A stretch of 64,000 nt of DNA from a virus (taxonomy: Duplodnaviria; Heunggongvirae; Uroviricota; Caudoviricetes): positions 13,231 to 77,230 of the IMG/VR virus record IMGVR_UViG_3300050026_000282; one strand, written 5' to 3'. This document shows positions 1-64,000 of this stretch, in pieces; the first letter of the stretch is position 1; the number at the start of each line of letters is the position of its first letter. The notes under the pieces were generated by a model. That model did not search any database. It was not told where the DNA came from and saw only the letters and a list, made by a program, of their open reading frames with translations. The translations under genes were made by a program, and so were the position numbers.

Positions 1-68
1 TCCTCACGGTCGGTGTTGGCCTCTTTGGCGGCGGTCTCTTTGATGAGCTTCAGGACTTCGTCGTTCAT
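1..68 (-). CDS. hypothetical protein, N-terminal fragment (gene continues past window start)
   Basis: Minus-strand ATG at 66-68 preceded by AAGGTGG; reads MNDEVLKLIKETAAKEANTDRE... off the left edge. Not in ORF track because it is truncated. Confidence 0.35.
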   Translation of the reverse strand, partial: MNDEVLKLIKETAAKEANTDRE

Positions 69-229
69 ACTCGTTCCACCTTGAACTCGTAGTTGTCTTC
101 CAGGTCGGCCAGTTGCATGATTCGGTGAGGGTTGCGGTCGAAGAAGAGCTTCTGACGCTTGAGCATTTCGTCAGCGTCTTCCGGGTCTTCTACCTTGAAG
201 TCAACGGACATGGTGACGCGAAGTTTCAT
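65..229 (-). CDS. small hypothetical protein (54 aa)
   Basis: Read by hand from the sequence (below the 60-aa track cutoff): MKLRVTMSVDFKVEDPEDADEMLKRQKLFFDRNPHRIMQLADLEDNYEFKVERV. ATGA start/stop overlaps with both neighbours. Confidence 0.35.
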   Translation of the reverse strand: MKLRVTMSVDFKVEDPEDADEMLKRQKLFFDRNPHRIMQLADLEDNYEFKVERV

Positions 230-519
230 GGCTGCCTCATACTAAGGAACATTTGCACAATGGACTGCTGGGCCTTTTTGACCTCACGCTGGGCATGGAC
301 CACCATCGACATTGGAGCACCATCAAGCCTCATTTCGTCGCGGCACAGTGACCGGTAAAGACCAAGGACTTCGACGATGTTTTCGACGATCTTTCCCTGC
401 GGCGGCCACTGGTGAAGTGCCTCACGGCGATCAAAGAAGTGGCCACACGTCTCGCAGAGTCGATCTGACTCCGGCGACCACTCGACAGGCTGGCCACACT
501 TCGGGCAGTATTCGTTCAC
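226..519 (-). CDS. zinc-ribbon protein (CPKCG...CETCG)
   Basis: ORF track 97 aa with two CxxC pairs. GTG start overlapping the upstream stop (GTGA). Confidence 0.45.
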   Translation of the reverse strand: MNEYCPKCGQPVEWSPESDRLCETCGHFFDRREALHQWPPQGKIVENIVEVLGLYRSLCRDEMRLDGAPMSMVVHAQREVKKAQQSIVQMFLSMRQP

Positions 520-746
520 GGTTTCACGAATGGGAGTTTGACCAGAGCCGCGACGACTTCCGCCGGGCTATTCAGCTTGAGGATCATTTCAGCGGCAACG
601 GCGGCAGCTTCGGCTAACGTCTTGCCCTCGAATCGGTCATGGCCACCATAGCCAATGTCAATGATGGCTCGGCCGGGGTACATCGTGACCTGGATGCCGG
701 CGGCATGAGAGGCCAGGGCGGTGAGTAGGAGCATCGTTGGGTTCAT
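516..746 (-). CDS. hypothetical protein (76 aa)
   Basis: ORF track. ATG at 744-746 overlaps the stop of the upstream gene (ATGA). Confidence 0.4.
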   Translation of the reverse strand: MNPTMLLLTALASHAAGIQVTMYPGRAIIDIGYGGHDRFEGKTLAEAAAVAAEMILKLNSPAEVVAALVKLPFVKP

Positions 747-1021
747 CGGTCGATCTTTCTGATGTCAGTAATGGTTCGCTGATTCGAGTGGAGCAAAGTC
801 TTCTTGCGAAAATCAGCAAGGGCATCATCGCGGCCCCTCTCCGTAGCAAACCACTGCCGATACATCCACTTCCGGTAGTGCTCGTTGTACTGCTCGATGC
901 CGAAGGGCTTCTTACGCTTGTTGAGAGGGTCAGCCTCTTGCTTCCCGAAGGCCGCATCCCAGTTGGTGGCAAACTGTTCCTGTGGAACAAGACACGGCCG
1001 GCGATTGCTTCCCTTACCCAT
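743..1021 (-). CDS. hypothetical protein (about 92 aa)
   Basis: C-terminal part of track ORF 743..1096. Internal ATG (MGKGSNRRPCLV...) at about 1021 has an AAGGA RBS and avoids overlap with gene 1032..1388. Confidence 0.4.
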   Translation of the reverse strand: MGKGSNRRPCLVPQEQFATNWDAAFGKQEADPLNKRKKPFGIEQYNEHYRKWMYRQWFATERGRDDALADFRKKTLLHSNQRTITDIRKIDR

Positions 1022-1031
1022 CACTTGGTCC

Positions 1032-1388
1032 TTACTTGGCAATTGGAATCTTGAAGGTGCAAACGCGATCCTTGCAGTACCCTTGGTACTTGCCATCCCT
1101 GAGACATTTGCAACCGTGGCAGGCCAGATACATCGGGCAGCAGTTCATGCCGATACGCAGGTCGCCATTTTCAACGACACAGTAGGCATCCCCGTTAGGT
1201 TTACACCCGTACTGGAACGGGCAGATGATGGTGCAAAGTCCGTCCTTGCAAATGATCTCGCAGCCGTGGTTCTCAGACGGCAGAATGTGGGCATTCACTG
1301 GCAGCGTTGGCCTTGGAGTCAAGTAAGAGACAGCCAAGGCCGCGATGCACAGTCCGCACAACACCAAGAGGGGTCTAGGAGCATTCAT
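1032..1388 (-). CDS. secreted cysteine-rich protein (118 aa, 18 Cys)
   Basis: N-terminal signal-like segment MNAPRPLLVLCGLCIAALAVSYL, then dense Cys spacing (CEIICKDGLCTIICPFQYGCK...NCCPMYLACHGCKC). Strong AAGGAAGG RBS upstream. Confidence 0.5.
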   Translation of the reverse strand: MNAPRPLLVLCGLCIAALAVSYLTPRPTLPVNAHILPSENHGCEIICKDGLCTIICPFQYGCKPNGDAYCVVENGDLRIGMNCCPMYLACHGCKCLRDGKYQGYCKDRVCTFKIPIAK

Positions 1389-1671
1389 TATTGGCCCCTT
1401 CCTTCAGGTCCTTGATGACTTTCTTGATACTCCCGGAGGCGACATCGGCAATGAGGGTCTTCAGGAAGCCTCTCGCCGCTTGGAATCGCATTACGAGAAA
1501 TGAGCCGACCAAGCCACCGACCGCCATGCCCGCCCCTTGGAGGACGCCACTGGCCAGCGTGTGCAAGGTCTCGGCCCAGTGCGTAGTCGCGTAGATCAGG
1601 GCCGAAACCGCTGACGCCGCAACGATCAGGAGGGCGAGTGCCCCGGTTATGTAAGCGATGATGCGTTTCAT
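1375..1671 (-). CDS. small membrane protein (98 aa)
   Basis: Internal start MKRIIAYITGALALLIVAASAVSALIY of track ORF 1375..1920, with AGGAG RBS 8 nt upstream. Two hydrophobic helices. The upstream part of the track ORF looks like read-through. Confidence 0.5.
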   Translation of the reverse strand: MKRIIAYITGALALLIVAASAVSALIYATTHWAETLHTLASGVLQGAGMAVGGLVGSFLVMRFQAARGFLKTLIADVASGSIKKVIKDLKEGANNECS

Positions 1672-1673
1672 CG

Positions 1674-2003
1674 TCAGACTCCTAGTTCTTGAAGGGCTTT
1701 GATCTCTTCGGCGGTCAACTTGCTGAGGGCGCTTTTCTTCGCCGCGATGTTGCTTTTGTAGTACCGCAGCTTCGCTTTGTAGGCGTTGACGATCCGCCGG
1801 TATTCCGCGAGGAACGCTTTTTTCGTCCCTTCGCCGGTAGTGTTGCACACGTCGCACGGGACCGTTTCGGGCTCTTGCCCGTACTGGTATTGGATGGCAA
1901 TGAATCCCCAGCCTCGGCATCTAACGCAACGCCAACCGTCTCCGTGGAAGAGTCGCTTTCTGAAGTCAGCAAGAGAGTGGAACGGTCGGATGGGTTTGCA
2001 CAT
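1674..2003 (-). CDS. zinc-finger-like hypothetical protein (110 aa)
   Basis: C-terminal protein-like part of track ORF 1674..2207 from MCKPIRPF; CxxC...CxxC (WRCVRCRG...CDVCNTTG) plus lysine-rich tail. Confidence 0.4.
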   Translation of the reverse strand: MCKPIRPFHSLADFRKRLFHGDGWRCVRCRGWGFIAIQYQYGQEPETVPCDVCNTTGEGTKKAFLAEYRRIVNAYKAKLRYYKSNIAAKKSALSKLTAEEIKALQELGV

Positions 2004-2371
2004 AACATTGCCACCCGTATTCGAGGATTGATCTTCTTCATCGCCCACGCCGGCAGGCCGAGGGGGACCTTGCCGAACAGTTCGCGGATGGCTCGCAGGC
2101 CAGGTGCTTCGCACGCATTGGACCATAGCCGGTAGTGTTTCTCGCACGCTTTTTGAGCGGCCCCAAGTGTCTTGTACAGCCGGTGGTGGAGATCGACGAT
2201 GTCCCACATTTCCCGGTCAGGGAGTACGGTTCGCACGCCGGCCTGGAAGCGGGCCGGGACGTGGACACCGTGGATGGTTCTTCGCCAGATGATCCGGTAT
2301 TGCTCTTCAGAGAAGAACGTCCGTCGCGTCTTACTGCTCTGGCCGCGTTTCTTTTTGCGAACGAAGTTCAT
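1715..2371 (-). CDS. hypothetical protein; C-terminal ~95 aa low-complexity and overlapping 1674..2003 in another frame (possible frameshift or overlap)
   Basis: N-terminal 125 aa protein-like (MNFVRKKKRGQSSKTRRTFFSEEQYRIIWRR...). Remainder is S/T/R/K-rich. Confidence 0.3.
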   Translation of the reverse strand: MNFVRKKKRGQSSKTRRTFFSEEQYRIIWRRTIHGVHVPARFQAGVRTVLPDREMWDIVDLHHRLYKTLGAAQKACEKHYRLWSNACEAPGLRAIRELFGKVPLGLPAWAMKKINPRIRVAMLCANPSDRSTLLLTSESDSSTETVGVALDAEAGDSLPSNTSTGKSPKRSRATCATLPAKGRKKRSSRNTGGSSTPTKRSCGTTKATSRRRKAPSAS

Positions 2372-2799
2372 AGTGGCCCCATCACGGTTGACTGAATGGC
2401 GACCAACACTATGTTGCCGTCTCCGCGTTTGGCTACACGGCCGATGGCCTCATGCTTGCGGCTGGTTTTCACGACCGACTGATTACACAGGCAGAGTTGG
2501 CCCGGCCCAATCTTCGCAGCGATCATGTTGCCTAGCTCGAAGTGGGTGCCGTCGCAATCGAACTCGAATACTCCGGTGGTTGCGACTCGGATCGGGCTTG
2601 TGTCTCCTATCCGGCTGCGTTGCATGGCCACGCCGAGGAAGTTGGCCTTGAGTTCTTGCTGGGACGCGAGCCAGCACGCTGGCCTGGCGTCGTCGCGTTC
2701 CTGCCAGAGGATGTCGCCGATCTCGATGACCGTGTCACGGTCAACGGCGGCTATGACGGGGTTGGTGTCGGCGTAACGCCATCGCATCTTGTCGCTCAT
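2368..2799 (-). CDS. hypothetical protein (143 aa)
   Basis: ORF track; ATGA overlap with downstream gene. Confidence 0.4.
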   Translation of the reverse strand: MSDKMRWRYADTNPVIAAVDRDTVIEIGDILWQERDDARPACWLASQQELKANFLGVAMQRSRIGDTSPIRVATTGVFEFDCDGTHFELGNMIAAKIGPGQLCLCNQSVVKTSRKHEAIGRVAKRGDGNIVLVAIQSTVMGPL

Positions 2800-3035
2800 G
2801 CTGTCACCACGATGCAGTTGTTGAGGTTGCGGACGTGGAAGCGGCGGCCGGCCTTACAACCGGTAAGAACGTTATCTTCGATATAATCGATCTTCATGGT
2901 CGTCAGCCGCATGTCGCTTCCCCGCCGAACGGGGTAGCAGACGGTGTCACCCGCTTTGATCTCACGTCCGAGAAAGTCTTGAAGCATGATCTTGGTCTCC
3001 GTAGTAGGTACAGTTGACGACCTCACTTGTCGCAC
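2796..3035 (-). CDS. hypothetical protein (79 aa)
   Basis: ORF track; ATGA overlap at 2796-2799. Confidence 0.4.
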   Translation of the reverse strand: MRQVRSSTVPTTETKIMLQDFLGREIKAGDTVCYPVRRGSDMRLTTMKIDYIEDNVLTGCKAGRRFHVRNLNNCIVVTA

Positions 3036-3039
3036 GAAT

Positions 3040-3267
3040 TCACCCGAGAATCTTCTGCTTCCACATGGGCCAGGTTTTCACCTCGGCCGACGCCCTTTCC
3101 AGAAAGGCGTCGAAGCGGGCCTTGTCTTCCAGCCGGTCTAGCTCTTCCAGCGCGTCAAGCAAGAAGTGCTCCAGGTCGGAACGCTTGCCAAAGGCAGCCC
3201 GTGGCTGCGTCTTACCGTCCTGGACAATGCAGTGCCAGCCGCCCCTGGTTTCAACTCGGTAACTCAT
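3040..3267 (-). CDS. hypothetical protein (75 aa)
   Basis: Internal start MSYRVETRGGWH of track ORF 3040..3504; ATGA overlap with the methyltransferase stop. Confidence 0.35.
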   Translation of the reverse strand: MSYRVETRGGWHCIVQDGKTQPRAAFGKRSDLEHFLLDALEELDRLEDKARFDAFLERASAEVKTWPMWKQKILG

Positions 3268-4022
3268 GCGGCCTCCCAGATTCGGCGGTGGATGTAGTCG
3301 GTTCGCGCCAGACCGTGTTCCTTGGCGATCTCGTCGCAGTAGTGCTTGTCGAGTTCGATCAAGGTGCAGGAAAGACCGAGTGCCTTGCAGACTCGCAACG
3401 TTGTGCCAGTTCCGCCGAACGGGTCGATCACTGATCCTCTGGGCGGCGTCGTCAGCTTCAGGCAGCGTTCGACTAGGCCCTCGTTGAGTTGGGTCGGATG
3501 CCAAGAGCGCCGCTGCTTGCTGTTGCCCGTCACACGAGGGAAATCAAAACAATCGCCCGGCACTCGGCCGCGAGGATCGGCCCGCTTGTCGCCGTGCTCC
3601 TGCCGCCAGGAAGCAACCCGGATTGCATCCGGGTAGAGCGGCGCGTCGGTCCAGCGAATGCGGATCAGTGGCCGGTGGTTGTTGCCCAGGTCGTGGTGGT
3701 TGTGCTGCCCGAAGGTGAAGATTTGCACGCACGGCTTCGCTTCCAGTCCGCCGGCCCGTAGTCCGACTACATCGGTGACGATCTTGCCAACCTCGAAGGT
3801 CCACTTGGCGTTGTACGAGAACCAAACGGTTTTCGCCTGGAGCACGAAGCAACTGAGCCACTTGCGGAGAAGGCCGATATAGTCGCTGTCAGAGTGACGA
3901 TCACTGTACTCGTTGTAGCCGAGGCCGATGTTATCCGGCGGGTCGGCAAACAACGTATCCCATTGGCGGCAACCGACAATGTCCAGGTAATCAAGACAGT
4001 CGCAGTTGACGAGTTGATTCAT
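3264..4022 (-). CDS. DNA methyltransferase (N6-adenine/N4-cytosine, beta-class order), motif IV reads DPPD
   Basis: FADPPDNIGLGYNEY (motif IV) near the N-terminus and IDPFGGTGTT (SAM motif I) near the C-terminus; the PF01555 assignment is from memory. The aromatic residue of D/N/S-PP-Y/F is replaced by Asp. Confidence 0.7.
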   Translation of the reverse strand: MNQLVNCDCLDYLDIVGCRQWDTLFADPPDNIGLGYNEYSDRHSDSDYIGLLRKWLSCFVLQAKTVWFSYNAKWTFEVGKIVTDVVGLRAGGLEAKPCVQIFTFGQHNHHDLGNNHRPLIRIRWTDAPLYPDAIRVASWRQEHGDKRADPRGRVPGDCFDFPRVTGNSKQRRSWHPTQLNEGLVERCLKLTTPPRGSVIDPFGGTGTTLRVCKALGLSCTLIELDKHYCDEIAKEHGLARTDYIHRRIWEAA

Positions 4023-4024
4023 GC

Positions 4025-4471
4025 CTAGCTCCGCAAAAGGGCCTCAGCGATATGCACAGCTTCATCCAGGGTCGCTACCCGGAATCCCATTGCCTCGCGG
4101 ATCATGGCGTGATCGTGAGGGTTCCCCTGCGGCTCGATGGCGACAATGATCGGGATGCCGTTGTCCCAGGCCCAGGCGATCTCCATGACGGTGCCGAGGC
4201 TCGCCTTTGTCGCGCCCAAGAGGTTTACCAGGAGCACGTCGCATCGCGTGCAGTCCCAGTGGTCGCGGGTCATAATTCCGCGCGGGCAGGCCAGAGGGTT
4301 CTCGTAGTCGTTCCCCACGCTTGTCTCGTTGGCAAGGAAGTCCTTACCCCGCATCGGGTCGAGGCTGGTGATCCCGAATGATTCCAGATCGGCTCGGACT
4401 AGCTTCCGCCAGTCGGTGCAGCCGCCGTAAGTGCAACCCGTAATTGGTCCAGCGAGATAGACGGTGCTCAT
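4025..4471 (-). CDS. nucleoside 2-deoxyribosyltransferase-like protein
   Basis: Internal start MSTVYLAGPITG with GAGGAAGAA RBS; the nucleoside 2-deoxyribosyltransferase family (recalled from memory) signature VYLAGP...W...DLESFGI..LDP ... DVLLVNL...SLGTVMEIAWAW..GIPII. Confidence 0.55.
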   Translation of the reverse strand: MSTVYLAGPITGCTYGGCTDWRKLVRADLESFGITSLDPMRGKDFLANETSVGNDYENPLACPRGIMTRDHWDCTRCDVLLVNLLGATKASLGTVMEIAWAWDNGIPIIVAIEPQGNPHDHAMIREAMGFRVATLDEAVHIAEALLRS

Positions 4472-4701
4472 TTCTTCCTCACGGCTACATAGGTCCCAAT
4501 CCAACCGCCAACTGCGAAGGCAAAGCAAGCGAGGATGCACTGCTGAACGACCAGGACGGTCGAGACGAGGATACATAGGTAAATCAGCACACTCATGTTG
4601 GCCGCGTGAACGGGCCGCTTTGCCTGCACGTCCGCGACACAGTTGGCCCAGACAATGTCCTGGGCAAAGCCACAGATAAAAGCGAGTAGAATGACCATCA
4701 T
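4468..4701 (-). CDS. small membrane protein (77 aa)
   Basis: Internal start MMVILLAFICGF... of track ORF 4468..4938, two hydrophobic helices; ATGA-coupled. Confidence 0.4.
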   Translation of the reverse strand: MMVILLAFICGFAQDIVWANCVADVQAKRPVHAANMSVLIYLCILVSTVLVVQQCILACFAFAVGGWIGTYVAVRKK

Positions 4702-4799
4702 CGGGTCTTCCTCATTCTGGCTAGCGACTCGCGCCGCTCGCGCTGCCGCTTGGCGAGTTCTCGGTTCGTGCGCGACCGCCGGATGATTGGTCGAGTCAT
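4698..4799 (-). CDS. basic micro-ORF (33 aa, MTRPIIRRSRTNRELAKRQRERRESLARMRKTR)
   Basis: ATGA overlaps on both sides place it in the coupled chain 4987->4468. Confidence 0.2.
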   Translation of the reverse strand: MTRPIIRRSRTNRELAKRQRERRESLARMRKTR

Positions 4800-4987
4800 T
4801 TGTAAAGCACCTTGATGCTGTAGCCAAAGATGGCCGCGTGTTTGGTGTATCCCATTCGCTCCGAGAACAAAGGCGGGTGTCGTCGCCGGTCTGCAACGTG
4901 CAGGCCCACTCCGAAGATGCGAAACCACCCGTAGCCATCCCCGATGCCGAACGAAAACCAACCGTAGTTACCAGCGTGGTATCTCAT
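4796..4987 (-). CDS. Gly/aromatic-rich small protein (63 aa)
   Basis: ORF track; ATGA overlap with the stop of 4984..5763. Confidence 0.3.
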   Translation of the reverse strand: MRYHAGNYGWFSFGIGDGYGWFRIFGVGLHVADRRRHPPLFSERMGYTKHAAIFGYSIKVLYK

Positions 4988-5763
4988 AGTCCCAGTTCCT
5001 CCCTGGCCCAGGCTGTACCGAAGTAGCGCCGGATGAACCGGCGTAGGTTCTCGGCGTCCGGGGCACTTCGCAGCTTCTTGATGTACTCCCAGTCGCGGGG
5101 CGACCCTGACGAAATGATGATCTTCATTACCCGCCCGGTCTGGTACTTGAGGAACTCTCGCATCTGGGGGTCAGTTGACTGGGCGGCTTGGGGCACGCAC
5201 ATGGAATAGACGGCAAGCTCCAGTGCATACCGAACGGTCTCGCCACGGTCTGCGATGCCGAGAGCCATTCGGGCATTCGCCCCGTTGGCATAGGCAGAGA
5301 GTTCATCAAAGAGCCTGCACAGCGGCTTGTCCTGCCAGTACGGCTCCTGTTGGTAGAAGTAGAGGTTGTAGACGCCGCCCTGCAATGACGGTGGGATGTA
5401 GCCGGCGACGGTCGAGAGCGTGGTCCCTGGCTCTTGGATTAAAGCGGCTCGATCCTGTAGCACATAGAAGGCTGGGCAACGGTATGTGTCTCGCAAGACC
5501 GAGTTGATCCCGTGCGTGCCTTCGTGAACCCATCCGACCAAGTCGTCCGGGTCTCGGTAAGGATTTCCGGCCAGCAAGTGGCTCTCGATGTCCCTCACCA
5601 CGGGCGGCAAGTCACCTACTGGCCGGACCGCCGGGACTCCCGTCCAGGTGATCGGGATGCTCGTGAACACCTGCGGTGACGGCAACGGATTGAGGGCTGC
5701 CGCGAGGACTCCGACCGCTATGGCGACACCGCAGGCTACGATATTCAGTTTGTCGTGAGTCAT
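4984..5763 (-). CDS. membrane-anchored HExxH protein (putative zincin-like metallopeptidase)
   Basis: N-terminal hydrophobic helix then VGWVHEGTHGINS (HExxH). Confidence 0.45.
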   Translation of the reverse strand: MTHDKLNIVACGVAIAVGVLAAALNPLPSPQVFTSIPITWTGVPAVRPVGDLPPVVRDIESHLLAGNPYRDPDDLVGWVHEGTHGINSVLRDTYRCPAFYVLQDRAALIQEPGTTLSTVAGYIPPSLQGGVYNLYFYQQEPYWQDKPLCRLFDELSAYANGANARMALGIADRGETVRYALELAVYSMCVPQAAQSTDPQMREFLKYQTGRVMKIIISSGSPRDWEYIKKLRSAPDAENLRRFIRRYFGTAWAREELGL

Positions 5764-6551
5764 CGCAATAGCCCCTCAAAGGGTTCCGCATGATCGTCCA
5801 TCCAGGACCACATGCTGACCGTCCCGTCGTCTTCGATGCGGGTGAAGCCGTCCCTGTCCCGACACCAACAGCCGCAATTGAAGTGGTGGTTGCCAATACG
5901 ACCCTGCTGGTGGCTGTGGCCTAGCACGACCACGTCGGCCTGCTTCGCCTTCCGGTACTTCTCGACGTTGTCGATCATTTCGTCCCGCCGACCGGCTTGT
6001 AACGTGAGGTGACGCCACAAGTTCAACGGGGCTTCCAGAGCGCTGATGAAGCTGTCTTCAACGAGGTGGCCGCGATGGACAGGCCCTTTGTTCTTCTCTT
6101 CGAGTAGGGCCGAGATAATCGCGGTGATCTCGCCGATGCCAGGATTGATAGCCGAGCAGTAGTTGTCCGATTCATGCCCGTGCAGGAAGGCGAACTTTCG
6201 GTTGCCGATGACTGACTCGAACGGGCCGCTCAGTGTCGGCAGCTTCAGGCCACGGAGTTCGATGAAGGTGCCAATGAACTCGGTCAAAGCGCTGTCGTGG
6301 TTCCCCGTCACCCACACAGGCGTGCCAATCCCGGTGAACTCGATGGCCGTCAGTAGGTCGCGGTAGGCCATGACCGACCGGCTCAGATTGCACTGCCACC
6401 AGTCGAGGAGATCGCCAAGGATTCGGAGTTGGCCACCCTGGCCATCCAAGTAGTCGAGGAACCGCCGGAACCGGTCTTCGCCACGGTAGGCGAAGCAATC
6501 ACGCGGCCCTCGGTCGCAAAGGTGGAGATCACTGATACAGAAGATAGGCAT
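5760..6551 (-). CDS. metallophosphoesterase (calcineurin-like)
   Basis: MPIFCISDLHL, ILGDLLDWW, VTGNHDS, FLHGHESD, GHSHQ motifs. Start taken at the internal ATG to avoid a 58-nt overlap. Confidence 0.7.
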   Translation of the reverse strand: MPIFCISDLHLCDRGPRDCFAYRGEDRFRRFLDYLDGQGGQLRILGDLLDWWQCNLSRSVMAYRDLLTAIEFTGIGTPVWVTGNHDSALTEFIGTFIELRGLKLPTLSGPFESVIGNRKFAFLHGHESDNYCSAINPGIGEITAIISALLEEKNKGPVHRGHLVEDSFISALEAPLNLWRHLTLQAGRRDEMIDNVEKYRKAKQADVVVLGHSHQQGRIGNHHFNCGCWCRDRDGFTRIEDDGTVSMWSWMDDHAEPFEGLLR

Positions 6552-6555
6552 GTGT

Positions 6556-7539
6556 TTATCCGCGATAGCGGCTCCGGGTGATTTCGTGGAAGAAGTCCTC
6601 TCGGCTCGAACCATCCGATTGCAACCCGACTGCCGAACTGTCGAGCGTCTCGCACCGTGCGTCGGACACGGCTTTGGTTAGGTCCGGGAAGATATGCCCG
6701 CTGGTGATCGCGGCCCAGCAGCGCTTGATGCGGGCGGCCAATTCCACTTGATAAGTGGAGCTAACCCTGGCCCGGTAGCCCGCCACGCGAAGCAGCGGCT
6801 TGTAGCCGGTCGGTTTGGCGACGATCTGATGGATGGACATGACCACGTCATCGTCACCAATCTTCTCGCCCAAGGCCCAGCCGTAGAGTGAAAGCTGGTC
6901 GGCCCAGGCCGTGTTGGACGTTTCCAGGGGGTACTTGTTGACGGTCATTCCGCCGTGACGGTAGGGGATGAACTTCTCGTGTTCCGTGCCGTGACTCTTC
7001 GAGTGCTTGATGGCATCGTAGCCGTCTCGGCACAGCATGTAGCTCGGATGCGGGCTGGTCGCGCTCTTGCTGCAATAGCCCGACAGCTTCCAGTCATGCA
7101 CAATGTCAACTTCGGTGACGAATTGGCAGTCCGGTTTTCCGGTGAAGGGGACACCGTCAATAACAGCGTCCACAGTGAACTCGAAGCGGGGCGGCTTCTT
7201 AGCCGCCTTCAGCAGTGTCAGAATCTCGCTGTAGAAGCCAGAGAGACGGTAGGCGTCGAAGATGTAATCGACTTCGCCCAGCGCCCAGTCGCGGTTCTGG
7301 GGCTCCACTTGGGACTCGAACAGGGCCTCGAAGCTGTACTTCGGGTCCGAACCAGCCCCAAATAAGTCCGCATGTAATGCGGACTTGACCCTGGCGTCGA
7401 AGACCGAGCCGGCAGCCGCCGGCCGCTCTTGCGGAATACGGGGCGACCGATTGTTGCTGAGGTACTTCAGGTAGAACTCGTCCTGGTTCTTCTCCCAGAG
7501 TGAAAAGCCAGAGTACGAAAGGCGCTGAATGGTTCTCAT
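6556..7539 (-). CDS. PD-(D/E)xK-family nuclease-like protein
   Basis: GKPDCQFVTEVDIVHDWK resembles the D...(D/E)xK core. N-terminus SYSGFSLWEKNQDEFYLKYL resembles the start of Cas4/RecB-like exonucleases. Internal ATG (MRTIQRLSYSG) ATGA-coupled to 7536 stop. Confidence 0.45.
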   Translation of the reverse strand: MRTIQRLSYSGFSLWEKNQDEFYLKYLSNNRSPRIPQERPAAAGSVFDARVKSALHADLFGAGSDPKYSFEALFESQVEPQNRDWALGEVDYIFDAYRLSGFYSEILTLLKAAKKPPRFEFTVDAVIDGVPFTGKPDCQFVTEVDIVHDWKLSGYCSKSATSPHPSYMLCRDGYDAIKHSKSHGTEHEKFIPYRHGGMTVNKYPLETSNTAWADQLSLYGWALGEKIGDDDVVMSIHQIVAKPTGYKPLLRVAGYRARVSSTYQVELAARIKRCWAAITSGHIFPDLTKAVSDARCETLDSSAVGLQSDGSSREDFFHEITRSRYRG

Positions 7540-7724
7540 AAGTTCTCCCAAATCTGCTCGTGGTAGTAAAACATCACGAGCTTAATCAGCAGCGTGACGC
7601 CCGTGAAAACAAGGCAGCTTCCAATGCTCCCGAAACAGATGTAAGCCAGTCCCAGGCACACGACACTCGACACAACCTCCCAAGAGACCGCTTTCCAGAA
7701 GGTATGCCGACGTGTGCTTGTCAT
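7536..7724 (-). CDS. small membrane protein, DUF2061-like (62 aa)
   Basis: VSWEVVSSVVCLGLAYICFGS...VTLLIKLVMFYYHEQIWENL; internal ATG start. Confidence 0.4.
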   Translation of the reverse strand: MTSTRRHTFWKAVSWEVVSSVVCLGLAYICFGSIGSCLVFTGVTLLIKLVMFYYHEQIWENL

Positions 7725-7876
7725 GCGATGATGTCCCAAAAGTGAAGTCTGGTGAGGAACCCAGCGTCGAAGTTCGCTTCCGTGTCACTCCACTGGTCGT
7801 CATCCCACGATGACTCCCCACGGTCCAAGTCGTCTTGATCTTCGTCAGTCCAGTCGTCGGGCAAGTTACTCATCAT
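7721..7876 (-). CDS. small acidic protein (51 aa; about 17 Asp/Glu)
   Basis: Read by hand from the sequence: MMSNLPDDWTDEDQDDLDRGESSWDDDQWSDTEANFDAGFLTRLHFWDIIA. ATGA overlaps both ends. Confidence 0.35.
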   Translation of the reverse strand: MMSNLPDDWTDEDQDDLDRGESSWDDDQWSDTEANFDAGFLTRLHFWDIIA

Positions 7877-8412
7877 TTGCTCTCGAAGTTGAAGAAATAC
7901 CAGCGCTTCATCAGGTCGATCTCCAGGTCCCGGTCGATATGCTGGAGGTAGTCACACACTTCATCCCAAGTCGAGAAGATGGTCTCGTGCGGGATCATTC
8001 CGAAGAGCCAGCCAGGAGCACACTTCTTCCCCTGCTCGACGTGGACGATGATCGGTTTCTTCGACCGGTTGGCCGTGGTGATCTCTTCGATGGTGCCGAA
8101 CGCATAGACTTCCGTGTCGATGTTGACAATGAGGAAGTCGGTGATGTCAACCAGTCGGAGATCAACGCAGCGAATCTCTTTCACGGCCCGGCAGACTTCG
8201 TTGTAGTCGCCGCGCTCTTTCGCCGCGTTCAGCTTGGCCCGGCTCTCCGGGTCTTCTTTGGCCATCGTGGTCGGCTTGCAGACCGGGTCGGCCCACAAGA
8301 TGCCCAGCCCGGCCAGGCGGGTCTTGACGTAGTTGCGCCAGCCGGCCCCGCCGTCTGCCGCTCGGTCCATCGCTCCGCATAGATAGCAACGGGTGTTCTT
8401 CAGTCGGTTCAT
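7873..8412 (-). CDS. nucleoside 2-deoxyribosyltransferase-like protein, paralog of 4025..4471
   Basis: Shares the same skeleton as 4025..4471: CYLCGAMDRAADGGAGWRNYVKTRLAGLGILWADP and ...DFLIVNID...FGTIEEITTA..KPIIVHV. Confidence 0.45.
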   Translation of the reverse strand: MNRLKNTRCYLCGAMDRAADGGAGWRNYVKTRLAGLGILWADPVCKPTTMAKEDPESRAKLNAAKERGDYNEVCRAVKEIRCVDLRLVDITDFLIVNIDTEVYAFGTIEEITTANRSKKPIIVHVEQGKKCAPGWLFGMIPHETIFSTWDEVCDYLQHIDRDLEIDLMKRWYFFNFESK

Positions 8413-8588
8413 CGTTGCTCCAGTTCTCTTGCAAGCCAGTTTTCAATGGGCTCTTCGTAGCCGACCGGGTCTTGGTAGTGACGGCTCACCGTGCAGGACG
8501 CCCAGAGTCCGCGAGGGTGGGCGTACTCGATGCGAACAAATCCATCGGGGAGAAACTTAACAGTCCTTTCGCATTGCTTTAGGTACAC
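8409..8588 (-). CDS. possible small ORF (about 59 aa, GTG start)
   Basis: C-terminal part of track ORF 8409..8807, whose upstream part overlaps deoC. Stop is ATGA-coupled to 8412. Confidence 0.2.
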   Translation of the reverse strand: MYLKQCERTVKFLPDGFVRIEYAHPRGLWASCTVSRHYQDPVGYEEPIENWLARELEQR

Positions 8589-9229
8589 GGCAGTAACTCC
8601 AGGAATCTGCTCGACCCGAGTCGCGTGCAGCCCAAGTCGAGATACCGGGCCGCGTCCTCGTAGGTCTTGATCCCACCGCTGGCCTTCACTCCGCACTGGC
8701 CGTTGACAGTCTTGACCATTGTTTCGACAGCCTCGGGCGTTGCATCGCCGGCGAAGCCGGTTGATGTCTTGACGAAGTCCACTCCGAAGTCGATGCAGAT
8801 ATGGCACACTTCACTGATTTGCGTTCTGCTATAAAAGCTCGTTTCGAGAATGGCCTTGACCAGGATGCGGTCGCGGTGAGCCCCGGCCACGATCAGACCG
8901 AGTTCGTTGAACAAGGGCCGGCTGTCTCCGTCGAGGAACCGGCCATAGTTGAGGACCATGTCCAGTTCTTGTGCCCCGTCTTGGATCGCGGTAGCAGCTT
9001 CGTAGAGCTTCGCTTCCGGCGTCGTATTTCCGTTCGGGAAGCCAATGACGCAACTGACGTTGCGGAATAGGTTCGCCGCCAGACTCACGTACACTGGTGA
9101 GACACAGACTGACTTGATCTTGTGCGCGTTCGCCAAGGCACAGGCACGCGCCACATCATTGGCCGTGGCGGTCGGCTTGAGTACAGCGAGATCAAGGGCG
9201 GCTGCAATTTGCTCTTTACTATGACTCAT
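8579..9229 (-). CDS. deoC: deoxyribose-phosphate aldolase
   Basis: DLAVLKPTAT, GFPNG, KLYEAATAIQDGAQELDMV, catalytic-Lys region VKAILET...FVKTSTGF, VKASGGIKT, RLGSS. Confidence 0.85.
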   Translation of the reverse strand: MSHSKEQIAAALDLAVLKPTATANDVARACALANAHKIKSVCVSPVYVSLAANLFRNVSCVIGFPNGNTTPEAKLYEAATAIQDGAQELDMVLNYGRFLDGDSRPLFNELGLIVAGAHRDRILVKAILETSFYSRTQISEVCHICIDFGVDFVKTSTGFAGDATPEAVETMVKTVNGQCGVKASGGIKTYEDAARYLDLGCTRLGSSRFLELLPCT

Positions 9230-9377
9230 AACCTTGGAACCTTTTCTGTTTAGGTGCGTCTTCGGGATTCTCTTTCGCCATCCGGCGATGCAACCGGTTG
9301 AGTTGCTTCTTCACCCACTTGCGGAATCCGTTGTGACTCTTCCATGTTCCGTCAAGCTGACCTTTGTACGTCGCCAT
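9219..9377 (-). CDS. small basic protein (52 aa)
   Basis: Read by hand from the sequence: MATYKGQLDGTWKSHNGFRKWVKKQLNRLHRRMAKENPEDAPKQKRFQGYES; GGAG RBS; 11-nt overlap with deoC start. Confidence 0.3.
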   Translation of the reverse strand: MATYKGQLDGTWKSHNGFRKWVKKQLNRLHRRMAKENPEDAPKQKRFQGYES

Positions 9378-9669
9378 CCAGGTACTCCTCGGGCAGGAAG
9401 TAGTGCGGCTCTAATCCTGCGACGTTGTAAATGATGATCTCGTTGTGGAACTCCACGCCCTCGAAGATGTCCAAGGGCAGCGACATGATGCTCGTTATCT
9501 TGGCCCCGCAATCTCGCAGCCATCGCCAGCGCTTACTCTTCCGACGCTGGTTCAAACGGAAGCCCATCGGGACGAACAGGGCGACAGGAATGTCTTTGCC
9601 GAACAACTCGATGATGTGCTCCAGGAACACCTCGGGATATAATCGCTTGCCGGGCGCGCCGTTGAAGGG
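9352..9669 (-). pseudogene. C-terminal fragment of an N6-adenine methyltransferase gene split by the RIT element
   Basis: Minus strand from 9669 reads (P)PFNGAPGKRLYPEVFLEH... The upstream in-frame stop lies inside the element IR. Confidence 0.6.
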
Positions 9670-9698
9670 CGGGTTTTATGTGGCGCATTCAGTTATGT
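9670..9698. repeat. RIT terminal inverted repeat, left copy (reverse complement of ACATAACTGAATGCGCCACATAAAACCCG)
   Basis: Perfect 29/29 match to the reverse complement of 13035..13063. Confidence 0.8.
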
Positions 9699-9766
9699 GG
9701 CGTCCAGCACGAATCGCCAGCGATTTAAGGGATCGTTACTGTGCTGAACGCCACATAATGCGTGTC

Positions 9767-10825
9767 CTACAGGGTTCGCAGAAACTCCATGAGTCCTGGA
9801 TTCTTACGCCACGGCTTCTTCGGTGTGCCATCCTTGATTTCGCACTTTGCAAGCGCTTTGGCCTTCATTTCCAGATCGACCTCCGCATACACATTGGTCG
9901 TACTGAGACACACATGACCCAGCCAGGCTCGAATCGTGTTGATGTCCACGCGGGCTCGAAGCAAGTGGGTCGCGGTCGTGTGGCGAATCGTGTGGGGACT
10001 GACACGTTTCTTCGCCATCGACGGCAGTTTCGTTGCCACCTGAGCGGCGTACCGTTCGACCAGCGCATGAATCCCGAATCGCGTGAGCGGCTGCCCACGC
10101 CGGTTGAGGAAGACATGCTGGCATTCACCACGACGGTCAATGAGAGGTCGCAATTCGTCAACCGTCTTTGGCCACAGCGGACAACGGCGGGGCTTGTTTC
10201 CCTTTCCGTGGATGAGAACGGACGAGGAGTCGCGGTTGGATGCCACACCGAGGTCGAGGTCGCCGATCCGTACTTGGGCTACCTCGTCGGCCCGAGCACC
10301 AGTGTTGTACATAAACAGAAGTATCGCGTAGTCCCGACGGCCTTGGGCAGTGCGACAGTCGGGCGCTTTCCGCAACGCATCCATCTCGTCCTTTTCCAAG
10401 TACCCGACCAGCGGTCGCGCGACCTTCTTCGACGCGATGCTCTGAATCTGACCGACCCATTCCAGGTGTTCCGGGCCGTGCTGACCGATGAATCGCGCCA
10501 AGGAACGAATCGCAGCGAGACGCTGATTTCGTGTGGAAATCCCGCAACCGTGAGTTTTTTCCAAGTCTTGGAGAAAAGACCGGGTGCGGGCTGGCGATAC
10601 ATCCACCACAAGAAGTCGCTCGATCCGCCGGTGGGCGGCGCGAGCGACGAACGGCAGGAATTGTAGCAACGCATCCCTATAGCTCTTCTGCGTATTGGGG
10701 GCGAGATTCCGTTCGGCAACGAGGTGCTCCAACAAGAACCGGCGAACCCAGGGGCTAAGCAAATCGGTGTTAGGCATGACGGCGCTCCTTCCCGGCATAG
10801 CGCTCGAAGCGCTGGCTGGCCTCAC
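9767..10825 (-). CDS. ritC: tyrosine recombinase, RitC-like (third of trio)
   Basis: HTIRHTTATHLL (HxxR) and LGHVCLSTTNVYAEV (catalytic Tyr); upstream Arg in TGARADE. Probable real start MPNTDLL at about 10777; the track ORF overlaps ritB by 56 nt. Confidence 0.75.
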   Translation of the reverse strand: MRPASASSAMPGRSAVMPNTDLLSPWVRRFLLEHLVAERNLAPNTQKSYRDALLQFLPFVARAAHRRIERLLVVDVSPARTRSFLQDLEKTHGCGISTRNQRLAAIRSLARFIGQHGPEHLEWVGQIQSIASKKVARPLVGYLEKDEMDALRKAPDCRTAQGRRDYAILLFMYNTGARADEVAQVRIGDLDLGVASNRDSSSVLIHGKGNKPRRCPLWPKTVDELRPLIDRRGECQHVFLNRRGQPLTRFGIHALVERYAAQVATKLPSMAKKRVSPHTIRHTTATHLLRARVDINTIRAWLGHVCLSTTNVYAEVDLEMKAKALAKCEIKDGTPKKPWRKNPGLMEFLRTL

Positions 10826-11705
10826 GAAGAAGCTCGGGCGTCATGCTCAGGTACACCTGCGTGTCCCGCAAGTAGACGTGGCCGAGATAGACTGACAGGT
10901 GATGCAGGAGTCGCTGCACGTCGGCACCTTGCTGATACCAGGAGGTGAGGCGGTGAACGGCGAACGTATGTCGAAAGTCGTGAATTCGCGGTTGCTGGTG
11001 TGTGTCAGTTCGACGGATGCCCGCGTGATTGCACAAAGTTCGGAACTTCGGTTCGAGTCTCCAGTGCCGAACGGGACCGCCTCCCTGTGTCGTGAAGAAG
11101 GGGGCGTCGGCTGGCCGTCTCTTCGGCCGAGTGCGGTCGTACTGAACCAAGACCCGGTTCAGTTGCGGTCCCACGGGAACCAGTCGCGTCTTGCCGAACT
11201 TCGTGTTCCGAATCGTCAGCACGGACCCACGCAAATCCACGTCGGTGCGAGTGAGGTTTGTCGCCTCACAGATACGCAAGCCGGCTCCATAGTACAGCAG
11301 AATCATTGTGCGGATCGTCACCGGCTCCATTGTGCTGGTGCCCTGCGGATAGGACTCGATTACCCGGAGAAGACGGCGGATTTCTTCCTGTGTGTAGATG
11401 TAGGGAACGAAGACCGGCGGACGCTGCGGCATTACGGTCGGAAGAGGGGGCGTAGTGATGTGTCCTCGGCTTGCGGCATATCGGAAGAAGCACCGCAAGC
11501 AGCTCAATCTGGTGAACCACGTCTTGGTCACTGGTCTGGCTTTGCCAAGGAACGCATCCACATGCCGAACGCGAACATTGGCAATGCTGGCTCTCGGGCC
11601 GCGCGTGCGGCCGAAAGCCCGTAGAACTACCGCATCCGAGATGAAGGATGATCCAAGCGACCGTTGATAGGAGATGTACTGCTCGATCAGGCGTTGGAGG
11701 TTCAT
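10770..11705 (-). CDS. ritB: tyrosine recombinase, RitB-like
   Basis: HDFRHTFAVH and LGHVYLRDTQVYL; 311 aa; 4-nt overlap with ritA. Confidence 0.75.
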   Translation of the reverse strand: MNLQRLIEQYISYQRSLGSSFISDAVVLRAFGRTRGPRASIANVRVRHVDAFLGKARPVTKTWFTRLSCLRCFFRYAASRGHITTPPLPTVMPQRPPVFVPYIYTQEEIRRLLRVIESYPQGTSTMEPVTIRTMILLYYGAGLRICEATNLTRTDVDLRGSVLTIRNTKFGKTRLVPVGPQLNRVLVQYDRTRPKRRPADAPFFTTQGGGPVRHWRLEPKFRTLCNHAGIRRTDTHQQPRIHDFRHTFAVHRLTSWYQQGADVQRLLHHLSVYLGHVYLRDTQVYLSMTPELLREASQRFERYAGKERRHA

Positions 11706-12961
11706 AGGACACCTCCCATATCAAAGTCCGCCACCTGACGGAGGCCAACGAGATCGACCTTGGCGTAAATCCGCGTGCTGTCGGGGTCCATGTGCCCCAA
11801 TTGGTCGCCGATCTCCTTGAGTGACAGGCCGGCGGCCAGCAGTCGCGTCGCGCAGGCATGACGCAGGGCATGAGGCCCGTAGTGCGGAAGCGACACGTCC
11901 AGAGATCGCAGGCGTTTAGCAACCACTCCCCATATCGACGAGTTCACCGGCCGAAATGGAGCCCGCAGTGATAGAAACACTTCCCGATGCGATGATCGCG
12001 GTCGCACCTCTTGCAGGTAACGCAGGATGGCATCGCCGACAGATCGTATTAGCGGATAGGTGCGGACCCGTCCCGTCTTAGAAGACACAACGCGGATCAC
12101 CTCATGCTCCCAGTCGAAATCCTCCAGCCGCAGACGGCAGACCTCCCCGCGCCGGAGGCCGTAGATGGCCAGCAGCATCAGTATCGGGCGGTTACGGATG
12201 TTGGACGGCTTGTCGCCTTCAGTCATGGCAAGCAAACGCCGCACATCGTCCCACGACGGCCCCAGTGGCAACGACGCCTGCGAGAAGACCCGTGGATACC
12301 GAATCGACGCCGCCAATCCTTTACGGCACCAGCCCCTCGCTTCTGCATAACGAAAGAAAGCCCGAAGTGAGTCGGCACAACGTATAATCGTCCTTTTTGA
12401 ATAACCTTTTGGTATGAACAACTTCCGAAAGGCCATGTCAAGCCACTGAGGTGTGATCTTGTGCAGGGAATCCTCCTTGACGTGCAGTCGATTGAAGAAC
12501 TGCTTGATCCACCAACAATGATGGACAATGGTCACGGGCGACAGTTGCGCTTCATGCTCCATGTAGTCAGCAAACGCTTTGATCTTGTTCGCCCAAGGAG
12601 TCAACGGAGCAGGTCGCTCTTGCAGACGCCCGATGTACCGAAGCCACCGTATGGCAAGCGGGCAAAGAGAGCAATAGAAGCGGCGTTGGTTGGCTATCAT
12701 GCGTTCCACTTCGGCGAGAGTCAGAACCTTTCGAGGCCGAACGGCCGGTCCAATCGCGTTGGCAATCGCAAGCAGACGACTCGCGTTGACCAGCAAGGTA
12801 CTCCGGGCGTAGCCCTGATTCGCAAGATGCGTCAGGAAGGCAAGCCGCTCTTCCAGCATGGGGCCTTTGCGATAACGCGCGATTGTAATGGGACATTTAT
12901 ACAGTTGATCGAACATAGTCGAACCTCCGGGGAGAAAGGGAAAACAGAACATTCTCCCCAT
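11702..12961 (-). CDS. ritA: tyrosine recombinase, RitA-like (largest of trio)
   Basis: LRRGEVCRL, HALRHACATRLL, LGHMDPDSTRIYAKV; 419 aa with long N-terminal SAM-like/core-binding region. Confidence 0.75.
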   Translation of the reverse strand: MGRMFCFPFLPGGSTMFDQLYKCPITIARYRKGPMLEERLAFLTHLANQGYARSTLLVNASRLLAIANAIGPAVRPRKVLTLAEVERMIANQRRFYCSLCPLAIRWLRYIGRLQERPAPLTPWANKIKAFADYMEHEAQLSPVTIVHHCWWIKQFFNRLHVKEDSLHKITPQWLDMAFRKLFIPKGYSKRTIIRCADSLRAFFRYAEARGWCRKGLAASIRYPRVFSQASLPLGPSWDDVRRLLAMTEGDKPSNIRNRPILMLLAIYGLRRGEVCRLRLEDFDWEHEVIRVVSSKTGRVRTYPLIRSVGDAILRYLQEVRPRSSHREVFLSLRAPFRPVNSSIWGVVAKRLRSLDVSLPHYGPHALRHACATRLLAAGLSLKEIGDQLGHMDPDSTRIYAKVDLVGLRQVADFDMGGVL

Positions 12962-13034
12962 AGCGTAGCACCTAATTATGTGGTGCAGAAAACGGGCAAA
13001 ATGCTGAAATACGGCTGGAGGAACGAGCTAGACA

Positions 13035-13063
13035 ACATAACTGAATGCGCCACATAAAACCCG
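13035..13063. repeat. RIT terminal inverted repeat, right copy ACATAACTGAATGCGCCACATAAAACCCG
   Basis: Perfect inverted copy of 9670..9698. Confidence 0.8.
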
Positions 13064-13086
13064 TTATGTGGTCCACCACATAACGG
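13061..13086. repeat. 26-bp palindrome CCGTTATGTGGTCCACCACATAACGG at the RIT right junction
   Basis: Two inverted (C)CACATAA half-sites; same 9-mer family as the subterminal GCCACATAA repeats. Confidence 0.6.
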
Positions 13087-13422
13087 GTTGCATAGGACAA
13101 GGTCTGGGCGAGGTAAGTAATTCCACACGATACTCTCGAACTTGCCACGAACGAACTCACTGAGTTTGTTCTTGTAACCACGCTCACGTTGCACTACATC
13201 ACAACCGAACACGGCGCATCCGGCATCCCACCACGGGTCGGTGAGTCTTTGGGTCCCGATTGCAGGATCAAGGACGACCTTGTCGAAGCAGACGCCCCGG
13301 CAGTGCATCGCTGGCCAGAGGATGTCGAACAGGAATCGTGCTACACCAACGGGAGTAAACACGGTGCTGTTCTTTCGGTTGTTGTGGTAGTCGTTGCGAA
13401 CGACGGTTAAAGGACTGGCCAT
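13084..13422 (-). pseudogene. N-terminal fragment of the split N6-adenine methyltransferase (gamma-class, TaqI/Eco57I-like)
   Basis: MASPLTVV...VFTPVGVARFLFDILWP...VLDPAIGTQRLTD...AGCAVFGCDV...DLVLCN. The track ORF then reads through the palindrome and IR (CGGPHNGFYVAHSVM) to a stop at 12976. Confidence 0.6.
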
Positions 13423-13432
13423 CAGTAACTCC

Positions 13433-13582
13433 TCACGTCAGATCAAAGGCATGGGCGATCAGGACAAGCCCGCAGACGCCGACCACGCACGCGATCAGTC
13501 CGTCAATTTGCCAGTAGTGCCAAGCGGACGTTGCACCGACAGCGATAAGGATTCCACAGCACGCTTCAGCGGCTCTCTTCAT
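13433..13582 (-). CDS. small membrane protein (49 aa)
   Basis: Read by hand from the sequence: MKRAAEACCGILIAVGATSAWHYWQIDGLIACVVGVCGLVLIAHAFDLT; ATGA overlap with 13579 stop. Confidence 0.3.
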   Translation of the reverse strand: MKRAAEACCGILIAVGATSAWHYWQIDGLIACVVGVCGLVLIAHAFDLT

Positions 13583-14013
13583 AACGCCTCCACTTTCTTC
13601 ACGAGCGGGTCAACATACGGGTGAAAGTACGGCCAGTAGTCGTGGCAAGCCTCGTGGGCCAGGATCAAGGCCCCTTCGTGGATCGGATAGCCCAGCACTT
13701 CAGGGTCGAGCGTGATACCCGGACAGAAAGGCCAGTTCGCGCCCAGCGTCCTTCCCCGTGGATTCGTCAGCGGCATGACCATGACATCCCACGGTCCAAT
13801 GTGGTTGTAGCGCCGGATGGTGTAGTCCAGCACGTCGCATACTTCCGGGTCGTGGCACGTCAGTCGCAAGACTTTGAGGTGCCGAACGGCCCTATTCAAC
13901 CAAGCCTGCTCTGCATAGCGGTCGCCGCAGCCGGAGTACCACGCACCGAGGAAGAAGGGAAACGAGACAGCGACGAGAATACTGTAAAGAAGGCCGCGTA
14001 AGACACTCCGCAT
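13579..14013 (-). CDS. membrane-anchored HExxH protein (putative metallopeptidase)
   Basis: Internal ATG (MRSVLRGLLYSILVAVSFPFFLGAWYSG) with GAGGTG RBS; ILAHEACHDYW motif. Confidence 0.45.
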   Translation of the reverse strand: MRSVLRGLLYSILVAVSFPFFLGAWYSGCGDRYAEQAWLNRAVRHLKVLRLTCHDPEVCDVLDYTIRRYNHIGPWDVMVMPLTNPRGRTLGANWPFCPGITLDPEVLGYPIHEGALILAHEACHDYWPYFHPYVDPLVKKVEAL

Positions 14014-14021
14014 CAGACACC

Positions 14022-14207
14022 TCACTGATTGATGAAACGGATTGGTTCCCACGATTCAGCGGCGTTGATTAGGCCGCAATAACGCTGCTCGATCTCCGCA
14101 AACTCCAGCCATCGCGTCTCGTGGCCGATGCTCACTGGCCACCACAGGAAGCGGCGGATGATCCGGTGCTGGTCAAGGTATGGTCGTTTTGGGCTGCCGA
14201 ATCTCAC
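14022..14207 (-). CDS. hypothetical protein (61 aa)
   Basis: ORF track; ATGA overlap with 14204 stop. Confidence 0.3.
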   Translation of the reverse strand: MRFGSPKRPYLDQHRIIRRFLWWPVSIGHETRWLEFAEIEQRYCGLINAAESWEPIRFINQ

Positions 14208-14608
14208 GTTGTAATCTCCAACTCGAACTCGTTCGACGAGAACAGGTGCTCAATGACACGCGAGGGCAACTGGAACCGTTTGCCGTTGACCGGGAAGCGA
14301 TCAATCGGCTTGCCGCGATACAGGAGCACGGCTGACTTCGACAGTGTCGGCCGGTTGTCCGTCTCGGTAAGCTGGTAGCACGAGGCCCGCCGATCCGTCA
14401 CGACGTAGTTGATCTTCCCGTCTCGCCGCAGTTGCCGGAGAATCCGGTCGGGCGAGGCCGGCGCGATCTCGGTGCGGGCGGCGATGTAGGCGTGCAATTC
14501 CTTGATGTAAAAGCGGGTCGTGCCGAACTCCCACCGGGCCTTGACGAACGCTTCGACAAGGTCGGCGATGTTGTTCTTCACGCGGTTGAGTTCTTGTTGC
14601 TGGCTCAT
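14204..14608 (-). CDS. winged-helix-like protein, paralog 1
   Basis: FVKARWEFGTTRFYIKELHAYIAAR...RILRQLRRDGKINYVVTDRRASCYQLTE; same pattern as 14639..14968. Confidence 0.4.
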   Translation of the reverse strand: MSQQQELNRVKNNIADLVEAFVKARWEFGTTRFYIKELHAYIAARTEIAPASPDRILRQLRRDGKINYVVTDRRASCYQLTETDNRPTLSKSAVLLYRGKPIDRFPVNGKRFQLPSRVIEHLFSSNEFELEITT

Positions 14609-14638
14609 CGCACACTCCGGGTAGTAATGATTTGGGGA

Positions 14639-14968
14639 CTAATCAGGTATTTCGCCGTACAACATCGCCCAGAGGATCACAGAGGCAATCTGTCCGCGCT
14701 TGGTCGCTCCAGTAAGTTCGTAGTACGACGTTCGGCGGTCCACCGTGTAATAGGTGATTACTCCACACCGACGAAGTATGGGCAGAACGCATTTCGGCAC
14801 GGTTGGGTTGATGGCAATTCGAGAAGAAAGGTAGTCGAGGAGTTCATGGATGTAGAAACGGGGCTTGCCGGACTCTATCCGCTCGTAAACGAAATCTTCG
14901 ATGCTTTCGCCGAGGCTGTTTTCGCCGAGGCGGTCTTCTGCTGTGCTAAGTGGTTTATGTTGTGTCAT
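14639..14968 (-). CDS. winged-helix-like protein, paralog 2
   Basis: Internal ATG with GGAG RBS; FVYERIESGKPRFYIHELLDYLSSR...VLPILRRCGVITYYTVDRRTSYYELTG. Confidence 0.4.
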   Translation of the reverse strand: MTQHKPLSTAEDRLGENSLGESIEDFVYERIESGKPRFYIHELLDYLSSRIAINPTVPKCVLPILRRCGVITYYTVDRRTSYYELTGATKRGQIASVILWAMLYGEIPD

Positions 14969-14972
14969 TGGT

Positions 14973-16067
14973 TTACTCCACGTCTCGCTTCCGCCAGTAA
15001 CGGGCTTCCTTCGGGATGCCATCGTCGGTTAGTTCTCGGTATTTGAACGTGACGGTCTGGCCGACGCGGAAGTGCTTGCCTTGGAAGTAGGCCGGCATGT
15101 CGGCGTCGGGATTCTTAGCGGCCCACGCAAGCATTTCAGGGACTTCAAACTCGCGTTCCTTGTCAGTCAGCCCGGCGACTTTCAGCCGCTTGCCGTCGTA
15201 GTCCACGATGAGTGAGCCGATTTTGCCAAGCAGCCGGCTTCCCTTGTCCGTCTCACGGCCGCTGGTGAATCCGGTGATGGTGCCCTCGGCGTCCTCGAAC
15301 GGCTTCCACTTGAGGATGCCCTTGTGTCGTCGCGGCGTCCAAGTGCTGGTCTGGTCGCGGAGCACGATGCCCTCGCCGCCTTGCTCCAGGGCATGGTCAA
15401 GGAACTCGGCGATCCGCACGCACGCCTTGCCCAGGTCGGACGGCAGCTTCTCTTGTCGGTGCATGTAACAGCAGGACAGCCCGTTGTCCAAGTTCTTCGA
15501 GAGGAAATGCAATTCGTCCTGGAAGATCGAGCCGGGCGGCAGGTAGCGGAAGTCGCCGTCGAACGATTCGAGCCGGTTGCGAATCCAGTGCTCGATGGCA
15601 ATGAAGTCGATGGCCCGGACCATGTTGGCGTTCTTGATCTCGCCGGTGGCAAACAGCGCCGACAGTGAGGGGCTGCTATAAACGGCATATTCGATGCAAT
15701 CGAACCGGGGATCAGGCGTGTCGCCGCTACAGATCGACCGACAGAGTTGAAACTTGCCCCGCCCGGCCCACAACTCGCCGTCCAACGGACAGCATGGAAG
15801 CTGGTTCAGGAACGAGTCCGGTGCGATGATCGGGTTGCCGTAGCGGCTCCACAAACCTGTGGAGACGGGCTTGATCTTGGCCTTCCGCTCACCCGTCTTG
15901 GGGTCGATGATCGACGCCCAAGGTACGTCCTCGGTCCTCATACCACGGCTGAGGCCGCCGTCCCAGAAGCACCGAGTTCCGTCCAGCTTCTCACTGAGAA
16001 GCCAGCCGGTGATGTCGTGCTTCGCAGGTTTGTAGTGGTCGGCGAGTTGCAGGAATTCACGACGCAT
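14973..16067 (-). CDS. ATP-dependent DNA ligase
   Basis: Nucleotidyltransferase motif I LSEKLDGTRCFWDGG (KxDGxR), followed by an OB-like C-terminal region. Internal ATG (MRREFLQLADHYKP) with AAGGA RBS taken as start. Confidence 0.7.
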   Translation of the reverse strand: MRREFLQLADHYKPAKHDITGWLLSEKLDGTRCFWDGGLSRGMRTEDVPWASIIDPKTGERKAKIKPVSTGLWSRYGNPIIAPDSFLNQLPCCPLDGELWAGRGKFQLCRSICSGDTPDPRFDCIEYAVYSSPSLSALFATGEIKNANMVRAIDFIAIEHWIRNRLESFDGDFRYLPPGSIFQDELHFLSKNLDNGLSCCYMHRQEKLPSDLGKACVRIAEFLDHALEQGGEGIVLRDQTSTWTPRRHKGILKWKPFEDAEGTITGFTSGRETDKGSRLLGKIGSLIVDYDGKRLKVAGLTDKEREFEVPEMLAWAAKNPDADMPAYFQGKHFRVGQTVTFKYRELTDDGIPKEARYWRKRDVE

Positions 16068-16245
16068 GGTGGGGTCCTTGACGGAAGCCTTCCAGGAAAA
16101 GTACGGGGTCGTTAGCTCGCAACTGCCGTAGGCTATTCCGGCAGTCGTTGTCTTCCTCGCAATGGACGAGGAAGCTGGCGACCTTGTCCAAATGGACGGC
16201 ACCCGCTTTGAACGCAATCTCTTTCGCACGGTTGTAAGTAATCAT
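16057..16245 (-). CDS. hypothetical protein (62 aa)
   Basis: ORF track. Confidence 0.3.
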   Translation of the reverse strand: MITYNRAKEIAFKAGAVHLDKVASFLVHCEEDNDCRNSLRQLRANDPVLFLEGFRQGPHHAS

Positions 16246-16258
16246 TCAGGTGTCCTTT

Positions 16259-16855
16259 CTATAGATAGGAACAGTTGAGAAGGCCGAGTGTCGCACGAAT
16301 TCCCAGAAGATTCCTGAGAATGTGTTCTTCTCGTGGAGTCGCCCACAGATCGTTCCACGGGGCCGGCACAGTGATGGCATTCCCGCCGTGCTTGCGGAAC
16401 AAATCGACGTTCACCGAGTAGTCGTCGATCAGGATTGAGTCTCTAGTGGCCAGCAGCCACTTCCTTGGCGTGATGAAATACTGGCGGTGAAGCCAGTCGG
16501 GTAGATTCTTGTGAATCCACTCCAGCTTGCCGGCGAGGCAGTCGGGGTCTTTGGTCGTGCTCGTGGCGATGTAGATGTTGTCTCTGCCGGCCACCGACTC
16601 GCACGTTGCGAGCAGCCAGGGGAGCAACGGAGAGCGCGGGGTGTCTGCCCACGTCTTTCTCCCAAGCGCCTCCCAGAAACTCGCTTCCGTTGTAAACCGC
16701 TGCTCTCCCAGAAGGATGTTTGCGCCTGCCACGATGTCATAGCCCACGTCCGGCAGCCCTTCGTAGCTTGTCGGACTGACCGGGCAGCCGACAAGGTAAA
16801 GCGCATAGGGAGTGAACGTGTTGCACACATCATCCATGTCAAGGAAGATTCTCAT
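16259..16855 (-). CDS. 5'(3')-deoxyribonucleotidase (HAD superfamily, NT5C-like)
   Basis: MRIFLDMDDVCNTF matches HAD motif I of deoxyribonucleotidases; downstream DxxxD-like LIDDYSVN. ATGA-coupled to sigma factor stop. Confidence 0.65.
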   Translation of the reverse strand: MRIFLDMDDVCNTFTPYALYLVGCPVSPTSYEGLPDVGYDIVAGANILLGEQRFTTEASFWEALGRKTWADTPRSPLLPWLLATCESVAGRDNIYIATSTTKDPDCLAGKLEWIHKNLPDWLHRQYFITPRKWLLATRDSILIDDYSVNVDLFRKHGGNAITVPAPWNDLWATPREEHILRNLLGIRATLGLLNCSYL

Positions 16856-17439
16856 GCGCACAGTTCCTTTACGTGTTCTTCGTAGCGGGCGCGGATGGCA
16901 TGAAAGTTGTCGATCACAGTCCGGCGGGGAATGCCGACCAACTGGGCTATTTCAGGGAACGTGTAGCCATCCTTCCGAAGGCGAACTAACTCGCGGTCCA
17001 AGGGCGTTTCACACGCAGATTTGATCTGGTCGGCTTCGTCAACGACTGCGACGGTATCAAATCGGGTTCCCATCGTCCGCTTACTCAAGTCCGTTTCGCT
17101 GGACTGGTAGGGGGCGTGCCGAGCGGCCTTGTGGATAGCATTACGAATCGACTTCGACATATACGCGGTGGGACCCTCCCTGGTCAGAGTTGTGGCTGGC
17201 AGGGTGTTGACCGCGCGTGTTAGTGCCAGAAACGCTTCGCTCGTTAGGTCATCGCGTAGATATTCAAAGTCTGTGTTTGACTTCAGGTAGTCATCGACGA
17301 TGCTCACCACCATCAGCATGTTGCCAGTAATCATCCTCTGGTGCGCTTCTTCGTCGGGAAGTAGAGCATAGAGGGCGTCGTTGTCAGGGGTCTCACAAAC
17401 AGCCTTCATGTTGCTGACAAGTTCAGTGTTGTACTTCAC
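16852..17439 (-). CDS. sigma-70 family RNA polymerase sigma factor (ECF-like)
   Basis: Region-4 HTH LRKDGYTFPEIAQLVGIPRRTVIDNFHAIRARY; region-2-like segment upstream. Confidence 0.5.
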   Translation of the reverse strand: MKYNTELVSNMKAVCETPDNDALYALLPDEEAHQRMITGNMLMVVSIVDDYLKSNTDFEYLRDDLTSEAFLALTRAVNTLPATTLTREGPTAYMSKSIRNAIHKAARHAPYQSSETDLSKRTMGTRFDTVAVVDEADQIKSACETPLDRELVRLRKDGYTFPEIAQLVGIPRRTVIDNFHAIRARYEEHVKELCA

Positions 17440-17451
17440 AGGTAGTCCTAG

Positions 17452-17919
17452 TTACTTGGTCACGATCCAGGCACAGTTAGCTCGAAAGTCGGTGATTGCT
17501 TCCATGCCGTCGTAGCGATAGATTTGTCCTCGCGGGTCACAAATCTGCCCGTGGTCATAGGCGACCGCATGGCCGCAGCGGCTCGTCTTTCCCGTCAGCA
17601 CGCCACGGCCCCTTTGAATGGCAAAGTCGAACGCGAACTTGTTGTCGATCCAGATGCCATCAATCGGGCTAGATTGCTTAGGAGCCATTGCAGGGCAACG
17701 TTCGATTGCCGTGATCTTCCAGCCGGCCAGATAGAGAGTCGTGATGATCTCCTGGATATGCCAGGATCGCCGGCGCATTGGCTCGGGAAGGTCGGGCCAT
17801 TGGATACAGCTTCCATCGTGGCCGAGCTTCTCAATGAGGTTCTCGACCGGACAACCGATGGCCATTGCGAAGGCGGTCGGCAAGCACGACCAGGCGTTGG
17901 GAGAGTTCTGTAGGCGCAT
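17452..17919 (-). CDS. papain-like cysteine peptidase (C39-like), paralog A
   Basis: Q..NAWSCLPTAFAMAIG (Gln/Cys) and GHAVAYDHGQICDP (His) mirror the catalytic layout of 18347..18871. Confidence 0.4.
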   Translation of the reverse strand: MRLQNSPNAWSCLPTAFAMAIGCPVENLIEKLGHDGSCIQWPDLPEPMRRRSWHIQEIITTLYLAGWKITAIERCPAMAPKQSSPIDGIWIDNKFAFDFAIQRGRGVLTGKTSRCGHAVAYDHGQICDPRGQIYRYDGMEAITDFRANCAWIVTK

Positions 17920-17972
17920 ATTGCGAAACAGTTAAGGTTGATGAGGCTTCAATCAGACGGGTAAGAAGAGGT

Positions 17973-18350
17973 TCACACTATTTCGTCAAGCATGGCGTCG
18001 ATCTCTGCTTGCGTCGGTATCTTCCAGCTACTCTTGACGAAGTCGCGCCAGTTGGGCGGCTTGAACAGCCGGTCGTAGTTCTCCTGGTCGGCACCCGTGA
18101 GAATCCAGATGCCGGTTCCGTATCGCTCCCAAATGGGCCACTTCCGCTTCTGGGCCTTCGTGAACGAGTAGCGCCCCTTGTTCTTTACATCGATCCACCT
18201 CTCGCCCCACTTTGGATGACGGCAGTACAGGTCGGGAATGCCCGTCTGGAACGCATTGCCGATCATTCGCTCGACGAGCCAGCCCCTCGCCTTCAAGAAG
18301 ACCATTAGGTCTTCTTGGATGAAGTATTCCGGCCCGTGCTTAGCTCTCAT
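17973..18350 (-). CDS. VRR-NUC domain nuclease
   Basis: GIPDLYCRHPKWGERWIDVKNKGRYSFTKAQKRKW, the PD-(D/E)xK VRR-NUC signature. Confidence 0.7.
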   Translation of the reverse strand: MRAKHGPEYFIQEDLMVFLKARGWLVERMIGNAFQTGIPDLYCRHPKWGERWIDVKNKGRYSFTKAQKRKWPIWERYGTGIWILTGADQENYDRLFKPPNWRDFVKSSWKIPTQAEIDAMLDEIV

Positions 18351-18871
18351 TCCATGTGCTCCAGTTTCCCAGGCTCAAACGTGCAGGGCTTCAAGATCGT
18401 GCATCCCCAGCCGCGAATCAGCTTGCCCTGGTCAACGTCGTGCCAGCGTTGCCGTAGCTCTTCGTCGGCCAGCCAGGTGCGGCAGAACGAACTCGGGTCC
18501 TCGAAGATGATGCGGTGATTGTCGCACCCAATTGCCACGACATAGTGGCCGTCGTTTCTGAGCTTGTTGTACGGCAACGCCGAGCTACGGTACGCCTGAA
18601 TGGCGATGATGGTCGGTCGGTCGAGATTGATGCAGTCACACAAATTGTCGGGCGTGAGTCCTTGGCGGGCATGGTACGCCAGCCCGTAATAGCCCAGCAC
18701 GTAAGTGACCCAGTCCATCGACGTGCCCGCTCTTGCCGTCGTCCGGGCCAACTTGATAAGCCGGTCCTCACGCTCTTCGATTCCGTAGGCGACCAGCACG
18801 GACTGAAGGGCGTCCGCCCCGCAATCGAAGTTGAAGGTCTGCCGTGCCTCGGGGAATGGAATGATCTTCAT
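18347..18871 (-). CDS. papain-like cysteine peptidase (C39-like), paralog B
   Basis: Internal ATG (MKIIPFPEARQTFNFDCGADALQSVLVAYG) ATGA-coupled to the polymerase stop; HYVVAIGCDNHRIIFEDP His box. The upstream 140 aa of the track ORF is R/G-rich read-through. Confidence 0.5.
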   Translation of the reverse strand: MKIIPFPEARQTFNFDCGADALQSVLVAYGIEEREDRLIKLARTTARAGTSMDWVTYVLGYYGLAYHARQGLTPDNLCDCINLDRPTIIAIQAYRSSALPYNKLRNDGHYVVAIGCDNHRIIFEDPSSFCRTWLADEELRQRWHDVDQGKLIRGWGCTILKPCTFEPGKLEHME

Positions 18872-21225
18872 TTCTTGTTCGCCCATGATTTGACGCATTT
18901 GTTCCAACTGATGGCAATGAGGGGAATCTTGGAGCGGAATGATTCGACCCGACTCTGGATGCGCTTCGCTACAGGCTCGACCATGTCGGGCGTTGTCACT
19001 GCCGCGATTTCGTCGTGGACGTTCATCAGGGCGACCTTGAACGGATGCACGCCGGCCGGCTGAAGGTCCCAGACATCCCGCTGCACCTCTTTGGTGACTT
19101 CCGCACCGACAGCCTGAATCTCGTGGTTGGCCGCAGCACGCATCGAGGCCGCTTGGATACCGAAGGCCGCCGCGTAGAGGGCCGAGACGACCGCCCCACA
19201 CGCGAATTGCTCTCGGGCTCTCCGCACGACGCGGATTGCACATTCCCGCCACTCTTTGGGCGGCTTGCGGGCAAGGTCGAAGACGGTCTTGCAAATGCGG
19301 TTTTCAAGCGTGAAATACCGGCGGAACCCCAGGAAGGTCTCGCAGTAGTCGGCCGGCTCTGCCCAGTAGACGGCCGAGCCGATGCCGCCCGGCTGCTGCA
19401 TCGAACAGAATCGCTTGAAGACGCTTTCCCGCCACCCTTTGACCCGCTTGTACTTGTCCAGCAGGGTGCTAATGGCCGACCGAGCGTTCTTTTCGAGCAC
19501 GCCCAGCTTTCGCATCAGTGTCTCGAACGTGCCACCGTAAAGGATCGTGGCAAAGAAACCTTGCTTGCCCTTCGTGTACCGGTCGTCCTCCTGGTTCTTC
19601 GTCGCAAGGATTTCGTCATACGTCATGTCCGGGTACATGAGGGACCCGAAAATGCCGTGAATCTTCTTGCCGCTCTGTAGGTCGGCTCGGAGGGCGGGAT
19701 CATCGCAGACGGCGTCGGCAATCGAAACCTCGAAAGCATCGAAGTCGCCGATGCTCAAGACCATGCCATCCCAAGCGAGAGGGAATAGGCTACGAACGTC
19801 GTCGGTGTGCTTGATCCCTTGCGGGTTGAGACCGTCCGCACCAGCCATTCGAGACGAGAGGGTCCCGATCACCACAAACGAGGCGTGGAACCGGCCGGCT
19901 CGCAGGAGTTTCTTGTAGAGCTTAATTTCACTCCCGGCAACCCGAATGCCGAGAATCTCGCGTGCCCGCCGTGCAGCCGGGTGCTGACCGGGGAAGAGCT
20001 TGCCGTGACCACCACAGCGAGTGCAGCCCTTCCCATCGCACTTAAAGCACTCTTCCTCTTCCGTGATCTCCCACTTGCCCACTTCCTCCAACTTGGCCTT
20101 GCAAGTGGTCCCTTGCAGGATGATCTTTTCCGTTTCATCCATGCACTCAACGATATACCGACGAACATCCTTCGGCTTGTTGCAGTTGACGGGGGCGTTG
20201 GCGACGATCTGCTGAGCATGGGACAGCAATCGCTTGACGCCGTCGATGTCGATGAGGAAGCCGTGCCAGCGAACGGCGGCGACCATGCAGGCGAGAACCG
20301 AGTCGGTATCGTTCGGTTGAGGGTACTTGAAGTGAGCGTCCAGGTCACGGGTGTAGACAATATCGTCCTTGGCGTACTCCCGTGCGTCGAGGTTCGTCGC
20401 CCAATGCTCGATATGCTGCTTAATGACGCCAGGCCAGGCGTATATGGCCGCACTGACCTTCTTGCTCTTCTTGCTGGGCTTCTTATGCACTTTCCAGCCA
20501 TCGTCGGGCTTGGTGACTGCCAAGGCAAACGGCGCATACCCCAGTTCTGCGGGGCGCAGACTGGAATCAAGCTCCACGTCCTTGAAGTGAAACTTTGGTA
20601 CTCGCTTCAGCGCGTATTCGGCCAAGAACTTCAAGCCACCAGCCGGACGGAACTTGAGCACTACATCCTTGAAATTAGGGTCGATCTCCCCGTCCTTGTG
20701 CTTGCAGTCATAGACATGCCACCGAGGGGCGTCCTTGTTGGCCGACCTGGCGAAATAGATTCCGTCCAGTTGAACACGGTTTTCAAGCTCGGTGGCCAGG
20801 GCGTCGGCCAGCGGAGTCGGCACCCGCTTGATGCGCACGTCCTCGCGGGCCATGAGCGACTGGAAGGGTCCCCGCCGCGAGTGAAGCATCAAGTCCAGGA
20901 CGCCGGCCGGCTTCAGGCAGGGTCCGTCCCGCGCCTCGGGCTCACGCATGGCGATCTCGTCGATATGCTCCTCGGGAATCCAGTCCCGAGGGAAGAGCCT
21001 GAAAAGTGTGTAGCACTTACACAGGTGGAACATATCGAACGAGGCATTGAAGAAGACCATCGTGTGGGTCAGGAACCACTCGATACGGTCCAATGTCTCG
21101 CCGATGGGGTGCTTCCACACGTCGTAGAGCACGACCGGTCCATCTTCCACGGCCCACTGGAAGAGCACAGGCATCCCGTGCAGGCCGCACGTCTCGGAGT
21201 CGAAGTAGAGCTTCTTAGTAATCAA
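18868..21225 (-). CDS. DNA polymerase, family A (Pol I-like) with 3'-5' exonuclease domain
   Basis: Exo I LYFDSETCGL; motif A SIGDFDAFEVSIA; motif B RYTKGKQGFFATILYGG; motif C VHDEIAAV. Cys cluster CFKCDGKGCTRCGGHGK inserted. TTG start with GGAG upstream. Confidence 0.85.
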   Translation of the reverse strand: MITKKLYFDSETCGLHGMPVLFQWAVEDGPVVLYDVWKHPIGETLDRIEWFLTHTMVFFNASFDMFHLCKCYTLFRLFPRDWIPEEHIDEIAMREPEARDGPCLKPAGVLDLMLHSRRGPFQSLMAREDVRIKRVPTPLADALATELENRVQLDGIYFARSANKDAPRWHVYDCKHKDGEIDPNFKDVVLKFRPAGGLKFLAEYALKRVPKFHFKDVELDSSLRPAELGYAPFALAVTKPDDGWKVHKKPSKKSKKVSAAIYAWPGVIKQHIEHWATNLDAREYAKDDIVYTRDLDAHFKYPQPNDTDSVLACMVAAVRWHGFLIDIDGVKRLLSHAQQIVANAPVNCNKPKDVRRYIVECMDETEKIILQGTTCKAKLEEVGKWEITEEEECFKCDGKGCTRCGGHGKLFPGQHPAARRAREILGIRVAGSEIKLYKKLLRAGRFHASFVVIGTLSSRMAGADGLNPQGIKHTDDVRSLFPLAWDGMVLSIGDFDAFEVSIADAVCDDPALRADLQSGKKIHGIFGSLMYPDMTYDEILATKNQEDDRYTKGKQGFFATILYGGTFETLMRKLGVLEKNARSAISTLLDKYKRVKGWRESVFKRFCSMQQPGGIGSAVYWAEPADYCETFLGFRRYFTLENRICKTVFDLARKPPKEWRECAIRVVRRAREQFACGAVVSALYAAAFGIQAASMRAAANHEIQAVGAEVTKEVQRDVWDLQPAGVHPFKVALMNVHDEIAAVTTPDMVEPVAKRIQSRVESFRSKIPLIAISWNKCVKSWANKK

Positions 21226-21385
21226 CGAGGGGGACTCCGTTTGGCTTGCGCATGTTGAATCGTCCAGGGCAGTCGATGGCTCGCAGACAGTCGGTTCGGT
21301 CCAAGTAGAACCTGGTCACGATTCTGCATAACCATTGCTCGGTGTTCCTCTACCTATGGAACAGCCGAGGAGGCAGTTTGTCGCA

Positions 21386-21793
21386 TCATTTCCCAGAATT
21401 ATCTTCAAGAAGTCCCGGCTCGGCGTTCCGGGCATCCATGACGACCGTCAATACGCCCTGCCTGATCTTGTCCAGGGACTCCTCCCAGCCAGGGAAGCGG
21501 TTGGCGATATTCGCGGACAACAGTTCCACAAACCGGTCCGCAATGGCCAGAATGGCACCCTTGGCCAGCAAGTCGCCCCGCTTGTACTTCGCGCTCTCGC
21601 TGGCTTGGGTCAGCTTTGCAATGATGTTCTGCAACGAGGCAGACGCGGCAAATTGCCCGGCATTGTAGGCTTTCTCGCACATGAGACGTGCCATCGCCAG
21701 GTCTGATTCAAGGTTTGTTGGGTCAGGTACGCCGGCGAGTTCGCGTAACCGCTGGGCGTCAGTGGGGTCAGTCAAGTGATAAAGAGGTTCCAT
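21386..21793 (-). CDS. hypothetical protein (135 aa)
   Basis: ORF track. Confidence 0.4.
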   Translation of the reverse strand: MEPLYHLTDPTDAQRLRELAGVPDPTNLESDLAMARLMCEKAYNAGQFAASASLQNIIAKLTQASESAKYKRGDLLAKGAILAIADRFVELLSANIANRFPGWEESLDKIRQGVLTVVMDARNAEPGLLEDNSGK

Positions 21794-21804
21794 CTAAAAC
21801 TCTC

Positions 21805-22455
21805 CTAGTCGTCGAACCAAAGCCGTCCCTTGCGGTCACGGCTGATTGTCCATATCCAGTTGCGAAGGCAGACTCTCGTGATGATCCCGCAGGATCGAGC
21901 AGCTTCCGATATGGTTGCAAAATGCTCAACAGTACCGTCAGGATGTTGACACCCAACGGGGCTTGTAACGTTCTCGCTAGGCCCACCGGCCTCGATATTT
22001 CGCAGAATCCAGGGTGCCGCTTTGAGCGGGCTGCCGGTCACTCGGTTGTTGATGTCCCGTAACCGGATAGAGACCACCGCATGGGCGATTCGCCACCCAA
22101 TCGGAAAGGCCGAGCCCAGCGACCATCCAACCCTCTCGGCGGGGAACAATCCGAGCGAATCAAGTTCCCGTAGCCACTCGGCCCAGTTACTCTTGCTGAT
22201 GTCCTTCACCGACCAAAGTGACGCCCAGACGGGTGTAACGGTGGTCGGGCACCAGCTAATCAACCTCGGCAATTGCTGAGGATCGCGCGGGTCGGCCAAC
22301 TCGAAGGTCCGATACTTGGCCGGATTGTTCGGCATCTTGAACAAGTCCCGTTTTTGGTACTTCTTCCAATACCTCGGATGCCGCTCGGCGAATCGACGCT
22401 GTTTAAGCGCGTTCGCCGCCCGCGATTCTGGCGTGCTCATCGGTTCAAATGGCAC
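21805..22455 (-). CDS. hypothetical protein; C-terminus resembles NUMOD/IENR-type DNA-binding modules of homing endonucleases
   Basis: GTVEHFATISEAARSCGIITRVCLRNW pattern at C-terminus; no nuclease motif recognised. Confidence 0.35.
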   Translation of the reverse strand: MPFEPMSTPESRAANALKQRRFAERHPRYWKKYQKRDLFKMPNNPAKYRTFELADPRDPQQLPRLISWCPTTVTPVWASLWSVKDISKSNWAEWLRELDSLGLFPAERVGWSLGSAFPIGWRIAHAVVSIRLRDINNRVTGSPLKAAPWILRNIEAGGPSENVTSPVGCQHPDGTVEHFATISEAARSCGIITRVCLRNWIWTISRDRKGRLWFDD

Positions 22456-22649
22456 TTCAGCAGTGTCACCAATTCGTCCAGGTCGAAACGCAGTTCATCC
22501 TCCGAAGTCAGTTCGACGTGAGTTCCCACGGGAACCACGAGTCGAATGGACCCGTCCGGGTCGGCATGAACCTGCATCGGGGCACAGTTAATGGTCTGTA
22601 CGTTCTCACCGTCGCGCCAAATCTCGACTGTCAATGGCTTTAACTTCAC
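22437..22649 (-). CDS. hypothetical protein (70 aa)
   Basis: ORF track. Confidence 0.3.
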   Translation of the reverse strand: MKLKPLTVEIWRDGENVQTINCAPMQVHADPDGSIRLVVPVGTHVELTSEDELRFDLDELVTLLKCHLNR

Positions 22650-22758
22650 TGGGCACCTTCCCTTTGAAAAGTCTCAAGCAACAGTTCTTGAACTTCCTAC
22701 CGGAGCCACACAGACACAGTTGATTCCGGCGGACACGAGGGTAAAGATTGACAAACAT
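22606..22758 (-). CDS. SEC-C motif small protein (50 aa)
   Basis: Internal ATG with AGAAAGG RBS; CLCGSGRKFKNCC metal-binding motif. Confidence 0.35.
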   Translation of the reverse strand: MFVNLYPRVRRNQLCLCGSGRKFKNCCLRLFKGKVPSEVKAIDSRDLARR

Positions 22759-22774
22759 GCACTGACCTTTCTTG

Positions 22775-24091
22775 TTAGTTTTCCAATGGTCCGACTTCAC
22801 GGCCGCCATCAATGATGTAACGCGTCGGGCCATCCTTCTCGGAAGGATGCCGCAATTTGCAGTTGAGCCGCCAAGTGATTCCGTGCTTCGGGTTGACGCC
22901 ATGCAACCACTGTGCAGGCTCTCGATAACCAGCCAGGGAGTTGTAGGAGAACGGATCGGTCCCCAGCCACGCACCGTTGACCATCAACTCGCCATCGATG
23001 TCCGAGAGGGTACTGGCCGAGTGGTGATGGCCCGCGCAGTAGTAACGGACACGCTGGCCTCCGGCGGCAGCACCGAGAGCAATGAGTCCCTTCTGTCGGC
23101 GGACCATGCCGTACCAGGGGATGCCCAGGTTGCTCCGGCAGTCATCGCCGTGCGAGACGTTGAAGCCGACACCATTGATGTCGATGTTCGCGCTCCAAGC
23201 GTCGGGAATCTGGAAGTTGACGTTGACCATGTCGCGGCAGTGAAGACGGGCGATCTCCGCAACCAGATAATCCCAGTTGTCATTCGCCCCGTAGTAGTCC
23301 TTCTTCTGCGAACGGCGGCCGTGGTTTCCAGACAGGTAGATGACGTTGACCTCACCGAAGTGGCGGGCGAAGTCGCGGTACATCAGGGCGTGAAGCTGGC
23401 CGATAGCGAGGCAGTTCTTGAACTGATTGCGATAGTAGGATCGCTCGCAGGCCCGATGAATCTCGCCGCTCGTGTGATCTCCATAGGCAAGCACCCAGAG
23501 CACGGGGAAGTAGAACTTCGGAGCGAGAGTCTCTTGCGTCCACTCCACGACCGTCTCCACGAGGCGCTCGGCACGAGCACAGGAGATCGGGAAATTGTAC
23601 TCCTCGAAGCCGTTGACCTGCTCGGGACGGACCACTTGATCGTGGTGGCCGTCACTAATGTGGAGCACGCAATGCTCCCTGATCTGGGCTTTGGGACGCG
23701 ACTGGATCGCCGGCGGAAGTGCCTTAAAGGGCTTGATCCGCGTATCCATTTCCTTAGTGACGGCCTTGAACAGGCCGGCAAACTTCGCCCCCGCCTTGAC
23801 CTTGGCTTTTTCTCGGTTGCGCTCCTCGGTCAGGTGGACGACCTCGGCCTCCAACTCCATCACCCGCTCGTCGGTCGGATCGTAGCTCTGGATCGTTTTA
23901 TGTTGACCGCCCGGTTTCTTCGGGCACGGTTCGTAATCGCCCGGCCAGGGCACGTCTTTGTGAGCGCGGCCAGTGGCGATGTCAGAGACTAGAGAGCGAC
24001 TGATCTTGCAAGCCTTAGCGATTCCCGGCTGCGGCTTGCCCTCTACGATCAACGCTTTGATCTTAGCGACTTTGGCTTTTGACAACATCAT
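22775..24091 (-). CDS. metallophosphoesterase with N-terminal HTH
   Basis: KISRSLVSDIATGR HTH; LHISDGHHD, AYGDHTSG, LSGNHGRR, CAGHHH phosphoesterase motifs. Confidence 0.6.
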   Translation of the reverse strand: MMLSKAKVAKIKALIVEGKPQPGIAKACKISRSLVSDIATGRAHKDVPWPGDYEPCPKKPGGQHKTIQSYDPTDERVMELEAEVVHLTEERNREKAKVKAGAKFAGLFKAVTKEMDTRIKPFKALPPAIQSRPKAQIREHCVLHISDGHHDQVVRPEQVNGFEEYNFPISCARAERLVETVVEWTQETLAPKFYFPVLWVLAYGDHTSGEIHRACERSYYRNQFKNCLAIGQLHALMYRDFARHFGEVNVIYLSGNHGRRSQKKDYYGANDNWDYLVAEIARLHCRDMVNVNFQIPDAWSANIDINGVGFNVSHGDDCRSNLGIPWYGMVRRQKGLIALGAAAGGQRVRYYCAGHHHSASTLSDIDGELMVNGAWLGTDPFSYNSLAGYREPAQWLHGVNPKHGITWRLNCKLRHPSEKDGPTRYIIDGGREVGPLEN

Positions 24092-24559
24092 TTAGACCTT
24101 ATAGGACCTGATCCGTGACGGCTGGAGCCGGGACTTGTCGAAGACGACAATCGCTATTGCTTGCACCAGGCCGCATTTCGCGTCACCAAACTTCGGACGA
24201 CCGTGAAGGAAACGAATCTCAGCGGCTTTCATGCAGTAGGTATGCCACCAGTTCGTGTTCGTATGGGCCGGGACGAGCATCACCACGACGCAGTCCGACT
24301 CAAACGCCTTCTGCACCCAACGCCTCAAACGAGCCTTATCCGAGTTGAAGGGAGGGTTGAGCCAGCAAACACCTTTCCACTCTTGCTGTAAGGCATCTTC
24401 CTCGGCCGTGTAGTAAACCGGACACTTAGCGTTGGCTGAGTCAGCAGCCAAGTCGATGGTGAAGTGAAACTCCTCATTCAGCCTGTTGAACAGGGATTGA
24501 GGAGTAGACCATGACTGGCTGCGTGACTCGAACCTCGGCTGTCTCTTGGGCAACAACAT
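24092..24559 (-). CDS. DNA N6-adenine methyltransferase, phage Dam-like
   Basis: WSTPQSLFNRLNEEFHFTIDLAA ... CWLNPPFN, the phage Dam-like signature (family assignment from memory) including NPPF. Confidence 0.75.
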   Translation of the reverse strand: MLLPKRQPRFESRSQSWSTPQSLFNRLNEEFHFTIDLAADSANAKCPVYYTAEEDALQQEWKGVCWLNPPFNSDKARLRRWVQKAFESDCVVVMLVPAHTNTNWWHTYCMKAAEIRFLHGRPKFGDAKCGLVQAIAIVVFDKSRLQPSRIRSYKV

Positions 24560-25636
24560 TTACAGCGTCTTTGTAGCGGGAGCGCGATGGGTGGCCCGAA
24601 TGACAGAGTCGATAAGTTGCTGTAAGGCACAGGGGACAGCGGCCGGACCATCCACGATGGCCTTGTGTGGCATAATGACGGGCCGGCTTGGGTCAATCGC
24701 CCATTCCAGCTTGTACTTCACGGCCCAGTCCCACATGCGGCGAGTCGGAGCAATGAAGTTGAGCCCAGCACCGGCACCGCGAACGAGGAGGCCAATGCAC
24801 TTGCCATTCTTCAGGTAGACGCCGCCGCCACTGCTGCCGGGATAGCCCATGCAAGATGTCTGATCGAAGACTTTCCCCGTGTTGAGCAAGTCGCGGTCGG
24901 TCTGAGAGATAATCCCGTAGCTGACACTGTCGTACAGCCCTAGCGTGCAGCCGACGTGGACAAGTTCGGTGCCGATTGGCGACGGTTTGCCGGAGTCGTC
25001 GAACTCGGCCGAGGCGTCAGTGAAGTTGTCCTTCAACACTTCCAACAAAGCCAGGTCGTCGCCCACTTCGGGATCACTGTAGGCCAGGACTTTCGCCTCC
25101 GTTCGCACCTCACCAACCCAGCGGCCGTCAACCCGTCGCTCCTGGTAGATCGTCGCGCTCTTGAAAGTGCCGTTCGGCTGCATCAGCAATTGAGCAACGT
25201 GGCCGGCCGTCCAGACGAATGTGCGCTTGACGTTCCCTAGCTGCCGCGTGACGAGCACTCCGGTGCCGCAGCCGTGGTCGGCCTCCACACGCACAGAAAT
25301 GTCTTGCAACATCTGGTGAGGGGCCGCAGTAATCAGCTTGGCGAGCACGTTTTCGTCAGCAGTGACACGCTTGTTGAGGAGATGCGTAGCATCGGCAATG
25401 CTATTCGCGGTGGCGGCAGCATAGTCAGCAGTGCTACGCATGGCAGAGGCAGTCGAGGCGGCTTCGCTAGCAGTGCTACTCACAGCATCAATGCGCCTGG
25501 CAACAGCGGCCTCGTCGGCTACTGCCCTGTCACGTAATCCCAACATGCCGCCACCAACGCAACCGAGCAACACTCCGATCACAGTGAACAACACGGCACA
25601 GATCACAACATGCACCTTCATCAGAGGCTCCTTCAA
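24560..25636 (-). CDS. membrane-anchored trypsin-like serine protease (S1 family)
   Basis: N-terminal helix, then His TAGHV, Asp DDLALLEV, Ser GYPGSSGGGVY. Confidence 0.6.
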   Translation of the reverse strand: MKEPLMKVHVVICAVLFTVIGVLLGCVGGGMLGLRDRAVADEAAVARRIDAVSSTASEAASTASAMRSTADYAAATANSIADATHLLNKRVTADENVLAKLITAAPHQMLQDISVRVEADHGCGTGVLVTRQLGNVKRTFVWTAGHVAQLLMQPNGTFKSATIYQERRVDGRWVGEVRTEAKVLAYSDPEVGDDLALLEVLKDNFTDASAEFDDSGKPSPIGTELVHVGCTLGLYDSVSYGIISQTDRDLLNTGKVFDQTSCMGYPGSSGGGVYLKNGKCIGLLVRGAGAGLNFIAPTRRMWDWAVKYKLEWAIDPSRPVIMPHKAIVDGPAAVPCALQQLIDSVIRATHRAPATKTL

Positions 25637-27600
25637 ACGGTTACTTCTTCCACAGTGAAATCATCTTCAGTCTCGGGAACGTCCCAACTGATGCCGCTCA
25701 TAGCTTCGCCCATCGTCAGCAACTCCAACTGGCGATTTGCCTCTATCACTTCAAGGACCTTCCGGTCCGTTGGTAAATGAATCAGGTCCACGATCAATAG
25801 GCCAGGATTGTCTTCGCCAATCGATTGGATACGGGCCGCAGCTTGAATCCGGTACTCGGGCTTGAAGCTGTTGCTCCAGAAGACAACCATGCGGCTCTCA
25901 CGAAGAGTCAGGCTCATGCCGCCACTCTCGGGATGCGAGACGAACGCCGCGCGGGGATGGTTCTCGCGGTCGGCCCAGTAGTCCAGGGCCTCTTCGTCCA
26001 ACACGACATCACCGTTAGCCTTCGTCACCTGCCAACCACGGCCGTCGCAACGGACTACGTCCCAGCCCTCTTTGCGGCACAGGCCGGCAACACGGTCCAC
26101 GCTCCCAGTGAAGCCGGCGAAGATCACAATGCGGCCGGTTTCTTCGCACTCATCGAGAAGGCCGCGTAACGCCCTGTCCTTCGGGCAGGGAACTTCCTTG
26201 GCCTGGCGTACCTTCTTGACGACTTCCTTCTTTCCTTCGCAGCATGGACAGGGGACTTCTCGCTTCTGCAAGCGAGCGACACATTCCTTGTCGAGCATGT
26301 CCACTGACTTGTAGCTTCGGCCGTCATCCTCCGGGTCGAACCACTCTTCGACAACTCCGGTTGCGTTGCAGTGTCCGCACGGAATCTTCCCATCGGCGAC
26401 TTCCCGATATTGGAAGCCGTCGCTGAGTTCCCGCGTGAGGGTCAAGCCAGTGATCGCGTTCGGTGCCGACTGCACGAGTGCCTTCGCCACGCGAAGCGTG
26501 CTTGCATTCGGCTTGCAGTAGATTCTCCGGTAGGTCTTCTCCGGCAGGCCAACGCAGTCCTTCAAGTGCTTGACGATGACCAACCCTTTTAGCCGGTCAG
26601 AGAGGTAGGAAATCTCATTAGCGCTTGGCTCGTACTTTTCGCACGCGCACGCTTCCGATTCTTTGTCATCCTCGGTCAGGTCTTCCCGCCGATACTTGCC
26701 GCAGTGCTTGCACTTTCGCTCGTCGTCCTTCCAGCCGACCCGCGCCTTGAAGGCCCCGGCGTCGTACTGCTGAACGACCGTGAACGCCAGTCGGTCTTCC
26801 AGAGACTTGGGCGAGCCCTCTCGCAAGAATCCCGGCCAGGCGATCTCTGCCTGCTTCCACCAATCCAAGGGCGACTTCGGGCTCGGCGTACCAGACATTT
26901 CGATGACGAAGCCGTCGAAGCCGTGGGCCTCCCTAATCTTGTCTGCCATCCGTTGCATGGCCTCGCTTCGTTGCGACGTGGCCCCTTTGCAACGGCTCGA
27001 TTCGTCGCCAACCAATCCCAGCGGGACGGGCGTGCCAGGCTGCCACTCATCCATGACGCGGACGAGGGCCTCGTAGGTCATCATTTCGACGTGGACGTTC
27101 GGGTCGAGATTCCAACGGCGAAACTCACGGCGAATGTTCGGCAGGCTCGTCTTCGGCCCGACCCACCACCACTCTTTCACGCCCGACCGCTCCATCACCT
27201 CTTGCACGGCCAGCGTCTTGCCAGTCCGCATTTCTGCGGCCATGATGCCGTAGTGATAAGTGAGGAAGTGATCGGCAAGTTCCTTCTGATGCTCCATCAG
27301 CGGGCGGGTGTACTCGTGCTTCACGACCGGGCGCTCGAACCACGCATACACGTCCTCGCCTATCAAGTAGTCGAGTTGAAAACGATTGCGCTGGCAGTCA
27401 GCGACCGACCACACTTTACGGGGCGGGTCCTCGAAGCCGTGCCACTTGCTCCCTTGCATCGCCTTGATCTCGTCCTTGAGGGCGAAGGGCGACTTGAGGA
27501 AGAAGATGCGGGCGTCCTTATATTCCAGGGTGGCTTCCGACTTAACGAGTGTGCCGCCCGGCGACCGGTGGATCAGTTTGACTTCTTTGATCTCGCTCAA
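25633..27600 (-). CDS. SNF2/DEAD-like superfamily 2 helicase with zinc-finger inserts
   Basis: Walker A MRTGKT, DExx LVGDESSRCK, motif VI QAAARIQSIG; CxxC...CxxC clusters in the middle. Confidence 0.7.
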   Translation of the reverse strand: MSEIKEVKLIHRSPGGTLVKSEATLEYKDARIFFLKSPFALKDEIKAMQGSKWHGFEDPPRKVWSVADCQRNRFQLDYLIGEDVYAWFERPVVKHEYTRPLMEHQKELADHFLTYHYGIMAAEMRTGKTLAVQEVMERSGVKEWWWVGPKTSLPNIRREFRRWNLDPNVHVEMMTYEALVRVMDEWQPGTPVPLGLVGDESSRCKGATSQRSEAMQRMADKIREAHGFDGFVIEMSGTPSPKSPLDWWKQAEIAWPGFLREGSPKSLEDRLAFTVVQQYDAGAFKARVGWKDDERKCKHCGKYRREDLTEDDKESEACACEKYEPSANEISYLSDRLKGLVIVKHLKDCVGLPEKTYRRIYCKPNASTLRVAKALVQSAPNAITGLTLTRELSDGFQYREVADGKIPCGHCNATGVVEEWFDPEDDGRSYKSVDMLDKECVARLQKREVPCPCCEGKKEVVKKVRQAKEVPCPKDRALRGLLDECEETGRIVIFAGFTGSVDRVAGLCRKEGWDVVRCDGRGWQVTKANGDVVLDEEALDYWADRENHPRAAFVSHPESGGMSLTLRESRMVVFWSNSFKPEYRIQAAARIQSIGEDNPGLLIVDLIHLPTDRKVLEVIEANRQLELLTMGEAMSGISWDVPETEDDFTVEEVTV

Positions 27601-28112
27601 CGCTTATCCTCCAGAAGTAAGGTCCCATCAGGCAGGGCGCGACTTGCGCACTCTTTCCACACGTCCAAGCCAGCCGCCTTGAACACGTCCATGACCCGGT
27701 TGAATCCGGCACGAACGCTCGGTTGGCAGGAGTTCGTTGAACCGAGCTTCACGGCGGTGTGCCACTGGGCAAGCGTGCCGCTGATGACCGCCAATTGAAC
27801 GCCGCGAAGAACGGTGCCCGTTGTGACGAATGGCATTTCAGCGACTTCAAGTATGGCCAGCATGGTTTCCTCATCCGCTGCGACGAGCACGCTGAACGAC
27901 GCATGGCTCAATAAATGAGGAGCTAACCCCGGCTTGGCGTTGCGATCTTGCATCGCGGCCAAGCAGGAAATGAACCGTTCCGGCTCGGATCGCTCGATAA
28001 GGCTTTTGTCAACACTCTCCGCAACGGAGTACCCTAATGCCTGTTGGCACAGGCTGAGGAACGTGTTGAAGTCCGCGACCGGCGATTGGATGAGTGCTGC
28101 GCTTGGAGTCAT
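27597..28112 (-). CDS. hypothetical protein (about 171 aa from internal ATG)
   Basis: Internal start MTPSAALIQ of track ORF 27597..28292. Confidence 0.35.
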   Translation of the reverse strand: MTPSAALIQSPVADFNTFLSLCQQALGYSVAESVDKSLIERSEPERFISCLAAMQDRNAKPGLAPHLLSHASFSVLVAADEETMLAILEVAEMPFVTTGTVLRGVQLAVISGTLAQWHTAVKLGSTNSCQPSVRAGFNRVMDVFKAAGLDVWKECASRALPDGTLLLEDKR

Positions 28113-28209
28113 AAAGTGATCTCGAAAAGGCCCCGCCAGGCTTGTGACCTGGCGGGGCACAAATACCCACTGTGAGATAGCGTGTCCGAGCAGAGGCCCA
28201 GTGGGTTTA

Positions 28210-28944
28210 CTACCGGGCGCGGGACTTCCGATTGTCCTCGGCCTTTTCCACGCCCTCGGACTTCGGCTTGAGGAAGCGTTCGATCTCCTCAATGATCCGA
28301 GTCATGGGTGGGACCTTGTTGAAGGGCGTGGAGCACTTCGTAACGAGCGGGCCATACCAGGAGTTGCCCTTCTTCTCGATGTAGCGCGTCTGGAGAGTCA
28401 TGGGCATCGGACCGTGAGGGGCAAGTCCCTTCACGTCCTGGCTATTCGCCGCACGCCGGTCGATGTCGGCCTGCGTGAGGTTCATGTGGTTGGACACCGC
28501 GCCGGCCTCGCGCAGCGAGGTGGCATTGCCGAAGAACAACTCGTAGAAGCTGCCCGTCGAGCGCTCGTAGACCAAGAAGCTGATACCGCACTGGCAACTG
28601 GAGTCCTTCTCCATCGACAGGGCGCGAATCTTCTTGAAGCTGTCCGAGGTTTCGTCATACGAGGTGACGATGGCGGAACGATCTCGCATATCGACCGCTT
28701 TCGGCCGGCGAGCAAACGGGACCACGTCGATGGAATCACCGAGATCGGTAATCGTCTCGTCCGGGCCGGGAATACCCCAGTGGCCGTTGGCGATCTTGTT
28801 CTTCTTCGTGAACTTGTCGTTGTTGCACAGCTTGAGGTATTTGAGGTAATTGCCGCCCTTGGTCAGGTCAGCGAACGCATCATCGGTGCCAAGTTGGGTG
28901 GAGGGGAGTTGGGTCAGATCAATGGTTGCAATCGCATTAGACAT
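28210..28944 (-). CDS. hypothetical protein (244 aa); possible ssDNA-binding/annealing accessory by position
   Basis: First gene of the leftward operon, adjacent to the helicase; no motif recognised. Confidence 0.4.
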   Translation of the reverse strand: MSNAIATIDLTQLPSTQLGTDDAFADLTKGGNYLKYLKLCNNDKFTKKNKIANGHWGIPGPDETITDLGDSIDVVPFARRPKAVDMRDRSAIVTSYDETSDSFKKIRALSMEKDSSCQCGISFLVYERSTGSFYELFFGNATSLREAGAVSNHMNLTQADIDRRAANSQDVKGLAPHGPMPMTLQTRYIEKKGNSWYGPLVTKCSTPFNKVPPMTRIIEEIERFLKPKSEGVEKAEDNRKSRAR

Positions 28945-29025
28945 GAGAAAACGCTCCAGGTGAAAAGTAGGCAGAACAGAGACGGCACCCTCCCTCGCTT
29001 TCTGTTAGTGGTTGGTGAACCTGCG

Positions 29026-29154
29026 AAGTAAACCTGCACATATAGAAGAGTCTGGAAACGCACAATTAGGCGGAAACGCAAACAATTTCTGGTAATTCCC
29101 AAGTTTCCGCCTAAATCGTTTTGTTGAGACTCTTCTATATGTGCAGGTTTACTT
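29026..29154. promoter_or_regulatory. divergent control region with nested inverted repeats
   Basis: 28-bp perfect arms AAGTAAACCTGCACATATAGAAGAGTCT (29026-29053) and RC (29127-29154); inner 12-bp arms TTAGGCGGAAAC (29066-29077) / GTTTCCGCCTAA (29103-29114). Sits between leftward and rightward operons. Confidence 0.55.
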
Positions 29155-29185
29155 TGCGAGGATTAACAACCGCCGCGTCAATCAA

Positions 29186-31840
29186 ATGCCTAAAGTCTCA
29201 GAAGCAATCGGTTCCTTCCTCCATGCCCGTGCCACCCCGGCCAACCAGGACTTGGTTGACCGGTGGAACATTGGTATGGAGGTCCAGGTCAACGTCTCGG
29301 CCGGCAATGGCGAGCTAGTGGCCGGGAAGAAAGGGACCTACAGCGATGGTGTCAATGAATGGCACTCGATCCGCATTCCCAAGAAGGCCATGAGCGACCC
29401 GGAGTTCACGGACTACGAGTTACGCTGGCCGCTCGATCTCCACGCCGAAGGCATCGGCATGACGGGCTGGGACTGGCAGGAGCGCAAGTCACGCTGGGTG
29501 GCGTTCGACGTGGATAGCATCATCGGCCATGCTGCCGGCGTCGGGATCAGCGACGAGAACCTGGAGAAGGTCAAACAAGTTGCCGGGTCCCTGCCTTACG
29601 TGGAAGTCCGCAAGAGCACGGGCGGCGGCGGGTTGCACCTTTATGTCTACTTGGATGGCATCCCGACCGCCAATCACACTGAGCACGCCGCCCTGGCTCG
29701 GGCCATCCTCGGGATGCTCAGTTCCGAGACGGGCTTCGACTTCTCCAGCCAGATCGACGCCTGCGGCCAGATCATGTGGGTCTGGCACAAGAAGATGACG
29801 GCCGGGAACAGCGGCCTGTCGGTCATCAAGCCGGCCGAGAAGATACTGACGATCAACGATCTGCCGAGCAACTGGCGGGACCATATTGAGGTCGTGACCC
29901 GCCGCAGGGCCAAACTCAAGGTCAGCGGGGTGAGCGAGGATGGGCCGTTTGAGGCCCTGTCCAGCGGCCGGCGCATGGTCCCCCTGGACGCCAAGCACAA
30001 AGAAGTGATCGATGAACTGACCCGATCAGGCTTTTCGACGGTCTGGATACCCGATTACCACCTCCTGCAAACACACACGAAGGCGCTGGAGGGCCTGAAA
30101 GAGTCGCTGAAGATCAAGGGCATCTTCAAGACCAACTCGCCGGGAAGGCACCCAGAAACGTGCAACTGCTTCTGCTTCCCCCTCGATGAAGGGGCTTGGC
30201 GAGTTTACCGCTTCTCTCCTGGCACGACCGAGGCCGAGACCTGGCAGCAGGACGGCAACGGCTGGACTACCTGCTACTTCAACCGTACCCCCGACCTGGA
30301 CACGGTGGCCCGAGTCACGGGCGGCGTCGAAGCGCCCGACAACGGCGGTTACGTGTTCTCCACGGCCGAGGATGCAGCCAAGGCCATCGAACTCCTCGGT
30401 CAACCTGTCGAGATTCCGGCAGAGTTAAAGGGGCGCGTAACCAACCTCAAGGTCCAGAAAGACGGCCGCATTTCAATCAATGTCAAGAAGGAAAAGGGCG
30501 AAGCGGCGGCCCCGCAAGGTTGGGTAAACGGTCGCGGCAAAATCCAGAAGCTCTTGAATCTGCGAGCCGAAGTCAAGGCGCAGATCGCTGACGAGAGCTA
30601 TGGCACGCACGACAAGATTATTCGGACGCTTATCACACCGCTCAATAAGGCTGCGGGTTGGGTTCTCAACACCGAGGCAGGCGACTGGTCCGACCGGCCC
30701 AAGGATGACATCAGAAGTGCGCTGGTATCGCAAGGGATGTCCAAGACGGACGCTGAAGTAGTCCTTGGCGGGGCCTGCCTGAACCCGTGGCGGCTCGTCG
30801 TCCAGCCCTTTCAGCCCGAGTATCCAGGCGGCCGTCAATGGAACAGAGAAGCGGCACAATTCCGCTACCAGCCGAGTGAAGGCGAGCACCCGCACTGGGA
30901 CATGATCCTCCAGCACTGTTTCGGTGATCTCGACAATGGCGTCAGAAATCATCCTTGGTGTCAGAAGCACAACGTCAAGAGCGGTGCTGAGTACGGGCTG
31001 TTGTGGGTAGCCAATCTCTTCCGCTTCCCGTTCAAGCCGTTGCCTTACTTGTTCCTGTACGGCGGTGAGAACTGCGGCAAGTCCACGCTGCACGAGTCTC
31101 TCCAATTCTTGATGACGAAAGGCATTACCTGTGCCAACAACTCGCTCACCAATCAGAGCAATTTCAATGGTGAGTTAGCGGGGGCCATCCTAGCCTATGT
31201 CGCCGAGTTGGACATTTCCAAGTATCCGGGAGCACTCAACAAGATCAAGGAATGGGTAGTCAGTCCGATGTTGCCGATCCGGCAGATGCGCACAGACACC
31301 TACATGATGCCCAACACGTTGCACTTCATCCAGACCGCGAACTCGGCTGATTTCTGCCCGATCTTTCCCGGCGACACTCGCATCACCATGATCTGCGTGT
31401 CGCCGTTGGGAGACAAAGAGATCGGTCGGGATAAGTTCCACGAGTTTCTCACGGCTGAAGCGCCACATTACCTTTACACGCTACTGAACATACCGCTTCC
31501 CGAGCCGGAAGGTCGGTTGAGAATCCCGGTCATTGATACGGGCAACAAAGCGCGAGTGCAGGACAACCGGCGTCCGTTGCTTGAGCAATTCATTGCTGAG
31601 CACTGCCACGCGATCCCTGGCGGAAAGGTCCGCTTCAAGGACTTATACGAGAACTTCATCGAGTGGATCGGCCACGAAGAACGGACCAAATGGACCAAGC
31701 GGAGAGTGTTACAAGAACTGAAGCTACCGCATGGCGTTCATGCGGAGAACATGAAGTGGGTTGGCAATATCTCATGGGATGATTCTCCAGTGGAAGATTC
31801 TCGTCCTTGGGTGGCCGAGAACGGAAGATTAAGGCAATAA
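29186..31840 (+). CDS. primase-polymerase (AEP-like N-terminus) fused to D5/P4-type SF3 helicase
   Basis: RKSTGGGGLHLYVYLDG hLHlh-like motif. C-terminal Walker A YGGENCGKSTLHES and Walker B-like AYVAELD. ATG at 29186 preferred over the GTG at 29141, which lies in the IR. Confidence 0.75.
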   Translation: MPKVSEAIGSFLHARATPANQDLVDRWNIGMEVQVNVSAGNGELVAGKKGTYSDGVNEWHSIRIPKKAMSDPEFTDYELRWPLDLHAEGIGMTGWDWQERKSRWVAFDVDSIIGHAAGVGISDENLEKVKQVAGSLPYVEVRKSTGGGGLHLYVYLDGIPTANHTEHAALARAILGMLSSETGFDFSSQIDACGQIMWVWHKKMTAGNSGLSVIKPAEKILTINDLPSNWRDHIEVVTRRRAKLKVSGVSEDGPFEALSSGRRMVPLDAKHKEVIDELTRSGFSTVWIPDYHLLQTHTKALEGLKESLKIKGIFKTNSPGRHPETCNCFCFPLDEGAWRVYRFSPGTTEAETWQQDGNGWTTCYFNRTPDLDTVARVTGGVEAPDNGGYVFSTAEDAAKAIELLGQPVEIPAELKGRVTNLKVQKDGRISINVKKEKGEAAAPQGWVNGRGKIQKLLNLRAEVKAQIADESYGTHDKIIRTLITPLNKAAGWVLNTEAGDWSDRPKDDIRSALVSQGMSKTDAEVVLGGACLNPWRLVVQPFQPEYPGGRQWNREAAQFRYQPSEGEHPHWDMILQHCFGDLDNGVRNHPWCQKHNVKSGAEYGLLWVANLFRFPFKPLPYLFLYGGENCGKSTLHESLQFLMTKGITCANNSLTNQSNFNGELAGAILAYVAELDISKYPGALNKIKEWVVSPMLPIRQMRTDTYMMPNTLHFIQTANSADFCPIFPGDTRITMICVSPLGDKEIGRDKFHEFLTAEAPHYLYTLLNIPLPEPEGRLRIPVIDTGNKARVQDNRRPLLEQFIAEHCHAIPGGKVRFKDLYENFIEWIGHEERTKWTKRRVLQELKLPHGVHAENMKWVGNISWDDSPVEDSRPWVAENGRLRQ

Positions 31841-31842
31841 CC

Positions 31843-32043
31843 ATGTACGAACGACCTCTATCACACGCGGACATTCTTGCGATTGCGGATCATCTGAACG
31901 GAACAGGTGAGTTACTGGGGATCGCCATGAGCGAACTCGGATTCAACCCGCGTCTCTACGGAGACGCCGAGGTTGAAAAGTGGCTGGAGGAAGAAGCCGG
32001 CCTGGTCCAGGACAGCGACAGTGGAATTTGGTTCTTTGAGTAG
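31843..32043 (+). CDS. hypothetical protein (66 aa)
   Basis: Internal ATG MYERPLSH of track ORF 31807..32043, immediately after the primase stop. Confidence 0.3.
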   Translation: MYERPLSHADILAIADHLNGTGELLGIAMSELGFNPRLYGDAEVEKWLEEEAGLVQDSDSGIWFFE

Positions 32044-32051
32044 ACCCCAGG

Positions 32052-32690
32052 TTGCAAATCATGCCCACTCTTTTTCTCGGCTTCGGCCACTACTCCCGCA
32101 CAGGGAAAGACACGACCGCCAATTACTTCCTTAGCCACTACGGCGACGGAGTTCTCAAGCGGTCCTTTGCCTGGAAGCTCAAGCAGATCACCTACGAGCT
32201 ATACGCTTGGGCTGGCCTGATGCCGCCGGAGTATTACGAGACGCCGGAGGGGGCAAAGGCGCGTGACATCAAGCTGCCTGGCTTGGATATGACGCCCGTT
32301 GAAGTCTGGGTGGCATTCGGGACCGAGGCCATTCGCAAGAACGTCTACCAGGGGACGTGGGTGGACTACTTGCTGAAGAATGACCACAAGTGCGACGTGC
32401 TGGTCATCCCTGACGTGCGTTTCCCCAATGAAGCCGAGGCGATCAAGACTGCGGGCGGGAAGATCGTCAAGGTCGTGCGACCAGGCTATGGGCCGCGCAA
32501 CACAGTCGCCGACCGGGCCTTGATCGGCTACGACGGGTGGGACTATGTCATCGGCGAGTCGGGTGAAATGGATGATCTTGACAACTGGGCCTGCTTGTTC
32601 GCTATGGCGGCTCGGCGAGAGATCGCGTGGCCCCGTCAAACGGCGGAAGAGCGGAAGGCAGCCCTGACAGTAGAGAGGATTGAACAGTGA
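32052..32690 (+). CDS. deoxynucleoside monophosphate kinase (T4 Dnk-like)
   Basis: LGFGHYSRTGKDTTANYF P-loop variant, as in T4 gp1 GxxRSGKDT. Confidence 0.6.
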   Translation: MQIMPTLFLGFGHYSRTGKDTTANYFLSHYGDGVLKRSFAWKLKQITYELYAWAGLMPPEYYETPEGAKARDIKLPGLDMTPVEVWVAFGTEAIRKNVYQGTWVDYLLKNDHKCDVLVIPDVRFPNEAEAIKTAGGKIVKVVRPGYGPRNTVADRALIGYDGWDYVIGESGEMDDLDNWACLFAMAARREIAWPRQTAEERKAALTVERIEQ

Positions 32691-33268
32691 AGCACCTGAA
32701 AACCAACATCATCGCCGCCCTAGACTTCGAGACGACGGGCACCGACCCAAAGACGGCCGAGATAATCCAGATCGCCGTCGTCCCGCTGGGCAACGATCTG
32801 CTGCCGCTCAAGGAAGCCTTCTACACCCTTGTGCGACCAGAGCATCCTGAGAGTGCCGACCCGGCCGCTCTGGTGATCCACGGGATCACTCTCGAAGAGT
32901 TGGAAGAGGCCCCAGATGCGACGAAGGTCGCCGATCTCCTGTACGAGTGGGTTCGGTCGCTCAAGTTGCCCGTGGGTGGCAAGGTCATCCCGCTGGTCCA
33001 CAACTACCCCTTCGAGTACGGCTTCTTGACCGCCTGGCTTGGCGCGTCAATGCGGGACGAGCTATTTCACTATCACCCACGGGATGCAATGACCTTCGCG
33101 CTCGGCCTGAATGACCGAGCAGCCTTGAAGGGCGAGGAGACACCTTTTGCAAGCGTCGGACTCTTGGACCTTTGCCAGCACTTCCACGTCACGAATCCGA
33201 ATCCGCACGATGCCTTGTACGACTCGCTGACCGAAGCGACTATCTACCGAGAGTTACTGCTGCTATGA
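32687..33268 (+). CDS. DnaQ-like 3'-5' exonuclease (DEDDh)
   Basis: Exo I ALDFETTG, Exo II HNYPFEYGFL, Exo III HDALYDS. Confidence 0.75.
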   Translation: MKHLKTNIIAALDFETTGTDPKTAEIIQIAVVPLGNDLLPLKEAFYTLVRPEHPESADPAALVIHGITLEELEEAPDATKVADLLYEWVRSLKLPVGGKVIPLVHNYPFEYGFLTAWLGASMRDELFHYHPRDAMTFALGLNDRAALKGEETPFASVGLLDLCQHFHVTNPNPHDALYDSLTEATIYRELLLL

Positions 33269-33492
33269 GAGTCTTCAACTACGCCAAGGCGGTCGCAGAG
33301 TGGGTCGCTGCCGGCCGGCCCACTCGGTCCGATGAAGACGTAGCGACAATCTTTCGTGTCATCTGTAAGCCCTGTGCTCTCCACTATCGTGGCTCCTGCC
33401 GTGAGTGCGGCTGCCGCGTGAGAGCAGAAGGGCCGGCCGTGTTCAACAAGATCAAGATGGCAACTCAACACTGCCCTCGCAATAAGTGGTGA
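33265..33492 (+). CDS. zinc-ribbon protein (75 aa)
   Basis: Internal ATG ATGA-coupled to the exonuclease stop; CKPCALHYRGSCRECGC. Confidence 0.35.
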   Translation: MRVFNYAKAVAEWVAAGRPTRSDEDVATIFRVICKPCALHYRGSCRECGCRVRAEGPAVFNKIKMATQHCPRNKW

Positions 33493-33495
33493 CTT

Positions 33496-34245
33496 ATGCC
33501 CCCGTTCAAAGACGATGATTGGAATGCGGTCATCAAGCAGGTCAATGGCTTGATTGCCAATGGTTGCACCGGTAGTACGAAGCTGCAAGAGGTCGGAAAA
33601 GACCACATTTGGTCGGTCGATGACATACGAGCGGTGCGAAACACGCTGGCTACCATGTGCTCGAATAAGCCGGGCTTCTCCGTACCAACTGTGAAGTGGA
33701 CGCAAAAGATCATCGACGAGTTAAATACGGTGATTGCACACTGCGAGTGCCAGAAGTACCCCTACGCAATCCAGCTTCCCGGCTTTTCCCTTCCGCTTGT
33801 GGGGGCAACCGTTACAACGTCTGGCAGTAGTACGATGGCAGACGGACAAATCCTGACAGAATGGACAGATACGAAAACGACCTATTCTCTCTCAACGCCG
33901 CTCCAGTCCCTCTTCGACGGGACGCAGGTTGGACCAGCAGGAATCTCCGGTCGAACGTTCCAGGCGTTCCTCGCTGCCACTTGGTATGAGTACGTTAGCA
34001 ACAATGGCGTGGTACAAGGCAGCGGGTCCTGGGTGCAAGCTGTCGCGGTACAAGGCACGGTCGATTCTGGTGGCATCTGCCACGGTTCCAGTTCAACTAA
34101 CCTGTGGACGTGGCCATACTCGGACGATCAGGAAGTGACCGTAACCTACTATCCAGATAGCCCGAACCCACAGGTGTTTTCGGGTAGCTACATAACAGAA
34201 TATCTAATCACTGGATGCACCGCCTATCTATGGATTACGAAGTAG
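33496..34245 (+). CDS. hypothetical protein (249 aa)
   Basis: ORF track. Confidence 0.4.
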   Translation: MPPFKDDDWNAVIKQVNGLIANGCTGSTKLQEVGKDHIWSVDDIRAVRNTLATMCSNKPGFSVPTVKWTQKIIDELNTVIAHCECQKYPYAIQLPGFSLPLVGATVTTSGSSTMADGQILTEWTDTKTTYSLSTPLQSLFDGTQVGPAGISGRTFQAFLAATWYEYVSNNGVVQGSGSWVQAVAVQGTVDSGGICHGSSSTNLWTWPYSDDQEVTVTYYPDSPNPQVFSGSYITEYLITGCTAYLWITK

Positions 34246-34712
34246 CGGGCTACCCTGCCTGCGGCACTTGCGCCGACGCCCAGGGGCCGCCCAACTCCCT
34301 GGCTCTTTATCGGCTCTGCCTCGGTGGCAGACCAGAGCACCACAATAGACTTGTCGATGTCCGCGCGTGCCGAGCGTGCAAGGGCATCGGAGAAGACAAG
34401 CCGGATGCGCTTGGCGCTTCCCGTCCTGACCTTGTCTTCCCACTTCCCGAGCCCACAGGCGAGTTCCGGTACACGAGTCGCCCGGACGGTTCAATACTGT
34501 ACGAGAAACTCGGCTGGGAATTGCCCGCCAGCATTGCCGGGTATCAGCGCGATGAAGTCAACAAGTGGCTCTTCCGACCGCTCTGGCCCATCTGCGCAAC
34601 AAGAGAGCCACGGGCTTTCATCCGTGGCTCTTGCGGTTGCGTCCAGGTGGAAATGCGGTGCGATGGCAAGCTCGCCTCTCTGACGGATTGCCGGCTCTGC
34701 CGTCATGTGTAG
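34230..34712 (+). CDS. cysteine-rich hypothetical protein (about 160 aa)
   Basis: Internal start MDYEVAGYPACGTCADAQ; 12 Cys including CGTC, CRAC, CGC, CRLC. Confidence 0.35.
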   Translation: MDYEVAGYPACGTCADAQGPPNSLALYRLCLGGRPEHHNRLVDVRACRACKGIGEDKPDALGASRPDLVFPLPEPTGEFRYTSRPDGSILYEKLGWELPASIAGYQRDEVNKWLFRPLWPICATREPRAFIRGSCGCVQVEMRCDGKLASLTDCRLCRHV

Positions 34713-35278
34713 AAATGAGCGTGAGCTATTCCAGCGTGCTCCGGGGTCGAGGTCAATAGTTTGAAGACCTTGCACTCGGCAAAGTCCACAATTCGGCAAC
34801 GGGCGACCGAGACGCCAAACTGCCGAAGTTCCCTCCGCACGGCATGTGTGAGCGTCTTATTGAAGGTCTCGTCGCCCACCCCGGCAAGAATCTCGGCCCA
34901 AGTGTGATTGGCGATGACTCTGACGACTACCGCTTGGGTCAGGTCCGTCACGGTCACGTCCACGTCCCAGTTCTGCTTGCCAATCGCCTTCACGATGTCG
35001 CCAATCCGGTAGACCACCAAGGTCTTGACCACGATCTTCTTGCCATCCTTGGTGGCTAGTACCTGATCTGGGATAGCCAATGTCTGCCGGGCCGTGACCA
35101 TCACCTCAACCTCAGTGGTCAACGGCCAGTAGAAGTGTAGCCCCGGTGCCATTGCCTTCACCTGGCTTCCACACTTCCATTTGACGCCAGCATGGGTCGC
35201 TCGAATGATTACCAATCGAGGAATAAATCGTCCCAGGGCTTCAATGATCTGGGTCAGCCAGGTGAAGGCACCTTCCAT
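34703..35278 (-). CDS. SPFH (band 7/prohibitin-like) domain protein
   Basis: TARQTLAIPDQVLATKDGKKIVVKTLVVYRIGD ... RCRIVDF pattern. Confidence 0.6.
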   Translation of the reverse strand: MEGAFTWLTQIIEALGRFIPRLVIIRATHAGVKWKCGSQVKAMAPGLHFYWPLTTEVEVMVTARQTLAIPDQVLATKDGKKIVVKTLVVYRIGDIVKAIGKQNWDVDVTVTDLTQAVVVRVIANHTWAEILAGVGDETFNKTLTHAVRRELRQFGVSVARCRIVDFAECKVFKLLTSTPEHAGIAHAHFYT

Positions 35279-35279
35279 C

Positions 35280-35453
35280 TTACTTCCCCTTCTTGAAAGA
35301 CCGCAGGGTCTTTGCCAGATTGATTTCCTTCTTGATCTCCGGGCTGCGATGCGGGGCCGCCATGTATTGGCCCAACGTCACGCCGGCTGCCGAGGCCCGA
35401 GCCTTTAATTCGCCCGGATGCTTGATCGCACTAGAAATCCAGTCCTTCGCCAT
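35280..35453 (-). CDS. small DUF3008-like protein (57 aa)
   Basis: Internal start MAKDWISSAIKHPGELKARASAAGVTLGQYMAAPH... Confidence 0.3.
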   Translation of the reverse strand: MAKDWISSAIKHPGELKARASAAGVTLGQYMAAPHRSPEIKKEINLAKTLRSFKKGK

Positions 35454-35463
35454 GATGTCACCT

Positions 35464-38400
35464 CTAGTTCTGTAAGAATGCCGTCCCTGCACCAAACTTC
35501 TCGCCATCTTCGTCGAACTTGAAGTCAAATACGGCTTCATCGTCGCCGTCTGACCAGTTGGCGTCCGTGTCAATCATCAGTTGGCCGTCATCGTCGATCC
35601 CGCAGAATACACTCTTCAAGACAGTCACCTTGTCGCCGATCTTGATGGGCGTCTTTTCCAGGTCGATACTGGAATCCTGGATGACTCCGTTCTCCGGTTG
35701 CCAGTAACTTTGGAACGTCCATTGGACTTCGTCGGTCGGATCGGCGTAGTCCGTCGTCAGGTCAAGGTCAGCCTTCTGGGTCGAATCAAACACATAAGCG
35801 CTCGGGTCCACAACTGTCTGGGCCTGGAAGCCGGTGTCCATCGGGACTGAGTCGCCTTGGTCGCAGTTTTGCCCGAACACCACGTTCGTCCCGCCGACAA
35901 ATACCGTGTGACTGATCGTGCTTGTGTCACCAACTGGCAGTGGTCCGTTCGCGCCCGAGCCAGGTCCACCCGAGCCCGAATCCTCACCAGCAGGTGGCCA
36001 GGTCATGGATTGCGGCAGATCGGCCGGCCAGAACCAGGGGTAGGCCACCGAAGTGCCGGCCATGACCGGCGTCAAGCACTGGAAGTGAATGCAGTTGTTC
36101 GCCGAGTCGTACCGCGCACTCTCCACAATCGCCTTCACCGGCCCGCTGGCTACGTAGGGGTGCGTGAAGTTCAGCAGGACCGTATCGAAGGTTTCGAGGT
36201 TCAACTTGTGGAGAGGCGTGGTAAACCGCACCCGTTTCCAGGTGTTGGACTTGCGAATCAACCAGAAGGTGGCCATCTTGTAGACGATGTCGGGTTGATT
36301 GAAGATGTAGTAGTCGTAAGACGCCTCGTGAATCAGGTACTTCTTGATGTTGTGCCGCAAGACTACGCTATAAGCGTTGTCTTTGATGTTGCCAGGATCA
36401 TAGGACAGGTTCGAGACAGGTCCGACAACGGGGCCATATCCCCCTTGCTGCCATTGCAGTGTCGTCAGGCGGCCGGCCGGGGTTGCGTAGCGAAGATGCC
36501 AGCCCACGGTCATCTTCGTCACCAACTCTTCGGTCGAAGTCAATTCCACTTCGATACCACTCTCGGCATCAATGTCGCTCTCGGTGATCGTGTCATCTAC
36601 GGCAGGCTCTTCGGGCAAATACTTCATGTAGACCGTGCCGTTGTCGATCCACAGAGCGCAGCGGGCTTGGAAGGCGATCTCCTGGAGCACCTGGAGCACG
36701 TTCCGCTTGTCGTTGATGGGGAAGTTGGCCGGGAAAGCCGCCAACCTCGCCTCGACGTGGGTGAAGCTCGCGGGATCGCACGCTAGGTCGGTGTACTGCT
36801 CGACAATGTACTCCATGATGTCGGCAATGTTGGGGCCTATCGTGGACGCGAAAGTCACGTAGATGTCATCGCGCCAACCTTGGTCGAGAATGTGGCTCAG
36901 TGGCTTGTCCAGGACAATCTCAATCGCAGTGATCGTGCCATAGACGGTCGTCTGCACGGAGTACAAGTCGGTCGGCACGTCCACCAAGCGTGTGACGCCG
37001 CTTTCGACCTCTTTGAAGGCCCGGACCGCCAGCACGGTGCCAGGGGTGATGGAGGCGATGTAGACCTTCTGGTCGCCCGTGTACAACGTCACCTCTGCTC
37101 CGGGCTCCGACCAGACTTGTTGAATGACGGGTTCCCGGCTAGCAACGGCTTCCATTGTTGGGGTGACGATCTCTTCCACTTGCCAAGAGTAGTCCGTCCA
37201 CTGAGTTCCGTCGATGCTCGTCGGTATCTTCGTGACGACGTGCTTGTCCCCGTTCATGGGGAAGTACCAGAAGAAGGTCTCTTTTTGGGCTACGTTGGTG
37301 TTCTGCCATGTACCAGCGAGAGCCTTCAAAACGATTTGATGGGCAATATCGTTGAGGGATTGCGAGACGTTGTTCGCAAACGGGCTGTAGACGGCGTTCA
37401 GGATTTGCTGGACGACCCAACGCCACTCCATGTTGTTGCTGCTGATGACATCCTGGTCGAGCAGTTTGGCATTGTAGGCTCCGTATGCCTTCTGGGTCAG
37501 TTCATCATTGGACCGGTCTGTGACGGTAAACTCCGTGCCGTTCATCTGACCCGTGTACAGGCCGCCATCAATCAAGAGGGTGATCGTCTTGCCTTGAGGG
37601 AAGTCCTCGCCGCCAAGGATGTGAATGGGGTTAGGGCCGAGACCATTGGCAGTCGCCTCTTCAATCTTCTTCTGGCGGCGCAATTCGCACGCTGCTTCAT
37701 TCTCAGTGAACTCTCGCAGTTTGGCGACGACGGCGGCCCAGAGGTTCGTATAATCGTTTTGGTACTTGGTCAGAGACGTTTGGAAATTGTTGGCCGCAGT
37801 CTGGTAGTGGCTAATGATCTGCGCCATCGTCGTCCAGACCTGCGCCGGTGTTGCTCTACTCGCATCGGCGTTCTGGGCGTTGGTGTTGCTGATGTTGCTG
37901 ATGTCGGTTGCCGCATTCGTGACCAGATTGGGGACGGTGTAGAGCGTGGACACCGTGCCGTCGCCGTTATTGACCGTTTGCGTCGTGACGCTGTAATCAG
38001 CCAAGTTCTGCGGCGGATTCTGGCTTAGATCACTCACCGCCGCCTGGGCTTTCGATAGATAACCCTTGAAAATGTTAATCAGGTCCGAGTAGGTCGCCAG
38101 GTTGTAGCACGACTTGGCGATCTCGATGTCGAAGCTGACATCGCTCACCGAAGGGAGACTCAGCAACAAGTCTTGACCGGCCAGAATGCCAACCGGCGTG
38201 AGCGTATTGCCAGTGATGGCCGGCTGGACGAAGAGGGTCGGGTTGTTCATTACCGTGCCAAAGATGATTGGCCACGGTTTGTTGCACATCGAAGCCGGCA
38301 GATACTTGAACTCGCCTTCGTCGGCCGAGAAGCCGATCTCGCGGTCCTCAAGCTGCGAGAGGATGGTCAACTTGACCGTTCGGTCGTGCTCGTTCCATGA

Positions 38401-38760
38401 AATTGGACTGGTGACGACGCCGGCGAACAGCAGGAAACGGTCCGACATGCTGAGACCGGTGAAATACTGGTACACACGAGCCGGGACCATGTGCGGGTCG
38501 TGCGAGTCGAAGAGGGCCTTGATCGAACCGTCCGTGTCGTCCAGCGCTATCGAAAGGGAAGTCGAACCGCTGTGACCGGTCAGGTTTACCGCACTGTCCA
38601 AATCGCCAAGTTCGACGATCTTGCCGGGGATCGAGCCAATCGTCTTGTCGGCATAGCTTTGAGTGCCGCCAGCGACCCAGTCGATCTCGATAATGCAGAC
38701 CGGTTCGTTGCCGAGCTTCGTTCGCAGCTTCGTCAGGCCGTTTGCTGAAATGTTTCTCAC
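35464..38760 (-). CDS. large tail protein (host-specificity / central fibre-like, 1098 aa)
   Basis: Size and position immediately downstream of the tape measure/fibre block; N-terminal NGLTKLRTKLGNEPVCIIEIDW. Confidence 0.55.
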   Translation of the reverse strand: MRNISANGLTKLRTKLGNEPVCIIEIDWVAGGTQSYADKTIGSIPGKIVELGDLDSAVNLTGHSGSTSLSIALDDTDGSIKALFDSHDPHMVPARVYQYFTGLSMSDRFLLFAGVVTSPISWNEHDRTVKLTILSQLEDREIGFSADEGEFKYLPASMCNKPWPIIFGTVMNNPTLFVQPAITGNTLTPVGILAGQDLLLSLPSVSDVSFDIEIAKSCYNLATYSDLINIFKGYLSKAQAAVSDLSQNPPQNLADYSVTTQTVNNGDGTVSTLYTVPNLVTNAATDISNISNTNAQNADASRATPAQVWTTMAQIISHYQTAANNFQTSLTKYQNDYTNLWAAVVAKLREFTENEAACELRRQKKIEEATANGLGPNPIHILGGEDFPQGKTITLLIDGGLYTGQMNGTEFTVTDRSNDELTQKAYGAYNAKLLDQDVISSNNMEWRWVVQQILNAVYSPFANNVSQSLNDIAHQIVLKALAGTWQNTNVAQKETFFWYFPMNGDKHVVTKIPTSIDGTQWTDYSWQVEEIVTPTMEAVASREPVIQQVWSEPGAEVTLYTGDQKVYIASITPGTVLAVRAFKEVESGVTRLVDVPTDLYSVQTTVYGTITAIEIVLDKPLSHILDQGWRDDIYVTFASTIGPNIADIMEYIVEQYTDLACDPASFTHVEARLAAFPANFPINDKRNVLQVLQEIAFQARCALWIDNGTVYMKYLPEEPAVDDTITESDIDAESGIEVELTSTEELVTKMTVGWHLRYATPAGRLTTLQWQQGGYGPVVGPVSNLSYDPGNIKDNAYSVVLRHNIKKYLIHEASYDYYIFNQPDIVYKMATFWLIRKSNTWKRVRFTTPLHKLNLETFDTVLLNFTHPYVASGPVKAIVESARYDSANNCIHFQCLTPVMAGTSVAYPWFWPADLPQSMTWPPAGEDSGSGGPGSGANGPLPVGDTSTISHTVFVGGTNVVFGQNCDQGDSVPMDTGFQAQTVVDPSAYVFDSTQKADLDLTTDYADPTDEVQWTFQSYWQPENGVIQDSSIDLEKTPIKIGDKVTVLKSVFCGIDDDGQLMIDTDANWSDGDDEAVFDFKFDEDGEKFGAGTAFLQN

Positions 38761-39152
38761 TGCTCGACTCCCTCGAATTCCAGTTCAATGTGTACACTCT
38801 CGCCCGCAGGCATCGGTGTTATCGCTGGTCCGGCATATTGGAAGGTGTCGAACTCAAAGGGATTGTTCACCAGATGTCCCTCCCACACTCGGTTGTTGTG
38901 GTCGGTCAACTGAATCGGTGAAGCGAAGTAGGATGTGATGAAGGCTCGCAACTCCAAAGCCTTGTTCCGGGTCAAGCGGAATATCCACCGCAGTTTCCGC
39001 CTGTCCTTTTTCTTGACGTAGGTGTACCGGGTCCCATCAATCGCCAGCTTACGGCTGATGGTGGCCATCACTTCTTCCCCATCGCTCACCAGCGGATTGG
39101 GCAAGTAGGTCGTCGTTTGGTAGATTGGCACTGGGGCCTGTAGTGTGAACAT
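38757..39152 (-). CDS. tail-associated hypothetical protein (about 131 aa)
   Basis: Internal start MFTLQAPVPIYQ, coupled to the stop of the upstream fibre paralog. Confidence 0.35.
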   Translation of the reverse strand: MFTLQAPVPIYQTTTYLPNPLVSDGEEVMATISRKLAIDGTRYTYVKKKDRRKLRWIFRLTRNKALELRAFITSYFASPIQLTDHNNRVWEGHLVNNPFEFDTFQYAGPAITPMPAGESVHIELEFEGVEQ

Positions 39153-40174
39153 TAGACGCTCTTCATACCAAAAAGGGCCGAAGCGATAGTTGCGCTGGTC
39201 CAAGCCAGCCCGCTCAGATCAGTGTCAAAAACGCGGCGGTAGTCAACATAGCTCGAAGTTAAGGACTGAGTCGCTCCATCGCTCTCCGTGCCGTTCTGTG
39301 AGCAAACCAAGGAAAGGCCGTTAGTGCCCCCAGCCAATTCCTTAGCTGTCACCTCCAACTGAACGCCATAGACCGTGAGCCCGGAGAAGTTCGCGCCAAA
39401 GGGGTTAGTGAGACTGTAAAGGTCCATCTGCGCCGGCACACTGGTCGTCACGTAGCTCGTGCCGTCCGGCGGGCACTCGGCGAGAAGTGGATAGTGACTC
39501 GTTCCACTGCTCGTGGTCCACTGGACGGTTCCATCGGCGCTTGGATAAAGGACTGCAAAGGCCGTGCATGGGCCGGGATAATCGTTGTTGACCGCCCCGC
39601 TCCCATCGAGAATATAAATCTGGTCGAGCGTGTCTGCGCCCGTAGGCCCGAAGGACATCCGCACGACGTTGTAGAAGGCATCAGTTCCGGCTCGGGTGTT
39701 CTGGGCGGTGAGACTGAGCCGCGAAGTGCTGGACACCCAGACTTGGACGGTGCCGGTCGTTGCGTGGCAAAGGACCTTAATGGCAACAAAGTACCAGCTT
39801 CCCGCCGTAACGGCCGCCCCGGTCGTCTTACCGAGCAGTGTAGTTCCCCGGTAGACATAAATCTCCTGCGTCAGCGGGTCCCACTGCACGTCGATGCCAA
39901 GGGTGGTGCCGTCCCGCAGTTGTAGGAACGAGTGAGCGGCGGTGGTGGCCGTCGAACCACAGAATCGTAACCCGACGACCAACGTCGAATTCGTCGTCAG
40001 CGCGGGTGTTTCCAAGTACGCCCCGCTGCTGGAGGCACCCAGGCCGAGGCCGCCAAAACAACTATTGACTGCCTGAAAGGTGCCATTGACTGTGGCGTAA
40101 CGGTACGCCAAGTAGCTGGTGATTGTCGAACTCGCCGGGCCGTAGGACTCAGCGCTATCCATCCAGACGAACAT
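39152..40174 (-). CDS. tail fibre-like protein, paralog D (starts MFVWMDSAESYG)
   Basis: About 340 aa. Shares TPALTTN.TL.VGL, D.Q(W/N)(D/N)PLTQEI.V.RG.TLLG, QWTTSSGTSHY, DYRR and AWT blocks with the other three paralogs. Confidence 0.5.
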   Translation of the reverse strand: MFVWMDSAESYGPASSTITSYLAYRYATVNGTFQAVNSCFGGLGLGASSSGAYLETPALTTNSTLVVGLRFCGSTATTAAHSFLQLRDGTTLGIDVQWDPLTQEIYVYRGTTLLGKTTGAAVTAGSWYFVAIKVLCHATTGTVQVWVSSTSRLSLTAQNTRAGTDAFYNVVRMSFGPTGADTLDQIYILDGSGAVNNDYPGPCTAFAVLYPSADGTVQWTTSSGTSHYPLLAECPPDGTSYVTTSVPAQMDLYSLTNPFGANFSGLTVYGVQLEVTAKELAGGTNGLSLVCSQNGTESDGATQSLTSSYVDYRRVFDTDLSGLAWTSATIASALFGMKSV

Positions 40175-41217
40175 TATGCCACCTCCACTCCGATCTGAGC
40201 CGCAACGATACTGGTCGGGGTCCATGCCAACCCCGTGGCAGGGTCGCACTCCAAGACTCGTCGGTAGTCGATAAAGCTACCACTCCCGACAACCTGGCCA
40301 GCATCATTGCTCGTCACACCGCCAGAGATCGCCGGAGTAATCAGAGTGTTCGCCGAGTCGGTGATCTGCCGGCAAGTCGTGTTGATCTGAATGCCGGCCA
40401 CCGCCGTAAAGGCTGTTGGTGCTGAGTAGGTGAAGGTATCGATCTTCCCCGAAGTTCCCGTTTGCACGTTCGTGGTGCTGTCGTCGGCCGGATTCTCATT
40501 CACGAGACTGTAGTGGCTTGTGCCGGCGCTGGGCGTCCATTGCGAAGTCGCGTCGGCGGCCGGAAAGATCGCCGAGACCGTGGGGCATCCGAGGAAGTAG
40601 TTGTTGTTGGTCCCTGTCCCGTCTGCGATGTATAGGTCGTCGATCACGTAGCTGGCAAGGGTCGCGCCGCCTCCACCAGACCCTACCCAGACATGGTCGT
40701 AGTAAGCGTCAGCGGTCAGCGTGTTCTGCCCCGTGAGCAACAACTTGGTCGAGCCACCGACGCGCAGCTCAATTACCCCGGCCGTCGCGCTGCAATAGCA
40801 TTTGAACTCAAGGTAGAACCAGGCACCTTGAGAGATCGCCGCTCCAGACGTGGTTCCAAGAAGGTTGCCGCCGAGGTAAACTGCAATCTCAGAGCCGGCC
40901 GGCTGGAAGACAATCCCTTGTGAGGAACCGTCATACAACATGCAGTACGCATAACCAGCCCCGGTTCCAAGCGCGCCTGTCCATTTGACGGCGAGGCCGA
41001 CGAACAACGTCGGGCTCGTCGTCAGGGCGGGAGTCACGAGGGCACAGGAGTTCGAGGTCCCGGCTCCCTGGTGCCCGTAGCCACCATTCCGGCCGCTGGC
41101 CAGATATTGATGCCCCGTGTTACTCAACATGGCATAGCGGCGGGTCAGCAGCGACTCAATCGCGGTTGAGGTCGTTGTCCCGTAGCCCTCGAAACCGTCA
41201 ATCCAAAGCAGAGCCAT
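40174..41217 (-). CDS. tail fibre-like protein, paralog C (starts MALLWIDGFEGYG)
   Basis: Same family; internal ATG adjacent to the stop of the repeat protein. Confidence 0.5.
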   Translation of the reverse strand: MALLWIDGFEGYGTTTSTAIESLLTRRYAMLSNTGHQYLASGRNGGYGHQGAGTSNSCALVTPALTTSPTLFVGLAVKWTGALGTGAGYAYCMLYDGSSQGIVFQPAGSEIAVYLGGNLLGTTSGAAISQGAWFYLEFKCYCSATAGVIELRVGGSTKLLLTGQNTLTADAYYDHVWVGSGGGGATLASYVIDDLYIADGTGTNNNYFLGCPTVSAIFPAADATSQWTPSAGTSHYSLVNENPADDSTTNVQTGTSGKIDTFTYSAPTAFTAVAGIQINTTCRQITDSANTLITPAISGGVTSNDAGQVVGSGSFIDYRRVLECDPATGLAWTPTSIVAAQIGVEVA

Positions 41218-41218
41218 G

Positions 41219-43462
41219 TTAAGTCTCCAACAGGATGCCGGTAGCAGGGTCCAACTCGCCTTCAAAGCTAAAACTAGCTGAGAAGCGTCCACGGGTGTCC
41301 TCGATGACCGGCGACTCAGGCGTCATAATGATGCCCCGCCAGTAACGATGCTCCCAGTCCATCAGCCCGACCTCGACTCCCAAGTGATTCTCGAAGAAGC
41401 TCAATAGCTGCTGAGTCTCACTTCTCAGCAGAGAGGAAAAGTTCAACACGAGCGTCTGCGTCTTAGGCCAGATCGGGTCAGCGAACACAATGAGCGTGCC
41501 GCCACGGGTCTCACGCAGTACGCGATTGAAACCCAAGCGATCTTTGTTGCCGAGATTGGGCATTCTCCGAAGCGTCACTGAATCTGTAACTGTACTGGTC
41601 GCCGGATAGAGAAGCTGGAAGCGGGTCGTGACGGCAAGTGGGCCGTCAAGTGACGGCAGCGCACCAGCCGGACTATAGCGGTAGAGCGTGTCTGCGTCCG
41701 ACCGAGCCGATAAAAAACTCTCCGTCCAAGTGAGGGTGTCGCCGTACTGTTGTGATGTTCGTCGGACCAGTCCAAACTGCTCACCGAATCCCAGTGAATC
41801 AGACAGCCACTTGCAAGTTGCTGCGGCAAAGTTATCCGAGAACGTCAAGAAGTCAGGGAAGCTACCAGTCTTGTTCCGGTAAACGCCCTCGCTGAGGGGC
41901 AGAGTATCACTGAACGCAATCGACTTGGCCGACGCCTTGAGTATGTACCCGCCAAAGGACTCACTTAGTTGAAGATTGTCAACCTGCGATTGGACCGACA
42001 ACTTGACAACCGAGTAGGTATCTTGCAGGCCGGAGATCGTCTCGATTGTCGCAAGGGTCGTCGGGTCAAGCGTGTCCGTGATGGTTTGTAGGGCGTCCGA
42101 GCACCCGAGTTGGCCAGGAGCCTTGAACGCGGGCGTCTCGACCAAGAACACAACATCGGAATACCCCACCGAGCGAGCATTACTTCTCGCTGTGTCAACG
42201 AGAGCCAGAGTGTCTTTGTATGCTAGGACAGGGGTGGTTTGACGCAACGCCTCACTGAAGGTGATTCGATCAGTCGTCGCAACAGTGACATGCCGGAGGG
42301 TGAAAGTCTCGGTAAGGGAGAGGCTGTCGGAAGTCGCCACCCAACCCGAGCAATCGAACTTATCAGTAATCGCCAAACTGTCAGAGTTGGTGCGGCCTTT
42401 GACGTGAGTGTCGAAGGATTCACTGAGGACAAGCGAATCGGTAAGAGCCTCCACTGCCAAGCTCGAACGACAACTGTCAGCGAAGGCGACCGTGTCCGAG
42501 GTGGTAACTTGGGCGATGACCGGTCGATAGAGTGTCTCGGATAGTGTGAGAAGATCGGCAGTGGAGATCAGGCGCGGGCCAATGCTTTTCTCTTGGTCCG
42601 AGAGACTGATGGCGTCAGTCGCTTTGAGATTGAAAATGTGCGCGAGAACGGTTACTTCAGAGAGGGTGAGGCTGTCAGAGAAGTGTACGTTGGCAACCCG
42701 CGTGAGAGCGGTTACTTCCGAGAGGGTCAGCGAATCACTCGCCGCTTTGACACGGACGGAAGAGAATGACTGGGACTCAGAAAGAATGAGGCTGTCGCCA
42801 GTGTTCGCTGTGGTCTCGGGAACGAAGACGTTGCTATCCGTCAGACTCAGCGTGTCAGAGGTATTGCAACTCCATATCTTTAGCGTTGGCCACCCGAGGA
42901 CTTCGACCATTTGTCGGGTGAGTGCGACCCCGGCGACGGGCTGGCCCCAAACCTCAGCACAGACGCGAGTAACGGTGGAGGCGGTGTTCGGGGAGACTTT
43001 TAAGACCGAATATAATTCGGAGAGAGCCAAACTGTCAGGAGCCGAGTCAATGAACACTACGTTAGTTAGAGCTTCGACTAATTGGCGGCTGACACGCGCA
43101 GGCCCGGTAGGACGTGTGAGGACCTCAGTTGATTGTCGGCTGACGCAGAGAGCGCTAGGCGCGAGAACCAACGCCTCCATCATTTGTCGGCTAATTTTCG
43201 CCCCTGCACCGGTGTGTGACAGGACTTCGCCGGACTGACGGGTGACGTAAACATACCCTGCATACGTGACCAGCGACTCGTACATTTGGCGGCTAGCGCG
43301 CGCCGCACCCGGAGTGCTGCTCAGCACCTCGTCAGTCTCGCGCGTGGCACGAACTCCACCGACGCCCGAGATCAGCGCCTCGACCACCTGGCGGCTAACG
43401 CGCGCATTGCCGGTGGACTTGCTCAGCGCTTCGGACGCCTCGCGGGTGATGCGAAGAGTCAT
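41219..43462 (-). CDS. highly repetitive tail/adhesin-like protein (747 aa)
   Basis: Six N-terminal ~23-aa repeats with core (A)RxSRQxxEAL, then more than 20 degenerate SDSLTLSET-type units, then a unique C-terminal domain (FENHLGVEVGLMDWEHRYWRG). Confidence 0.55.
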   Translation of the reverse strand: MTLRITREASEALSKSTGNARVSRQVVEALISGVGGVRATRETDEVLSSTPGAARASRQMYESLVTYAGYVYVTRQSGEVLSHTGAGAKISRQMMEALVLAPSALCVSRQSTEVLTRPTGPARVSRQLVEALTNVVFIDSAPDSLALSELYSVLKVSPNTASTVTRVCAEVWGQPVAGVALTRQMVEVLGWPTLKIWSCNTSDTLSLTDSNVFVPETTANTGDSLILSESQSFSSVRVKAASDSLTLSEVTALTRVANVHFSDSLTLSEVTVLAHIFNLKATDAISLSDQEKSIGPRLISTADLLTLSETLYRPVIAQVTTSDTVAFADSCRSSLAVEALTDSLVLSESFDTHVKGRTNSDSLAITDKFDCSGWVATSDSLSLTETFTLRHVTVATTDRITFSEALRQTTPVLAYKDTLALVDTARSNARSVGYSDVVFLVETPAFKAPGQLGCSDALQTITDTLDPTTLATIETISGLQDTYSVVKLSVQSQVDNLQLSESFGGYILKASAKSIAFSDTLPLSEGVYRNKTGSFPDFLTFSDNFAAATCKWLSDSLGFGEQFGLVRRTSQQYGDTLTWTESFLSARSDADTLYRYSPAGALPSLDGPLAVTTRFQLLYPATSTVTDSVTLRRMPNLGNKDRLGFNRVLRETRGGTLIVFADPIWPKTQTLVLNFSSLLRSETQQLLSFFENHLGVEVGLMDWEHRYWRGIIMTPESPVIEDTRGRFSASFSFEGELDPATGILLET

Positions 43463-43463
43463 A

Positions 43464-44483
43464 TTACTGGACTTTCACGCCGAATGTTGCCGCATTCAAT
43501 GCTGTCGGCGTCCAAGCCACACCCGTGTTGGGGTCCGTCTCGATGATGCGTCTAAAGTCCGAGTAGGTCGTAATTGAGACGGTCTGCGCAGTGCCATCAC
43601 TCTGGGTGCCCGAGTAGACTGGCATAAGCAGATTGTACGTATTGGTATCAGTTACGCGGCAAGCGGCAACAAGTTGGACGCCGATGATTGTCGCCGCTCC
43701 GTAGGCAACCTGCGTGTATCCGTAGAGATCGGTCTGCCCCGACGTGGCGCTTGAAACCCAGGAAGTATCATCGTTGGGCGGGTTCTCGTTCACCAGGCTA
43801 TAGTGTGTCGATCCACTGCTCGTTGTCCACGCTACCGATGAGTCGGTGGTTGGCAACAGTAGTCCGACGACATTACAGAGTCCCAAAAAGTCGTTATTGA
43901 CCGAGCCACTTCCATCGGTGATGTAAGCGGAATCAACGCCATTGCCACCGTTAGACCCAAAGTAGAACCGCACGGCATTGTGGTAAGAGTCAGTCCCCGC
44001 CTTCGTGTTCTGGCCGGTCAGCAGCAATTTGGTAACGCCGGCGACCCGAACCTCGACTGTCCCTGCCGATCCGTCACACTTAACCTTGACTTCAATGTGC
44101 ATCCACGTACTGGGCGTGAGGTTGGCTCCTGTGGTGGTGCCGAGGGCGGTTGAGCCTCGGAGGACAGTAATCTCCTGCGTCAGGGGATTCCACTGCACGT
44201 CAATCCCGAGGGTGCCCCCATCGTAAAGTTGTATAATCGAGTGCGCGGCGGTCGTGCTCCACACGGGATTGAATCGCAAACCAACGGCCAGCGTGGCATT
44301 GGTTGTAAGTGTGGGGGTCATAAGGTAGGCACCTCCACCACCCGTCACGCCAAGGCCGTTGGGGGCTCCGCACGTCGTTATCGTGCCGTTCACCGAGGCG
44401 TAACGGCGGCCTATCATCGTTGTGATATTCACCGACGATGCGGCAGCGTAGGACTCAAATCCGTCAACCCAGAGGAGTGCCAT
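43464..44483 (-). CDS. tail fibre-like protein, paralog B (MALLWVDGFESYA)
   Basis: Same family. Confidence 0.5.
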   Translation of the reverse strand: MALLWVDGFESYAAASSVNITTMIGRRYASVNGTITTCGAPNGLGVTGGGGAYLMTPTLTTNATLAVGLRFNPVWSTTAAHSIIQLYDGGTLGIDVQWNPLTQEITVLRGSTALGTTTGANLTPSTWMHIEVKVKCDGSAGTVEVRVAGVTKLLLTGQNTKAGTDSYHNAVRFYFGSNGGNGVDSAYITDGSGSVNNDFLGLCNVVGLLLPTTDSSVAWTTSSGSTHYSLVNENPPNDDTSWVSSATSGQTDLYGYTQVAYGAATIIGVQLVAACRVTDTNTYNLLMPVYSGTQSDGTAQTVSITTYSDFRRIIETDPNTGVAWTPTALNAATFGVKVQ

Positions 44484-44485
44484 GT

Positions 44486-45532
44486 TTAACCTACCTTTAC
44501 ACCAATCTGTGCCGCTCCGAGCCCAGTAAGGGTCCAGGCCGCACTCGTCGCAGGATCAAGCTCAACGATACGCCGTCGATCCACATAGCCACTCGCGCCA
44601 ATTATCTGACCAGCGTCGTCGCTTTCGACACCGTTCGAGATTACCGGAGTTATTAGATTATGGACGCTATCCGCCGACTCTCTGCAAGTCGTGGTGATCT
44701 GAACGCCGGCAATTGAAGTGACCGGCGGCAGACCCGTGTACGTATAGAGGTCTGCTTGTCCCGTTGTGCCTTGCACATACGACGTGTCATCGTCTGACGG
44801 GTTCTCGCTCAGCAAGTTGTAGTGCGTAGCACCCGAACTTGTCGTCAATTGCGTACTCGCGTCACCGTTAGGAACAACCGCCACAACCTTGTGGTTGCCG
44901 AGAAAGTTGTTGTTTACCGATCCGGCACCATCAAGGATGTAAACATCGTCAATGAGATAGTTGCCCAACGTACCACCACCGCCGCCCGAGCCAAAGCGTA
45001 CCCGGTCGTAAAAGCCGTCAGTGCCCGCCTTTGTGTTCTGGGCAGTCAGCGATAACTTCGTCACGCCGTTTACCCGGACCTCAACGGTTCCGAGCGTTGC
45101 ATGACAGTAAACTTTGAGTTCGACGTAGTACCATGTGTTGATTGCTATTCCGGCACCACTCGTGGTCCCCAAAAGTGTACTGCCACGGTAGACACCAATC
45201 TCCGCAGTAGCGGGCTGGAGGCAAATGCCCTGCGTCGTACCATCATAGAACTGACAGTAGTCATAGGTATTGTCTCCGCCGAGGCTACTCCATTTCGCGG
45301 CCATGCCAATGACAAGCGTGGCATTCGTTGTCAGCGCCGGGGTCTGTAGACAACACGCACCGTAGTTACCGGTGCCCTGTAACGAATAACCACTAAAGCG
45401 TCCCGCCGCTAGATACTGATGTCCAATGCTCGTTAGGGCCGCATAGCGGCGACTCATGAGTCCTTCCACCGCGTTCCCGCTGCCGGTGACGGTCCCGTAC
45501 CCCTCGAAGCCTTCGATCCACAAGAGAGACAT
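44486..45532 (-). CDS. tail fibre-like protein, paralog A (MSLLWIEGFEGYG)
   Basis: Internal ATG of track ORF 44486..45886; upstream 118 aa is R/H-rich read-through. Confidence 0.5.
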   Translation of the reverse strand: MSLLWIEGFEGYGTVTGSGNAVEGLMSRRYAALTSIGHQYLAAGRFSGYSLQGTGNYGACCLQTPALTTNATLVIGMAAKWSSLGGDNTYDYCQFYDGTTQGICLQPATAEIGVYRGSTLLGTTSGAGIAINTWYYVELKVYCHATLGTVEVRVNGVTKLSLTAQNTKAGTDGFYDRVRFGSGGGGGTLGNYLIDDVYILDGAGSVNNNFLGNHKVVAVVPNGDASTQLTTSSGATHYNLLSENPSDDDTSYVQGTTGQADLYTYTGLPPVTSIAGVQITTTCRESADSVHNLITPVISNGVESDDAGQIIGASGYVDRRRIVELDPATSAAWTLTGLGAAQIGVKVG

Positions 45533-45588
45533 TGGTTGGACTCCAACAAAGTGAAGAGGGCCATCCGTGGCCCATTGCAAGGAAATCG

Positions 45589-46185
45589 TTATGCGCCCAC
45601 CGAGTAGGTGAACTTCAACTGATCGCCGATGGCGGCCACGTTGTCGCCCGAGGAGAACAGACCTTCCGACCAGAGCACTCCACCGGCCGTGTGATCGCCC
45701 TTCGTCTGGGCTGATGCGCCACCGCAAATGAACGCGCCTTTGATGGTGCCGGGCGAGGTAATGTCGAAGATGGCCGGGGTGCTGTTGGTGATCGCTTGGG
45801 CAGATGCCGAAGCTGCCGCCCACGCGGGGCGGGTCGTGCTGCTCTGGGCGTTGGCATCGTCGTTGTAGCCGGTGAACTCTTTCCAACCGTCCGCAGTCTG
45901 GCCGATGTCGGCGTAATCGTCGGCGACGGCCAAGGCCGTGTAACTCACGCTACTGACAAGCCCGACATACCAAGTCGTAAGCTGGGCCGTGCCCTTGAAC
46001 ATCGTATTGAACATCCGGTTCTTCCCCTCGTTCGTGACGAGGTTGTGGAACGGATACTCGGCGATCTTCTCGCCGTTGCGCCAGTGCTCCATCAGGAAGC
46101 GACCTTCCAACTTCAGGGCATCCTCTTCGCCGCGCTTCCGCACCGACATCACAGCCGCACTCTCTTGCATTTTCAGCGTATCCAT
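45589..46185 (-). CDS. tail-associated hypothetical protein (198 aa)
   Basis: ORF track; placed between tape measure and fibre block. Confidence 0.4.
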   Translation of the reverse strand: MDTLKMQESAAVMSVRKRGEEDALKLEGRFLMEHWRNGEKIAEYPFHNLVTNEGKNRMFNTMFKGTAQLTTWYVGLVSSVSYTALAVADDYADIGQTADGWKEFTGYNDDANAQSSTTRPAWAAASASAQAITNSTPAIFDITSPGTIKGAFICGGASAQTKGDHTAGGVLWSEGLFSSGDNVAAIGDQLKFTYSVGA

Positions 46186-46206
46186 TGTCGTCTCTCCCGG
46201 TTGTTT

Positions 46207-49200
46207 CTACAGAACTGCTAATCCCCTACGTAGCTCGCGGCGTAACTCAACCGCGATTGACCTTGCTGTCTGCTTTCCGCTCGCACCTCCGTTTACCGTG
46301 ACGTTGATGTCCCCGACCGTTGTCGTTTGGCCGCCCTCATTGCGGAACACGGGCTGGGTGCCTGCATTCATGGCAATGAGTTGTGAGGCGAACTTGCGAC
46401 TCGATGCCGCATTGATGACCATTTCGCCCGGCGATAGCATTGCCGGGATCGTGTCGCTCCCCCGGCCGCCGTCCGCACGATAGATGAAGTTCCCAGTGCA
46501 AGCAGTTTGCGGCTTGTCACCATAAACAGCCGAGACGCCGATCAGATTCTCCCAAGCATCAGCAAGATTCTGGATCGACTCAATCTGGTCGTTGATCGCA
46601 CTGGTCTTGTTGCTAATTGCCTGCGTCTGCTGATTGATAATTTGCAAGACGCGCTGGGCATCCTGAGCATCTTTCTTACTGTCCGGTGGGGCGCTCTTTT
46701 CCAACGCCTGTCGCTGCTTCATCAACTCCAGCATGTTCTCCATCGGTGTGGCGATCTGGGTGTTATTCCAAGGGCCGGCCACATGACGAGTGTTGTCTTG
46801 ATTCAAGAGTGTCTTGAGTGAGTCTTCCTTGTTCTTGCCATACTTCCCCTGGTGGAATAACTTGTTGGCTTGTAATGCACCGGCCACGAGGTCTCGCGTT
46901 GCCTGCTCCTGGCGCGGCGTATTCTGGTGCGAATAGTTGTTGATGCCTTCTTGAAAGTGAGCATATTGCTGCGTAAAAGCTGACGAGTTCTTGCGCATCT
47001 CTGTTTCGTACTGCCGCCGTGCAACTCCGGCTGCCAGGGCCTTATTTGCCTTGTCTTGAGCGTCCTTGGCTAATCTGTCCACACCGACAACACCCACCGA
47101 TTCACCGGTGTATCTCTCAAGGTCCTTTGTTCCAGCAACCTTTGCGCCGAGCTTTGCGCCCATGCCCTCAAGCTGAGCCCGCAGCCGCTCCAATGCTTCT
47201 GGCGCGAACTCGACTTGTCGAATCTGGAAGCCACCAGCCTCTCGCTCCGCGCGACGGAACATTGCCTGGAAGGCTTCCGGGTCATTCATAAAGGGTTCGC
47301 TGAAGTCTTTGCCGTAACCCTTGACATCCGAGACGAGCTTCTGCGTGGCGGTTTGAAGTCTGGTCTGGTGCTGCTTGAACTCGGCCGAAGTCATCGGACG
47401 CTCTTTACCGTTCTCGTCCGTGACGGTCTTCTTCTGGAGCTTATCGATCTCCGTGATGTCGGCCTTGATCGTGGCATTGTGCTCTTCCGACTTGTGCGCC
47501 CGTCCCTCCGTCAGTTCGGCGATCTGCGTCTGAAGCTCTTTTTCCTTTTCCAAGGACACAATGCGCTGGTTCTCGACATCGTCCAGGTACTTGGCTGCCG
47601 TGATCTGCTCTCTGGAGCCCTGACCCTTGGCCAGTTCCGCCGTCTTTTGCGCCCACATCTGTGCCCGATTCATCTTCTCCTGGGCAATCTTCTCTTCGAC
47701 GGGGTCCTTAGCAGTCGCAAGTGCCTGGCCGGCTTCCTTGATGGCAGACTCGGTCTCTCGCGTGTACCTGCGGAACAGGGCCACCGGATTTACTTCACGG
47801 TCGGGGTTCCTTGCCTCTTGCTCGTGCAAATGGCCGACGACAGGCCGAGCAAGAGGGGACAGCATCGCTTCGTCCCGCTGCTTCGTCCTCAACTCTGAAA
47901 TCGTCCGAGGAAGTTCCTCGTCAGCCTTCTTGTGAGCCGCCTCCGAAGCCGAAAGCATCTCTTGGGTCATCTGGCGGCGGGCCTGCATAACGTGGTCAAG
48001 TGACATCTTGGTCACTTCTTCCTCGACCAGCGCCGACCGTTGAATATCCTGCCGCTGTTGAAGTAGAGTCTTGTTTGCTTCAGCGGCTCGCTGTCTATAA
48101 CCACGGATAATCGCCTCAGTGGCCCGCTCTGCCTCTCGAATCTGATCGTCCGCTGCTTGCTTTATGTTGCTCAGTTCTTTCGCGTAGGTGACACCCTCGG
48201 CCTCGAAGCGGGCGTCCATCCCCTTCCGAAGCGACTCGCCGATCAACGCACCACCGATACGGGCCTCTTCGACAAGGCCGGCGAACATAAGACCTTTGGA
48301 AAGAAGCCCCGAGAAACCACCAATACCGCTGAGAAAGCCACCCTTGCTGGCGGAACTGGCGCTTGTCGCGCCCAGCATGACATCAATATCTCGCGTAGCG
48401 GTCCGTACTGCGGCTCCGGCGGCGACTGTATCGGCCGCCGCCGTCTTCGTGCGCATCGAGTAGAGAAGCCATGCAGTGGAAGCCGCACCGAGCGCCGCAC
48501 CAATGTAAGGCAGATCGTGGGTGATCGTCTTTATGGTGGAAAGGAAACCATCTGCGCCGGCGGTCAGGGACTTCATCGTGTGAACGATGTCCGTCCCGAA
48601 CTCGGTCGTGAAGTAGTTCTTAACCTTGTTGAGTTCCTTTGTGACTTGCTCAGCGTCGGTCGAGGAGAAGTCGATAAGTTTGCTGTTGAGGGTTTCGGGA
48701 TTGACCGATAGGGCACGGTCCAACGCTTCTTTGTATTTCTGAGCACCTTCGCCGCCGATACGCAACTCACCGACCAAAGCCCGCATGTTGGGGAACATGG
48801 CGGAAAGCTGCGATGCGGCGCTCCCGCCTACCTTCTGCAACTGCTGCAAGGCTCCGGCGAGCCCGTAAGTAGCAATGAGGGCGGGACCCGACTCAACGCC
48901 CAATTGCTGATAGGCTTCCTTCAGATCGGCGGAAGGCTTCAACATGCCCATCATCACGCTACGAAGTTGCGTGCCGGCTTCGTTGGCCTTGACGCCGCCA
49001 ATGGAGATCGTCACTAGGGCGGCTTGCAACTCCTCAACACTCACACCCAACTCATGGCCGAGTGTTTGAACGCGCCCCATTGCCGTGGCCAGGTCAGCCA
49101 TACGGAAGTGCCCGAGAGCGATGGCCTGGTCGAACTGGGCCGCCCGCAATGCCGCCTTGTCGGCCGACTCGCCGTAGGCGTTGAGGGTGCCGGCAACGAG

Positions 49201-49824
49201 AGAGACGGCGGTTCCGAGTTCTTGGCAACTGACCTTGGCCAAGGCATTCGATGCAGTCAGCAGCTTGGATTGATCGGCTACTTTGACGAACTGATTCGAG
49301 ATCGCCTGATACTGACCTTCGGCCACGTCGGAGATTGGCTGGTTGAAAGCATCGGAGAGTTGCCGGATGGTGGTGGCGATCTCACCATAGCTGCGCGAAG
49401 AGTCAACGGCGTGAATCTCGGAAACTGCTTTCTGGAACTTTAAGGCAGCCTCGTAGGACTCCGTGATGGCGTCCCGCACCGTGTTGTACGAACGCAGAAT
49501 CAACTGCGTTTGAGCAACGCGGGCCAAAGTCTCCCAACTCAGGACCCAATGATTCGTCTGCTGGCGGGCGAGGTTGGCGCTGCGAGCGACTTCATTGATG
49601 CCGCTGGCCAACCGGGGCATTTGGTTGGCCGCCCCGCTGGCCGATTCCTTTATCCGTAGCAGCGACGTATCGGCCGCCGCACTATTGAGAATGCCCAAAG
49701 CCGACGCGGTCTTCGTCAAGCGATCACTGAAGGCCGTGAAGCCGTTCTCCAACAGGCCCAATGTCTCAAGGACTTGGTGCGCGTCGAGAACCATCTGCTG
49801 ACGAATTTCTTCTTCGTTCGTCAT
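46207..49824 (-). CDS. tail tape measure protein
   Basis: 1205 aa; long coiled-coil segments and TP901-type TMP core (GTAVSLVAGTLNAYGES...RAAQFDQAIALGHFRMADLATAMGRV...GVKANEAGTQLRSVMMGML). Confidence 0.85.
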   Translation of the reverse strand: MTNEEEIRQQMVLDAHQVLETLGLLENGFTAFSDRLTKTASALGILNSAAADTSLLRIKESASGAANQMPRLASGINEVARSANLARQQTNHWVLSWETLARVAQTQLILRSYNTVRDAITESYEAALKFQKAVSEIHAVDSSRSYGEIATTIRQLSDAFNQPISDVAEGQYQAISNQFVKVADQSKLLTASNALAKVSCQELGTAVSLVAGTLNAYGESADKAALRAAQFDQAIALGHFRMADLATAMGRVQTLGHELGVSVEELQAALVTISIGGVKANEAGTQLRSVMMGMLKPSADLKEAYQQLGVESGPALIATYGLAGALQQLQKVGGSAASQLSAMFPNMRALVGELRIGGEGAQKYKEALDRALSVNPETLNSKLIDFSSTDAEQVTKELNKVKNYFTTEFGTDIVHTMKSLTAGADGFLSTIKTITHDLPYIGAALGAASTAWLLYSMRTKTAAADTVAAGAAVRTATRDIDVMLGATSASSASKGGFLSGIGGFSGLLSKGLMFAGLVEEARIGGALIGESLRKGMDARFEAEGVTYAKELSNIKQAADDQIREAERATEAIIRGYRQRAAEANKTLLQQRQDIQRSALVEEEVTKMSLDHVMQARRQMTQEMLSASEAAHKKADEELPRTISELRTKQRDEAMLSPLARPVVGHLHEQEARNPDREVNPVALFRRYTRETESAIKEAGQALATAKDPVEEKIAQEKMNRAQMWAQKTAELAKGQGSREQITAAKYLDDVENQRIVSLEKEKELQTQIAELTEGRAHKSEEHNATIKADITEIDKLQKKTVTDENGKERPMTSAEFKQHQTRLQTATQKLVSDVKGYGKDFSEPFMNDPEAFQAMFRRAEREAGGFQIRQVEFAPEALERLRAQLEGMGAKLGAKVAGTKDLERYTGESVGVVGVDRLAKDAQDKANKALAAGVARRQYETEMRKNSSAFTQQYAHFQEGINNYSHQNTPRQEQATRDLVAGALQANKLFHQGKYGKNKEDSLKTLLNQDNTRHVAGPWNNTQIATPMENMLELMKQRQALEKSAPPDSKKDAQDAQRVLQIINQQTQAISNKTSAINDQIESIQNLADAWENLIGVSAVYGDKPQTACTGNFIYRADGGRGSDTIPAMLSPGEMVINAASSRKFASQLIAMNAGTQPVFRNEGGQTTTVGDINVTVNGGASGKQTARSIAVELRRELRRGLAVL

Positions 49825-49831
49825 GGTACTG

Positions 49832-50356
49832 CTAGCCCACAGAGATTTGTTGGACCGTTATGCACTGACGCCAGTCAGGCAGGCACTCAAAGTCATGCGC
49901 GACATAATCGCGGAACGCCTTTTGACCCTTTTCCTGGAAGTGGTAAGGGCCTGGATGCAGCAGATGGAAATAGGGTCGTTGGGTCTGAGGATTGATGAAG
50001 GTGTTGGCGTTGCAGTATTCGTTGACGATCAGGTGGGGAAGAGTTGTTTCGTAACTGAAGCTGTAAATGCCGGTCGCCGGATTCGTTTCAAAGGTGGCTG
50101 TCCCCGTCTCCAGGCCAAGGTCGATTCGGTCTGGGGCCGTGGATGAAACTCCTATTGACAGGGGGTAGCCAACTTGGTGCGCCAACTCAGTGAAGGTCGC
50201 CTTCGACGCTCCACTCCAGACAGGGACGACTTCATCCACCGACACCAGCCACTTGCAGCCCGCTTGAGCGATTGCCTCTGACAGCCTCGCGTGCAAGAGT
50301 TCCCTGCACTTGGCCAGATTGAGTCGCGGAGCCCGAAGAGTCGCTTTAAGAAACAC
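49832..50356 (-). CDS. hypothetical protein (174 aa) between chaperone and tape measure
   Basis: ORF track; protein-like composition. Confidence 0.4.
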   Translation of the reverse strand: MFLKATLRAPRLNLAKCRELLHARLSEAIAQAGCKWLVSVDEVVPVWSGASKATFTELAHQVGYPLSIGVSSTAPDRIDLGLETGTATFETNPATGIYSFSYETTLPHLIVNEYCNANTFINPQTQRPYFHLLHPGPYHFQEKGQKAFRDYVAHDFECLPDWRQCITVQQISVG

Positions 50357-51010
50357 ACTTCGCTCCGGCCAAGGCCAGTTGTTGTTGACTCTCGTCGTAG
50401 CTCATCAACTGATCGAACGCGATTGTCAGAGCTTGCGTGAATGCGCCGCAATCGTCCCATGATTCCTTGACATCGGGCGGTCGGATACCGAGTCTCGCGC
50501 ATGCCTTCCAAATGGCATACTGCTCGGTCCGGTACTCCGGCCAGATTATGTCTTTGGTGCTTCCGGCCGCCCAAGTAGAAAAATCGCACGCGCCTGATCC
50601 AGCTTGGACTCACTCAAGCTGTTGGCTTCCAGAACGAGATTGAAGACCCGGTTGCGCTCGGCATGGGTGAAGCCGTTGCTCTTCAAATCAGCGTCCCAAT
50701 TGGGCCACGTCGAAGGTTGGTCGGGTTTGACCGTGTCCCACTCCATATCCTGGAGCGACTTTACAACATAGTAAGCCCACCGGCGCTTGCCATGTTCCTT
50801 CAGGTCCGACAGGTAGTTAGCGTCTTCCGTATCGAGCCGCTGGCCGCTGTTGGTAGAGATCACCGGAGGAGTCGGCTCGGGACAGAGTTTATTGAACTCG
50901 TCCATATCGGACAGCCCTCGGGCCTTGAACACGATATTTCCGTCCCCTCGGGGCAGAACGAGCGTATCCTCCGGTGGAAGCAATTTCGGATCGATTCCTG
51001 CGATCTTCAT
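50346..51010 (-). CDS. tail assembly chaperone G-T fusion via putative -1 frameshift
   Basis: The -1 frame is open with no start codon from 50609 down to 50348. It encodes protein-like ...FSTWAAGSTKDIIWPEYRTEQYAIWKACARLGIRPPDVKESWDDCGAFTQALTIAFDQLMSYDESQQQLALAGAKCVS. It overlaps the last ~20 codons of G; a T5 run (plus-strand A5 at 50579-50583) lies in the overlap. Confidence 0.45.
50546..51010 (-). CDS. tail assembly chaperone (G-like)
   Basis: Internal start MKIAGIDPKLLPPEDTLVLPRGDGNIVFKARGL; located between tail tube and tape measure. Confidence 0.45.
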   Translation of the reverse strand: MKIAGIDPKLLPPEDTLVLPRGDGNIVFKARGLSDMDEFNKLCPEPTPPVISTNSGQRLDTEDANYLSDLKEHGKRRWAYYVVKSLQDMEWDTVKPDQPSTWPNWDADLKSNGFTHAERNRVFNLVLEANSLSESKLDQARAIFLLGRPEAPKT

Positions 51011-51117
51011 TGATCTGTTCCTTGCAATTGTGTTTCGTAAGATGCGGTCCCGGCCCGATTGCCGGGACCGCACTGAGCGTAGTGCTCAACAAACCGGTCG
51101 AATGACCGGGGAGTCGT

Positions 51118-51867
51118 TTACAGAACGGCGGGGCCTCGCGTGATGATCGGCTCCGTCACGTTGCACTTGCCGTTGACGGCCACGTTCGCCGCCTTGAAGT
51201 CGTGGTCCCGCTTCTCCGCACGGAACAACGGAAACACGTAGGTTTCCTCGTTCGTCGTGAGACAGGGCGGAATGTAATCCACGACGAGGTCCACCGCGTA
51301 AGGCTGGCATCCATCGGGGTCGGCAGAGACCCACTCGGAGGCCGCGCCGATGCCCTTGATGGCTTCAATCGGCGAGATCGGCTGCCCCGTACCGGACTTG
51401 GTGTACTCCCAAGTGAAGTTGAGAGACACGTCCATCGGCACGTCGTCCCCGTCACGGACGACATCCAGCCGGCCGCGATCCAGGTCGTAGTGGTACTGAT
51501 CGTTCTCGCTGTACTTCAGATCGCCGTCGCCGATCTTCACGTAAAGCAACTGCGGAAGGAAGGTCACAACCGCCGTGCCGACATAAGTGCCGGCACCGAG
51601 AGCGGGTGAGAACGTGATCGTCGTGGTCGTGCCCGAATCGGGCGTGCGGGCCGTGACGACATGCTTGACCGGCTTCGTCTCGCCGGCAATCGTGAAACGA
51701 GCACCGACCGGAATCTGATCCGCAACCTCGGTGTTCAGTGCCACGGTATTGACCTTCAAGGTCGTGTCACCAGACGCCGGAACCGGTTCCGCCTGGTCGG
51801 CGCTTGCCGTGCCGCTCAGACCGTCACGGATGTACGGCGAGCAATATCGCAACTCGATGCGTCCCAT
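51118..51867 (-). CDS. major tail (tube) protein, by position
   Basis: 249 aa immediately upstream of the G/GT chaperone. Confidence 0.45.
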   Translation of the reverse strand: MGRIELRYCSPYIRDGLSGTASADQAEPVPASGDTTLKVNTVALNTEVADQIPVGARFTIAGETKPVKHVVTARTPDSGTTTTITFSPALGAGTYVGTAVVTFLPQLLYVKIGDGDLKYSENDQYHYDLDRGRLDVVRDGDDVPMDVSLNFTWEYTKSGTGQPISPIEAIKGIGAASEWVSADPDGCQPYAVDLVVDYIPPCLTTNEETYVFPLFRAEKRDHDFKAANVAVNGKCNVTEPIITRGPAVL

Positions 51868-51878
51868 CGCTGTATCTC

Positions 51879-52385
51879 CTAGTTGTCACTCAATTCGGCC
51901 ATATAACGGTCTTCCACCTCAACCTGACGCAACCGATCTACAACGTCGATTTGTCCGAAGTCGAGGACTCTGGCTGCCTGCCCGAACTTCGGGAGAAGAC
52001 AGCCAACCGTTACGAGCGTAGTCGGGTCGTCTTCGACAAAGTCCCCTGGCTCACTCCCGTAGTTCATTACTGGAATAGGCTTATCCATCGCCTGTTGAAA
52101 AGTACCCGCGTACTTCAATATGTCGTAAGCGTTTCGCCGAGAATCAAATCGGCTGGTTAAGAGCACATTGACATCAGCGAAGGCTTGAAAGTAGTTGTTG
52201 CTAAGTTCCTTGACGAAGGGACCGGTGATGCGAATTTCCACTCGGTCGCCGGCCCTCATAAAGGCTTCCGTTCGCTCGTCAATCGTCTCTACGAGCACGG
52301 GCAGATTGAGACTCACCGCCACTTGCTTCATGCAGTCGGCCAAAGAAGCAAATATCCATCGTGGCCAGTTAGGATTCGCCATCAC
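51879..52385 (-). CDS. tail terminator / neck protein, by position
   Basis: ORF track, 168 aa. Confidence 0.35.
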   Translation of the reverse strand: MMANPNWPRWIFASLADCMKQVAVSLNLPVLVETIDERTEAFMRAGDRVEIRITGPFVKELSNNYFQAFADVNVLLTSRFDSRRNAYDILKYAGTFQQAMDKPIPVMNYGSEPGDFVEDDPTTLVTVGCLLPKFGQAARVLDFGQIDVVDRLRQVEVEDRYMAELSDN

Positions 52386-52885
52386 GCAGTCTCCGTCAGA
52401 GTGACAGCGTCCTGGGAACGAACGTCAAACTCTTGCTGCGGCACTTCACCGACCAACTCTCGACCGGTGACGATCCAACTCGCATCAACTTCCAGGCAAT
52501 CAACCTTGCTCACCCGATACTTTTGGCCGTGGGCAACAATCCAGTCGTCCATTGTCAACGTGTCGAGTTCGCGTGTGTCTTTCCGGTCGATGATGAATTG
52601 GCAGACGCCGACTTCATAGGCACCACTTGCCGTGAAGTCCCGACTGGCCTCAGTGCCAGCAGCCATCTTGCGAGCCAATGCCTTCCGTGACTCCGAGGTC
52701 GGCAGAATGGCCGCGCGACGGACATGGACGACTTTGGTCGTCAAAGCGATCTTGCCCGTCCTCGGATCGGACGAACAAGTAAGCAGCTTGTAAACGTCGA
52801 TAGGACCCCCGAAGCGCCGCTTCAGGTTGTAAAGAGCCGCTCGTTGTTGCAGGTAAAGAGTGTTCACACCTGATCCCCGTGGCAT
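52382..52885 (-). CDS. head-tail adaptor-like protein, by position
   Basis: ORF track, 167 aa; ATGA overlap. Confidence 0.35.
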   Translation of the reverse strand: MPRGSGVNTLYLQQRAALYNLKRRFGGPIDVYKLLTCSSDPRTGKIALTTKVVHVRRAAILPTSESRKALARKMAAGTEASRDFTASGAYEVGVCQFIIDRKDTRELDTLTMDDWIVAHGQKYRVSKVDCLEVDASWIVTGRELVGEVPQQEFDVRSQDAVTLTETA

Positions 52886-53196
52886 GGCTCAGTACCGGAG
52901 TCGGCGATCAGTTGATCGAAAAGTTGCCGGGCATTCTTGTTCTGGAATTGCCGGCAACGGCTCAATACTTTGCCGATCCGAGACATAACTTGCGTGTTCC
53001 GAGCAATCACGCTGACACATTCTTTGAGCATGGGCATCAGGACTTCCTTTTGCTCCTGCTCCAGCTTCTCGATGCGGGATTGCAGGTGATCCTCACGTCG
53101 CCAGTCTTTCCAAAGGAAGAAGATGAGCGCGATGAGCGTTGGGCCGGCGATTGGCCCCCACTCCCTTAAAATCAGCCACAGGTCTGACAGCCCCAT
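52864..53196 (-). CDS. hypothetical protein with N-terminal hydrophobic helix and coiled coil (110 aa)
   Basis: ORF track. Confidence 0.3.
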   Translation of the reverse strand: MGLSDLWLILREWGPIAGPTLIALIFFLWKDWRREDHLQSRIEKLEQEQKEVLMPMLKECVSVIARNTQVMSRIGKVLSRCRQFQNKNARQLFDQLIADSGTEPCHGDQV

Positions 53197-53268
53197 AGAG
53201 CACCTCCGTGAGTCACTTTCACCACCCCCGGCCGTTTGGCCGGGGGTGGTTTCAGTGTTTGTCAGACC

Positions 53269-54756
53269 TTAGCCGAGCAGTGGCACGGCCAGCCGGGTGT
53301 CCAGAACGGCCACGCCAGCCAACATATCAACGGCGATCACGAGGCCCTCGTTGATCTTGTGCTGCATGGCGATACGGATACCCATGCCGTAGTCCTCTTG
53401 CACCCCGAACTCGATGCCAGCGGCATGAGTCGTGGCCAAGGGCCGGGTGACGAGGGCCAGGGCGTTCTTGTGCATGGCAATGTTGAACGAGCCCATCGGG
53501 CCGGGGTACGCGGGGTCGGCGACGGCCACGGCGTAATCCAACGGACGATCCAACAGAACCGCAGTCGCGTTTCCGACCGTGGTGGTTTCGATGATGACGT
53601 ACAGCGCCCGGCCCGCACCGCTGCCGAAGGCGACCAACTGGCCGATTTGCGGAGCGGCCCCGGCCCCGTAGCTGCCGAGCACGACATCCTCAGCCCAACC
53701 AGCCGCGTAGCTGGTGTTGCCGGTGTAGCCAGCGGCTACCGGAGCAGCCACGGCGCACGCCTTGTAGCGAGCCACAGCCGTACCGGCCGTGGTGGCGTAG
53801 GCGTTCGGCTCGTTGAGCGTGACGGCCTTGCTGGAACCGTCCACGGCAGCCGCCCAAGTGGGCTGGTCGTTGCCGGAGACCACGACGAACTCACCCGCCA
53901 CGCAATCCGTCAGCGACAGGGCTTGGGCGTCCTTGCTGGCAGCGGCATGGGCCGCCGTCACAGTGCCCAACTCGATGTCGGTGCCCCCCAGAACGCTGGG
54001 CACGTTCTGGAACATATAGGTGTCGAAGCCCAAGATCGAGCCGAGCACGGCGCTCTGCAAGGTCTTGCCGCCGTCACCACGCTTCTGAGCCTCGACGAAC
54101 TTGTCGCAGCCCAACATGGTCGCCTTGGCGCTGGGAGCGCACAACAGTGAACGGCCATCCGTATCCGCCTTGTTGATGTTCAGAACCTCGTCGGCCCGCA
54201 CGCAAGCGTCGTACACGTTAGTGCCGTTCAGAGCGTTGAGCCGGCCAGCCCGCATGTTGTAAGCGCCGAGGAAGGCGCTTCCCAGCCGACCGAGAACGGC
54301 CCGGTCCACGCCGCGAGCGATGGACAGAATCAGCGGCTCCAGGTAAACCTGCGACAGTTCCACGAAGGACTTGCTCATCGCGCCTTCGGGAATCGTGATG
54401 CTCTCGTTGAACCACTGGTTCAACGGCACCTGGACATCGGTGGCTTGAACGTTCTGCAAGAGGTTGGCGGCCGGAGTCGAATCCGTGCGCCGTTTGGTCT
54501 TGACCTCACCGGGGCGTCGGGTGTGGACCAAGTCACCGAAGCTGGCCACTTCGTTCTGGAAATCACGGTGGACCAAGTTGGTCACACCCATCTTTTCCTT
54601 GAGAATGCGCAAGGACTCCATCGCCCAAATCTTCGGGATGAAGGAGCCAGGAAAGCCGCTGGTATCTCCCGTCTGGACCGGTCCGGGGCCAGAGAAGTTA
54701 CCGTCGAAAGCATCGTAGCAGGGCTCGAACACAGGAACTTCCATTTCGCACAACAT
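53269..54756 (-). CDS. major capsid protein, by size and position
   Basis: 495 aa directly downstream of the scaffold-like gene; Ala/Gly-rich C-terminal half. Confidence 0.55.
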   Translation of the reverse strand: MLCEMEVPVFEPCYDAFDGNFSGPGPVQTGDTSGFPGSFIPKIWAMESLRILKEKMGVTNLVHRDFQNEVASFGDLVHTRRPGEVKTKRRTDSTPAANLLQNVQATDVQVPLNQWFNESITIPEGAMSKSFVELSQVYLEPLILSIARGVDRAVLGRLGSAFLGAYNMRAGRLNALNGTNVYDACVRADEVLNINKADTDGRSLLCAPSAKATMLGCDKFVEAQKRGDGGKTLQSAVLGSILGFDTYMFQNVPSVLGGTDIELGTVTAAHAAASKDAQALSLTDCVAGEFVVVSGNDQPTWAAAVDGSSKAVTLNEPNAYATTAGTAVARYKACAVAAPVAAGYTGNTSYAAGWAEDVVLGSYGAGAAPQIGQLVAFGSGAGRALYVIIETTTVGNATAVLLDRPLDYAVAVADPAYPGPMGSFNIAMHKNALALVTRPLATTHAAGIEFGVQEDYGMGIRIAMQHKINEGLVIAVDMLAGVAVLDTRLAVPLLG

Positions 54757-54822
54757 AGCTACTCTCCAAAGATGTCTGTTTTCTTTCGCACTGACACCCG
54801 TCTTTGCGGTGCTGACGGTCGC

Positions 54823-55671
54823 CTACTTTCGCGCTGATCCGAAGATGGCCGCGAAGCGCTTGGGGTCCTTGCGAAGGGCCTCATACTGCTCCTGCGTCAA
54901 CGTGCTCAAATCAACTGCGCCGCTTGGACCCGACTGACCAGCCGGTGAGGAAGAGGAAGAGGAACTGGCACCAATGCCCGTGGCAGCACCGGATTTGAAG
55001 AGATTGCCGAACTGCGCCGGCAGGCTCTTCATCCACTCGACTGCCTTGGTGGGCGTCATCATCTCAGTCTTCCCATCTTTCTTGATTTCCACGACGGTCT
55101 CATACTGACCGGTGGGTTGACCTTGTGCGTCCGTGATCGGAGCGATCTTCGTGGCCGGCTTGAGCAGAGCCACAAGCTGATCGGCATTGAACGCATCGCC
55201 TTTGACGGCGGCGTCCTGGAGATCACGGGCGACGGTCGAACTGGTAAAACGCTGCTCCCACTCTTGGGCCTTGGCTGTTGCCTGCTTGGCCGCCGTGTCG
55301 GCATCGTTCCGCAGCTTGGCGAGTTGCTGCTTGTGCAACTCCTCGGCGCTGTAGAGCTTTCCCTGCACTTCGTCCAACTGGCCTTGCAACTCGGCCCGTT
55401 TCTGCTCCGTGAGGCCCTGCTGGGCCATCGCATCTTTCAAGTTCTGCTCGTGATGCGCGGCGATCTCCCTCAGCGTGGTCTCGCCCTTCTTCCGCTCTTT
55501 CGCCAGGAACGAATTGACTTCATCCTGGGTGAACGTCTTGGGCAGCGGAGGAGGAGTCCCAGCGGCAGCGGCGGCGGCAGCAGCGGCAGCAGCGGAGGCA
55601 GCGGCAGCGTCGGGAGTAGCTTCGCCTTCGTAACAGCACACGAACATGGGGCATTCAAACGACGACAACAT
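54823..55671 (-). CDS. scaffolding protein
   Basis: Poly-Ala/Pro N-terminus, long coiled coil (LQGQLDEVQGKLYSAEELHKQQLAKLRNDADTAAKQATAKAQEWEQR), acidic. Confidence 0.5.
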   Translation of the reverse strand: MLSSFECPMFVCCYEGEATPDAAAASAAAAAAAAAAAGTPPPLPKTFTQDEVNSFLAKERKKGETTLREIAAHHEQNLKDAMAQQGLTEQKRAELQGQLDEVQGKLYSAEELHKQQLAKLRNDADTAAKQATAKAQEWEQRFTSSTVARDLQDAAVKGDAFNADQLVALLKPATKIAPITDAQGQPTGQYETVVEIKKDGKTEMMTPTKAVEWMKSLPAQFGNLFKSGAATGIGASSSSSSSPAGQSGPSGAVDLSTLTQEQYEALRKDPKRFAAIFGSARK

Positions 55672-55759
55672 AATCAGCCTCTTTCTGGGTCTGGAACCCG
55701 ACAGTTACGCCGGTCGGTACGGCTCAGTCCAGCAAAAGGGCTGGCTAAGCGACAAAACG

Positions 55760-56302
55760 TTAAGCGATTCTCGATAGCTTGATTTGATCGCTCTGGCGAA
55801 GGAACGGGCGAAGAAGTCGCCAAGCCAAAGCGTTGGGAACACCATTGATGATGTGTTCGATGGGTGTTTGATTGCGGTTGTATGAAGTTTGAAGAGGGCC
55901 GTAACCTTGTTGTGTGATACCGAGTGCTTCGAGTTCGAGTTCAGGGTCTTTGCCGTCCAAGAGCGAGCCGGCGATCTCGTAGGTGGCCTGCTCGATCTCC
56001 ACGGGGATCGTTGTGTCGCTACCGCGAGGAAACTCCGTTGGCTGCGCTAATTCTGCCTGCCGAATCTGCTCATTGGTCGGGTGTGGACCAAACGGCTCGC
56101 ACAGATGCGGGAACTGTTGCAAGCAAGCCCACAGACTGTGACGCACGCCCTTCCAATTCAACGTGTCGATGATCTGGGTCGCGGCCCAAAGCGCCTTCGG
56201 TTGATCCGCCGGATCAGCTTCCGACCATGCCGACTCGTGCAGCCTATTTGCAAAATAGGCTGTGGCGTCGGCGACCGTTCCGTAGAAATTGACTGGAATC
56301 AC
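55760..56302 (-). CDS. gp6-like head-tail connector / head completion protein (tentative)
   Basis: N-terminal YGTVADATAYFANRL...ALWAATQIIDTL pattern typical of that family. Confidence 0.35.
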   Translation of the reverse strand: MIPVNFYGTVADATAYFANRLHESAWSEADPADQPKALWAATQIIDTLNWKGVRHSLWACLQQFPHLCEPFGPHPTNEQIRQAELAQPTEFPRGSDTTIPVEIEQATYEIAGSLLDGKDPELELEALGITQQGYGPLQTSYNRNQTPIEHIINGVPNALAWRLLRPFLRQSDQIKLSRIA

Positions 56303-56589
56303 GATGCAATCCAGCTATAGTCCTGTGCGGTTGACGAAACCACGTACACTTTCGCCGGATCATCGACGAGAATGTCAATCGATTCACCGGCTTTCAGCAC
56401 GTAGCCAGTGCCAGGCGTAACGCCGGATGGCCCGACGTAGATCGATTCGCTGTTGTCGGCCATCGCTCGGACGGTCACGCCCTTGTAGGCTGTGTTGGAA
56501 AAGTTGGGGGCGATAAGCGGTGCAGCGGTCGCACTACTCGCGCCTTGCCCACTATGGAACTCGGGGGCGGTCATCTTCTGGATGTCCAC
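56299..56589 (-). CDS. small head-associated hypothetical protein (96 aa)
   Basis: ORF track; ATGA overlap. Confidence 0.35.
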   Translation of the reverse strand: MDIQKMTAPEFHSGQGASSATAAPLIAPNFSNTAYKGVTVRAMADNSESIYVGPSGVTPGTGYVLKAGESIDILVDDPAKVYVVSSTAQDYSWIAS

Positions 56590-56600
56590 TGCTGCACTCC

Positions 56601-58583
56601 TTATTTGAACGGGGCACGTTGCGACAGGTCTTTCAGCGTTCCCGCATTGAGCGGTGCTGCATCTGCCGGATCGTACTTCTTGATCGGTTTCTTACCCTTC
56701 CCGCGCTTCGGGGGCCGGCCGTTGACCGCAATGTCCGGGCTCTGGCTTGCGGTCCGCACCATCGTCTCGTCCAGACCCGGATCAACCAGGCTGTCGGCCG
56801 AATCATCCGAGTTGATTACCTCCGGCCGCTCCAAGGTTGCTGACAGGTCCGGCACGCCACGGGAGGCCGGATCATTTTCCTTGCGCTGCGTCGGGTCATT
56901 CGGGTCATAGATGCCGGGAGTCTGCTCGTTGCTTTGGGTGACGCCCTGGGCGGTAGCAATTGCTCTTGCCCGCCGAATCGAAGCCGCTTCTGCTTTCTTC
57001 TCTTCACCTGCGTTGCAGCCAATCGCCAACGAACCGGTCTCCGGCGACATAATGCCGGCCGTTACAGCCTGGATCACCACGTTGGCATCACTCGTGGTGT
57101 ACGGGACCGAATCAATCTCGTCCCGAATCTTCTGTAAGGTCGTCACGGGAATCTTGCCGCCGAGCAGCGTGTTGACGATCTCTTTGGCGATCTCTCGCTT
57201 GACGGTCGGGCCGGGCACCTTACTCATCAGGCCGGACAGCTTGTTCGACTCCTCGACACGGTCGTTGTCCGTCTTGATGCTGTAGCGGTCCGGGTACTTG
57301 ACCGTAGCAATCTGTCGGCCTTCCGGCTTGACGCTCTCGTAGGCCGCCCAATACTCAGAGATCAGACGTTCGGCGTTCTCCAACTCCAGCCCGATGTAGG
57401 ACAAGCCGCCTTCCAACCCTTGGTTATCCAACTGCTTGGACTCGGCTGAGGCACGAGTGGAGAGCGTTTGAACGGCAAGGTTTACGCACTTGCGGATGTC
57501 CGCTTCGAGCTTCTCCTGAAGCATCAAAGACGCCTTGAGCGGTTCGGACGAGGGGTTGATAAAGGCCGGCCGCTCCGTCTCTTTGTCGTAGATCATCCCG
57601 TGGGTCACGCCCACCTTCTGATCCTTGCTGGCCGAGGGCTGACCACCAGCCTCGGGCGAATCATCCCCAGTGTCAAACTGCTTCAAGTGCGAGCCGGCCG
57701 CTCGCATGTCCTCTTGTTTCGTGAGGAAGGGAAAATTGCTGCGCAGTGCATAGTTCACGTCACTGGACGTGAGGTTGAGCATTGCAATCTGGGCGTGTGC
57801 TGCATCCTTGAGGAGCGATTCACCAATGTCAAGAAGGACGAAGGGAATCCGCTTGATCTTCAACTCCAGCGGACGCTCGCCGGTCGGCGAGGGCGTTCCG
57901 TCCGGTTCAATCGGCACACCATTGCTCTGGTAGTATTGCAGATTGACAAAGCCCGTCTCTTTGTTAATCCACATGCGCCGATAGCGAACGACTTCGGCGA
58001 TTGGTAGGCCACTGGGCCAGTCATAGCCCATCACCGTCTCGCGGAGTAGGACCGACTGGAACTCGGACGGAAAGGCTGGTCGGTTGTTGGTATAGCTGAA
58101 GATCGACTCAAGCGGAAACACGTACAGATAGGGCGTCACGCCTTGGATGTCTTGCAGCGTCGGCCCAATATCCATCGGGTGATCGACGTAGATACCGACG
58201 CGCCCCATGCTCAAGAGTTCCGAGAGGACTTTGATACCGAGGAAGACACTCATCGTGGAACCACGATGATCGACGCCACCGTTGAGCCCTGCGATTGCGT
58301 TCTGGTAGGAGAGACTGCCGCCGCTCCGGCTCACATCACTCAAGCGACTGAAGATGGCGTTGCGGATTTCATTGATGGCAGTGCGACACGGATTCGGAAT
58401 GGGCGTCATCTCGCGTCGGCGGATGAAGTCCCCCATGTCCTCGCGGGTGTCGAACTTCTTCAGGTAACGATTGCGATAAATCTCGCCGCCGCCGTATGTG
58501 AGCCGCCACAGTACCCAATTAGCGAAGGCGCTCAGATAGCCCGGCATCTGCGCGGACGACACACTGAAAGCACCTGCGCCCAT
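56601..58583 (-). CDS. portal protein
   Basis: 660 aa directly downstream of the terminase large subunit. Confidence 0.6.
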   Translation of the reverse strand: MGAGAFSVSSAQMPGYLSAFANWVLWRLTYGGGEIYRNRYLKKFDTREDMGDFIRRREMTPIPNPCRTAINEIRNAIFSRLSDVSRSGGSLSYQNAIAGLNGGVDHRGSTMSVFLGIKVLSELLSMGRVGIYVDHPMDIGPTLQDIQGVTPYLYVFPLESIFSYTNNRPAFPSEFQSVLLRETVMGYDWPSGLPIAEVVRYRRMWINKETGFVNLQYYQSNGVPIEPDGTPSPTGERPLELKIKRIPFVLLDIGESLLKDAAHAQIAMLNLTSSDVNYALRSNFPFLTKQEDMRAAGSHLKQFDTGDDSPEAGGQPSASKDQKVGVTHGMIYDKETERPAFINPSSEPLKASLMLQEKLEADIRKCVNLAVQTLSTRASAESKQLDNQGLEGGLSYIGLELENAERLISEYWAAYESVKPEGRQIATVKYPDRYSIKTDNDRVEESNKLSGLMSKVPGPTVKREIAKEIVNTLLGGKIPVTTLQKIRDEIDSVPYTTSDANVVIQAVTAGIMSPETGSLAIGCNAGEEKKAEAASIRRARAIATAQGVTQSNEQTPGIYDPNDPTQRKENDPASRGVPDLSATLERPEVINSDDSADSLVDPGLDETMVRTASQSPDIAVNGRPPKRGKGKKPIKKYDPADAAPLNAGTLKDLSQRAPFK

Positions 58584-58594
58584 TATGATGACCC

Positions 58595-60286
58595 CTACAT
58601 TATCTTCCCGAGCGGTCTCGATCCGGTGTGCGGAGCAAACTGCAAAGCAATCTCAGCGTAAGTCAGGGCGTGTGCGAAGTGGTCGGGTCCGGTGTTGACA
58701 AAGACTTTGACGGGTTGAGTCTCTTTGTCCTTCTTGTTGTCCTTCACCCGTTCGTAAGTGCTGACGAGATTCTTGATGTGCTCTTTGAACTCGTCCGGGA
58801 TGTCTCGTGGTAGCTCGATGCGTGTTGGGTCTGTCTTGAATCGTCCGAGGGATGCGGTCAGCCAATCGGTGCGGTCCACCGTCAGCATCGGTGCGCCGGA
58901 TTCCTTCTCTGTCTCATTGATCTCTCGTGCCGCCACTCCTGTGCGGTATCGCGTGATGGCCGCATACCCATCGAACTTCCGGCAGAAGGCGCGAGCCGCG
59001 TTGATCTCCGGGTCGGCGTCGATCACTCCGTACAAGACTTGCCACTCGCCGTACTGCTCACCAAGTCGCTTCCAGACTTCCGCGTCTGACGCCTTGCCCA
59101 CCCACAAGACACGGCATTTGTACGCCGCACTCAGGTCTTTCCCAGGCCGAGCGACCTGAATCCACTCACACACCACGATGTAGCACGTTTTGCCCTGGTC
59201 GCAGCCCACCGTGATGAGCCGCTCGCCGCCACGTCGCGGTCTTGGGCTCTCCATCGTGTAATCACGAATGGAGCGAGCAATCATGTCGTCGGTGACTTTT
59301 GCCCCATCGCCAATAAAGGGCTGTCCGAGTTTGCTGTTGTGGAACTCTTTGGCGGCCAGTTCGTCTCCGAAGCCTCGAAAGTACGCGACAACCAACTCTG
59401 CCGGTGATACTGTGAAACTGTAAAGCTGATTGATGTTGAAGCCGCGAACGTCCGGGTTACTGTTCGGGGCCGTCGATACCCACTCGCCGTCACTCAGGAA
59501 GTTAGGTTTCTCCTCCTGAGCCAGTTTCCCTTTGCACTCTTTGCACTTGATGAACGACTCGTTGCAGCGGGCGTCCGTCGTGTGTTCGCCAACGATCTCG
59601 ATGCAGTCCGGCCAGATGAGTTCAGTGCGTCGGCCGCAACACGGGCATCTGAAGAAAAAGTGCTCTTGGGTCGATCCGTTGTAGAGCTTATGGATACCGT
59701 ATTCGGGGACGGTCGGTGTCGAGATTCCCCAGACGTGCTTGTGAACCTGACCTGACAGACGTTCCAGGGCCAGCCACAACTGCTGCTGGTCCATTTCGTC
59801 GAGTTCGTCCAGGACCAACTCCGAGACGGGGACCGACTTCAAGTTTCCGCGACCGCGCGATCCTCGAATGTAAAGTGTGTTCGCTCTCGCCCGCTTAATG
59901 TTGACCGCATTCGTGTCGGTGAAGATCGACTTGAGGTAAGGACTGTTGTCGAGCGCCCCGCCGAAACGTGACTTGCTGAAGTCACTCGCACCCATCGCAG
60001 TCGGCAGGACGTAGAGCACGTCTCGCTTTGGCCCGTCGATGGTGTACAGCGCCCGGTTGATTGCCGCTTCCGTGACGCCGACTTGTGCTCCCTTCATCAC
60101 CCAGGTAAAGGGTGCCCATGAGTCGTGAAGTTCCTTGACCCACGGGTGATATTTCCACGAGTATGGCCCCGGAAAGGGCTCACCCATCACTCGGCGTTCG
60201 GTCGCCCATCGAGAGCAACTGGTCAATGAGATCGATGTTATCCCGCGACGGAGACGCTGTGCGAATTCCTCTTCGAGACTTGGCAT
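58595..60286 (-). CDS. terL: terminase large subunit (GpA-like)
   Basis: KGAQVGVTEAAINRALY P-loop variant typical of the GpA family; Walker B LVLDELDE; C-terminal nuclease-like region. Confidence 0.8.
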   Translation of the reverse strand: MPSLEEEFAQRLRRGITSISLTSCSRWATERRVMGEPFPGPYSWKYHPWVKELHDSWAPFTWVMKGAQVGVTEAAINRALYTIDGPKRDVLYVLPTAMGASDFSKSRFGGALDNSPYLKSIFTDTNAVNIKRARANTLYIRGSRGRGNLKSVPVSELVLDELDEMDQQQLWLALERLSGQVHKHVWGISTPTVPEYGIHKLYNGSTQEHFFFRCPCCGRRTELIWPDCIEIVGEHTTDARCNESFIKCKECKGKLAQEEKPNFLSDGEWVSTAPNSNPDVRGFNINQLYSFTVSPAELVVAYFRGFGDELAAKEFHNSKLGQPFIGDGAKVTDDMIARSIRDYTMESPRPRRGGERLITVGCDQGKTCYIVVCEWIQVARPGKDLSAAYKCRVLWVGKASDAEVWKRLGEQYGEWQVLYGVIDADPEINAARAFCRKFDGYAAITRYRTGVAAREINETEKESGAPMLTVDRTDWLTASLGRFKTDPTRIELPRDIPDEFKEHIKNLVSTYERVKDNKKDKETQPVKVFVNTGPDHFAHALTYAEIALQFAPHTGSRPLGKIM

Positions 60287-60298
60287 CTTGTCATCACG

Positions 60299-60769
60299 CT
60301 AGTTCAACTCGGCTTGGATGACTTCGATGTCGTTCGACCGTACTTCGTGAGGGGTGCCAGGATTGAGGATGAAAGTCGGCAGAGAAGTGATGTTGTACTT
60401 GCGAGCGATGTCCGGGTGCTCGTCGTAATTGATCCGCTCCACAATCACGCCTGCCGCTTCAAGCTGATTGACGACAGGCTTGACCCGCTGGCAAGCAGTA
60501 CACCAGTCGGCGTGAAAGACGAGGAGGTGATGCTTGTCCACGGGACGCACCGGAGTAACGATGACTGGTGTTACAATCACCGGACGGACCGGGTGGTTAG
60601 GCCGGACAGGACAAACGGGGTGAACGGGGCGTACCGGGCGCACCGGCCGCATATTCGAGTGCGGCCGTCGCCATCCCATGACTTCCGGGGATGGCGAGAC
60701 GACCAAAGTCGCCAAGCCGCCGATCAACAGGGAAGCCAGGAATGAAGCTAGGAATGAGTTTCGATTCAC
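60299..60769 (-). CDS. secreted thioredoxin-like protein with (R)PVxP repeat linker
   Basis: Signal peptide MNRNSFLASFLASLLIGGLATLVV; repeats RPVRPVRPVHPVCPVRPNHPVRPVIVTPVIVTPVRPV; thioredoxin motif WCTACQ and fold-like C-terminus. Confidence 0.55.
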   Translation of the reverse strand: MNRNSFLASFLASLLIGGLATLVVSPSPEVMGWRRPHSNMRPVRPVRPVHPVCPVRPNHPVRPVIVTPVIVTPVRPVDKHHLLVFHADWCTACQRVKPVVNQLEAAGVIVERINYDEHPDIARKYNITSLPTFILNPGTPHEVRSNDIEVIQAELN

Positions 60770-61155
60770 TTCTTGGGCTCCACGGCAGAAATCTTAGCCT
60801 TAATCAAGGCGAGCCCTTCGGGCGTGGACAGCTTCTTGTCCAGCACGCGCTCATAGGTCGCCTCAAGGTCTTTCAAGATCGCGTCGTTGCCGGCCTGGAC
60901 GACCTTCGCCATGTCGTGCATCTTCTGGATCATGTCCGTCACATTGGTGATGGCAAAGTCTTCCAGCATTGCCGGAAGCCAGGTCAGGCCGTATTGCCGA
61001 AGCGAGATCGCCAAGGACAGGGCGGCCTTCTTCTGTTCGTCGAGTTTCGAGTTCTTGCCAAACAGCCACTTGCCGGCGACACTGCCGAGGTAGACACACA
61101 GGGCAACCACGATGACCGTCCACAGAATCTCTTGGAATCCGAACATCTGTCTCAC
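60766..61155 (-). CDS. membrane protein (N-terminal TM + coiled coil; holin/i-spanin-like)
   Basis: ILWTVIVVALCVYLGSVAG TM, then charged helical region. Confidence 0.4.
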   Translation of the reverse strand: MRQMFGFQEILWTVIVVALCVYLGSVAGKWLFGKNSKLDEQKKAALSLAISLRQYGLTWLPAMLEDFAITNVTDMIQKMHDMAKVVQAGNDAILKDLEATYERVLDKKLSTPEGLALIKAKISAVEPKK

Positions 61156-61158
61156 CTC

Positions 61159-61794
61159 TTAGTGGGCTGCATGAACTTGCTTGTTGACACTCGCGCCGTA
61201 CCCGATGCCGACGCCTACCGCCAGGGCGGCGAGGGCAAACAAGAAAATCGGAATCTGATTCTCCTCAACTTCGGGAGGGCCATCTTGATCGAGCGGCGGC
61301 GGTGGTGTTACCAGCGTGATCGCTGGTGCGGGCTTAGGAATGTCATCGGGAGTGACGTTATGACGCCGCCGCCAAGGCAGGAGAATGAACCGACTAGCTT
61401 CCTTTTCGACGGCTGCCGCGATCTCCTGGTAGAGCGTATCGGGATTTGGTTTGTTGGCCTGGTACACCACGACGCCTTTGTCCGTCTGGACGCGAACGCA
61501 TGGCAAACTGTTGATCGTGAACTTGCCCTGATTCTTCTGGTAGCGCTCAGAGTAGACGGCCGTGTCGGTCGTCACTGGCAGAAAATGCACCTGCGACTTC
61601 AGACGTTGCATCTGGTCCGTGGAATCGAAGGCGCTCAGCAGCGCTTTGTACTGGGCGTCGTTCGCTTCGCCGATGACCGAGATATACCACTTGCCAGCAT
61701 CGGACGGCAGATTGATGACCTTCTCCTCGGCCGCCAGGCTGAGACTGGGCATCAAGGACAGGACCACGAGCAGGATCAAGAGCAGTTGTTTCAT
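61159..61794 (-). CDS. secreted protein with C-terminal membrane anchor
   Basis: Signal peptide MKQLLLILLVVLSLMPSLSLA; C-terminal IPIFLFALAALAVGVGIGYG. Confidence 0.4.
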   Translation of the reverse strand: MKQLLLILLVVLSLMPSLSLAAEEKVINLPSDAGKWYISVIGEANDAQYKALLSAFDSTDQMQRLKSQVHFLPVTTDTAVYSERYQKNQGKFTINSLPCVRVQTDKGVVVYQANKPNPDTLYQEIAAAVEKEASRFILLPWRRRHNVTPDDIPKPAPAITLVTPPPPLDQDGPPEVEENQIPIFLFALAALAVGVGIGYGASVNKQVHAAH

Positions 61795-62345
61795 CGCATC
61801 CCTCGTTGAGGTAGAGGTGCCGCCGGCGAGTAGACGAGGCAGAACGCCCAGCCACCCGACTTCTTCCAGTCGGAGATCAACTCTTCCCGCGTCATCCAGT
61901 GGTAATGTTCCACGTCGTTGTTATCGAGAACGCACGCCCGGTGGGCGTCGATGTAGACGAGCGCGACAACGTGATCGCCGTCGTCGCAACAGATTCCACA
62001 ACCACGGCGAGTGCGGCAGGCTCGTTCCAAAAAGGACGCGTCTCCGTCAGTGGTCTCGGCGTAGCGAATGCCTTCCAGGTCGAGCGCTTTACCCAAGGTC
62101 GTCGGGCCAGCACCATTGCCATACTGCTTGATTCGTTCGGCCGCCGCATACTGGCCTACCCAGCGGAGTAGCGAGACGGTCGTCGCCCACACGCACGAAC
62201 CCTCTCCTCGGTTGCCCCACCAATTCGTCTGTCGGAGGCTGATGGGCAAATTGACGGTCGGCATCTCGGTGCAAATGCGAACGCGCCGAGGACCTTCGCA
62301 GCCCGCGAGAAGCAAACTCAAAAAAGCAATGACAACGAGCTTCAC
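61791..62345 (-). CDS. lipoprotein, papain-like cysteine peptidase (C39-like)
   Basis: Lipobox LLAGC; SCVWATTVSLLRWVG Cys box and DHVVALVYID His box. Confidence 0.45.
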   Translation of the reverse strand: MKLVVIAFLSLLLAGCEGPRRVRICTEMPTVNLPISLRQTNWWGNRGEGSCVWATTVSLLRWVGQYAAAERIKQYGNGAGPTTLGKALDLEGIRYAETTDGDASFLERACRTRRGCGICCDDGDHVVALVYIDAHRACVLDNNDVEHYHWMTREELISDWKKSGGWAFCLVYSPAAPLPQRGMR

Positions 62346-62920
62346 TTCAGTCTCTTGGCGCGGAGGAGCAACTGGTGCTGGCGTAGGTGTCGGATGAGGT
62401 GATTCGGGTTCCAGCGGGCAGCGTCGTCGGTCGGCATGATGCCATCGTCAGAGTAGGCGGCAGCGACCAGTTCCGAGCAGAAGATATGGTTCAACGCCTC
62501 TTCATGCAGCATGGACTCGAACCAGGAGAAGCCGGTGCCGGCCGCACGGAAAGCCTTCAATTCGTCGTAGGGCGTCCCGACCAGGCCGACCAGGAATCGG
62601 CTCAGTCGTTGCTCCTCGAAGTCGAACAGCGGGCGGTAGAGCGGGTACAGCCAAACCTTGCCTTGGTAGGTCTCGACAACCTTGTCCAGGCCGTGGGCTT
62701 GGACGCCATTGAATCGTTTCCCGCTAATCTCGCACGGCAGCGCATCGAGCGTGGTGCTCTCGAACAGCAGTTGCCGGCCGTCTGCCGCGTCGGCTATGAC
62801 GCCAACATGGCTGGCCGACCATCGCGGCACCCCGTAGGTGCCCAGGTTGATGAGATCGCTCACCAGCGATTGACCGCTGAAAGCAACCAGATCGCCGGGT
62901 TTGATGCCTGATAAACTCAC
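62342..62920 (-). CDS. permuted papain-fold peptidase (C92 / YiiX-like), candidate endolysin
   Basis: KPGDLVAFSG...SHVGVIAD ... CSELVAAAYSDDGI. GTG start assumed; upstream part of track ORF overlaps terminator/operator. Confidence 0.5.
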   Translation of the reverse strand: MSLSGIKPGDLVAFSGQSLVSDLINLGTYGVPRWSASHVGVIADAADGRQLLFESTTLDALPCEISGKRFNGVQAHGLDKVVETYQGKVWLYPLYRPLFDFEEQRLSRFLVGLVGTPYDELKAFRAAGTGFSWFESMLHEEALNHIFCSELVAAAYSDDGIMPTDDAARWNPNHLIRHLRQHQLLLRAKRLK

Positions 62921-62977
62921 ATATATAGAAGAGTCAAAAAACGAGTTTTTAGGCGGAAAATTAGAAGAATTCTGCCC

Positions 62978-63012
62978 AAGAAAAAGAAAAGGGCACCTCA
63001 AATCAGGTGCCC
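62978..63012 (-). terminator. rho-independent terminator for the 63032..63301 gene
   Basis: Stem GGGCACCT / AGGTGCCC with 7-nt loop, followed on the minus strand by TTTTCTTTTTCTT. Confidence 0.5.
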
Positions 63013-63031
63013 TTCTGAATCTACCGACTCA

Positions 63032-63301
63032 TTAGAGGGGAGCTTCAAGTTCTTCGATAATCGAGAGCCGGGGGCGGTGCGAAGCGCATCCCTCGCCCTC
63101 CAGCAGACGCAGGTACGCGAAACTACTACCGACCACAAGGTAGAGGAATCCCAGTTTCTTGCGTAATTTGTCTGACCCTGCTCTGAATCTCCTGTCGTTG
63201 AATGGGCCGGCGAACAACTTGATTAACTCTTCATGGTACTCCTCGGGAACCTCGTGGTGCCGCACGACCGCCAACACTTGTTGGCGCGTGAATTTTCTCA
63301 C
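63032..63301 (-). CDS. hypothetical protein (89 aa)
   Basis: ORF track. Confidence 0.35.
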   Translation of the reverse strand: MRKFTRQQVLAVVRHHEVPEEYHEELIKLFAGPFNDRRFRAGSDKLRKKLGFLYLVVGSSFAYLRLLEGEGCASHRPRLSIIEELEAPL

Positions 63302-63351
63302 GATGGCACCTCGACAAGATGGGGAAAAGTCTTACTCCTAAAGGATAGAAC

Positions 63352-63391
63352 ACATAATCCCTGGGATGTCCCTTGACATTCGGGATTATGT
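63352..63391. repeat. inverted repeat ACATAATCCC-N20-GGGATTATGT upstream of the recombinase gene
   Basis: Perfect 10-bp arms; inner near-palindrome GGGATGTCCC. Confidence 0.35.
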
Positions 63392-63434
63392 ATTGCAACG
63401 GAAGGAGGGCATCAGCTAGGTGCCTAGAAGCCGA

Positions 63435-64000
63435 TCACTTAGCAGGGTATCGCTTCAGGATGCGAAGCACCGCAGTCGCGGTGAAAGGCTTCCCTGACGT
63501 GGTCGGGAAATGGTACTCATTCAGCTTGTCGGCCAGGAGTTGGTTGGTAGCGCCTGGGTACTTCTCACGAGCGACATGGAGGGCTTTGACGATGTTCTCG
63601 TAATACTTCCGCGTTCTCTCAGCGCGTCGCTCTGCGGCGACAGCAGAGCCTTTGATTGGATCGCCCTTGCCGCGTTTGGCCGGCTGCTGCTTGGCGAAGC
63701 CGATCTTCTCGCCCAACGCTGCCTTCCCCTTCATCGTCATCGAATGACGTTCGGCCTGCTTGTCGCGGCGCTCTCGCTCCTCGACCAGACGTTGGGGAAG
63801 CCCTGCTCTGGTGAGCCCCGGAGTCTCGAACTCGATGTCGGACTCGGCCAGCAGTTCCAGCATCGGCAGATTGGCCGGCCGCTTCCCGATGCGAGGGATC
63901 ACCAGCAGACAACGATGCCGCTTGCAATAGTCGATTGCGGCCTTGAACTGCTCCCACTTGTGGCCAGGCTGGTCGCGGAACTCCTTCACCTGCCCACGTT
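63435..64000 (-). CDS. serine recombinase (resolvase/invertase family), C-terminal part; N-terminus beyond window
   Basis: HRCLLVIPRIGKRPANLPMLELLAESDIEFE catalytic-domain tail, Arg/Lys-rich linker, C-terminal HTH TSGKPFTATAVLRILKRYP. Confidence 0.65.
   Translation of the reverse strand, partial: RGQVKEFRDQPGHKWEQFKAAIDYCKRHRCLLVIPRIGKRPANLPMLELLAESDIEFETPGLTRAGLPQRLVEERERRDKQAERHSMTMKGKAALGEKIGFAKQQPAKRGKGDPIKGSAVAAERRAERTRKYYENIVKALHVAREKYPGATNQLLADKLNEYHFPTTSGKPFTATAVLRILKRYPAK

Follow-up and report, generated by a model that had tools for sequence, protein, structure and literature searches.

Two phage-encoded members of the nucleoside-deoxyribosyltransferase superfamily linked to a DeoC aldolase gene: a predicted deoxynucleotide breakdown cassette

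NDT-A and NDT-B, two divergent proteins from a branch of the nucleoside-deoxyribosyltransferase (NDT) superfamily that is carried by phages, are encoded with a deoxyribose-5-phosphate aldolase (DeoC) in a 64,000-nucleotide stretch of DNA (the window) from an uncultivated phage whose host is probably a member of the Planctomycetota; the genomic linkage of DeoC with both NDT genes is what is new here. On balance, we favour the reading that NDT-A and NDT-B are a pair of 2'-deoxynucleoside 5'-monophosphate (dNMP) N-glycosidases, possibly also transferring deoxyribose 5-phosphate (dR5P) as phage DmtZ does, that supplies dR5P to DeoC. A preliminary description had pointed to a rich deoxynucleotide gene set, and the two NDT genes, DeoC, an NT5C-type deoxyribonucleotidase and a Dnk-like kinase are all present in the window, at or a few bases off the positions that it gave; all named genes lie on the minus strand except Dnk. 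The functions given for NDT-A, NDT-B, DeoC and their partners are predictions:

3264..4022, minus strand: N6/N4 DNA methyltransferase, context (PF01555 N6_N4_Mtase, E 4.6e-24)
4025..4471, minus strand: NDT-A, NDT superfamily, predicted 2'-deoxynucleoside 5'-monophosphate N-glycosidase (PF05014, model)
5760..6551, minus strand: calcineurin-like metallophosphoesterase (PF00149 at 3.1e-9)
6556..7551, minus strand: putative PD-(D/E)XK-type exonuclease (phrog_69, weak match, 4e-4)
7873..8412, minus strand: NDT-B, NDT superfamily, predicted dNMP N-glycosidase / dR5P transferase (phrog_19940, model)
8579..9229, minus strand: DeoC, deoxyribose-5-phosphate aldolase, class I (TIGR00126, PF01791)
9670..13063, no strand assigned: RIT element, context and not pathway (terminal inverted repeats, three tyrosine recombinases)
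12976-13422 and 9352-9630, minus strand: third adenine methyltransferase, split (RIT-interrupted)
16259..16861, minus strand: NT5C-type 5'(3')-deoxyribonucleotidase, HAD family (PF06941, phrog_2643)
22775-24091, minus strand: SbcD/Mre11-like nuclease (phrog_284 'exonuclease' at 6e-33)
24092-24559, minus strand: Dam methyltransferase, intact
32052..32690, plus strand: T4 Dnk-like dNMP kinase (PF21448, phrog_139)

Homology, fold, conserved residues and gene linkage were observed directly in this analysis. The product of 8579-9229, earlier described as a DeoC aldolase, is a bona fide one as judged from its sequence: it scores 195.6 bits against the TIGR00126 equivalog (cut-off 117.3) and 1.7e-16 against PF01791, and D90 (ELDMV), K154 (VKTSTGF) and K182 (VKASGGI) are invariant in an alignment of three phage DeoCs; a PHROG search matched no family. 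The paralogy of NDT-A and NDT-B, which had been proposed to be divergent copies of one fold, is real, since the two share phrog_19940, align by BLASTP (29% identity, E 5e-6) and match as family profiles in hhalign (98% probability, E 1.3e-13). NDT-A scores 31.0 bits against PF05014 (cut-off 28.8) and 29.7 bits against PF15891, whereas NDT-B fell below every threshold in the Pfam search. The NDT-A family has 1696 matches; in it, D70, S91, G93, T94 and E97 are invariant and Y5 is near-invariant (at least 90%); the NDT-B family (457 matches, 50-64% identity) has Y10, D84, G106 and E110 among its invariants. The common sequence skeleton and the Glu after GT noted earlier were confirmed as family-invariant residues, and the catalytic Tyr, Asp and Glu are intact in both proteins. 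Both families also have, immediately behind strand 2, an invariant Pro, which has been described as a transferase-type feature; they further share a conserved G-(N/K)...H segment past strand 4 and an invariant W-R that follows helix 1.

The AlphaFold2 models of NDT-A (pLDDT 96.9) and NDT-B (pLDDT 92.4) both matched NDT, MilB and DNPH1 structures in Foldseek, and a nucleoside transferase (Chroococcidiopsis NDT) ranked top for both, slightly above MilB and DNPH1; the NDT-B model also matched BcmB and, in BFVD, phage DmtZ. The invariant Ser of NDT-A lies six residues N-terminal of the nucleophilic Glu, inside S-x-G-T-x-x-E, where the true transferase 7m5h has Asp, and the motif vS.GT..EI.WA was aligned by HMMER to the same motif in MilB, BcmB and BlsM, with weak sequence similarity (E about 0.1 to 1.6). 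The Ser-x-Gly arrangement is present in DNPH1 as well. This Ser in place of the transferase Asp would be a signature of a 5'-phosphate rather than a 5'-OH. At the same position, the NDT-B family carries small uncharged Ala, Pro or Thr, and the Tyr+6 residue of NDT-B is acidic, like the essential Asp12 of DmtZ. Because the Tyr on strand 1, said to shut out ribo substrates, is present as in DNPH1, NDT-A and NDT-B are predicted to act on 2'-deoxy substrates; MilB and BcmB, which use ribonucleotides, have Phe instead of this Tyr.

In two other phages, the genes for DeoC, NDT-A and NDT-B are packed tightly into one overlapping operon: they are joined by 4-nt start/stop overlaps in one (L015), and in the other (L008), with the order unchanged, a 4-nt overlap is followed by a 1-nt gap. 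In 21 of 24 DeoC-bearing IMG/VR contigs, the gene directly downstream of DeoC is NDT-B, DeoC identity across these loci ranging from 42 to 65%, and the cassette also occurs in Planctomycetota MAG contigs. The overlapping operons and this adjacency support a functional tie of NDT-A and NDT-B to DeoC. The 24 contigs represent largely one phage lineage with conserved synteny, so the DeoC-NDT-B pairs are not independent events; this counts against the dNMP reading, as do the scarcity of intact DeoC near NDT-A (none in 79/80 loci) or NDT-B (none in about 60/80) and the spacing in this window, with 3.4 kb between NDT-A and NDT-B and 166 nt between DeoC and NDT-B. The same reading is favoured by the neighbours of NDT-A elsewhere, which make or use the predicted substrate: a Dnk-like kinase gene is close downstream in about 21/80 loci (within about 7 kb in 25/80), a T5 A1-like gene is upstream in 24 loci, a DUF5664/PF18909 dATP/dGTP diphosphohydrolase gene adjoins in 8, and in the T5-like Bradyrhizobium phage BDU-MI-1 NDT-A is flanked by A1-like and Dnk genes. 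Viral proteins with an NDT-like fold fused to DUF5664 or Nudix domains exist. The earlier view of a non-standard phage module holds in part: the genes are rare among the cultured phages of INPHARED (NDT-A matches 4 records, NDT-B 1, and nearly all DeoC matches are either huge phages or unannotated contigs that resemble contaminants), and the set of DeoC, NDT-A and NDT-B was not found among them, but it is not unique, being conserved across a whole uncultivated lineage.

From these data we infer the substrate, direction of flux and physiological role of the cassette. NDT-A and NDT-B would act on 2'-deoxynucleoside 5'-monophosphates, not nucleosides; the conserved Glu, placed by the conserved Tyr and Asp, would attack C1' and release the free base, and the resulting deoxyribosyl-5-phosphate-enzyme would be resolved by water to dR5P or, possibly, by another base, amounting to dR5P transfer as in DmtZ. 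Co-transcribed DeoC would then cleave dR5P to glyceraldehyde 3-phosphate and acetaldehyde. Most probably, the two paralogues have different base specificities or assemble into a hetero-oligomer. This reading is favoured because the fold and Tyr/Asp/Glu occur together with the 5'-phosphate signature and the strand-1 Tyr, because the predicted product is consumed by co-transcribed DeoC, and because DmtZ provides a precedent among phage NDT-superfamily enzymes; the N-glycosidic cleavage envisaged in the preliminary description is best placed at the dNMP level.

DmtZ, which is gp53 of Gordonia phage Ghobes and the N-terminal domain of the DmtZ-DutZ fusion of Arthrobacter phage Wayne, belongs to the NDT superfamily and acts as a dAMP N-hydrolase and dR5P transferase, assayed by a DeoC-coupled reaction (NAR 2026, PMC12884076). 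NDT-A and NDT-B are likewise phage-encoded superfamily members in which the 5' pocket has a small or hydroxyl residue instead of Asp and strand 2 is followed by a Pro, and are predicted to resemble it in converting a dNMP to base and dR5P, with dR5P transfer possible. The DmtZ triad of Tyr, Asn and Glu is matched in NDT-A and NDT-B, with Asp in place of Asn. DmtZ acts downstream of a dNTP pyrophosphatase, and NDT-A homologues adjoin DUF5664 enzyme genes in eight loci. However, the sequence similarity is not significant (hhalign probability 1-4%), and tblastn with either protein against Ghobes and Wayne gave no match. DmtZ belongs to the PurZ0 Z-genome system and lacks a DeoC linkage, whereas neither PurZ nor any other Z-pathway gene was found in this phage, which links two paralogues to its DeoC. 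DNPH1/Rcl (2'-deoxynucleoside 5'-phosphate N-hydrolase 1) and the CMP N-glycosidases MilB, BcmB and BlsM share the fold; the latter three share with NDT-A the motif S-x-G-(T/V)-x-x-E-(I/L)-G/a-W/r-A, of which NDT-B lacks the Ser, and the dR5P formed in a DNPH1-type reaction is the DeoC substrate. The G-(N/K)...H segment and W-R set NDT-A and NDT-B apart from this group, which serves antibiotic synthesis or 5hmdUMP sanitation rather than phage infection. Classical NDTs (EC 2.4.2.6; Lactobacillus NDT/PDT, Chroococcidiopsis NDT) share Tyr/Asp/Glu and the strand-2 Pro but bind the 5'-OH by the Asp that NDT-A and NDT-B lack, and the partners of the latter handle or release phosphorylated (deoxy)nucleotides or consume dR5P. 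In the bacterial deo regulon (deoCABD), the terminal DeoC step is the same, but dR5P arises by phosphorolysis and a mutase (DeoA/D, DeoB), whereas here it is predicted to come directly from dNMP N-glycosidic hydrolysis. Phage T5 diverts host dNMPs from re-use by Dmp/A1 host-DNA disposal, and an NT5C/Dmp-type nucleotidase is found here too; the T5 route is not known to include DeoC or an NDT-like enzyme.

The top Foldseek rank of a transferase, the strand-2 Pro and the NDT-A score above the Pfam threshold all weigh against the dNMP reading, together with the weak MilB/BcmB/BlsM and non-significant DmtZ similarities, and the first three are what genuine nucleoside 2'-deoxyribosyltransferases would display. 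NT5C would then dephosphorylate dNMPs and the two enzymes re-balance the deoxynucleoside pool, one serving purines and the other pyrimidines, while DeoC mopped up dR5P from host DeoA/D and DeoB. The NT5C gene, syntenic in 13/24 related loci, fits this, as does a metagenomic study in which one phage NDT (M2) transferred from dA and dZ nucleosides; the three other novel phage NDTs of that study were inactive on nucleosides. Since the 5'-OH-binding Asp is replaced in both families, searches of the window turned up neither a phage deoxynucleoside kinase nor a phosphorylase or phosphopentomutase, and the translational coupling of DeoC is hard to account for unless dR5P is the direct product, we regard such base swapping as unlikely, although it is the strongest competitor. 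Less likely again is that one or both NDTs destroy one canonical dNMP or re-base it onto a modified base, as in the DutZ/DmtZ system, so that virion DNA contains a non-canonical base. Besides the DmtZ precedent and the Tyr+6 residue, metaGPA associates NDT (PF05014) statistically with dZ phage contigs and DNA pol A, this phage encodes a family-A polymerase, and the window leaves out about 13 kb of the 77-kb contig from which it comes. Yet Pfam and PHROG searches of the window found no PurZ/PurA-like, DatZ, MazZ, DUF5664, dUTPase, thymidylate-synthase-like, hydroxymethylase, DpdA or base-glycosyltransferase gene, the two families are spread over hundreds of very different phages, neither has a detectable sequence relation to DmtZ, and the retention of three adenine methyltransferases, of which two are intact, implies that the phage DNA contains ordinary adenine. 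The earlier proposal of DNA modification is not supported: no base-synthesis gene was found in the window, and such close coupling to an aldolase of catabolism favours dNMP breakdown or pool editing over the synthesis of a new base.

TIR, SLOG and retron NDT effectors have folds related to the NDT-like one. A counter-defence glycosidase that hydrolyses NAD-derived or nucleotide immune signals, with the DeoC link incidental, seems very improbable: SARM1 TIR and Sir2 appear as remote fold similarities low in the NDT-A Foldseek list, and viral TIR and SLOG proteins low in that from BFVD, but PADLOC matched neither protein, the NDT-type triad is intact, and the conserved neighbours of NDT-like genes belong to nucleotide metabolism (DeoC, Dnk, DUF5664, GMP reductase, RNR).

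The deoxyribonucleotidase and dNMP kinase assignments of the preliminary description stand: NT5C scores 26.2 bits against PF06941 (cut-off 24.8) and 6.6e-11 against phrog_2643, with the DxDxV motif present as DMDDV, and Dnk scores 36 bits against PF21448 (cut-off 27.1) and 1.5e-29 against phrog_139, with the P-loop TGKDT (GKDT). The putative exonuclease gene at 6556-7551, kept just downstream of NDT-B in 18/24 related loci, could supply dNMPs. Of two metallophosphoesterases described earlier, that at 5760-6551 has all calcineurin-type motifs (DLH, GD, GNHD, GHSH) and is treated as context only; the product of 22775-24091, with no match in Pfam, is an SbcD/Mre11-like recombination nuclease because of its phrog_284 match, and was ruled out as a nucleotide-pool enzyme. 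The three adenine methyltransferases were recovered as described, two intact and one RIT-disrupted. The 3264-4022 gene, immediately downstream of NDT-A, has homologues in 21/24 related loci (mostly 48-74% identity). The RIT element has 29-nt perfect terminal inverted repeats (9670-9698 and 13035-13063) and three recombinase ORFs spanning 9767-12961; the methyltransferase halves that it separates form one contiguous ORF in three relatives (L101, L097, L099), the intact homologue matches PF02384 N6_Mtase, and in relatives this gene lies directly upstream of DeoC. The set of about 30 kb is not a single module, the SbcD-like nuclease, generic phosphoesterase and methyltransferases being ordinary replication, recombination or anti-restriction genes.

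With the dNMP reading, a dNMP would have three alternative fates: phosphorylation to dNDP by the kinase, dephosphorylation to the deoxynucleoside by NT5C, or cleavage by NDT-A/NDT-B. The phage could in this way keep part of the dNMPs for making its own DNA while others are destroyed or given a new base, and the cassette, whose role would be deoxynucleotide pool editing or catabolism, could regain carbon and energy and prevent the accumulation of dR5P.

The genome is siphovirus-like, with a GC content of about 58% in the window, and no match to positions 3264-9229 was found in INPHARED by megablast; the phage is without a close sequenced relative. The right half of the window carries structural genes (tape measure, P22-type coat, scaffold and GpA-type terminase), and the left half carries replication and nucleotide genes, located almost throughout on the minus strand. 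All of the genes named in the preliminary description, which had proposed a candidate DNA modification or salvage pathway on the basis of a rich deoxynucleotide gene set with two paralogs resembling nucleoside 2-deoxyribosyltransferases (NDT), were found in the window.

Features of the window
3264-4022, N6/N4 methyltransferase
4025-4471, minus strand, NDT-A; PF05014 narrowly above threshold
5760-6551, calcineurin-like phosphoesterase with the full motif set
7873-8412, minus strand, NDT-B; no Pfam match; phrog_19940, common to NDT-A
8579-9229, minus strand, DeoC (deoxyribose-5-phosphate aldolase, DERA); TIGR00126 equivalog, 195.6 bits against a cut-off of 117.3
9670-13063, RIT (recombinase-in-trio) element, 3.4 kb; inverted repeats 9670-9698 and 13035-13063
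9767-10825, RIT recombinase
10770-11705, RIT recombinase
11702-12961, RIT recombinase
16259-16861, NT5C-type nucleotidase; PF06941, 26.2 bits against a cut-off of 24.8 (marginal); phrog_2643, 6.6e-11
24092-24559, Dam methylase
32052-32690, T4 Dnk-like dNMP kinase; PF21448, 36 bits against a cut-off of 27.1; phrog_139, 1.5e-29

The DxDx(T/V) nucleophile motif of the NT5C protein is seen as D8-M-D10-D-V, and the P-loop of the Dnk-like kinase as S-R-T-G-K-D-T. The gene at 22775-24091, previously listed as a second metallophosphoesterase, does not encode an enzyme of the nucleotide pool but a recombination exonuclease resembling SbcD/Mre11 (phrog_284). Among approximately 35 further ORFs, scans with PHROG and Pfam identified no dUTPase, MazG, Nudix, thymidylate synthase or PurZ; a search for tRNAs found none, and promoter and terminator signals in the region 3000-9700 did not rise above the shuffled background. 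A sigma-70/ECF-like factor with regions 2 and 4, for which all matches are below threshold, is encoded at 16852-17439 (minus strand) and shares 10 nt with the start of the NT5C gene, an arrangement suggesting that the phage directs transcription of the nucleotide-gene block. A trypsin-like serine protease (24560-25636, minus strand) lies amid the replication genes, and a shorter homolog from the same Pfam family is located just upstream of DeoC in the related phage L015 (L015:8447-9070). Between the replication and tail modules, an ORF of 1098 aa (35464-38760, minus strand) shows good coding statistics and has no match in Pfam, PHROG or PADLOC.

NDT-A and NDT-B are true paralogs, as had been proposed: they share 29% identity by BLASTP (E 5e-6), and their family profiles align by hhalign with a probability of 98% (E 1.3e-13). 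The metagenome-derived families are large (1696 matches to NDT-A, 457 to NDT-B) and markedly conserved, with identities of 50-75% in many cases. Against PF05014, NDT-A reaches 31.0 bits, marginally above the gathering threshold of 28.8 bits, its homolog in L015 falls below that threshold (23.9 bits), and NDT-B has no match. AlphaFold2 models built from the family alignments reached pLDDT values of 96.9 (NDT-A) and 92.4 (NDT-B). In Foldseek searches, the NDT-A model matched 8pqs (E 2e-7), MilB (4jem, E 7e-7) and DNPH1 (8rpt, E 1e-5), the NDT-B model matched 9emx (E 2e-6) and DNPH1 (8rqd, E 7e-5), and both gave a probability of 1.0 to a Chroococcidiopsis nucleoside transferase, MilB, BcmB and DNPH1. 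The models thus place both proteins in the NDT superfamily, with a predicted alpha/beta fold of the flavodoxin-like type that matches those of NDT and DNPH1.

The catalytic triad of this superfamily was defined as a Tyr ending strand 1, an Asp or Asn in helix 3, and the nucleophilic Glu of a G-x-x-x-E motif. The corresponding residues are Y5, which at least 90% of the family retain, and the invariant D70 and E97 in NDT-A, and Y10, D84 and E110, each invariant, in NDT-B; the register matches that of MilB, BcmB, 7m5h and DmtZ. The Glu/Tyr arrangement, the loss of which from both paralogs had been named among the observations that would together count against the original proposal, is therefore retained in both. 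These and the following residue correspondences are based on sequence, profile and secondary-structure alignment.

The NDT superfamily comprises both nucleoside transferases and nucleotide N-glycosidases, and the discriminating site lies six residues N-terminal to the nucleophilic Glu, where an Asp binds the nucleoside 5′-OH in classical transferases (EC 2.4.2.6). In HMMER alignments, this column is occupied by Asp in the transferase 7m5h and by Ser in the N-glycosidases MilB, BcmB and BlsM, within the motif S-P-G-T-H-x-E-I-G-W-A. The 5′-OH Asp is absent from both the NDT-A and NDT-B families. NDT-A carries the DNPH1/MilB-type Ser-x-Gly phosphate-binding motif before the Glu, within an invariant S91-x-G93-T94-x-x-E97-I-x-W100-A that aligns to MilB, BcmB and BlsM, and these CMP N-glycosidases are also its top sequence matches, though weak, across the whole PDB. 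In NDT-B, the equivalent position 104 is Ala, Pro, Thr, Ser or Ile, and only the Gly (G106) of the motif is retained, the Ser being replaced by a small, uncharged residue. The 5′ pocket is uncharged in both families. The sixth residue after the catalytic Tyr is Asp or Glu in the NDT-B family (D16) and Thr or Ser in the NDT-A family, and in both families strand 2 is closely followed by an invariant Pro (P39 in NDT-A and P43 in NDT-B). By residue pattern, NDT-A and NDT-B look like dNMP-acting enzymes of a hybrid hydrolase/transferase type.

The closest functional reference is DmtZ, a dAMP N-hydrolase and deoxyribose 5-phosphate (dR5P) transferase that is the sole characterized phage member of the superfamily and the only one shown to act on dNMPs (NAR 2026, PMC12884076). 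It was identified as gp53 of Gordonia phage Ghobes through the published residues Y6, D12, P57, N77, E103 and W124. At the 5′ pocket site DmtZ has Thr97-Val98-Gly99; according to its authors, uncharged, space-saving residues make room for the 5′-phosphate and the Tyr shuts out ribo substrates (PMC12884076). The Pro after strand 2, a transferase-like trait, is found in DmtZ as in NDT-A and NDT-B, and the acidic residue six positions after the Tyr in NDT-B resembles the essential Asp12 of DmtZ, a match made by sequence and secondary structure rather than by superposition. The NDT-B model also matches DmtZ structurally in BFVD, although NDT-B does not belong to the DmtZ family by sequence: no homology was detectable between DmtZ and the NDT-A or NDT-B families (hhalign probability 1.1%, A1, and 4.1%, A2), and tblastn searches of INPHARED with NDT-A and NDT-B returned neither Ghobes, which is present in that database, nor Wayne. 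The GenBank record of the characterized protein (AOE44404.1, L198:22693-23178) carries the label “deoxyuridine triphosphatase”, as does the DmtZ homolog of Archimedes in BFVD; this label is a misannotation that could spread to other records.

Genomic context is the strongest line of evidence. On its equivalog-level score and its Schiff-base Lys, second Lys and Asp, the DeoC encoded in the window is identified as a bona fide DeoC/DERA; these residues (K154, K182 and D90), which we take to correspond to K167, K201 and D102 of the Escherichia coli enzyme, are invariant among phage DeoCs. The closest NDT-A relative on a long contig (P0128, 71% identity) is encoded in phage L008, in the gene order DeoC, NDT-A, NDT-B, with a 4-nt overlap at the first junction and a 1-nt gap at the second; in L015 (IMG/VR 3300027917_000032), the junctions of the same trio are both 4-nt overlaps. 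In L008, a 177-aa ORF located upstream of DeoC was considered as NDT-B and rejected; NDT-B is instead the 195-aa ORF on the downstream side. In 2.9 million viral contigs scanned for the DeoC clade, 24 loci were identified, and NDT-B follows DeoC in 21 of them, at DeoC identities of 42-65% and mostly at a distance of 15 nt or less. Most of the DeoC contigs share the synteny of the window (PolA, NT5C, ligase, DeoC, NDT-B, PD-(D/E)XK nuclease and methyltransferase), and they therefore largely represent a single phage lineage rather than independent events. In the window, DeoC and NDT-B are separated by a spacer of 166 nt (8413-8578; 0-15 nt in relatives), which contains the tail of an out-of-frame ORF whose end overlaps the start codon of NDT-B as ATGA, and in which no promoter or terminator signal stands out. 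The DeoC-NDT-B cassette also occurs in contigs from MAGs of the Thermoguttaceae, Planctomycetaceae and Planctomycetia. The ligase-DeoC-NDT-B-nuclease-methyltransferase block lies in MAG contigs of 137 kb to 1.07 Mb (L201, L203, L204 and L211), which suggests hosts among the Planctomycetota, with some members possibly being integrated prophages.

In relatives, the position directly upstream of DeoC is occupied by an N6-adenine methyltransferase gene, and it is this gene that has been hit by the RIT element in the window. The earlier reading of a third, RIT-disrupted methyltransferase held: the element, bounded by perfect 29-nt terminal inverted repeats, splits the gene into halves that form a single ORF in relatives, where it matches N6_Mtase. 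The perfect repeats suggest a recent insertion. An exact search for the 29-mer in 185,579 reference genomes, aimed at the host, gave no match.

Around the NDT and DeoC loci of other phages, neighbor counts were taken from tblastn. Of the 80 best-matching viral loci for NDT-A, 25 encode a Dnk-like dNMP kinase no more than 7 kb away, and in about 21 such a kinase follows closely (approximately 20-570 nt downstream); a T5 A1-like gene is directly upstream in 24, and a protein of the DUF5664/PF18909 family, for which dATP/dGTP pyrophosphohydrolase activity has been described, adjoins NDT-A in eight. The cultured Bradyrhizobium phage BDU-MI-1 (L193, KY940711, 49098-52259) encodes the A1-like gene, an NDT-A homolog labeled “hypothetical” and a dNMP kinase; this triplet, in which the A1-like gene functions in host-DNA degradation, is kept in T5-like phages, also including L025, L037, L046, L058, L062 and others. 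In T5 itself, the neighboring pre-early gene is that of the Dmp 5′-deoxyribonucleotidase, and NDT-A may thus be a functional analog for the disposal of host dNMPs. An NDT-A homolog lies beside ribonucleotide reductase in Tunturiibacter phage Tunturi_5, and BFVD includes viral proteins in which an NDT-like fold is joined to a DUF5664 or Nudix domain.

NDT-B is also carried by a separate group of low-GC phages (29-35%), in which a GMP reductase is encoded approximately 200 nt downstream in 58 of the loci L113-L192 (for example, L163:10750-11877). This reductase is bona fide (NF003470, 484 bits against a cut-off of 397), and its position hints at a purine nucleotide conversion from G to A in AT-rich phages. 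In 51 of the loci L113-L192, a 214-aa DeoC homolog is found 7-9 kb downstream of NDT-B.

Examples of the 214-aa DeoC homologs (TIGR00126, 56-63 bits, below the cut-off)
L144:17263-17907
L160:18194-18841
L165:19200-19859

Both catalytic lysines are missing from this homolog (VKTSTGF is replaced by IYPSTGY, and VKASGG by IICNGN), which may represent a pseudo-aldolase or serve to bind dR5P. The low-GC group is a second lineage with both NDT-B and a DeoC-family protein. The recurrent neighbors of NDT-A and NDT-B therefore each make dNMPs, consume dNMPs or consume dR5P.

From the observed homology, residues and linkage, a mechanism can be proposed in which substrate, flux direction and physiological role are predicted. 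NDT-A and NDT-B would cut the N-glycosidic bond of dNMPs via a Glu-linked deoxyribosyl-5-phosphate intermediate, and DeoC would convert the released dR5P to G3P and acetaldehyde; support for the predicted release of base and dR5P is genomic, namely the co-transcribed, dR5P-consuming DeoC. Dnk and NT5C would represent two competing fates of dNMPs. The likely purpose would be the selective removal or re-basing of certain dNMPs, with recovery of carbon and energy and without a build-up of dR5P, which is toxic in E. coli deoC mutants. The paired paralogs may differ in base specificity or form a hetero-oligomer; active sites of the NDT family span subunit interfaces. Taken as a whole, this mechanism is considered somewhat probable. 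A bolder version, in which two specialized NDT-superfamily enzymes and the phage’s own DERA constitute a self-contained, previously undescribed route from dNMP to base and dR5P and onward to G3P and acetaldehyde, is put forward tentatively; such a route would burn deoxynucleotides derived from host DNA as a fuel and a source of free bases. Alternatively, if the enzymes also transfer dR5P, by analogy with DmtZ, dNMPs would be re-based and the dNTP pool re-tuned without de novo synthesis. A sharper variant, modeled on DNPH1, would be a viral counterpart of its sanitation role, in which methylated or damaged host-derived dNMPs are removed before the phage kinase recycles them.

Base swapping at the nucleoside level would account for the Pfam match of NDT-A, the top fold match and the presence of an NT5C gene, but the missing 5′-OH Asp and the coupling to DeoC argue against it, and it is regarded as unlikely. 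Base exclusion or modified DNA, for which the Z-phages offer a direct precedent, is still less probable: PurZ, DatZ, MazZ, dUTPase and other base-modifying genes were not found in the window (approximately 13 kb of the 77,230-bp source contig lies outside it), and three adenine methyltransferases, two of them intact, are kept. Exact-protein searches aimed at those 13 kb found no record of P0001 or of the ORF at 63435-63989, and placed P0121 only on contigs of 8.6 kb and 1.9 kb. That the NDT-like proteins act as a counter-defense glycosidase is very improbable, given a PADLOC scan without a match.

Compared with what is known, the proposed N-glycosidase chemistry is not in itself new, being established for DNPH1, MilB and DmtZ. 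NDT-like genes occur in hundreds of phage genomes under the label “nucleoside 2-deoxyribosyltransferase”, nearly always without evidence, and a literature search on a phage DeoC/NDT cassette or on either protein family surfaced only DmtZ and the metaGPA preprint. What is new are two large, conserved phage families with a pocket of the nucleotide rather than the nucleoside type, the nature of their neighbors, which make or use dNMPs or degrade dR5P, and a phage DeoC firmly tied to NDT genes across a whole lineage. DeoC is essentially absent from cultured phages, and the view that its combination with duplicated NDT-like genes is non-standard is borne out, cultured phages being almost entirely without them; the cassette nevertheless recurs as a conserved module and is no isolated case. 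If the proposed dNMP N-glycosidase mechanism is true, many genome annotations would need re-labeling, new dNMP glycosidases or dR5P transferases might be gained for nucleotide biocatalysis, and phages would possess a third means, beyond phosphatases and dNTPases, to dispose of or re-shape deoxynucleotide pools.

Follow-up and report, generated by a model that had tools for sequence, protein, structure and literature searches.

A recombinase trio inside a methyltransferase gene

The stretch of DNA analysed here (the window, 64,000 nucleotides) carries genes for terminase, portal, capsid, tape measure, PolA, helicase, primase and ligase, as well as three methyltransferase (MTase) genes: an N6_N4 MTase at 3264-4022, a Dam MTase at 24092-24559 and a third that is split in two by an insertion. 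The host of the inserted element is a tailed phage, probably one of Planctomycetota, and relatives of the element were found in Planctomycetota genomes and in uncultured viral contigs. The limits of the genes and of the sites at the element ends are collected in Table 1.

Table 1. Features of the split gene and the inserted element (window positions)
Feature	Position	Strand	Remarks
C-terminal part of split MTase	9352..9669	-	PFNGAPGKRLYPEVF... to the stop at 9352-9354
6-mer CGGGTT, ritC-side junction	9670..9675		one of three putative crossover (coupling) copies; AACCCG on the gene strand, the N-P codons
ritC-side terminal region	9676..9758	+	inverted-repeat arm; direct TTATGTGG motifs at 9676 and 9693, inverted motif at 9751-9758
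ritC, tyrosine recombinase	9767..10777	-	likely start ATG 10777; longest ORF (352 aa) from GTG 10825
ritB, tyrosine recombinase, 311 aa	10770..11705	-	ATGA overlap with ritA
ritA, tyrosine recombinase, 419 aa	11702..12961	-	extra N-terminal region of ~125 aa before the SAM-like and catalytic domains
ritA-side terminal region	12976..13057	-	mirrors the ritC side; motifs at 13050-13057, 13033-13040 (imperfect, CAACATAA) and 12976-12983
Inner 6-mer AACCCG	13058..13063		inverted copy of the junction 6-mer, between ritA-side repeat and palindrome
20-bp palindromic module TTATGTGGTCCACCACATAA	13064..13083		TTATGTGG-TCCA-CCACATAA, between right inverted repeat and flank
Outer 6-mer CGGGTT, ritA-side junction	13084..13089		direct repeat of 9670-9675; overlaps the final N-P codons of the N-terminal fragment
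N-terminal part of split MTase	13084..13422	-	M1 to P113: motif X, motif I and N-P of motif IV

Between the two parts of the MTase lie three adjacent ORFs on the same strand, the recombinase trio already recognised in the first-pass annotation, all of which match PF00589 in profile searches (E 1e-19 to 1e-29). The ritA/ritB junction is CTATGAAC, with the short ATGA overlap, and the ritB/ritC junction, ATGCCTAA, gives an 8-bp overlap with the ritB stop if ritC starts at 10777. The signatures read from the sequence are GLRRGE/HALRH/LGH..Y in RitA, GLRICE/HDFRH/LGH..Y in RitB and GARADE/HTIRH/LGH..Y in RitC, and these R...HxxR...Y motifs presumably have the catalytic roles. In RitA, Pfam places the SAM-like domain at residues 127-210, with about 125 residues ahead of it. 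RitA proteins reportedly have two core-binding domains, and RitC proteins an extra C-terminal helix (Smyshlyaev 2021); the residues that precede the SAM-like domain would fit a RitA of this kind.

RIT (recombinase-in-trio) elements are described as ~3.3-3.5 kb long, with inverted repeats of ~28-34 bp and a palindrome that overlaps one end (PMC3414803, PMC10214605). The insert measures 3,382 bp from repeat to repeat and has a 29-bp inverted repeat and a 32-bp palindrome at the ritA end, and near-identical copies of it at different sites (L024, L033) point to mobility as a unit. The presence of the tested hallmarks supports its assignment to the RIT elements. When RitA was compared with GenBank phages, nothing above 30% identity was found.

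The split methyltransferase and its reconstruction

The minus-strand ORF that enters the element from the right reads ...FTPVGVARFLFDILWP...VLDPAIGTQRLTD...DLVLCNP from 13422 down to 13084; as it stands, the reading frame continues into the element as far as the stop at 12976, and the MTase fragment is identical to P0049, a 148-aa gene call on a JGI 77-kb contig. Excision of 3,414 bp in silico (9670-13083, or equivalently any register up to 9676-13089) fuses it with the fragment that leaves on the left and yields a protein of 218 aa. The first-pass annotation had read both frames correctly, but the deletion it proposed, 9674-13083, is 4 bp off: with it 3,410 bp are lost, a length not divisible by 3, and the joint reads CGGGCGGG.

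In a protein database search the joined ORF has 388 homologues at E<=1e-3, with 95-97% query coverage and identities of <=73% among the top matches listed. Hundreds of intact proteins of 200-220 aa align with it over the full length, with NPPFNG unbroken and no indel at the joint. In addition, the gene is uninterrupted in two contigs of related phages, L004 (88 kb) and L005 (94 kb), where it has the same ligase ... MTase ... DeoC ... Metallophos order around it. The proposal that an adenine MTase, one of three in this phage, is split inside its NPPF motif therefore passed both checks that had been named with it, namely that the joined ORF should align as a single MTase and that its flanks should belong to one gene. 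An intact copy of the exact window gene was not found in the protein database, where the best match is 73% identical.

The joined ORF has the order of motifs X (TPVGVARFL), I (VLDPAIGTQRL) and IV (LCNPPF) that corresponds to X - I (DPxxGxG) - IV ((D/N)PP(Y/F)). Pfam and NCBIfam profile searches returned nothing at E<=0.01 and a PDB sequence search no meaningful match, which made a fold search necessary. The PF02384 profile stays below its cut-off (14.6 bits against 20.4, E 0.021), a precomputed PF02384 match is present in many of the homologues, and PHROG 799, "DNA methyltransferase", matches with an E of 1.9e-10. The AF2 model (pLDDT 78.5, pTM 0.80) has a class I SAM-dependent MTase fold, and the top Foldseek hits in the PDB are M.BseCI, CamA, HsdM (type I M subunits) and M.TaqI, with a probability of 1.0 and TM values of 0.53-0.65. 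Together, the motifs and the predicted fold support a small gamma-class N6-adenine DNA MTase. The motif order X - I - IV (NPPF) and the predicted Rossmann fold are common to the small gamma-class N6-adenine MTases (PF02384-like; M.TaqI, M.BseCI, CamA and the catalytic domain of HsdM), from which the window protein differs in its length of only 218 aa, in having no recognisable target-recognition domain, in its score below the Pfam threshold and in a Q for G in motif I.

A split within motif IV would abolish MTase activity, and exact excision would restore the frame. In motif I, the window copy alone has Q in place of the second Gly, a position at which 119 of 120 homologues have G, and the enzyme may have been non-functional already before the insertion.

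Site architecture and a model of integration

The sequence CGGGTT is present three times at the element, twice directly and once inverted. The repeat at the two junctions had been noticed earlier as a 4-bp CGGG; the repeat itself holds, but it is 6 bp long (9670-9675 and 13084-13089). The third, inverted copy and the 20-bp palindrome next to it had been missed. This palindrome and its two flanking 6-mers form a perfect 15+2+15 palindrome of 32 bp (13058-13089), and the terminal inverted repeat is perfect as well (29/29 bp, 9670-9698 against 13035-13063). The motif TTATGTGG occurs seven times in the window, every time at the element ends, against 0.65 occurrences expected. The mobile unit is 3,408 bp long, that is, 3,382 bp from repeat end to repeat end plus one 6-mer and the 20-bp palindrome; 3,414 bp have to be removed because the occupied site holds one further copy of the 6-mer. 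As all three 6-mers of the window are identical, recombination from junction to junction would restore the ORF exactly.

The palindromic module is conserved across about 80 related junctions and lies at either end of the element, depending on the copy, whereas the 6-mers vary from copy to copy. Among the 79 junctions in which the outer and inner 6-mers were compared, the outer is the exact reverse complement of the inner in 26 and matches it at 5/6 positions in 19 more. All three 6-mers are equal in the window and L012; the outer equals the far one, with a different inner one, in L031, L045, L052 and L095; the outer equals the inner, with a different far one, in L047, L089, L062 and L096; and the inner equals the far one, with a different outer one, in L094. 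Among the copies of known far end, all the patterns predicted for two sites with a 6-bp exchange thus occur.

Near-identical copies show how these parts change places. L031 and L045 have bodies that are 99.68% identical and inverted relative to the palindrome, the centre of which is flipped from TCGG to CCGA, and the inner 6-mer of L045, GAATTA, is the junction 6-mer of L031. The L024 copy, 97-98% identical to the window over 1.2 kb, sits in a different gene of another viral contig and has its palindrome at the ritC end with the centre TCCA, as opposed to the ritA end and TGGA in the window; its far-end 6-mer was not found by searches, and the contig stops 1.2 kb inside the element. L033 has the same palindrome junction in a third context. 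These swaps are what would be expected if a circle had a pair of crossover sites in inverted orientation and exchanged 6 bp. Identical 6-mers seem to be favoured, not required.

We consider it probable that the RIT entered the N-P codons (AACCCG) of motif IV (NPPF) through a two-site circle mechanism, in which tyrosine recombinases carried out a conservative recombination. The excised form would be a circle with the junction ...CGCCACATAA-AACCCG-TTATGTGG-TCCA-CCACATAA-CGGGTT-TTATGTGGCG..., a predicted 78 bp in the order IR-AACCCG-palindrome-CGGGTT-IR, which would hold two inverted crossover sites that share the palindrome, each with 8-bp arms (CCACATAA / TTATGTGG) around a 6-bp exchange region. 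One of these sites would recombine with the target 6-mer. Each junction would then have its own copy of the 6-mer, and one end of the element would keep the palindrome and the unused site. Because identity of the 6-mers is not required, the element could bring the 6-mer of its former site with it, much like the coupling sequences of Tn916 and Tn554, and this would bias it to similar sequences the next time. After excision, the predicted empty site reads ...CTATGCAACCCGCCCTTCAAC....

The 6-mer patterns and the L031/L045 swap appear compatible with a mismatch-tolerant exchange of 6-7 bp that carries old flank bases. If unlike 6-mers underwent a strict staggered exchange, each daughter should have one old 6-mer and one new one, which speaks against the two-site model; for the copies in which the outer equals the far 6-mer and the inner differs, either the 6-mers must then have been identical at integration or a mismatch must have been corrected. 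How the palindrome centre is oriented correlates with the adjoining end (18 against 9), not absolutely, and a further inversion step is therefore needed that the model allows and does not demonstrate. The palindrome is also absent or displaced in some copies (L006-L010). The insertion with its exact limits, its target, the layout of the sites and the way in which 6-mers and palindrome vary among copies are seen in the sequences; the circle, the cleavage positions, the roles of RitA, RitB and RitC and the loss of MTase activity are what we infer here, the circle for the reason that its junction, or that of a tandem (repeat-6-palindrome-6-repeat), was not found in any locus retrieved.

This last result would also suit hairpin or fold-back intermediates, as suggested for Sphingobium RITs, in which the 20-bp palindrome would be a replicated hairpin tip (flip/flop) instead of the shared arm of two circle sites. 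The perfect 32-bp palindromes at the junctions and the occurrence of the centre in both orientations at both ends fit such intermediates, as does the report that RIT DNA is enriched in an exonuclease-resistant fraction in which paired-end read mapping could not determine a circular form (PMC5737581). In L008 and L010, moreover, the element lies between long inverted flanks, 8-28% diverged, which may be a chimeric assembly or the sign of a different (replicative or hairpin) pathway; they are explicable as assembly walks through an element that is present both ways round in related phages. Hairpins nevertheless seem unlikely to us, as the change of end, the inversion of the body and the reuse of a former junction 6-mer follow directly from a two-site circle, and no explicit hairpin scheme was used to derive them.

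The first-pass annotation had named both a target duplication and a crossover core as readings of the repeat, and the comparative data favour a crossover (coupling) sequence of 6 bp, not 4. A true duplication, made by staggered cutting and gap filling in the style of DDE transposons, with the inner inverted copy as a fixed part of the element, would account for the identical outer and far 6-mers of the window, L012, L031, L045, L052 and L095. Yet these 6-mers are unlike in L047, L089, L062, L096, L094, L105 and L068, which an obligatory duplication does not predict, and the inner 6-mer is not fixed, since it differs between the 99.7% identical L031 and L045 and equals the junction 6-mer of the other copy. 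The element encodes only tyrosine recombinases, which exchange strands conservatively, without DNA synthesis, and we regard a duplication as improbable. That the insertion is old and inherited, or the contig a phage/host chimera, and so uninformative on recent mobility and target choice, is very improbable: assemblies break inside the element (L001, L121, L027, L024), which is clearly a repeat in these samples, but both junctions recur in the independent assembly SRR35914902 (L001, L121), and the L024 and L033 copies lie in other contexts.

Target choice and known systems

In L027, an element end that is 94% identical to that of the window lies in the same codon of an MTase whose DNA is only 62% identical, which excludes shared ancestry of the insertion. 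Related RITs strike D/N-P codons in three other MTase Pfam families, with reconstructed targets in a D12-class MTase (LIYADP|PY), an N6_N4 MTase (IFADP|P...) and motif I of an N6_Mtase (ISDP|CCGTG), and the site is therefore not random. Another RIT subfamily strikes the catalytic ExK motif ((D/E)xK) of DUF1016/YhcG nucleases. Pfam found no match for the N-terminal-only flanks of L034, L052, L093, L094 and L033, whereas joined targets did match.

Strict specificity of the lineage for MTase motif IV was considered and rejected: the L024 target (NDVVFFNP) is a collagen-like tail-fibre ORF and that of L033 a secreted protein, and other relatives lie in unrelated genes (PLVER|CADV, EVPETIACA, APSIFVGV, L012, L096). 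The copies that hit MTases do not form a clean clade by identity either (80-84% against 80-83%; L052 70%). What remains is a DNA-level preference for RAYCCG with CC after it, and MTases are strongly enriched.

A tentative extension, about which we are doubtful, is that RITs retarget themselves. The 6-bp exchange sequences acquired at one site and kept in the two inverted crossover sites would direct the element to an identical short sequence when it next inserts. Lineages would therefore stay faithful to codons of conserved catalytic motifs (for example (D/N)PP(Y/F) and DPxxGxG of MTases in four Pfam families; (D/E)xK of DUF1016/YhcG nucleases). Passing between phages and hosts, the elements would disrupt modification and nuclease genes in a specific and exactly reversible way, in the present case as an on/off switch of one of three MTases.

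RIT elements are widespread, and the unambiguous empty-site sequence together with about 80 junctions defines candidate att sites, composed of 8-bp arms, a 6-bp exchange region and a 20-bp palindromic module. This provides a falsifiable model with predicted circle and empty-site sequences. If the repeated choice of such catalytic motifs holds, RITs would be motif-homing elements, and the genes they disable in phages and hosts would be of the restriction-modification type, with a bearing on phage epigenetic escape and the turnover of defence genes.

With the RITs of Cupriavidus metallidurans CH34 and other bacteria (Van Houdt 2009/2012; Ricker 2013), the element shares the A-B-C order of same-strand tyrosine recombinases with ATGA and 4-8-bp overlaps, a length of ~3.4 kb, an inverted repeat of ~28-34 bp and a palindrome that overlaps one end. 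Known RITs interrupt genes, and related ones strike the same gene in different hosts (radC, IS66 tnpA; PMC2864759, PMC3414803). The 2012 survey lists no phages (Van Houdt), in contrast to the window copy, which sits in a tailed-phage genome. In the papers covered (PMC3414803, PMC5737581, PMC10214605), RITs have neither a demonstrated mobility, with a known mechanism, nor convincing recombination sites, whereas the target and the ends are established here, together with a candidate 6-bp exchange sequence and the 20-bp module. The element is of a known kind, and the case is mechanistically informative.

In elements of the Tn916/CTnDOT type and in Tn554 (6-bp core; tnpA/B/C), tyrosine recombinases carry out transposition without true target duplication; the exchange region is 6-7 bp, the partners may differ, and flank bases of the old site are carried to the new one. 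The RIT, which has tyrosine recombinases too, may be alike in a 6-bp exchange and a carried-over 6-mer. It differs from Tn554 in its long terminal inverted repeats, which Tn554 lacks, and from all of these systems in having three recombinases without accessory or transfer genes and an additional palindromic module, which would provide two crossover sites in inverted orientation. The GInt/SE elements (strand-biased circularizing integrative elements), the transposition intermediate of which carries 6 bp of flank (PMC10214605), resemble RITs in having several tyrosine-recombinase-like genes in a row and in being site-specific, and a weak NCBIfam GmtY match was obtained for the present element. 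Unlike RITs, they have four conserved genes and cargo, without inverted repeats of the RIT type.

Reconstruction of the split methyltransferase gene

The RIT element, a recombinase-in-trio mobile element with the genes ritA, ritB and ritC, splits an adenine methyltransferase gene in its NPPF motif, as the first-pass annotation had claimed, and the joined ORF aligns as one protein with intact homologues. The coordinates of that annotation were 4 bp off: the in-frame excision proposed for 9674-13083 removes 3,410 bp and shifts the frame, and one repeat copy must also go. Excision of 9670-13083 (3,414 bp) yields an ORF of 218 aa containing ...LVLCNPPFNGAPGKR.... N-P is present on both gene fragments, both halves are open, and the exact ORF would be regained if the junction 6-mers recombined with each other. 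The ORF of the N-terminal fragment continues past 13084 into the element.

Features of the insertion locus and the other methyltransferase genes of the window
Feature	Position	Strand	Remark
N6_N4 methyltransferase gene	3264-4022		
C-terminal gene fragment	from 9669 to stop at 9352	minus	PFNGAPGKRLYPEVF...
29-bp inverted repeat	9670-9698 and 13035-13063		perfect; bounds the trio
Direct repeat CGGGTT	9670-9675 and 13084-13089		reads AACCCG (N-P codons) on the gene strand
Three consecutive ORFs	9767-12961	minus	419, 311 and 352 aa; ORF calling
Third, inverted copy AACCCG	13058-13063		just inside the right inverted repeat
20-bp palindrome	13064-13083		TTATGTGG-TCCA-CCACATAA; between the inverted and outer 6-mer copies
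N-terminal gene fragment	ORF start 13422, end of gene part 13084	minus	motif X (TPVGVARFL), motif I (VLDPAIGTQRL), then DLVLCNP
Dam methyltransferase gene	24092-24559		

The joined ORF has 388 database relatives, and the top matches listed for it are 200-220 aa long, with coverage of 95-97% and identity of up to 73%. In an alignment of 16 sequences, C111 and N112 of CNPPFNG are invariant, both prolines and F115 are kept in at least 90%, and the joint is free of gaps. The AlphaFold model of the joined ORF (pLDDT 78.5, pTM 0.80) is a single Rossmann-type domain, the best PDB matches of which are M.BseCI, CamA, type I HsdM subunits and M.TaqI. The uninterrupted gene, suggested earlier as a check among related phages, is found in two contigs (88 and 94 kb) from related phages, in an equivalent neighbourhood with a shared gene order (sigma-like, ligase, small ORF, MTase, DeoC, DUF2061, Metallophos). 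Neither of the two outcomes that the annotation had named as refuting was thus obtained. An intact copy of the window's exact gene was absent from a protein database search.

Both junctions are also present in an independent assembly, Logan SRR35914902, on separate contigs. One of these ends 173 nt into the element (L001) and the other starts 146 nt inside it (L121), past the terminal repeats. Such breaks are as expected for a repeat, and the element interior is presumably common to several genomes in the sample.

The gene itself has an unusual motif I, DPAIGTQRL, in which the second glycine of DPxxGxG is replaced by Q at codon 58 (13249-13251, minus strand). This residue is G in 119 of 120 other retrieved family members, and a change from GGN to CAA takes at least two base changes. 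The substitution points to an enzyme that is defective or under relaxed constraint; because Q replaces a near-universal G, the gene may have been impaired before the insertion or since.

Element ends and a proposed exchange of six base pairs

On every feature tested, the window element is a RIT element. All three proteins match PF00589, the phage-integrase catalytic domain (E from 1e-19 to 1e-29), have Xer-like recombinase scores under the family cut-offs, and contain the GxRxxE, HxxRH and LGH...Y signatures. The overlap of ritA and ritB is ATGA, and that of ritB and ritC is 8 bp (ATGCCTAA), given a ritC start at 10777. Seven copies of the 8-mer TTATGTGG are present in the 64-kb window (0.65 expected), all of them at the two element ends. 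At each end, two copies in direct orientation lie 17 bp from each other, and an inverted copy lies about 58 bp further inward.

The rest of the window is a tailed-phage genome with its typical genes (large terminase, portal, major head protein, tape measure, PolA, helicase, primase and ligase), and a phage is an unusual host for a RIT element. RitA relatives with 66-76% identity are found in Planctomycetota genomes and uncultured viral contigs. Among GenBank cultured-phage records, the sole full-length RitA-like matches are in the Ralstonia phages ON170274 and ON170278 (30% identity, 95% coverage). A contig of Candidatus Kuenenia stuttgartiensis (L020) has a partial RIT that is about 85% identical to the window element over 2.2 kb, with a RitA C-terminus 88% identical to the window's, and appears to be a truncated relative from an anammox planctomycete.

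A repeat is indeed present at the junctions, as annotated; the reported 4-bp CGGG is the 6-bp CGGGTT, and the third, inverted copy and the palindrome had gone unreported. Together, 13058-13089 form a perfect 15+2+15 palindrome. If the element ends were joined, they would read CCACATAA-AACCCG-TTATGTGG-TCCA-CCACATAA-CGGGTT-TTATGTGG. Such a junction would contain two sites in inverted orientation, in each of which inverted arms of 8 bp enclose an asymmetric 6-bp spacer. This is the classical form of a tyrosine-recombinase site. The predicted circle junction is GAATGCGCCACATAAAACCCGTTATGTGGTCCACCACATAACGGGTTTTATGTGGCGCATTC, plus an isomer with the centre TGGA, and the predicted empty target site after excision is CCAGACCTTGTCCTATGCAACCCGCCCTTCAACGGCGCGCC.

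Scans for the palindrome-6-repeat pattern returned 91 further loci with about 80 distinct junctions. The 6-mers vary widely among copies. In 26 of 79 junctions, the outer 6-mer, on the flank side of the palindrome, and the inner one, between repeat and palindrome, are exact reverse complements, and five of six positions match in 19 more. Some copies have the palindrome at the ritA end and some at the ritC end, and its 4-bp centre is seen in both orientations. L031 and L045 are 99.68% identical yet inverted relative to the palindrome, with the centre flipped, and GAATTA, the inner 6-mer of L045, is the junction 6-mer of L031. The window element and L024, which are 97-98% identical, show the same kind of switch: in the window the palindrome is at the ritA end and its centre reads TGGA, in L024 it is at the ritC end and its centre reads TCCA. 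These switches are the prediction of a circle with two alternative crossover sites. None of the fetched loci holds the circle junction, so the circle stays a predicted form.

Where both ends share a contig, the outer, inner and far (opposite-end) 6-mers are all equal in the window and L012, outer equals far only in L031, L045, L052 and L095, outer equals inner only in L047, L089, L062 and L096, and inner equals far only in L094. That every combination is seen argues against CGGGTT as an obligatory target duplication, and is the prediction of a mismatch-tolerant 6-bp exchange region. The L024 copy and the L033 junction show that the element moved between contexts recently.

Several loci have more complex structures. 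L095 and L105 have 100% identical RIT bodies and share the left flank and the outer and inner 6-mers, with different far 6-mers (GATCTG and GAATTA), which suggests that right flanks were exchanged between copies. In L008 (1280-3257 and 6580-8554; at least 2 kb, 91-92% identity) and L010 (3193-5929 and 9246-11984; about 2.7 kb, 71-76% identity), a RIT lies at the centre of inverted flanks, either a real inverted duplication or a chimeric assembly via an element that related phages carry in both orientations. L006 has a 2.76-kb insert (3928-6679; the same in L007) precisely between the ritC-end 6-mer GAGCAC and the 20-bp palindrome, which is the predicted cleavage position; it carries its own tyrosine-recombinase-like ORF (3975-5078) and leaves a 'solo' palindrome beside the other target-gene half. 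In L050, the palindrome-6-repeat module is found at both ends (1025-1062 and 7145-7182) of a 6.1-kb structure, and the ends are similarly spaced (6.1 kb) in L043 and L076; these may be RITs with cargo or two nested elements.

Target genes

The L027 element end is 94% identical to the window's (134/142 bases), and its insertion lies at the equivalent codon (PDLILCNP^, the caret marking the junction) of a homologous methyltransferase, whose gene DNA is only 62% identical. The two are independent insertions and do not go back to a common ancestral one. Joining the flanks of other relatives reconstructs a D12-class methyltransferase (LIYADP^PYVS; PF02086), to which the L034 target is homologous, an N6_N4 methyltransferase (CIFADP^P...; PF01555, E 9e-27) and an N6_Mtase (MMISDP^CCGTG; PF02384), which is split in motif I. 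By eye only, the L023 and L080 targets resemble DPPY and GNPP methyltransferases. The DNA feature common to targets is RAYCCG, then CC. Methyltransferases from four Pfam families make up roughly 6 of about 20 distinct target genes, which on this rough count, with no formal test, is well in excess of any background frequency for methyltransferase genes.

Other targets include a tail-fibre-like ORF (L024), a secreted protein (L033) and a small phage protein (PLVER^CADV), with others elsewhere. In the PLVER group, the inner, non-coding 6-mers are also synonymous E-R codons, which fits their derivation from homologous sites in other genomes. A separate RIT subfamily of 3,472 bp (L061, L057, L031, L045, L095 and some 30 further loci) has 34 junctions at ...VI(D/E)L^K.GKF, more fully ...LLFYHxRLxCxxVI(D/E)L^K.GKF, which in DUF1016/YhcG nucleases is the ExK motif. 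The genes hit encode DUF1016_N and YhcG_C PD-(D/E)xK nucleases (Pfam E 1e-40 and 1e-28), and the site is their catalytic (D/E)xK motif. Recurrent gene-specific insertions, in radC and IS66 tnpA, are also described for proteobacterial RITs (PMC2864759).

A second exact target 11-mer, TGCAACCCGCC, is unoccupied at 29627-29637 (minus strand), the Dam gene, with NPPF encoded by AAC CCT CCC TTC, is intact, and the two strands of the window together hold 30 occurrences of AACCCG, so the 6-mer alone is not decisive for insertion.

Comparison with known systems

In the searched RIT literature, mobility is undemonstrated (PMC3414803, PMC5737581). Apart from an inverted repeat of 28-29 bp and a palindrome that overlaps it, no convincing recombination sites were found (PMC3414803). 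RIT circles were not detectable, and hairpins were suggested (PMC5737581). The principal RIT paper, Ricker 2013, may already describe some of the features. The value of the window insertion is its clean empty-site reconstruction, which together with the comparative junctions leads to a testable model for how RIT elements recombine and choose their targets. The putative exchange behaviour of the 6-bp sequence resembles that of the coupling sequences in Tn916 and Tn554. It is similar, too, to that of the 6 bp of flank which SE elements carry (PMC10214605).

Follow-up and report, generated by a model that had tools for sequence, protein, structure and literature searches.

A complete RIT element at the motif IV codons of a phage DNA methyltransferase gene, with related insertions and predicted target sites

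Three tyrosine recombinase genes lie side by side between inverted repeats in the genome of a tailed phage, which raises the questions of what kind of element they form, what the element has interrupted and how it could have reached its site. The analysis covered a 64,000-nt stretch of that genome (the window). Recombinase-in-trio (RIT) elements have been known since 2009. The published description is of an element of ~3.5 kb with a 28-34-bp inverted repeat and an overlapping palindrome, recognised by three tyrosine recombinase genes that adjoin on one strand and overlap briefly (4-8 bp) (PMC3414803), and the reference systems are those of Cupriavidus metallidurans CH34, C. necator pHG1 and other proteobacteria (PMC3414803; Van Houdt 2009/2012). 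According to the literature, mobility of RITs as a unit has never been shown experimentally (PMC3414803, PMC10214605), and a 2023 comparison table lists their movement, empty sites, need for three recombinases and target specificity as not tested (PMC10214605).

Identity and extent of the element

Three minus-strand open reading frames follow in succession in the ORF list (11702-12961, 10770-11705 and 9767-10825), and all three products matched Pfam Phage_integrase (E 2e-19 to 2e-29), which bears out the original prediction of three consecutive same-strand tyrosine recombinase genes. The predicted length of 311 aa stood for the second gene, whereas the 419 and 352 aa given for the first and third are most likely 404 and 336 aa. 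An upstream ATG at 12961 would yield the 419-aa RitA; the most likely start is the ATG at 12916, because a GGAGG Shine-Dalgarno sequence lies 7 nt upstream and the homologues measure 398-409 aa. For ritC, a GTG at 10825 would yield 352 aa, and the most likely start is the ATG at 10777, giving an 8-nt overlap with ritB. The element is complete (3,414 bp) with the gene order ritA-ritB-ritC, and its boundaries can also be written as 9676-13089 because of a shared 6-mer.

9670 to 13083, minus strand: whole RIT insertion; exact deletion restores an unbroken 218-aa ORF with a gap-free alignment to full-length homologues
11702 to 12916, minus strand: ritA, 404 aa; Phage_integrase and SAM-like domain (Pfam); top matches are RitA of the reference trios
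10770 to 11705, minus strand: ritB, 311 aa; ATGA overlap (4 nt) with ritA; Pfam and reference-trio matches
9767 to 10777, minus strand: ritC, 336 aa; 8-nt overlap ATGCCTAA with ritB; Pfam and reference-trio matches

The window proteins were compared by BLASTP with trios from pHG1, pBPHY02, a P. frederiksbergensis plasmid and a Mesorhizobium plasmid. Same-position matches scored 134-374 bits versus at most 60 bits for cross-position matches, which confirmed the predicted ritA-ritB-ritC identity, the subfamilies being assigned by positional best match only, as Pfam and NCBIfam hold no RIT-specific models. Alignment of RitA, RitB and RitC demonstrated six invariant catalytic residues, R-K-H-R-H-Y, including the HxxR box and catalytic Tyr expected in each. 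RitC aligned to XerD (1a0p) over 288 residues with matching motifs at the catalytic residues. The Rit proteins have the simple tyrosine-recombinase fold and catalytic hexad in common with XerC/XerD, but they form a mobile trio with its own inverted ends, whereas XerC/XerD are chromosomal housekeeping recombinases acting at dif; as the original prediction implied, their best scores against the NCBIfam XerC/XerD equivalogs (128, 102 and 167 bits; range 99-167) were far under the cut-offs of ~330-335.

Two sequential core-binding (CB) domains have been ascribed to RitA (Smyshlyaev 2021). The AF2 model of the window RitA, of low quality for the whole protein (pTM 0.37), contained two helical bundles N-terminal to the catalytic domain (residues 1-100, pLDDT 72-91, and 107-193); Pfam matched the second helical domain only, and hhalign of domain 1 against domain 2 gave 50% probability over 27 columns. 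RitC is described as having an additional conserved helix at its C-terminus; beyond the catalytic Tyr, the window RitC is ~13-20 residues longer than RitA and RitB, its tail closes with ...PGLMEFLRTL, and the DNA encoding this tail was conserved in all relatives.

Proteobacterial RITs have the same gene order, ATGA and 8-nt overlaps and three recombinase subfamilies, a similar size (~3.4-3.5 kb) and a 28-29-bp terminal inverted repeat with an overlapping palindrome, and they insert into and inactivate genes (radC, tnpA), as the window element does its methylase. The size, inverted repeat and overlapping palindrome (13058-13089) of the window element fit the published RIT ends. It differs in lying in a tailed-phage genome of a Planctomycetota-associated lineage rather than on a proteobacterial chromosome or plasmid, and its Rit proteins are only 32-56% identical to those of the proteobacterial trios. 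An exact-protein look-up of the window RitA returned no record. Judged by its sequence, the segment at 9670-13083 is a new instance of a RIT of the already known class.

Other multi-recombinase arrangements were compared. Tn554/SE/GInt elements are likewise multi-recombinase tyrosine transposons without true target duplication, but they carry two recombinases (one very large) with TnpC/Srap, GinD and cargo, whereas the window RIT has three ordinary-sized recombinases, no cargo and no fourth ORF between its ends that could be an accessory non-recombinase gene. The two were set apart by gene content, following PMC10214605, and the likeness drawn between them is one of description. Three recombinases, an interrupted methylase and absence of the locus in related phages do not fit a temperate-phage integration module, for which one integrase beside an attachment site, kept at that locus in related phages and breaking no gene, would be expected. 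Tyroviruses ("three tyrosine recombinases", PMC9703825) were rejected as a comparison; their three genes are dispersed and form no trio.

The interrupted methyltransferase gene and its relatives

The phage-type surroundings were as predicted, with genes for large terminase, portal, major head protein, tape measure, DNA polymerase, primase, helicase and ligase. A serine recombinase proposed at the right edge (63435 to >64000) was not recovered, the visible part having no Pfam, PHROG or PDB match. When 25 kb of the window was searched by megablast against phages in GenBank, nothing matched. The original prediction had placed the RIT between deoC and an ORF with a HExxH motif; it lies instead inside a DNA methyltransferase gene. 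Excising 9670-13083 in silico yielded a 218-aa ORF with ...LCNPPFNG..., which matched the phrog_799 DNA methyltransferase and aligned without gaps to homologues of 196-223 aa. Read from these alignments, the disrupted gene encodes an N6-adenine DNA methyltransferase, and the break falls precisely at Asn-Pro|Pro-Phe (NPPF) of motif IV. The called ORF 12976-13422 consists of the 5' part and a read-through into the RIT, and the same 148-aa truncated product is present in a public protein collection as P0169.

13084 to 13422, minus strand: methyltransferase 5' part, residues 1-113, ending ...DLVLCNP
9352 to 9669, minus strand: methyltransferase 3' part, PFNGAPGKRLYPEVFLEH... to the stop codon
Reconstructed empty site of the window methylase: contains CTATGCAACCCGCCCTTCAACGG

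The IMG/VR relatives L017 and L022 share the gene order ligase, HExxH ORF, intact methylase, deoC, and their empty site has TGCAAYCCGCCCTTYAAC; most relatives of the window phage have no RIT at the methylase locus. The expectation that the inverted repeats bound a discrete insertion, with an uninterrupted locus in related phages, was thereby upheld. The closest intact methylase loci were only 54-66% identical at the protein level; the exact empty-site 26-mer had no match in IMG/VR, and no near-identical RIT-free phage was found. The search of same-lineage genomes with the inverted repeat, proposed earlier, likewise gave no match to the exact sequence in IMG/VR.

RIT-bearing contigs frequently end inside the element (L009, L010, L024 and L032), L014 and L015 look like fold-back joins, and metagenome contigs can be chimeric at repeats, as would be expected if the join of RIT and phage were an assembly artefact. 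Such an artefact is extremely improbable here, given that a single contig spans both junctions, that the deletion restoring the frame is precise and a 6-mer is shared, that an independent Logan assembly (SRR35914902, L024) has an identical N-side junction, and that the same type of junction occurs in many samples.

RIT copies with 92-98% identity were found at the same NP|PF codons, including those of L033 and L076, in phage backbones saturated at synonymous sites. In L032 the RIT shares 95% identity with that of the window, against 67-70% for the methylase and deoC on its flanks; third-codon-position identity was 0.91 in ritC versus 0.48 and 0.47 in the flanks (0.91-0.98 across RIT copies). 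L007 (ritA 95%) carries its element at NP|PFN of a gene in a different family, Pfam N6_Mtase. Near-identical RITs at the same codons of synonymously saturated backbones indicate that insertion is repeated and site-specific, not inherited once. A single ancient insertion, passed down vertically in the phage lineage, would explain why the occupied loci of the window, L032, L033 and L076 belong to one methylase family with the same neighbouring genes; it is highly unlikely and already largely refuted by the contrast between conserved RITs and saturated flanks, by the intact gene in other relatives of the phage and by the same element at the same codons of the unrelated gene in L007. The signs of RIT mobility are comparative: the locus is intact in related phages, and near-identical copies sit in backbones that have diverged. 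RITs of the window family recur in the same phage lineage, and the data point to one lineage colonised by RITs again and again.

Element ends and a proposed route of insertion

The inverted repeat at 9670-9698 and 13035-13063 is 29 nt long and 100% complementary, exactly as predicted. The end coordinate of 13083 also held; it lies 20 bp past the right repeat, an extension which the original prediction had left unexplained and which contains a palindromic pair of octamer sites. The octamer TTATGTGG/CCACATAA occurs seven times in the 64-kb window, in every case within the element ends, so the inverted repeat is not a chance occurrence. The AACCCG 6-mer of the target (O1) has two further copies, one at 9670-9675 and an inverted one at 13058-13063.

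9670 to 9698: ritC-side terminal inverted repeat; 6-mer O3 (9670-9675, AACCCG on the minus strand), site c' (9676-9683), 9-nt spacer, site d' (9693-9700)
9741 to 9758: subterminal site e'; CCACATAA at 9751-9758; 18-nt inverted repeat with 9693-9710, just past the ritC stop codon
12976 to 12983: subterminal site e (TTATGTGG), 80 nt inward from the ritA-side end
13035 to 13063: ritA-side terminal inverted repeat; site d (13033-13040), 9-nt spacer, site c (13050-13057), 6-mer O2' (13058-13063)
13064 to 13083: palindromic site pair a/b, TTATGTGG TCCA CCACATAA; within the insertion, outside the inverted repeat
13084 to 13089, minus strand: target 6-mer O1, AACCCG; encodes Asn-Pro of NPPF; putative crossover (overlap) region
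Predicted circle junction of the window RIT: would contain GCGCCACATAAAACCCGTTATGTGGTCCACCACATAA
Predicted NPPF-coding target of the window sublineage: TGCAACCCGCCCTTCAACGG

The 8-4-8-6-8-9-8 geometry of these sites was common to the window element, the proteobacterial plasmid RITs L004 and L006, and L008, L010 and L011. The a/b palindrome lay on the N-terminal side of the split ORF in every relative compared and adjoined either the ritA or the ritC end, depending on the relative; its reading as a fixed ritA-side feature was rejected, as it adjoins the ritC end in L009, L016 and L057. The three identical 6-mers were also rejected as a simple target duplication, since one copy is inverted and the 6-mers are non-identical in L057, L076, L050, L091 and L128.

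We consider it likely that the locus holds an intact, apparently autonomous RIT transposon which was inserted, by site-specific recombination of the tyrosine-recombinase type, between the Asn-Pro and Pro-Phe codons of motif IV of the phage N6-adenine DNA methyltransferase gene, splitting and inactivating it. The three Rit proteins would act at the octamers, and the element may still be active. It would leave as a circle, the joined ends forming a core-type site c'(CCACATAA)-6 bp-a(TTATGTGG) directly adjoined by a mirror-image second core, b-6 bp-c. Strand exchange would then take place over the 6-bp overlap (AACCCG here) with a target whose 6-mer is identical or similar. The a/b pair would thus always come to lie 5' of the target, while the rit genes would be free to face either way. 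Elements of the Tn554/SE/GInt type take a 6-bp spacer or footprint along when they move, the 6 bp of the target staying at attL and the carried 6 bp ending up at attR; this pattern was seen in L057 and L076 (O1 AACCCG, O3 AACAGT). In several relatives the three 6-mers of one element are unlike each other, so strict overlap homology would be unnecessary, and the crossover model is incomplete.

Against one and the same flank, the RIT body was found facing either way (L009 versus L010; window versus L057). Together with the recurrence of RITs in the window phage family and two undecayed gene halves from which excision would leave no scar, this could also suggest a domesticated or regulatory module, that is, a reversible switch restoring the methylase, a segment that inverts or a module by which the phage itself integrates. 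We regard this as very unlikely, since the element is absent at the methylase locus from most relatives, the same element type breaks many unrelated genes, there is no link to any bacterial attachment site, and a recent insertion explains the intact halves equally well.

Target pattern across the inverted-repeat family

Under the transposon reading, the window sublineage would favour AAYCCN|CCNTTCAAY, the DNA encoding NPPFN, so that target choice would exceed the 6-mer; such a preference would lead to homing-like re-insertion into diverged methylase genes of different phages. Within the family sharing the inverted repeat, 8 of 80 dereplicated downstream flanks started with (D/N)PP(Y/F/L), against a background of 3.5e-5 per position (P = 6e-26) or 1.7% of RAYCCS sites (P = 3e-10). 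Pfam-confirmed target genes were N6_Mtase, N6_N4_Mtase, MethyltransfD12, Eco57I, YhcG_C and DNA_ligase_A_M, and the conserved catalytic codons at which insertions clustered were those of methylase motifs IV and I, (E/D)L|K of the YhcG nuclease and KxDG of DNA ligase.

Two of the seven close relatives (L035 and L057) lie in non-methylase genes and have only the AACCCG 6-mer, on the visible side, in common with the window. Both were rejected as methylase targets, their flanks translating to a collagen-repeat, tail-fibre-like protein and an unrelated protein. These two insertions, the differing 6-mers within one element and the probable dispensability of the targeted accessory genes would fit a low-specificity transposon that needs only the 6-mer, the pile-up in methylases, nucleases and ligases then reflecting purifying selection against insertions in essential phage or host genes. 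This explanation is improbable, as selection for dispensable genes cannot bring insertions to one and the same pair of codons across six Pfam families with no relation to each other, the enrichment holds over all RAYCCS sites, and orientation is constant relative to the target reading frame.

We lean towards the view that RITs of this family are homing-type transposons whose sublineages would recognise DNA encoding catalytic motifs of DNA-acting enzymes, namely methyltransferase motif IV (D/N)PP(Y/F) and motif I (DPxCGxG), the YhcG PD-(D/E)xK (E/D)LK and the ATP-dependent ligase KxDG. Inserting in fixed orientation via a 6-bp overlap, they would spread in the Planctomycetota and Acidobacteriota, among phages and chromosomes alike, and knock out the methylases of both phage and host. 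The most conserved, catalytic-motif DNA of widespread genes is repeatedly invaded by homing endonuclease genes, inteins and group I/II introns, which thereby have an assured target in diverged genomes. The recurrent invasion of such DNA by the window RIT is a functional analogy only: homing elements use double-strand-break repair or retrohoming rather than tyrosine recombination, and, unlike introns and inteins, the RIT is not spliced out, which leaves the host gene knocked out for as long as the element is there.

Close relatives hitting the same kind of site elsewhere suggest how RITs choose targets. In the RIT literature target specificity is listed as untested (PMC10214605), whereas the target of the window element is defined to the nucleotide (NP|PF codons of the methylase), and the window and its relatives supply computationally derived, putative attB/attL/attR sets. 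If the homing reading is true, it would provide the first target specificity and the first attB/attL/attR for RITs, with phages as a vehicle that they use regularly. The window and its relatives offer naturally filled and empty sites resolved to the single nucleotide, together with a candidate 6-bp crossover, a conserved map of eight putative recombinase-binding octamers and a predicted NPPF-coding target; with these, a transposition assay can be designed. Phage DNA methylases are usually anti-restriction genes; they appear to be a preferred casualty of RITs, which could alter the host range of phages. As a point against the predicted target preference, a near-identical site, AACCCTCCCTTCAAC, at 24344-24358 in another methylase gene of the window (AACCCT variant) is unoccupied.

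Interruption of a phage methyltransferase gene

The original prediction had placed the recombinase-in-trio (RIT) element between genes. Instead, the minus-strand ORFs on its two sides proved to be halves of one gene, encoding an N6-adenine DNA methyltransferase.

9670-13083 (-), RIT element with genes ritA, ritB and ritC
12976-13422 (-), ORF, one half of the methyltransferase gene
9352-9630 (-), ORF, other half of the methyltransferase gene

Removal of 9670-13083 (3,414 bp) fused ...DLVLCNP to PFNGAPGKRLYPEVFLEH... in an uninterrupted 218-aa ORF; cutting at the outer ends of the 29-bp inverted repeat instead broke the frame. The rebuilt protein matched phrog_799 'DNA methyltransferase' (E = 2e-10) and had 388 homologues, most of 196-223 aa, at 95-97% coverage and no more than 73% identity. 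The homologue alignment was gap-free over the junction, with C111, N112, P114, N116 and G117 invariant. The junction sequence NPPF corresponds to the catalytic motif (IV) of N6-adenine methyltransferases, and the element thus separates its Asn-Pro codons from its Pro-Phe codons. A second, small and intact DNA methyltransferase containing ...WLNPPFNS... is encoded at 24092-24559 (-) (phrog_111, E = 9e-47); its site at 24344-24358 (AACCCTCCCTTCAAC) is identical to the occupied target at 14 of 15 positions and carries no RIT.

An uninterrupted locus in related phages, which the original prediction had proposed to look for, was found. The methylase is encoded at 54-66% identity on IMG/VR contigs of 59-114 kb, and two IMG/VR relatives (L017 and L022) share the local gene order of ligase, HExxH ORF, methylase and deoC; in both, the methylase is uninterrupted and TGCAAYCCGCCCTTYAAC occupies the site. 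The Logan assembly SRR35914902 (L024) matched the window at 100% identity as far as the RIT end and on into it, and the truncated 148-aa methylase product was also present on a 77-kb JGI contig that is probably the window's own. The window encodes a large terminase, portal, major head protein, tape measure, DNA polymerase, primase, helicase and ATP-dependent ligase. No tRNA was found in the window and no close relative among GenBank phages; named homologues and genome matches tentatively suggest hosts in the Planctomycetota and some Acidobacteriota. The visible 187 aa of the ORF cut by the window edge (63435-64000, -), previously called a serine recombinase, had no Pfam, PHROG or PDB match, leaving that call unconfirmed.

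Recombinase trio and element ends

The positions predicted for the three minus-strand ORFs and for the perfect 29-bp inverted repeat were confirmed exactly. A Pfam Phage_integrase domain was detected in all three proteins (E 2e-19 to 2e-29), with SAM-like N-terminal domains additionally in two. The starts of ritA and ritC needed small shifts: ritA most likely starts with the ATG at 12916 (404 aa, as long as its homologues, with GGAGG 7 nt upstream), and the ATG at 10777 is the most likely start of ritC. With these starts, the overlaps are ATGA for ritA/ritB and ATGCCTAA for ritB/ritC, within the 4-8 bp described for RIT genes (PMC3414803, PMC2864759).

Reference trios, named in the RIT literature or reached via tblastn, were taken from pHG1, P. 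phymatum pBPHY02, a P. frederiksbergensis plasmid and a Mesorhizobium plasmid. Each window protein matched the same-position protein best, at 134-374 bits versus at most 60 bits across positions, which supports the predicted assignment to the RIT subfamilies. The XerC/XerD models gave 99-167 bits, far below their cut-offs of about 330. The catalytic columns (R, K, HxxR, H and Y) did not vary in the alignment of RitA, RitB and RitC, and the motifs holding the catalytic residues matched between RitC and XerD (1a0p). The AF2 model of RitA, poor overall, has two helical N-terminal domains ahead of the catalytic domain, in tentative agreement with the two CB domains published as the RitA hallmark (PMC8138268); profile comparison of these two domains was weak. 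The C-terminal extension of RitC is conserved. In its size, its 29-bp inverted repeat and the palindrome overlapping this repeat, the element agrees with published RITs, and it is classed as a canonical RIT. Long antisense ORFs (9431-10666, 10899-11624 and 12461-13057, all +), the longest of 411 aa, overlap the rit genes and look like high-GC by-products rather than genes; gene callers chose comparable ORFs in a relative (L009).

All seven copies of the octamer TTATGTGG/CCACATAA in the 64-kb window lie inside the element ends, which run as follows in the direction from ritA to ritC.

ritA side: 6-mer O1; site a (TTATGTGG); 4 nt; site b (CCACATAA); O2'; site c; 9 nt; site d; about 45 nt; site e
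ritC side, after ritABC: site e'; site d'; 9 nt; site c'; 6-mer O3
13084-13089, AACCCG (Asn-Pro), upstream junction
9670-9675, AACCCG, downstream end of the element
13058-13063, AACCCG, inverted

O2' is the reverse complement of O1. The 8-4-8-6-8-9-8 spacing is common to the window, two proteobacterial plasmid RITs (L004, L006) and the relatives L008, L010 and L011; the proteins of L004 and L006 are only 38-56% identical. If the ends were joined, c'-6 bp-a and b-6 bp-c would form two adjacent mirror-image sites, each with 8-bp inverted arms flanking a 6-bp spacer, the classic core site of tyrosine recombinases. Sites d' and e' are joined by an 18-nt inverted repeat (9693-9710/9741-9758, 94% complementary, 30-nt loop) directly after the ritC stop, a possible terminator or paired binding site; no such stem exists at the ritA-side end. 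The relatives L012 (6680-6699) and L013 (11985-12004) carry an a/b-type palindrome, TTATGTGGTCCACCACATAA, about 2.8 kb past the ritC end and not adjoining the element, with a terminator-like hairpin immediately upstream; candidate explanations are cargo, a secondary rearrangement and a solo site.

Target sites of related elements

More than 5,000 RitA homologues were found at E < 1e-30 (best 95% identical, many 65-78%), and RitA at 72-73% identity was encoded on six IMG/VR contigs. A degenerate inverted-repeat pattern, which samples one RIT family only, was present in 15 stretches in IMG/VR, 17 in species-representative genomes and more than 120 in JGI metagenomes. The relatives are metagenome assemblies throughout, and some contigs end within the element.

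Seven distinct elements, including the window's, share 92-98% nucleotide identity. Four of the seven (window, L032, L033 and L076) occupy NP / PF of one methylase family, and a fifth (L007) occupies NP / PFN of a different family (Pfam N6_Mtase, E = 1.5e-17); from CCACA of site c' to TTCAAC of the target is 12 nt in both kinds of locus. A single ancient insertion inherited by these loci is excluded by the identities of element and flanks. Between L032 and the window, the RIT is 95% identical versus 67-70% for the flanking methylase and deoC, and third-codon-position identity is 0.91 in ritC versus 0.48 and 0.47 in the flanks. The remaining two close relatives, L035 and L057, lie in non-methylase genes sharing AACCCG, so the target preference is not absolute.

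Among all elements with the inverted-repeat pattern, the 6-mer adjoining the outer site was always in frame, as two codons of the split ORF, and the a/b palindrome was always on the N-terminal side of that ORF.

Classes among 80 dereplicated downstream flanks
(D/N)PP(Y/F/L): 8/80
DPxCG(S/T)G, methylase motif I: 3/80
(E/D)(L/I)K: 23/80, most YhcG-type PD-(D/E)xK nucleases, a few E(I/L) / KLDGYR of ATP-dependent DNA ligases
One phage gene, ...PLVER / CADVIAQN: 8/80
Other: 38/80

Pfam searches on flanks and rebuilt genes confirmed N6_Mtase, N6_N4_Mtase, MethyltransfD12, Eco57I/MmeI, YhcG_C and DNA_ligase_A_M. The frequency of (D/N)PP(Y/F/L) gave P = 6e-26 against local background and P = 3e-10 against sites sharing only the RAYCCS 6-mer. 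Selection for dispensable genes cannot explain this pile-up, because the identical two codons are hit in unrelated families; DNA recognition of the motif-coding sequence can account for it.

In L008 (= L152, a 187,850-bp contig of a Planctomycetia MAG bin), a RIT at 7834-11238 with a 77% identical RitA lies inside a gene at ...APLW / TDLRTF..., with GGACGG at all three 6-mer positions and the ORF restored once the element is removed. Read by eye from LSLCSGGAGLDLG, GYPCQPFSVAGKR and ENV, this gene looks like a C5-cytosine DNA methyltransferase. The RIT copy in L130 (about 2356 onward) lies within another tyrosine recombinase gene, ...EV / LYSTGLRRDEALGL, in the box I arginine region.

Proposed recombination scheme and occurrence in phages

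The data fit a classical scheme of attL x attR yielding attP + attB. Exchange between flank-AACCCG-a and c'-AACCCG-flank would regenerate TGCAACCCGCCCTTC and release a circle with c'-AACCCG-a beside b-CGGGTT-c. Integration via either mirror-image core would put a/b on one constant side of the target, whichever way the rit genes face. Both orientations were seen (window versus L057, L010 versus L009), and a crude count with simple regular expressions placed the palindrome at the ritA end in 18 cases and at the ritC end in 7. The upstream 6-mer in L057 and L076 is the target's AACCCG, and the inner and downstream 6-mers are AACAGT, following the rule reported for SEs and Tn554, whereby attL keeps the 6 bp of the target and attR receives the carried 6-bp footprint (PMC10214605). 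The differing 6-mers suggest that the overlap tolerates heterology and that specificity must also come from flanking bases.

Earlier RIT papers described only interruption of radC (twice) and of transposase genes, with mobility unproven (PMC3414803, PMC2864759, PMC10214605). Recurrent residence in tailed-phage genomes, a nucleotide-exact target with empty sites, and a preference for catalytic-motif-coding DNA were not found in the RIT literature consulted; Ricker et al. (2013) may hold an earlier description. Several pattern-found contigs belong to the window's phage family (TerL 59-61%, DNA polymerase 58-59%, ligase 65% and major head protein 50% identical), and RITs thus recur in this phage lineage. 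Full trios were also present in two UNVERIFIED GenBank 'phage' records.

Two IMG/VR contigs carry the RIT between long inverted duplications of phage structural genes, L014 (1280-3317 versus 8554-6519; 2 kb, 90% identity) and L015 (3148-5884 versus 11939-9201; about 2.7 kb, 65-73%), for which fold-back joining by the assembler at an invertible or shared element is one explanation and genuine inverted paralogous cassettes the other. Inverted-repeat matches in three relatives with YhcG nuclease targets (L050, L056 and L102) are about 6.1 kb apart, versus 3.4 kb, which could mean a larger, cargo-bearing element or a nested copy.
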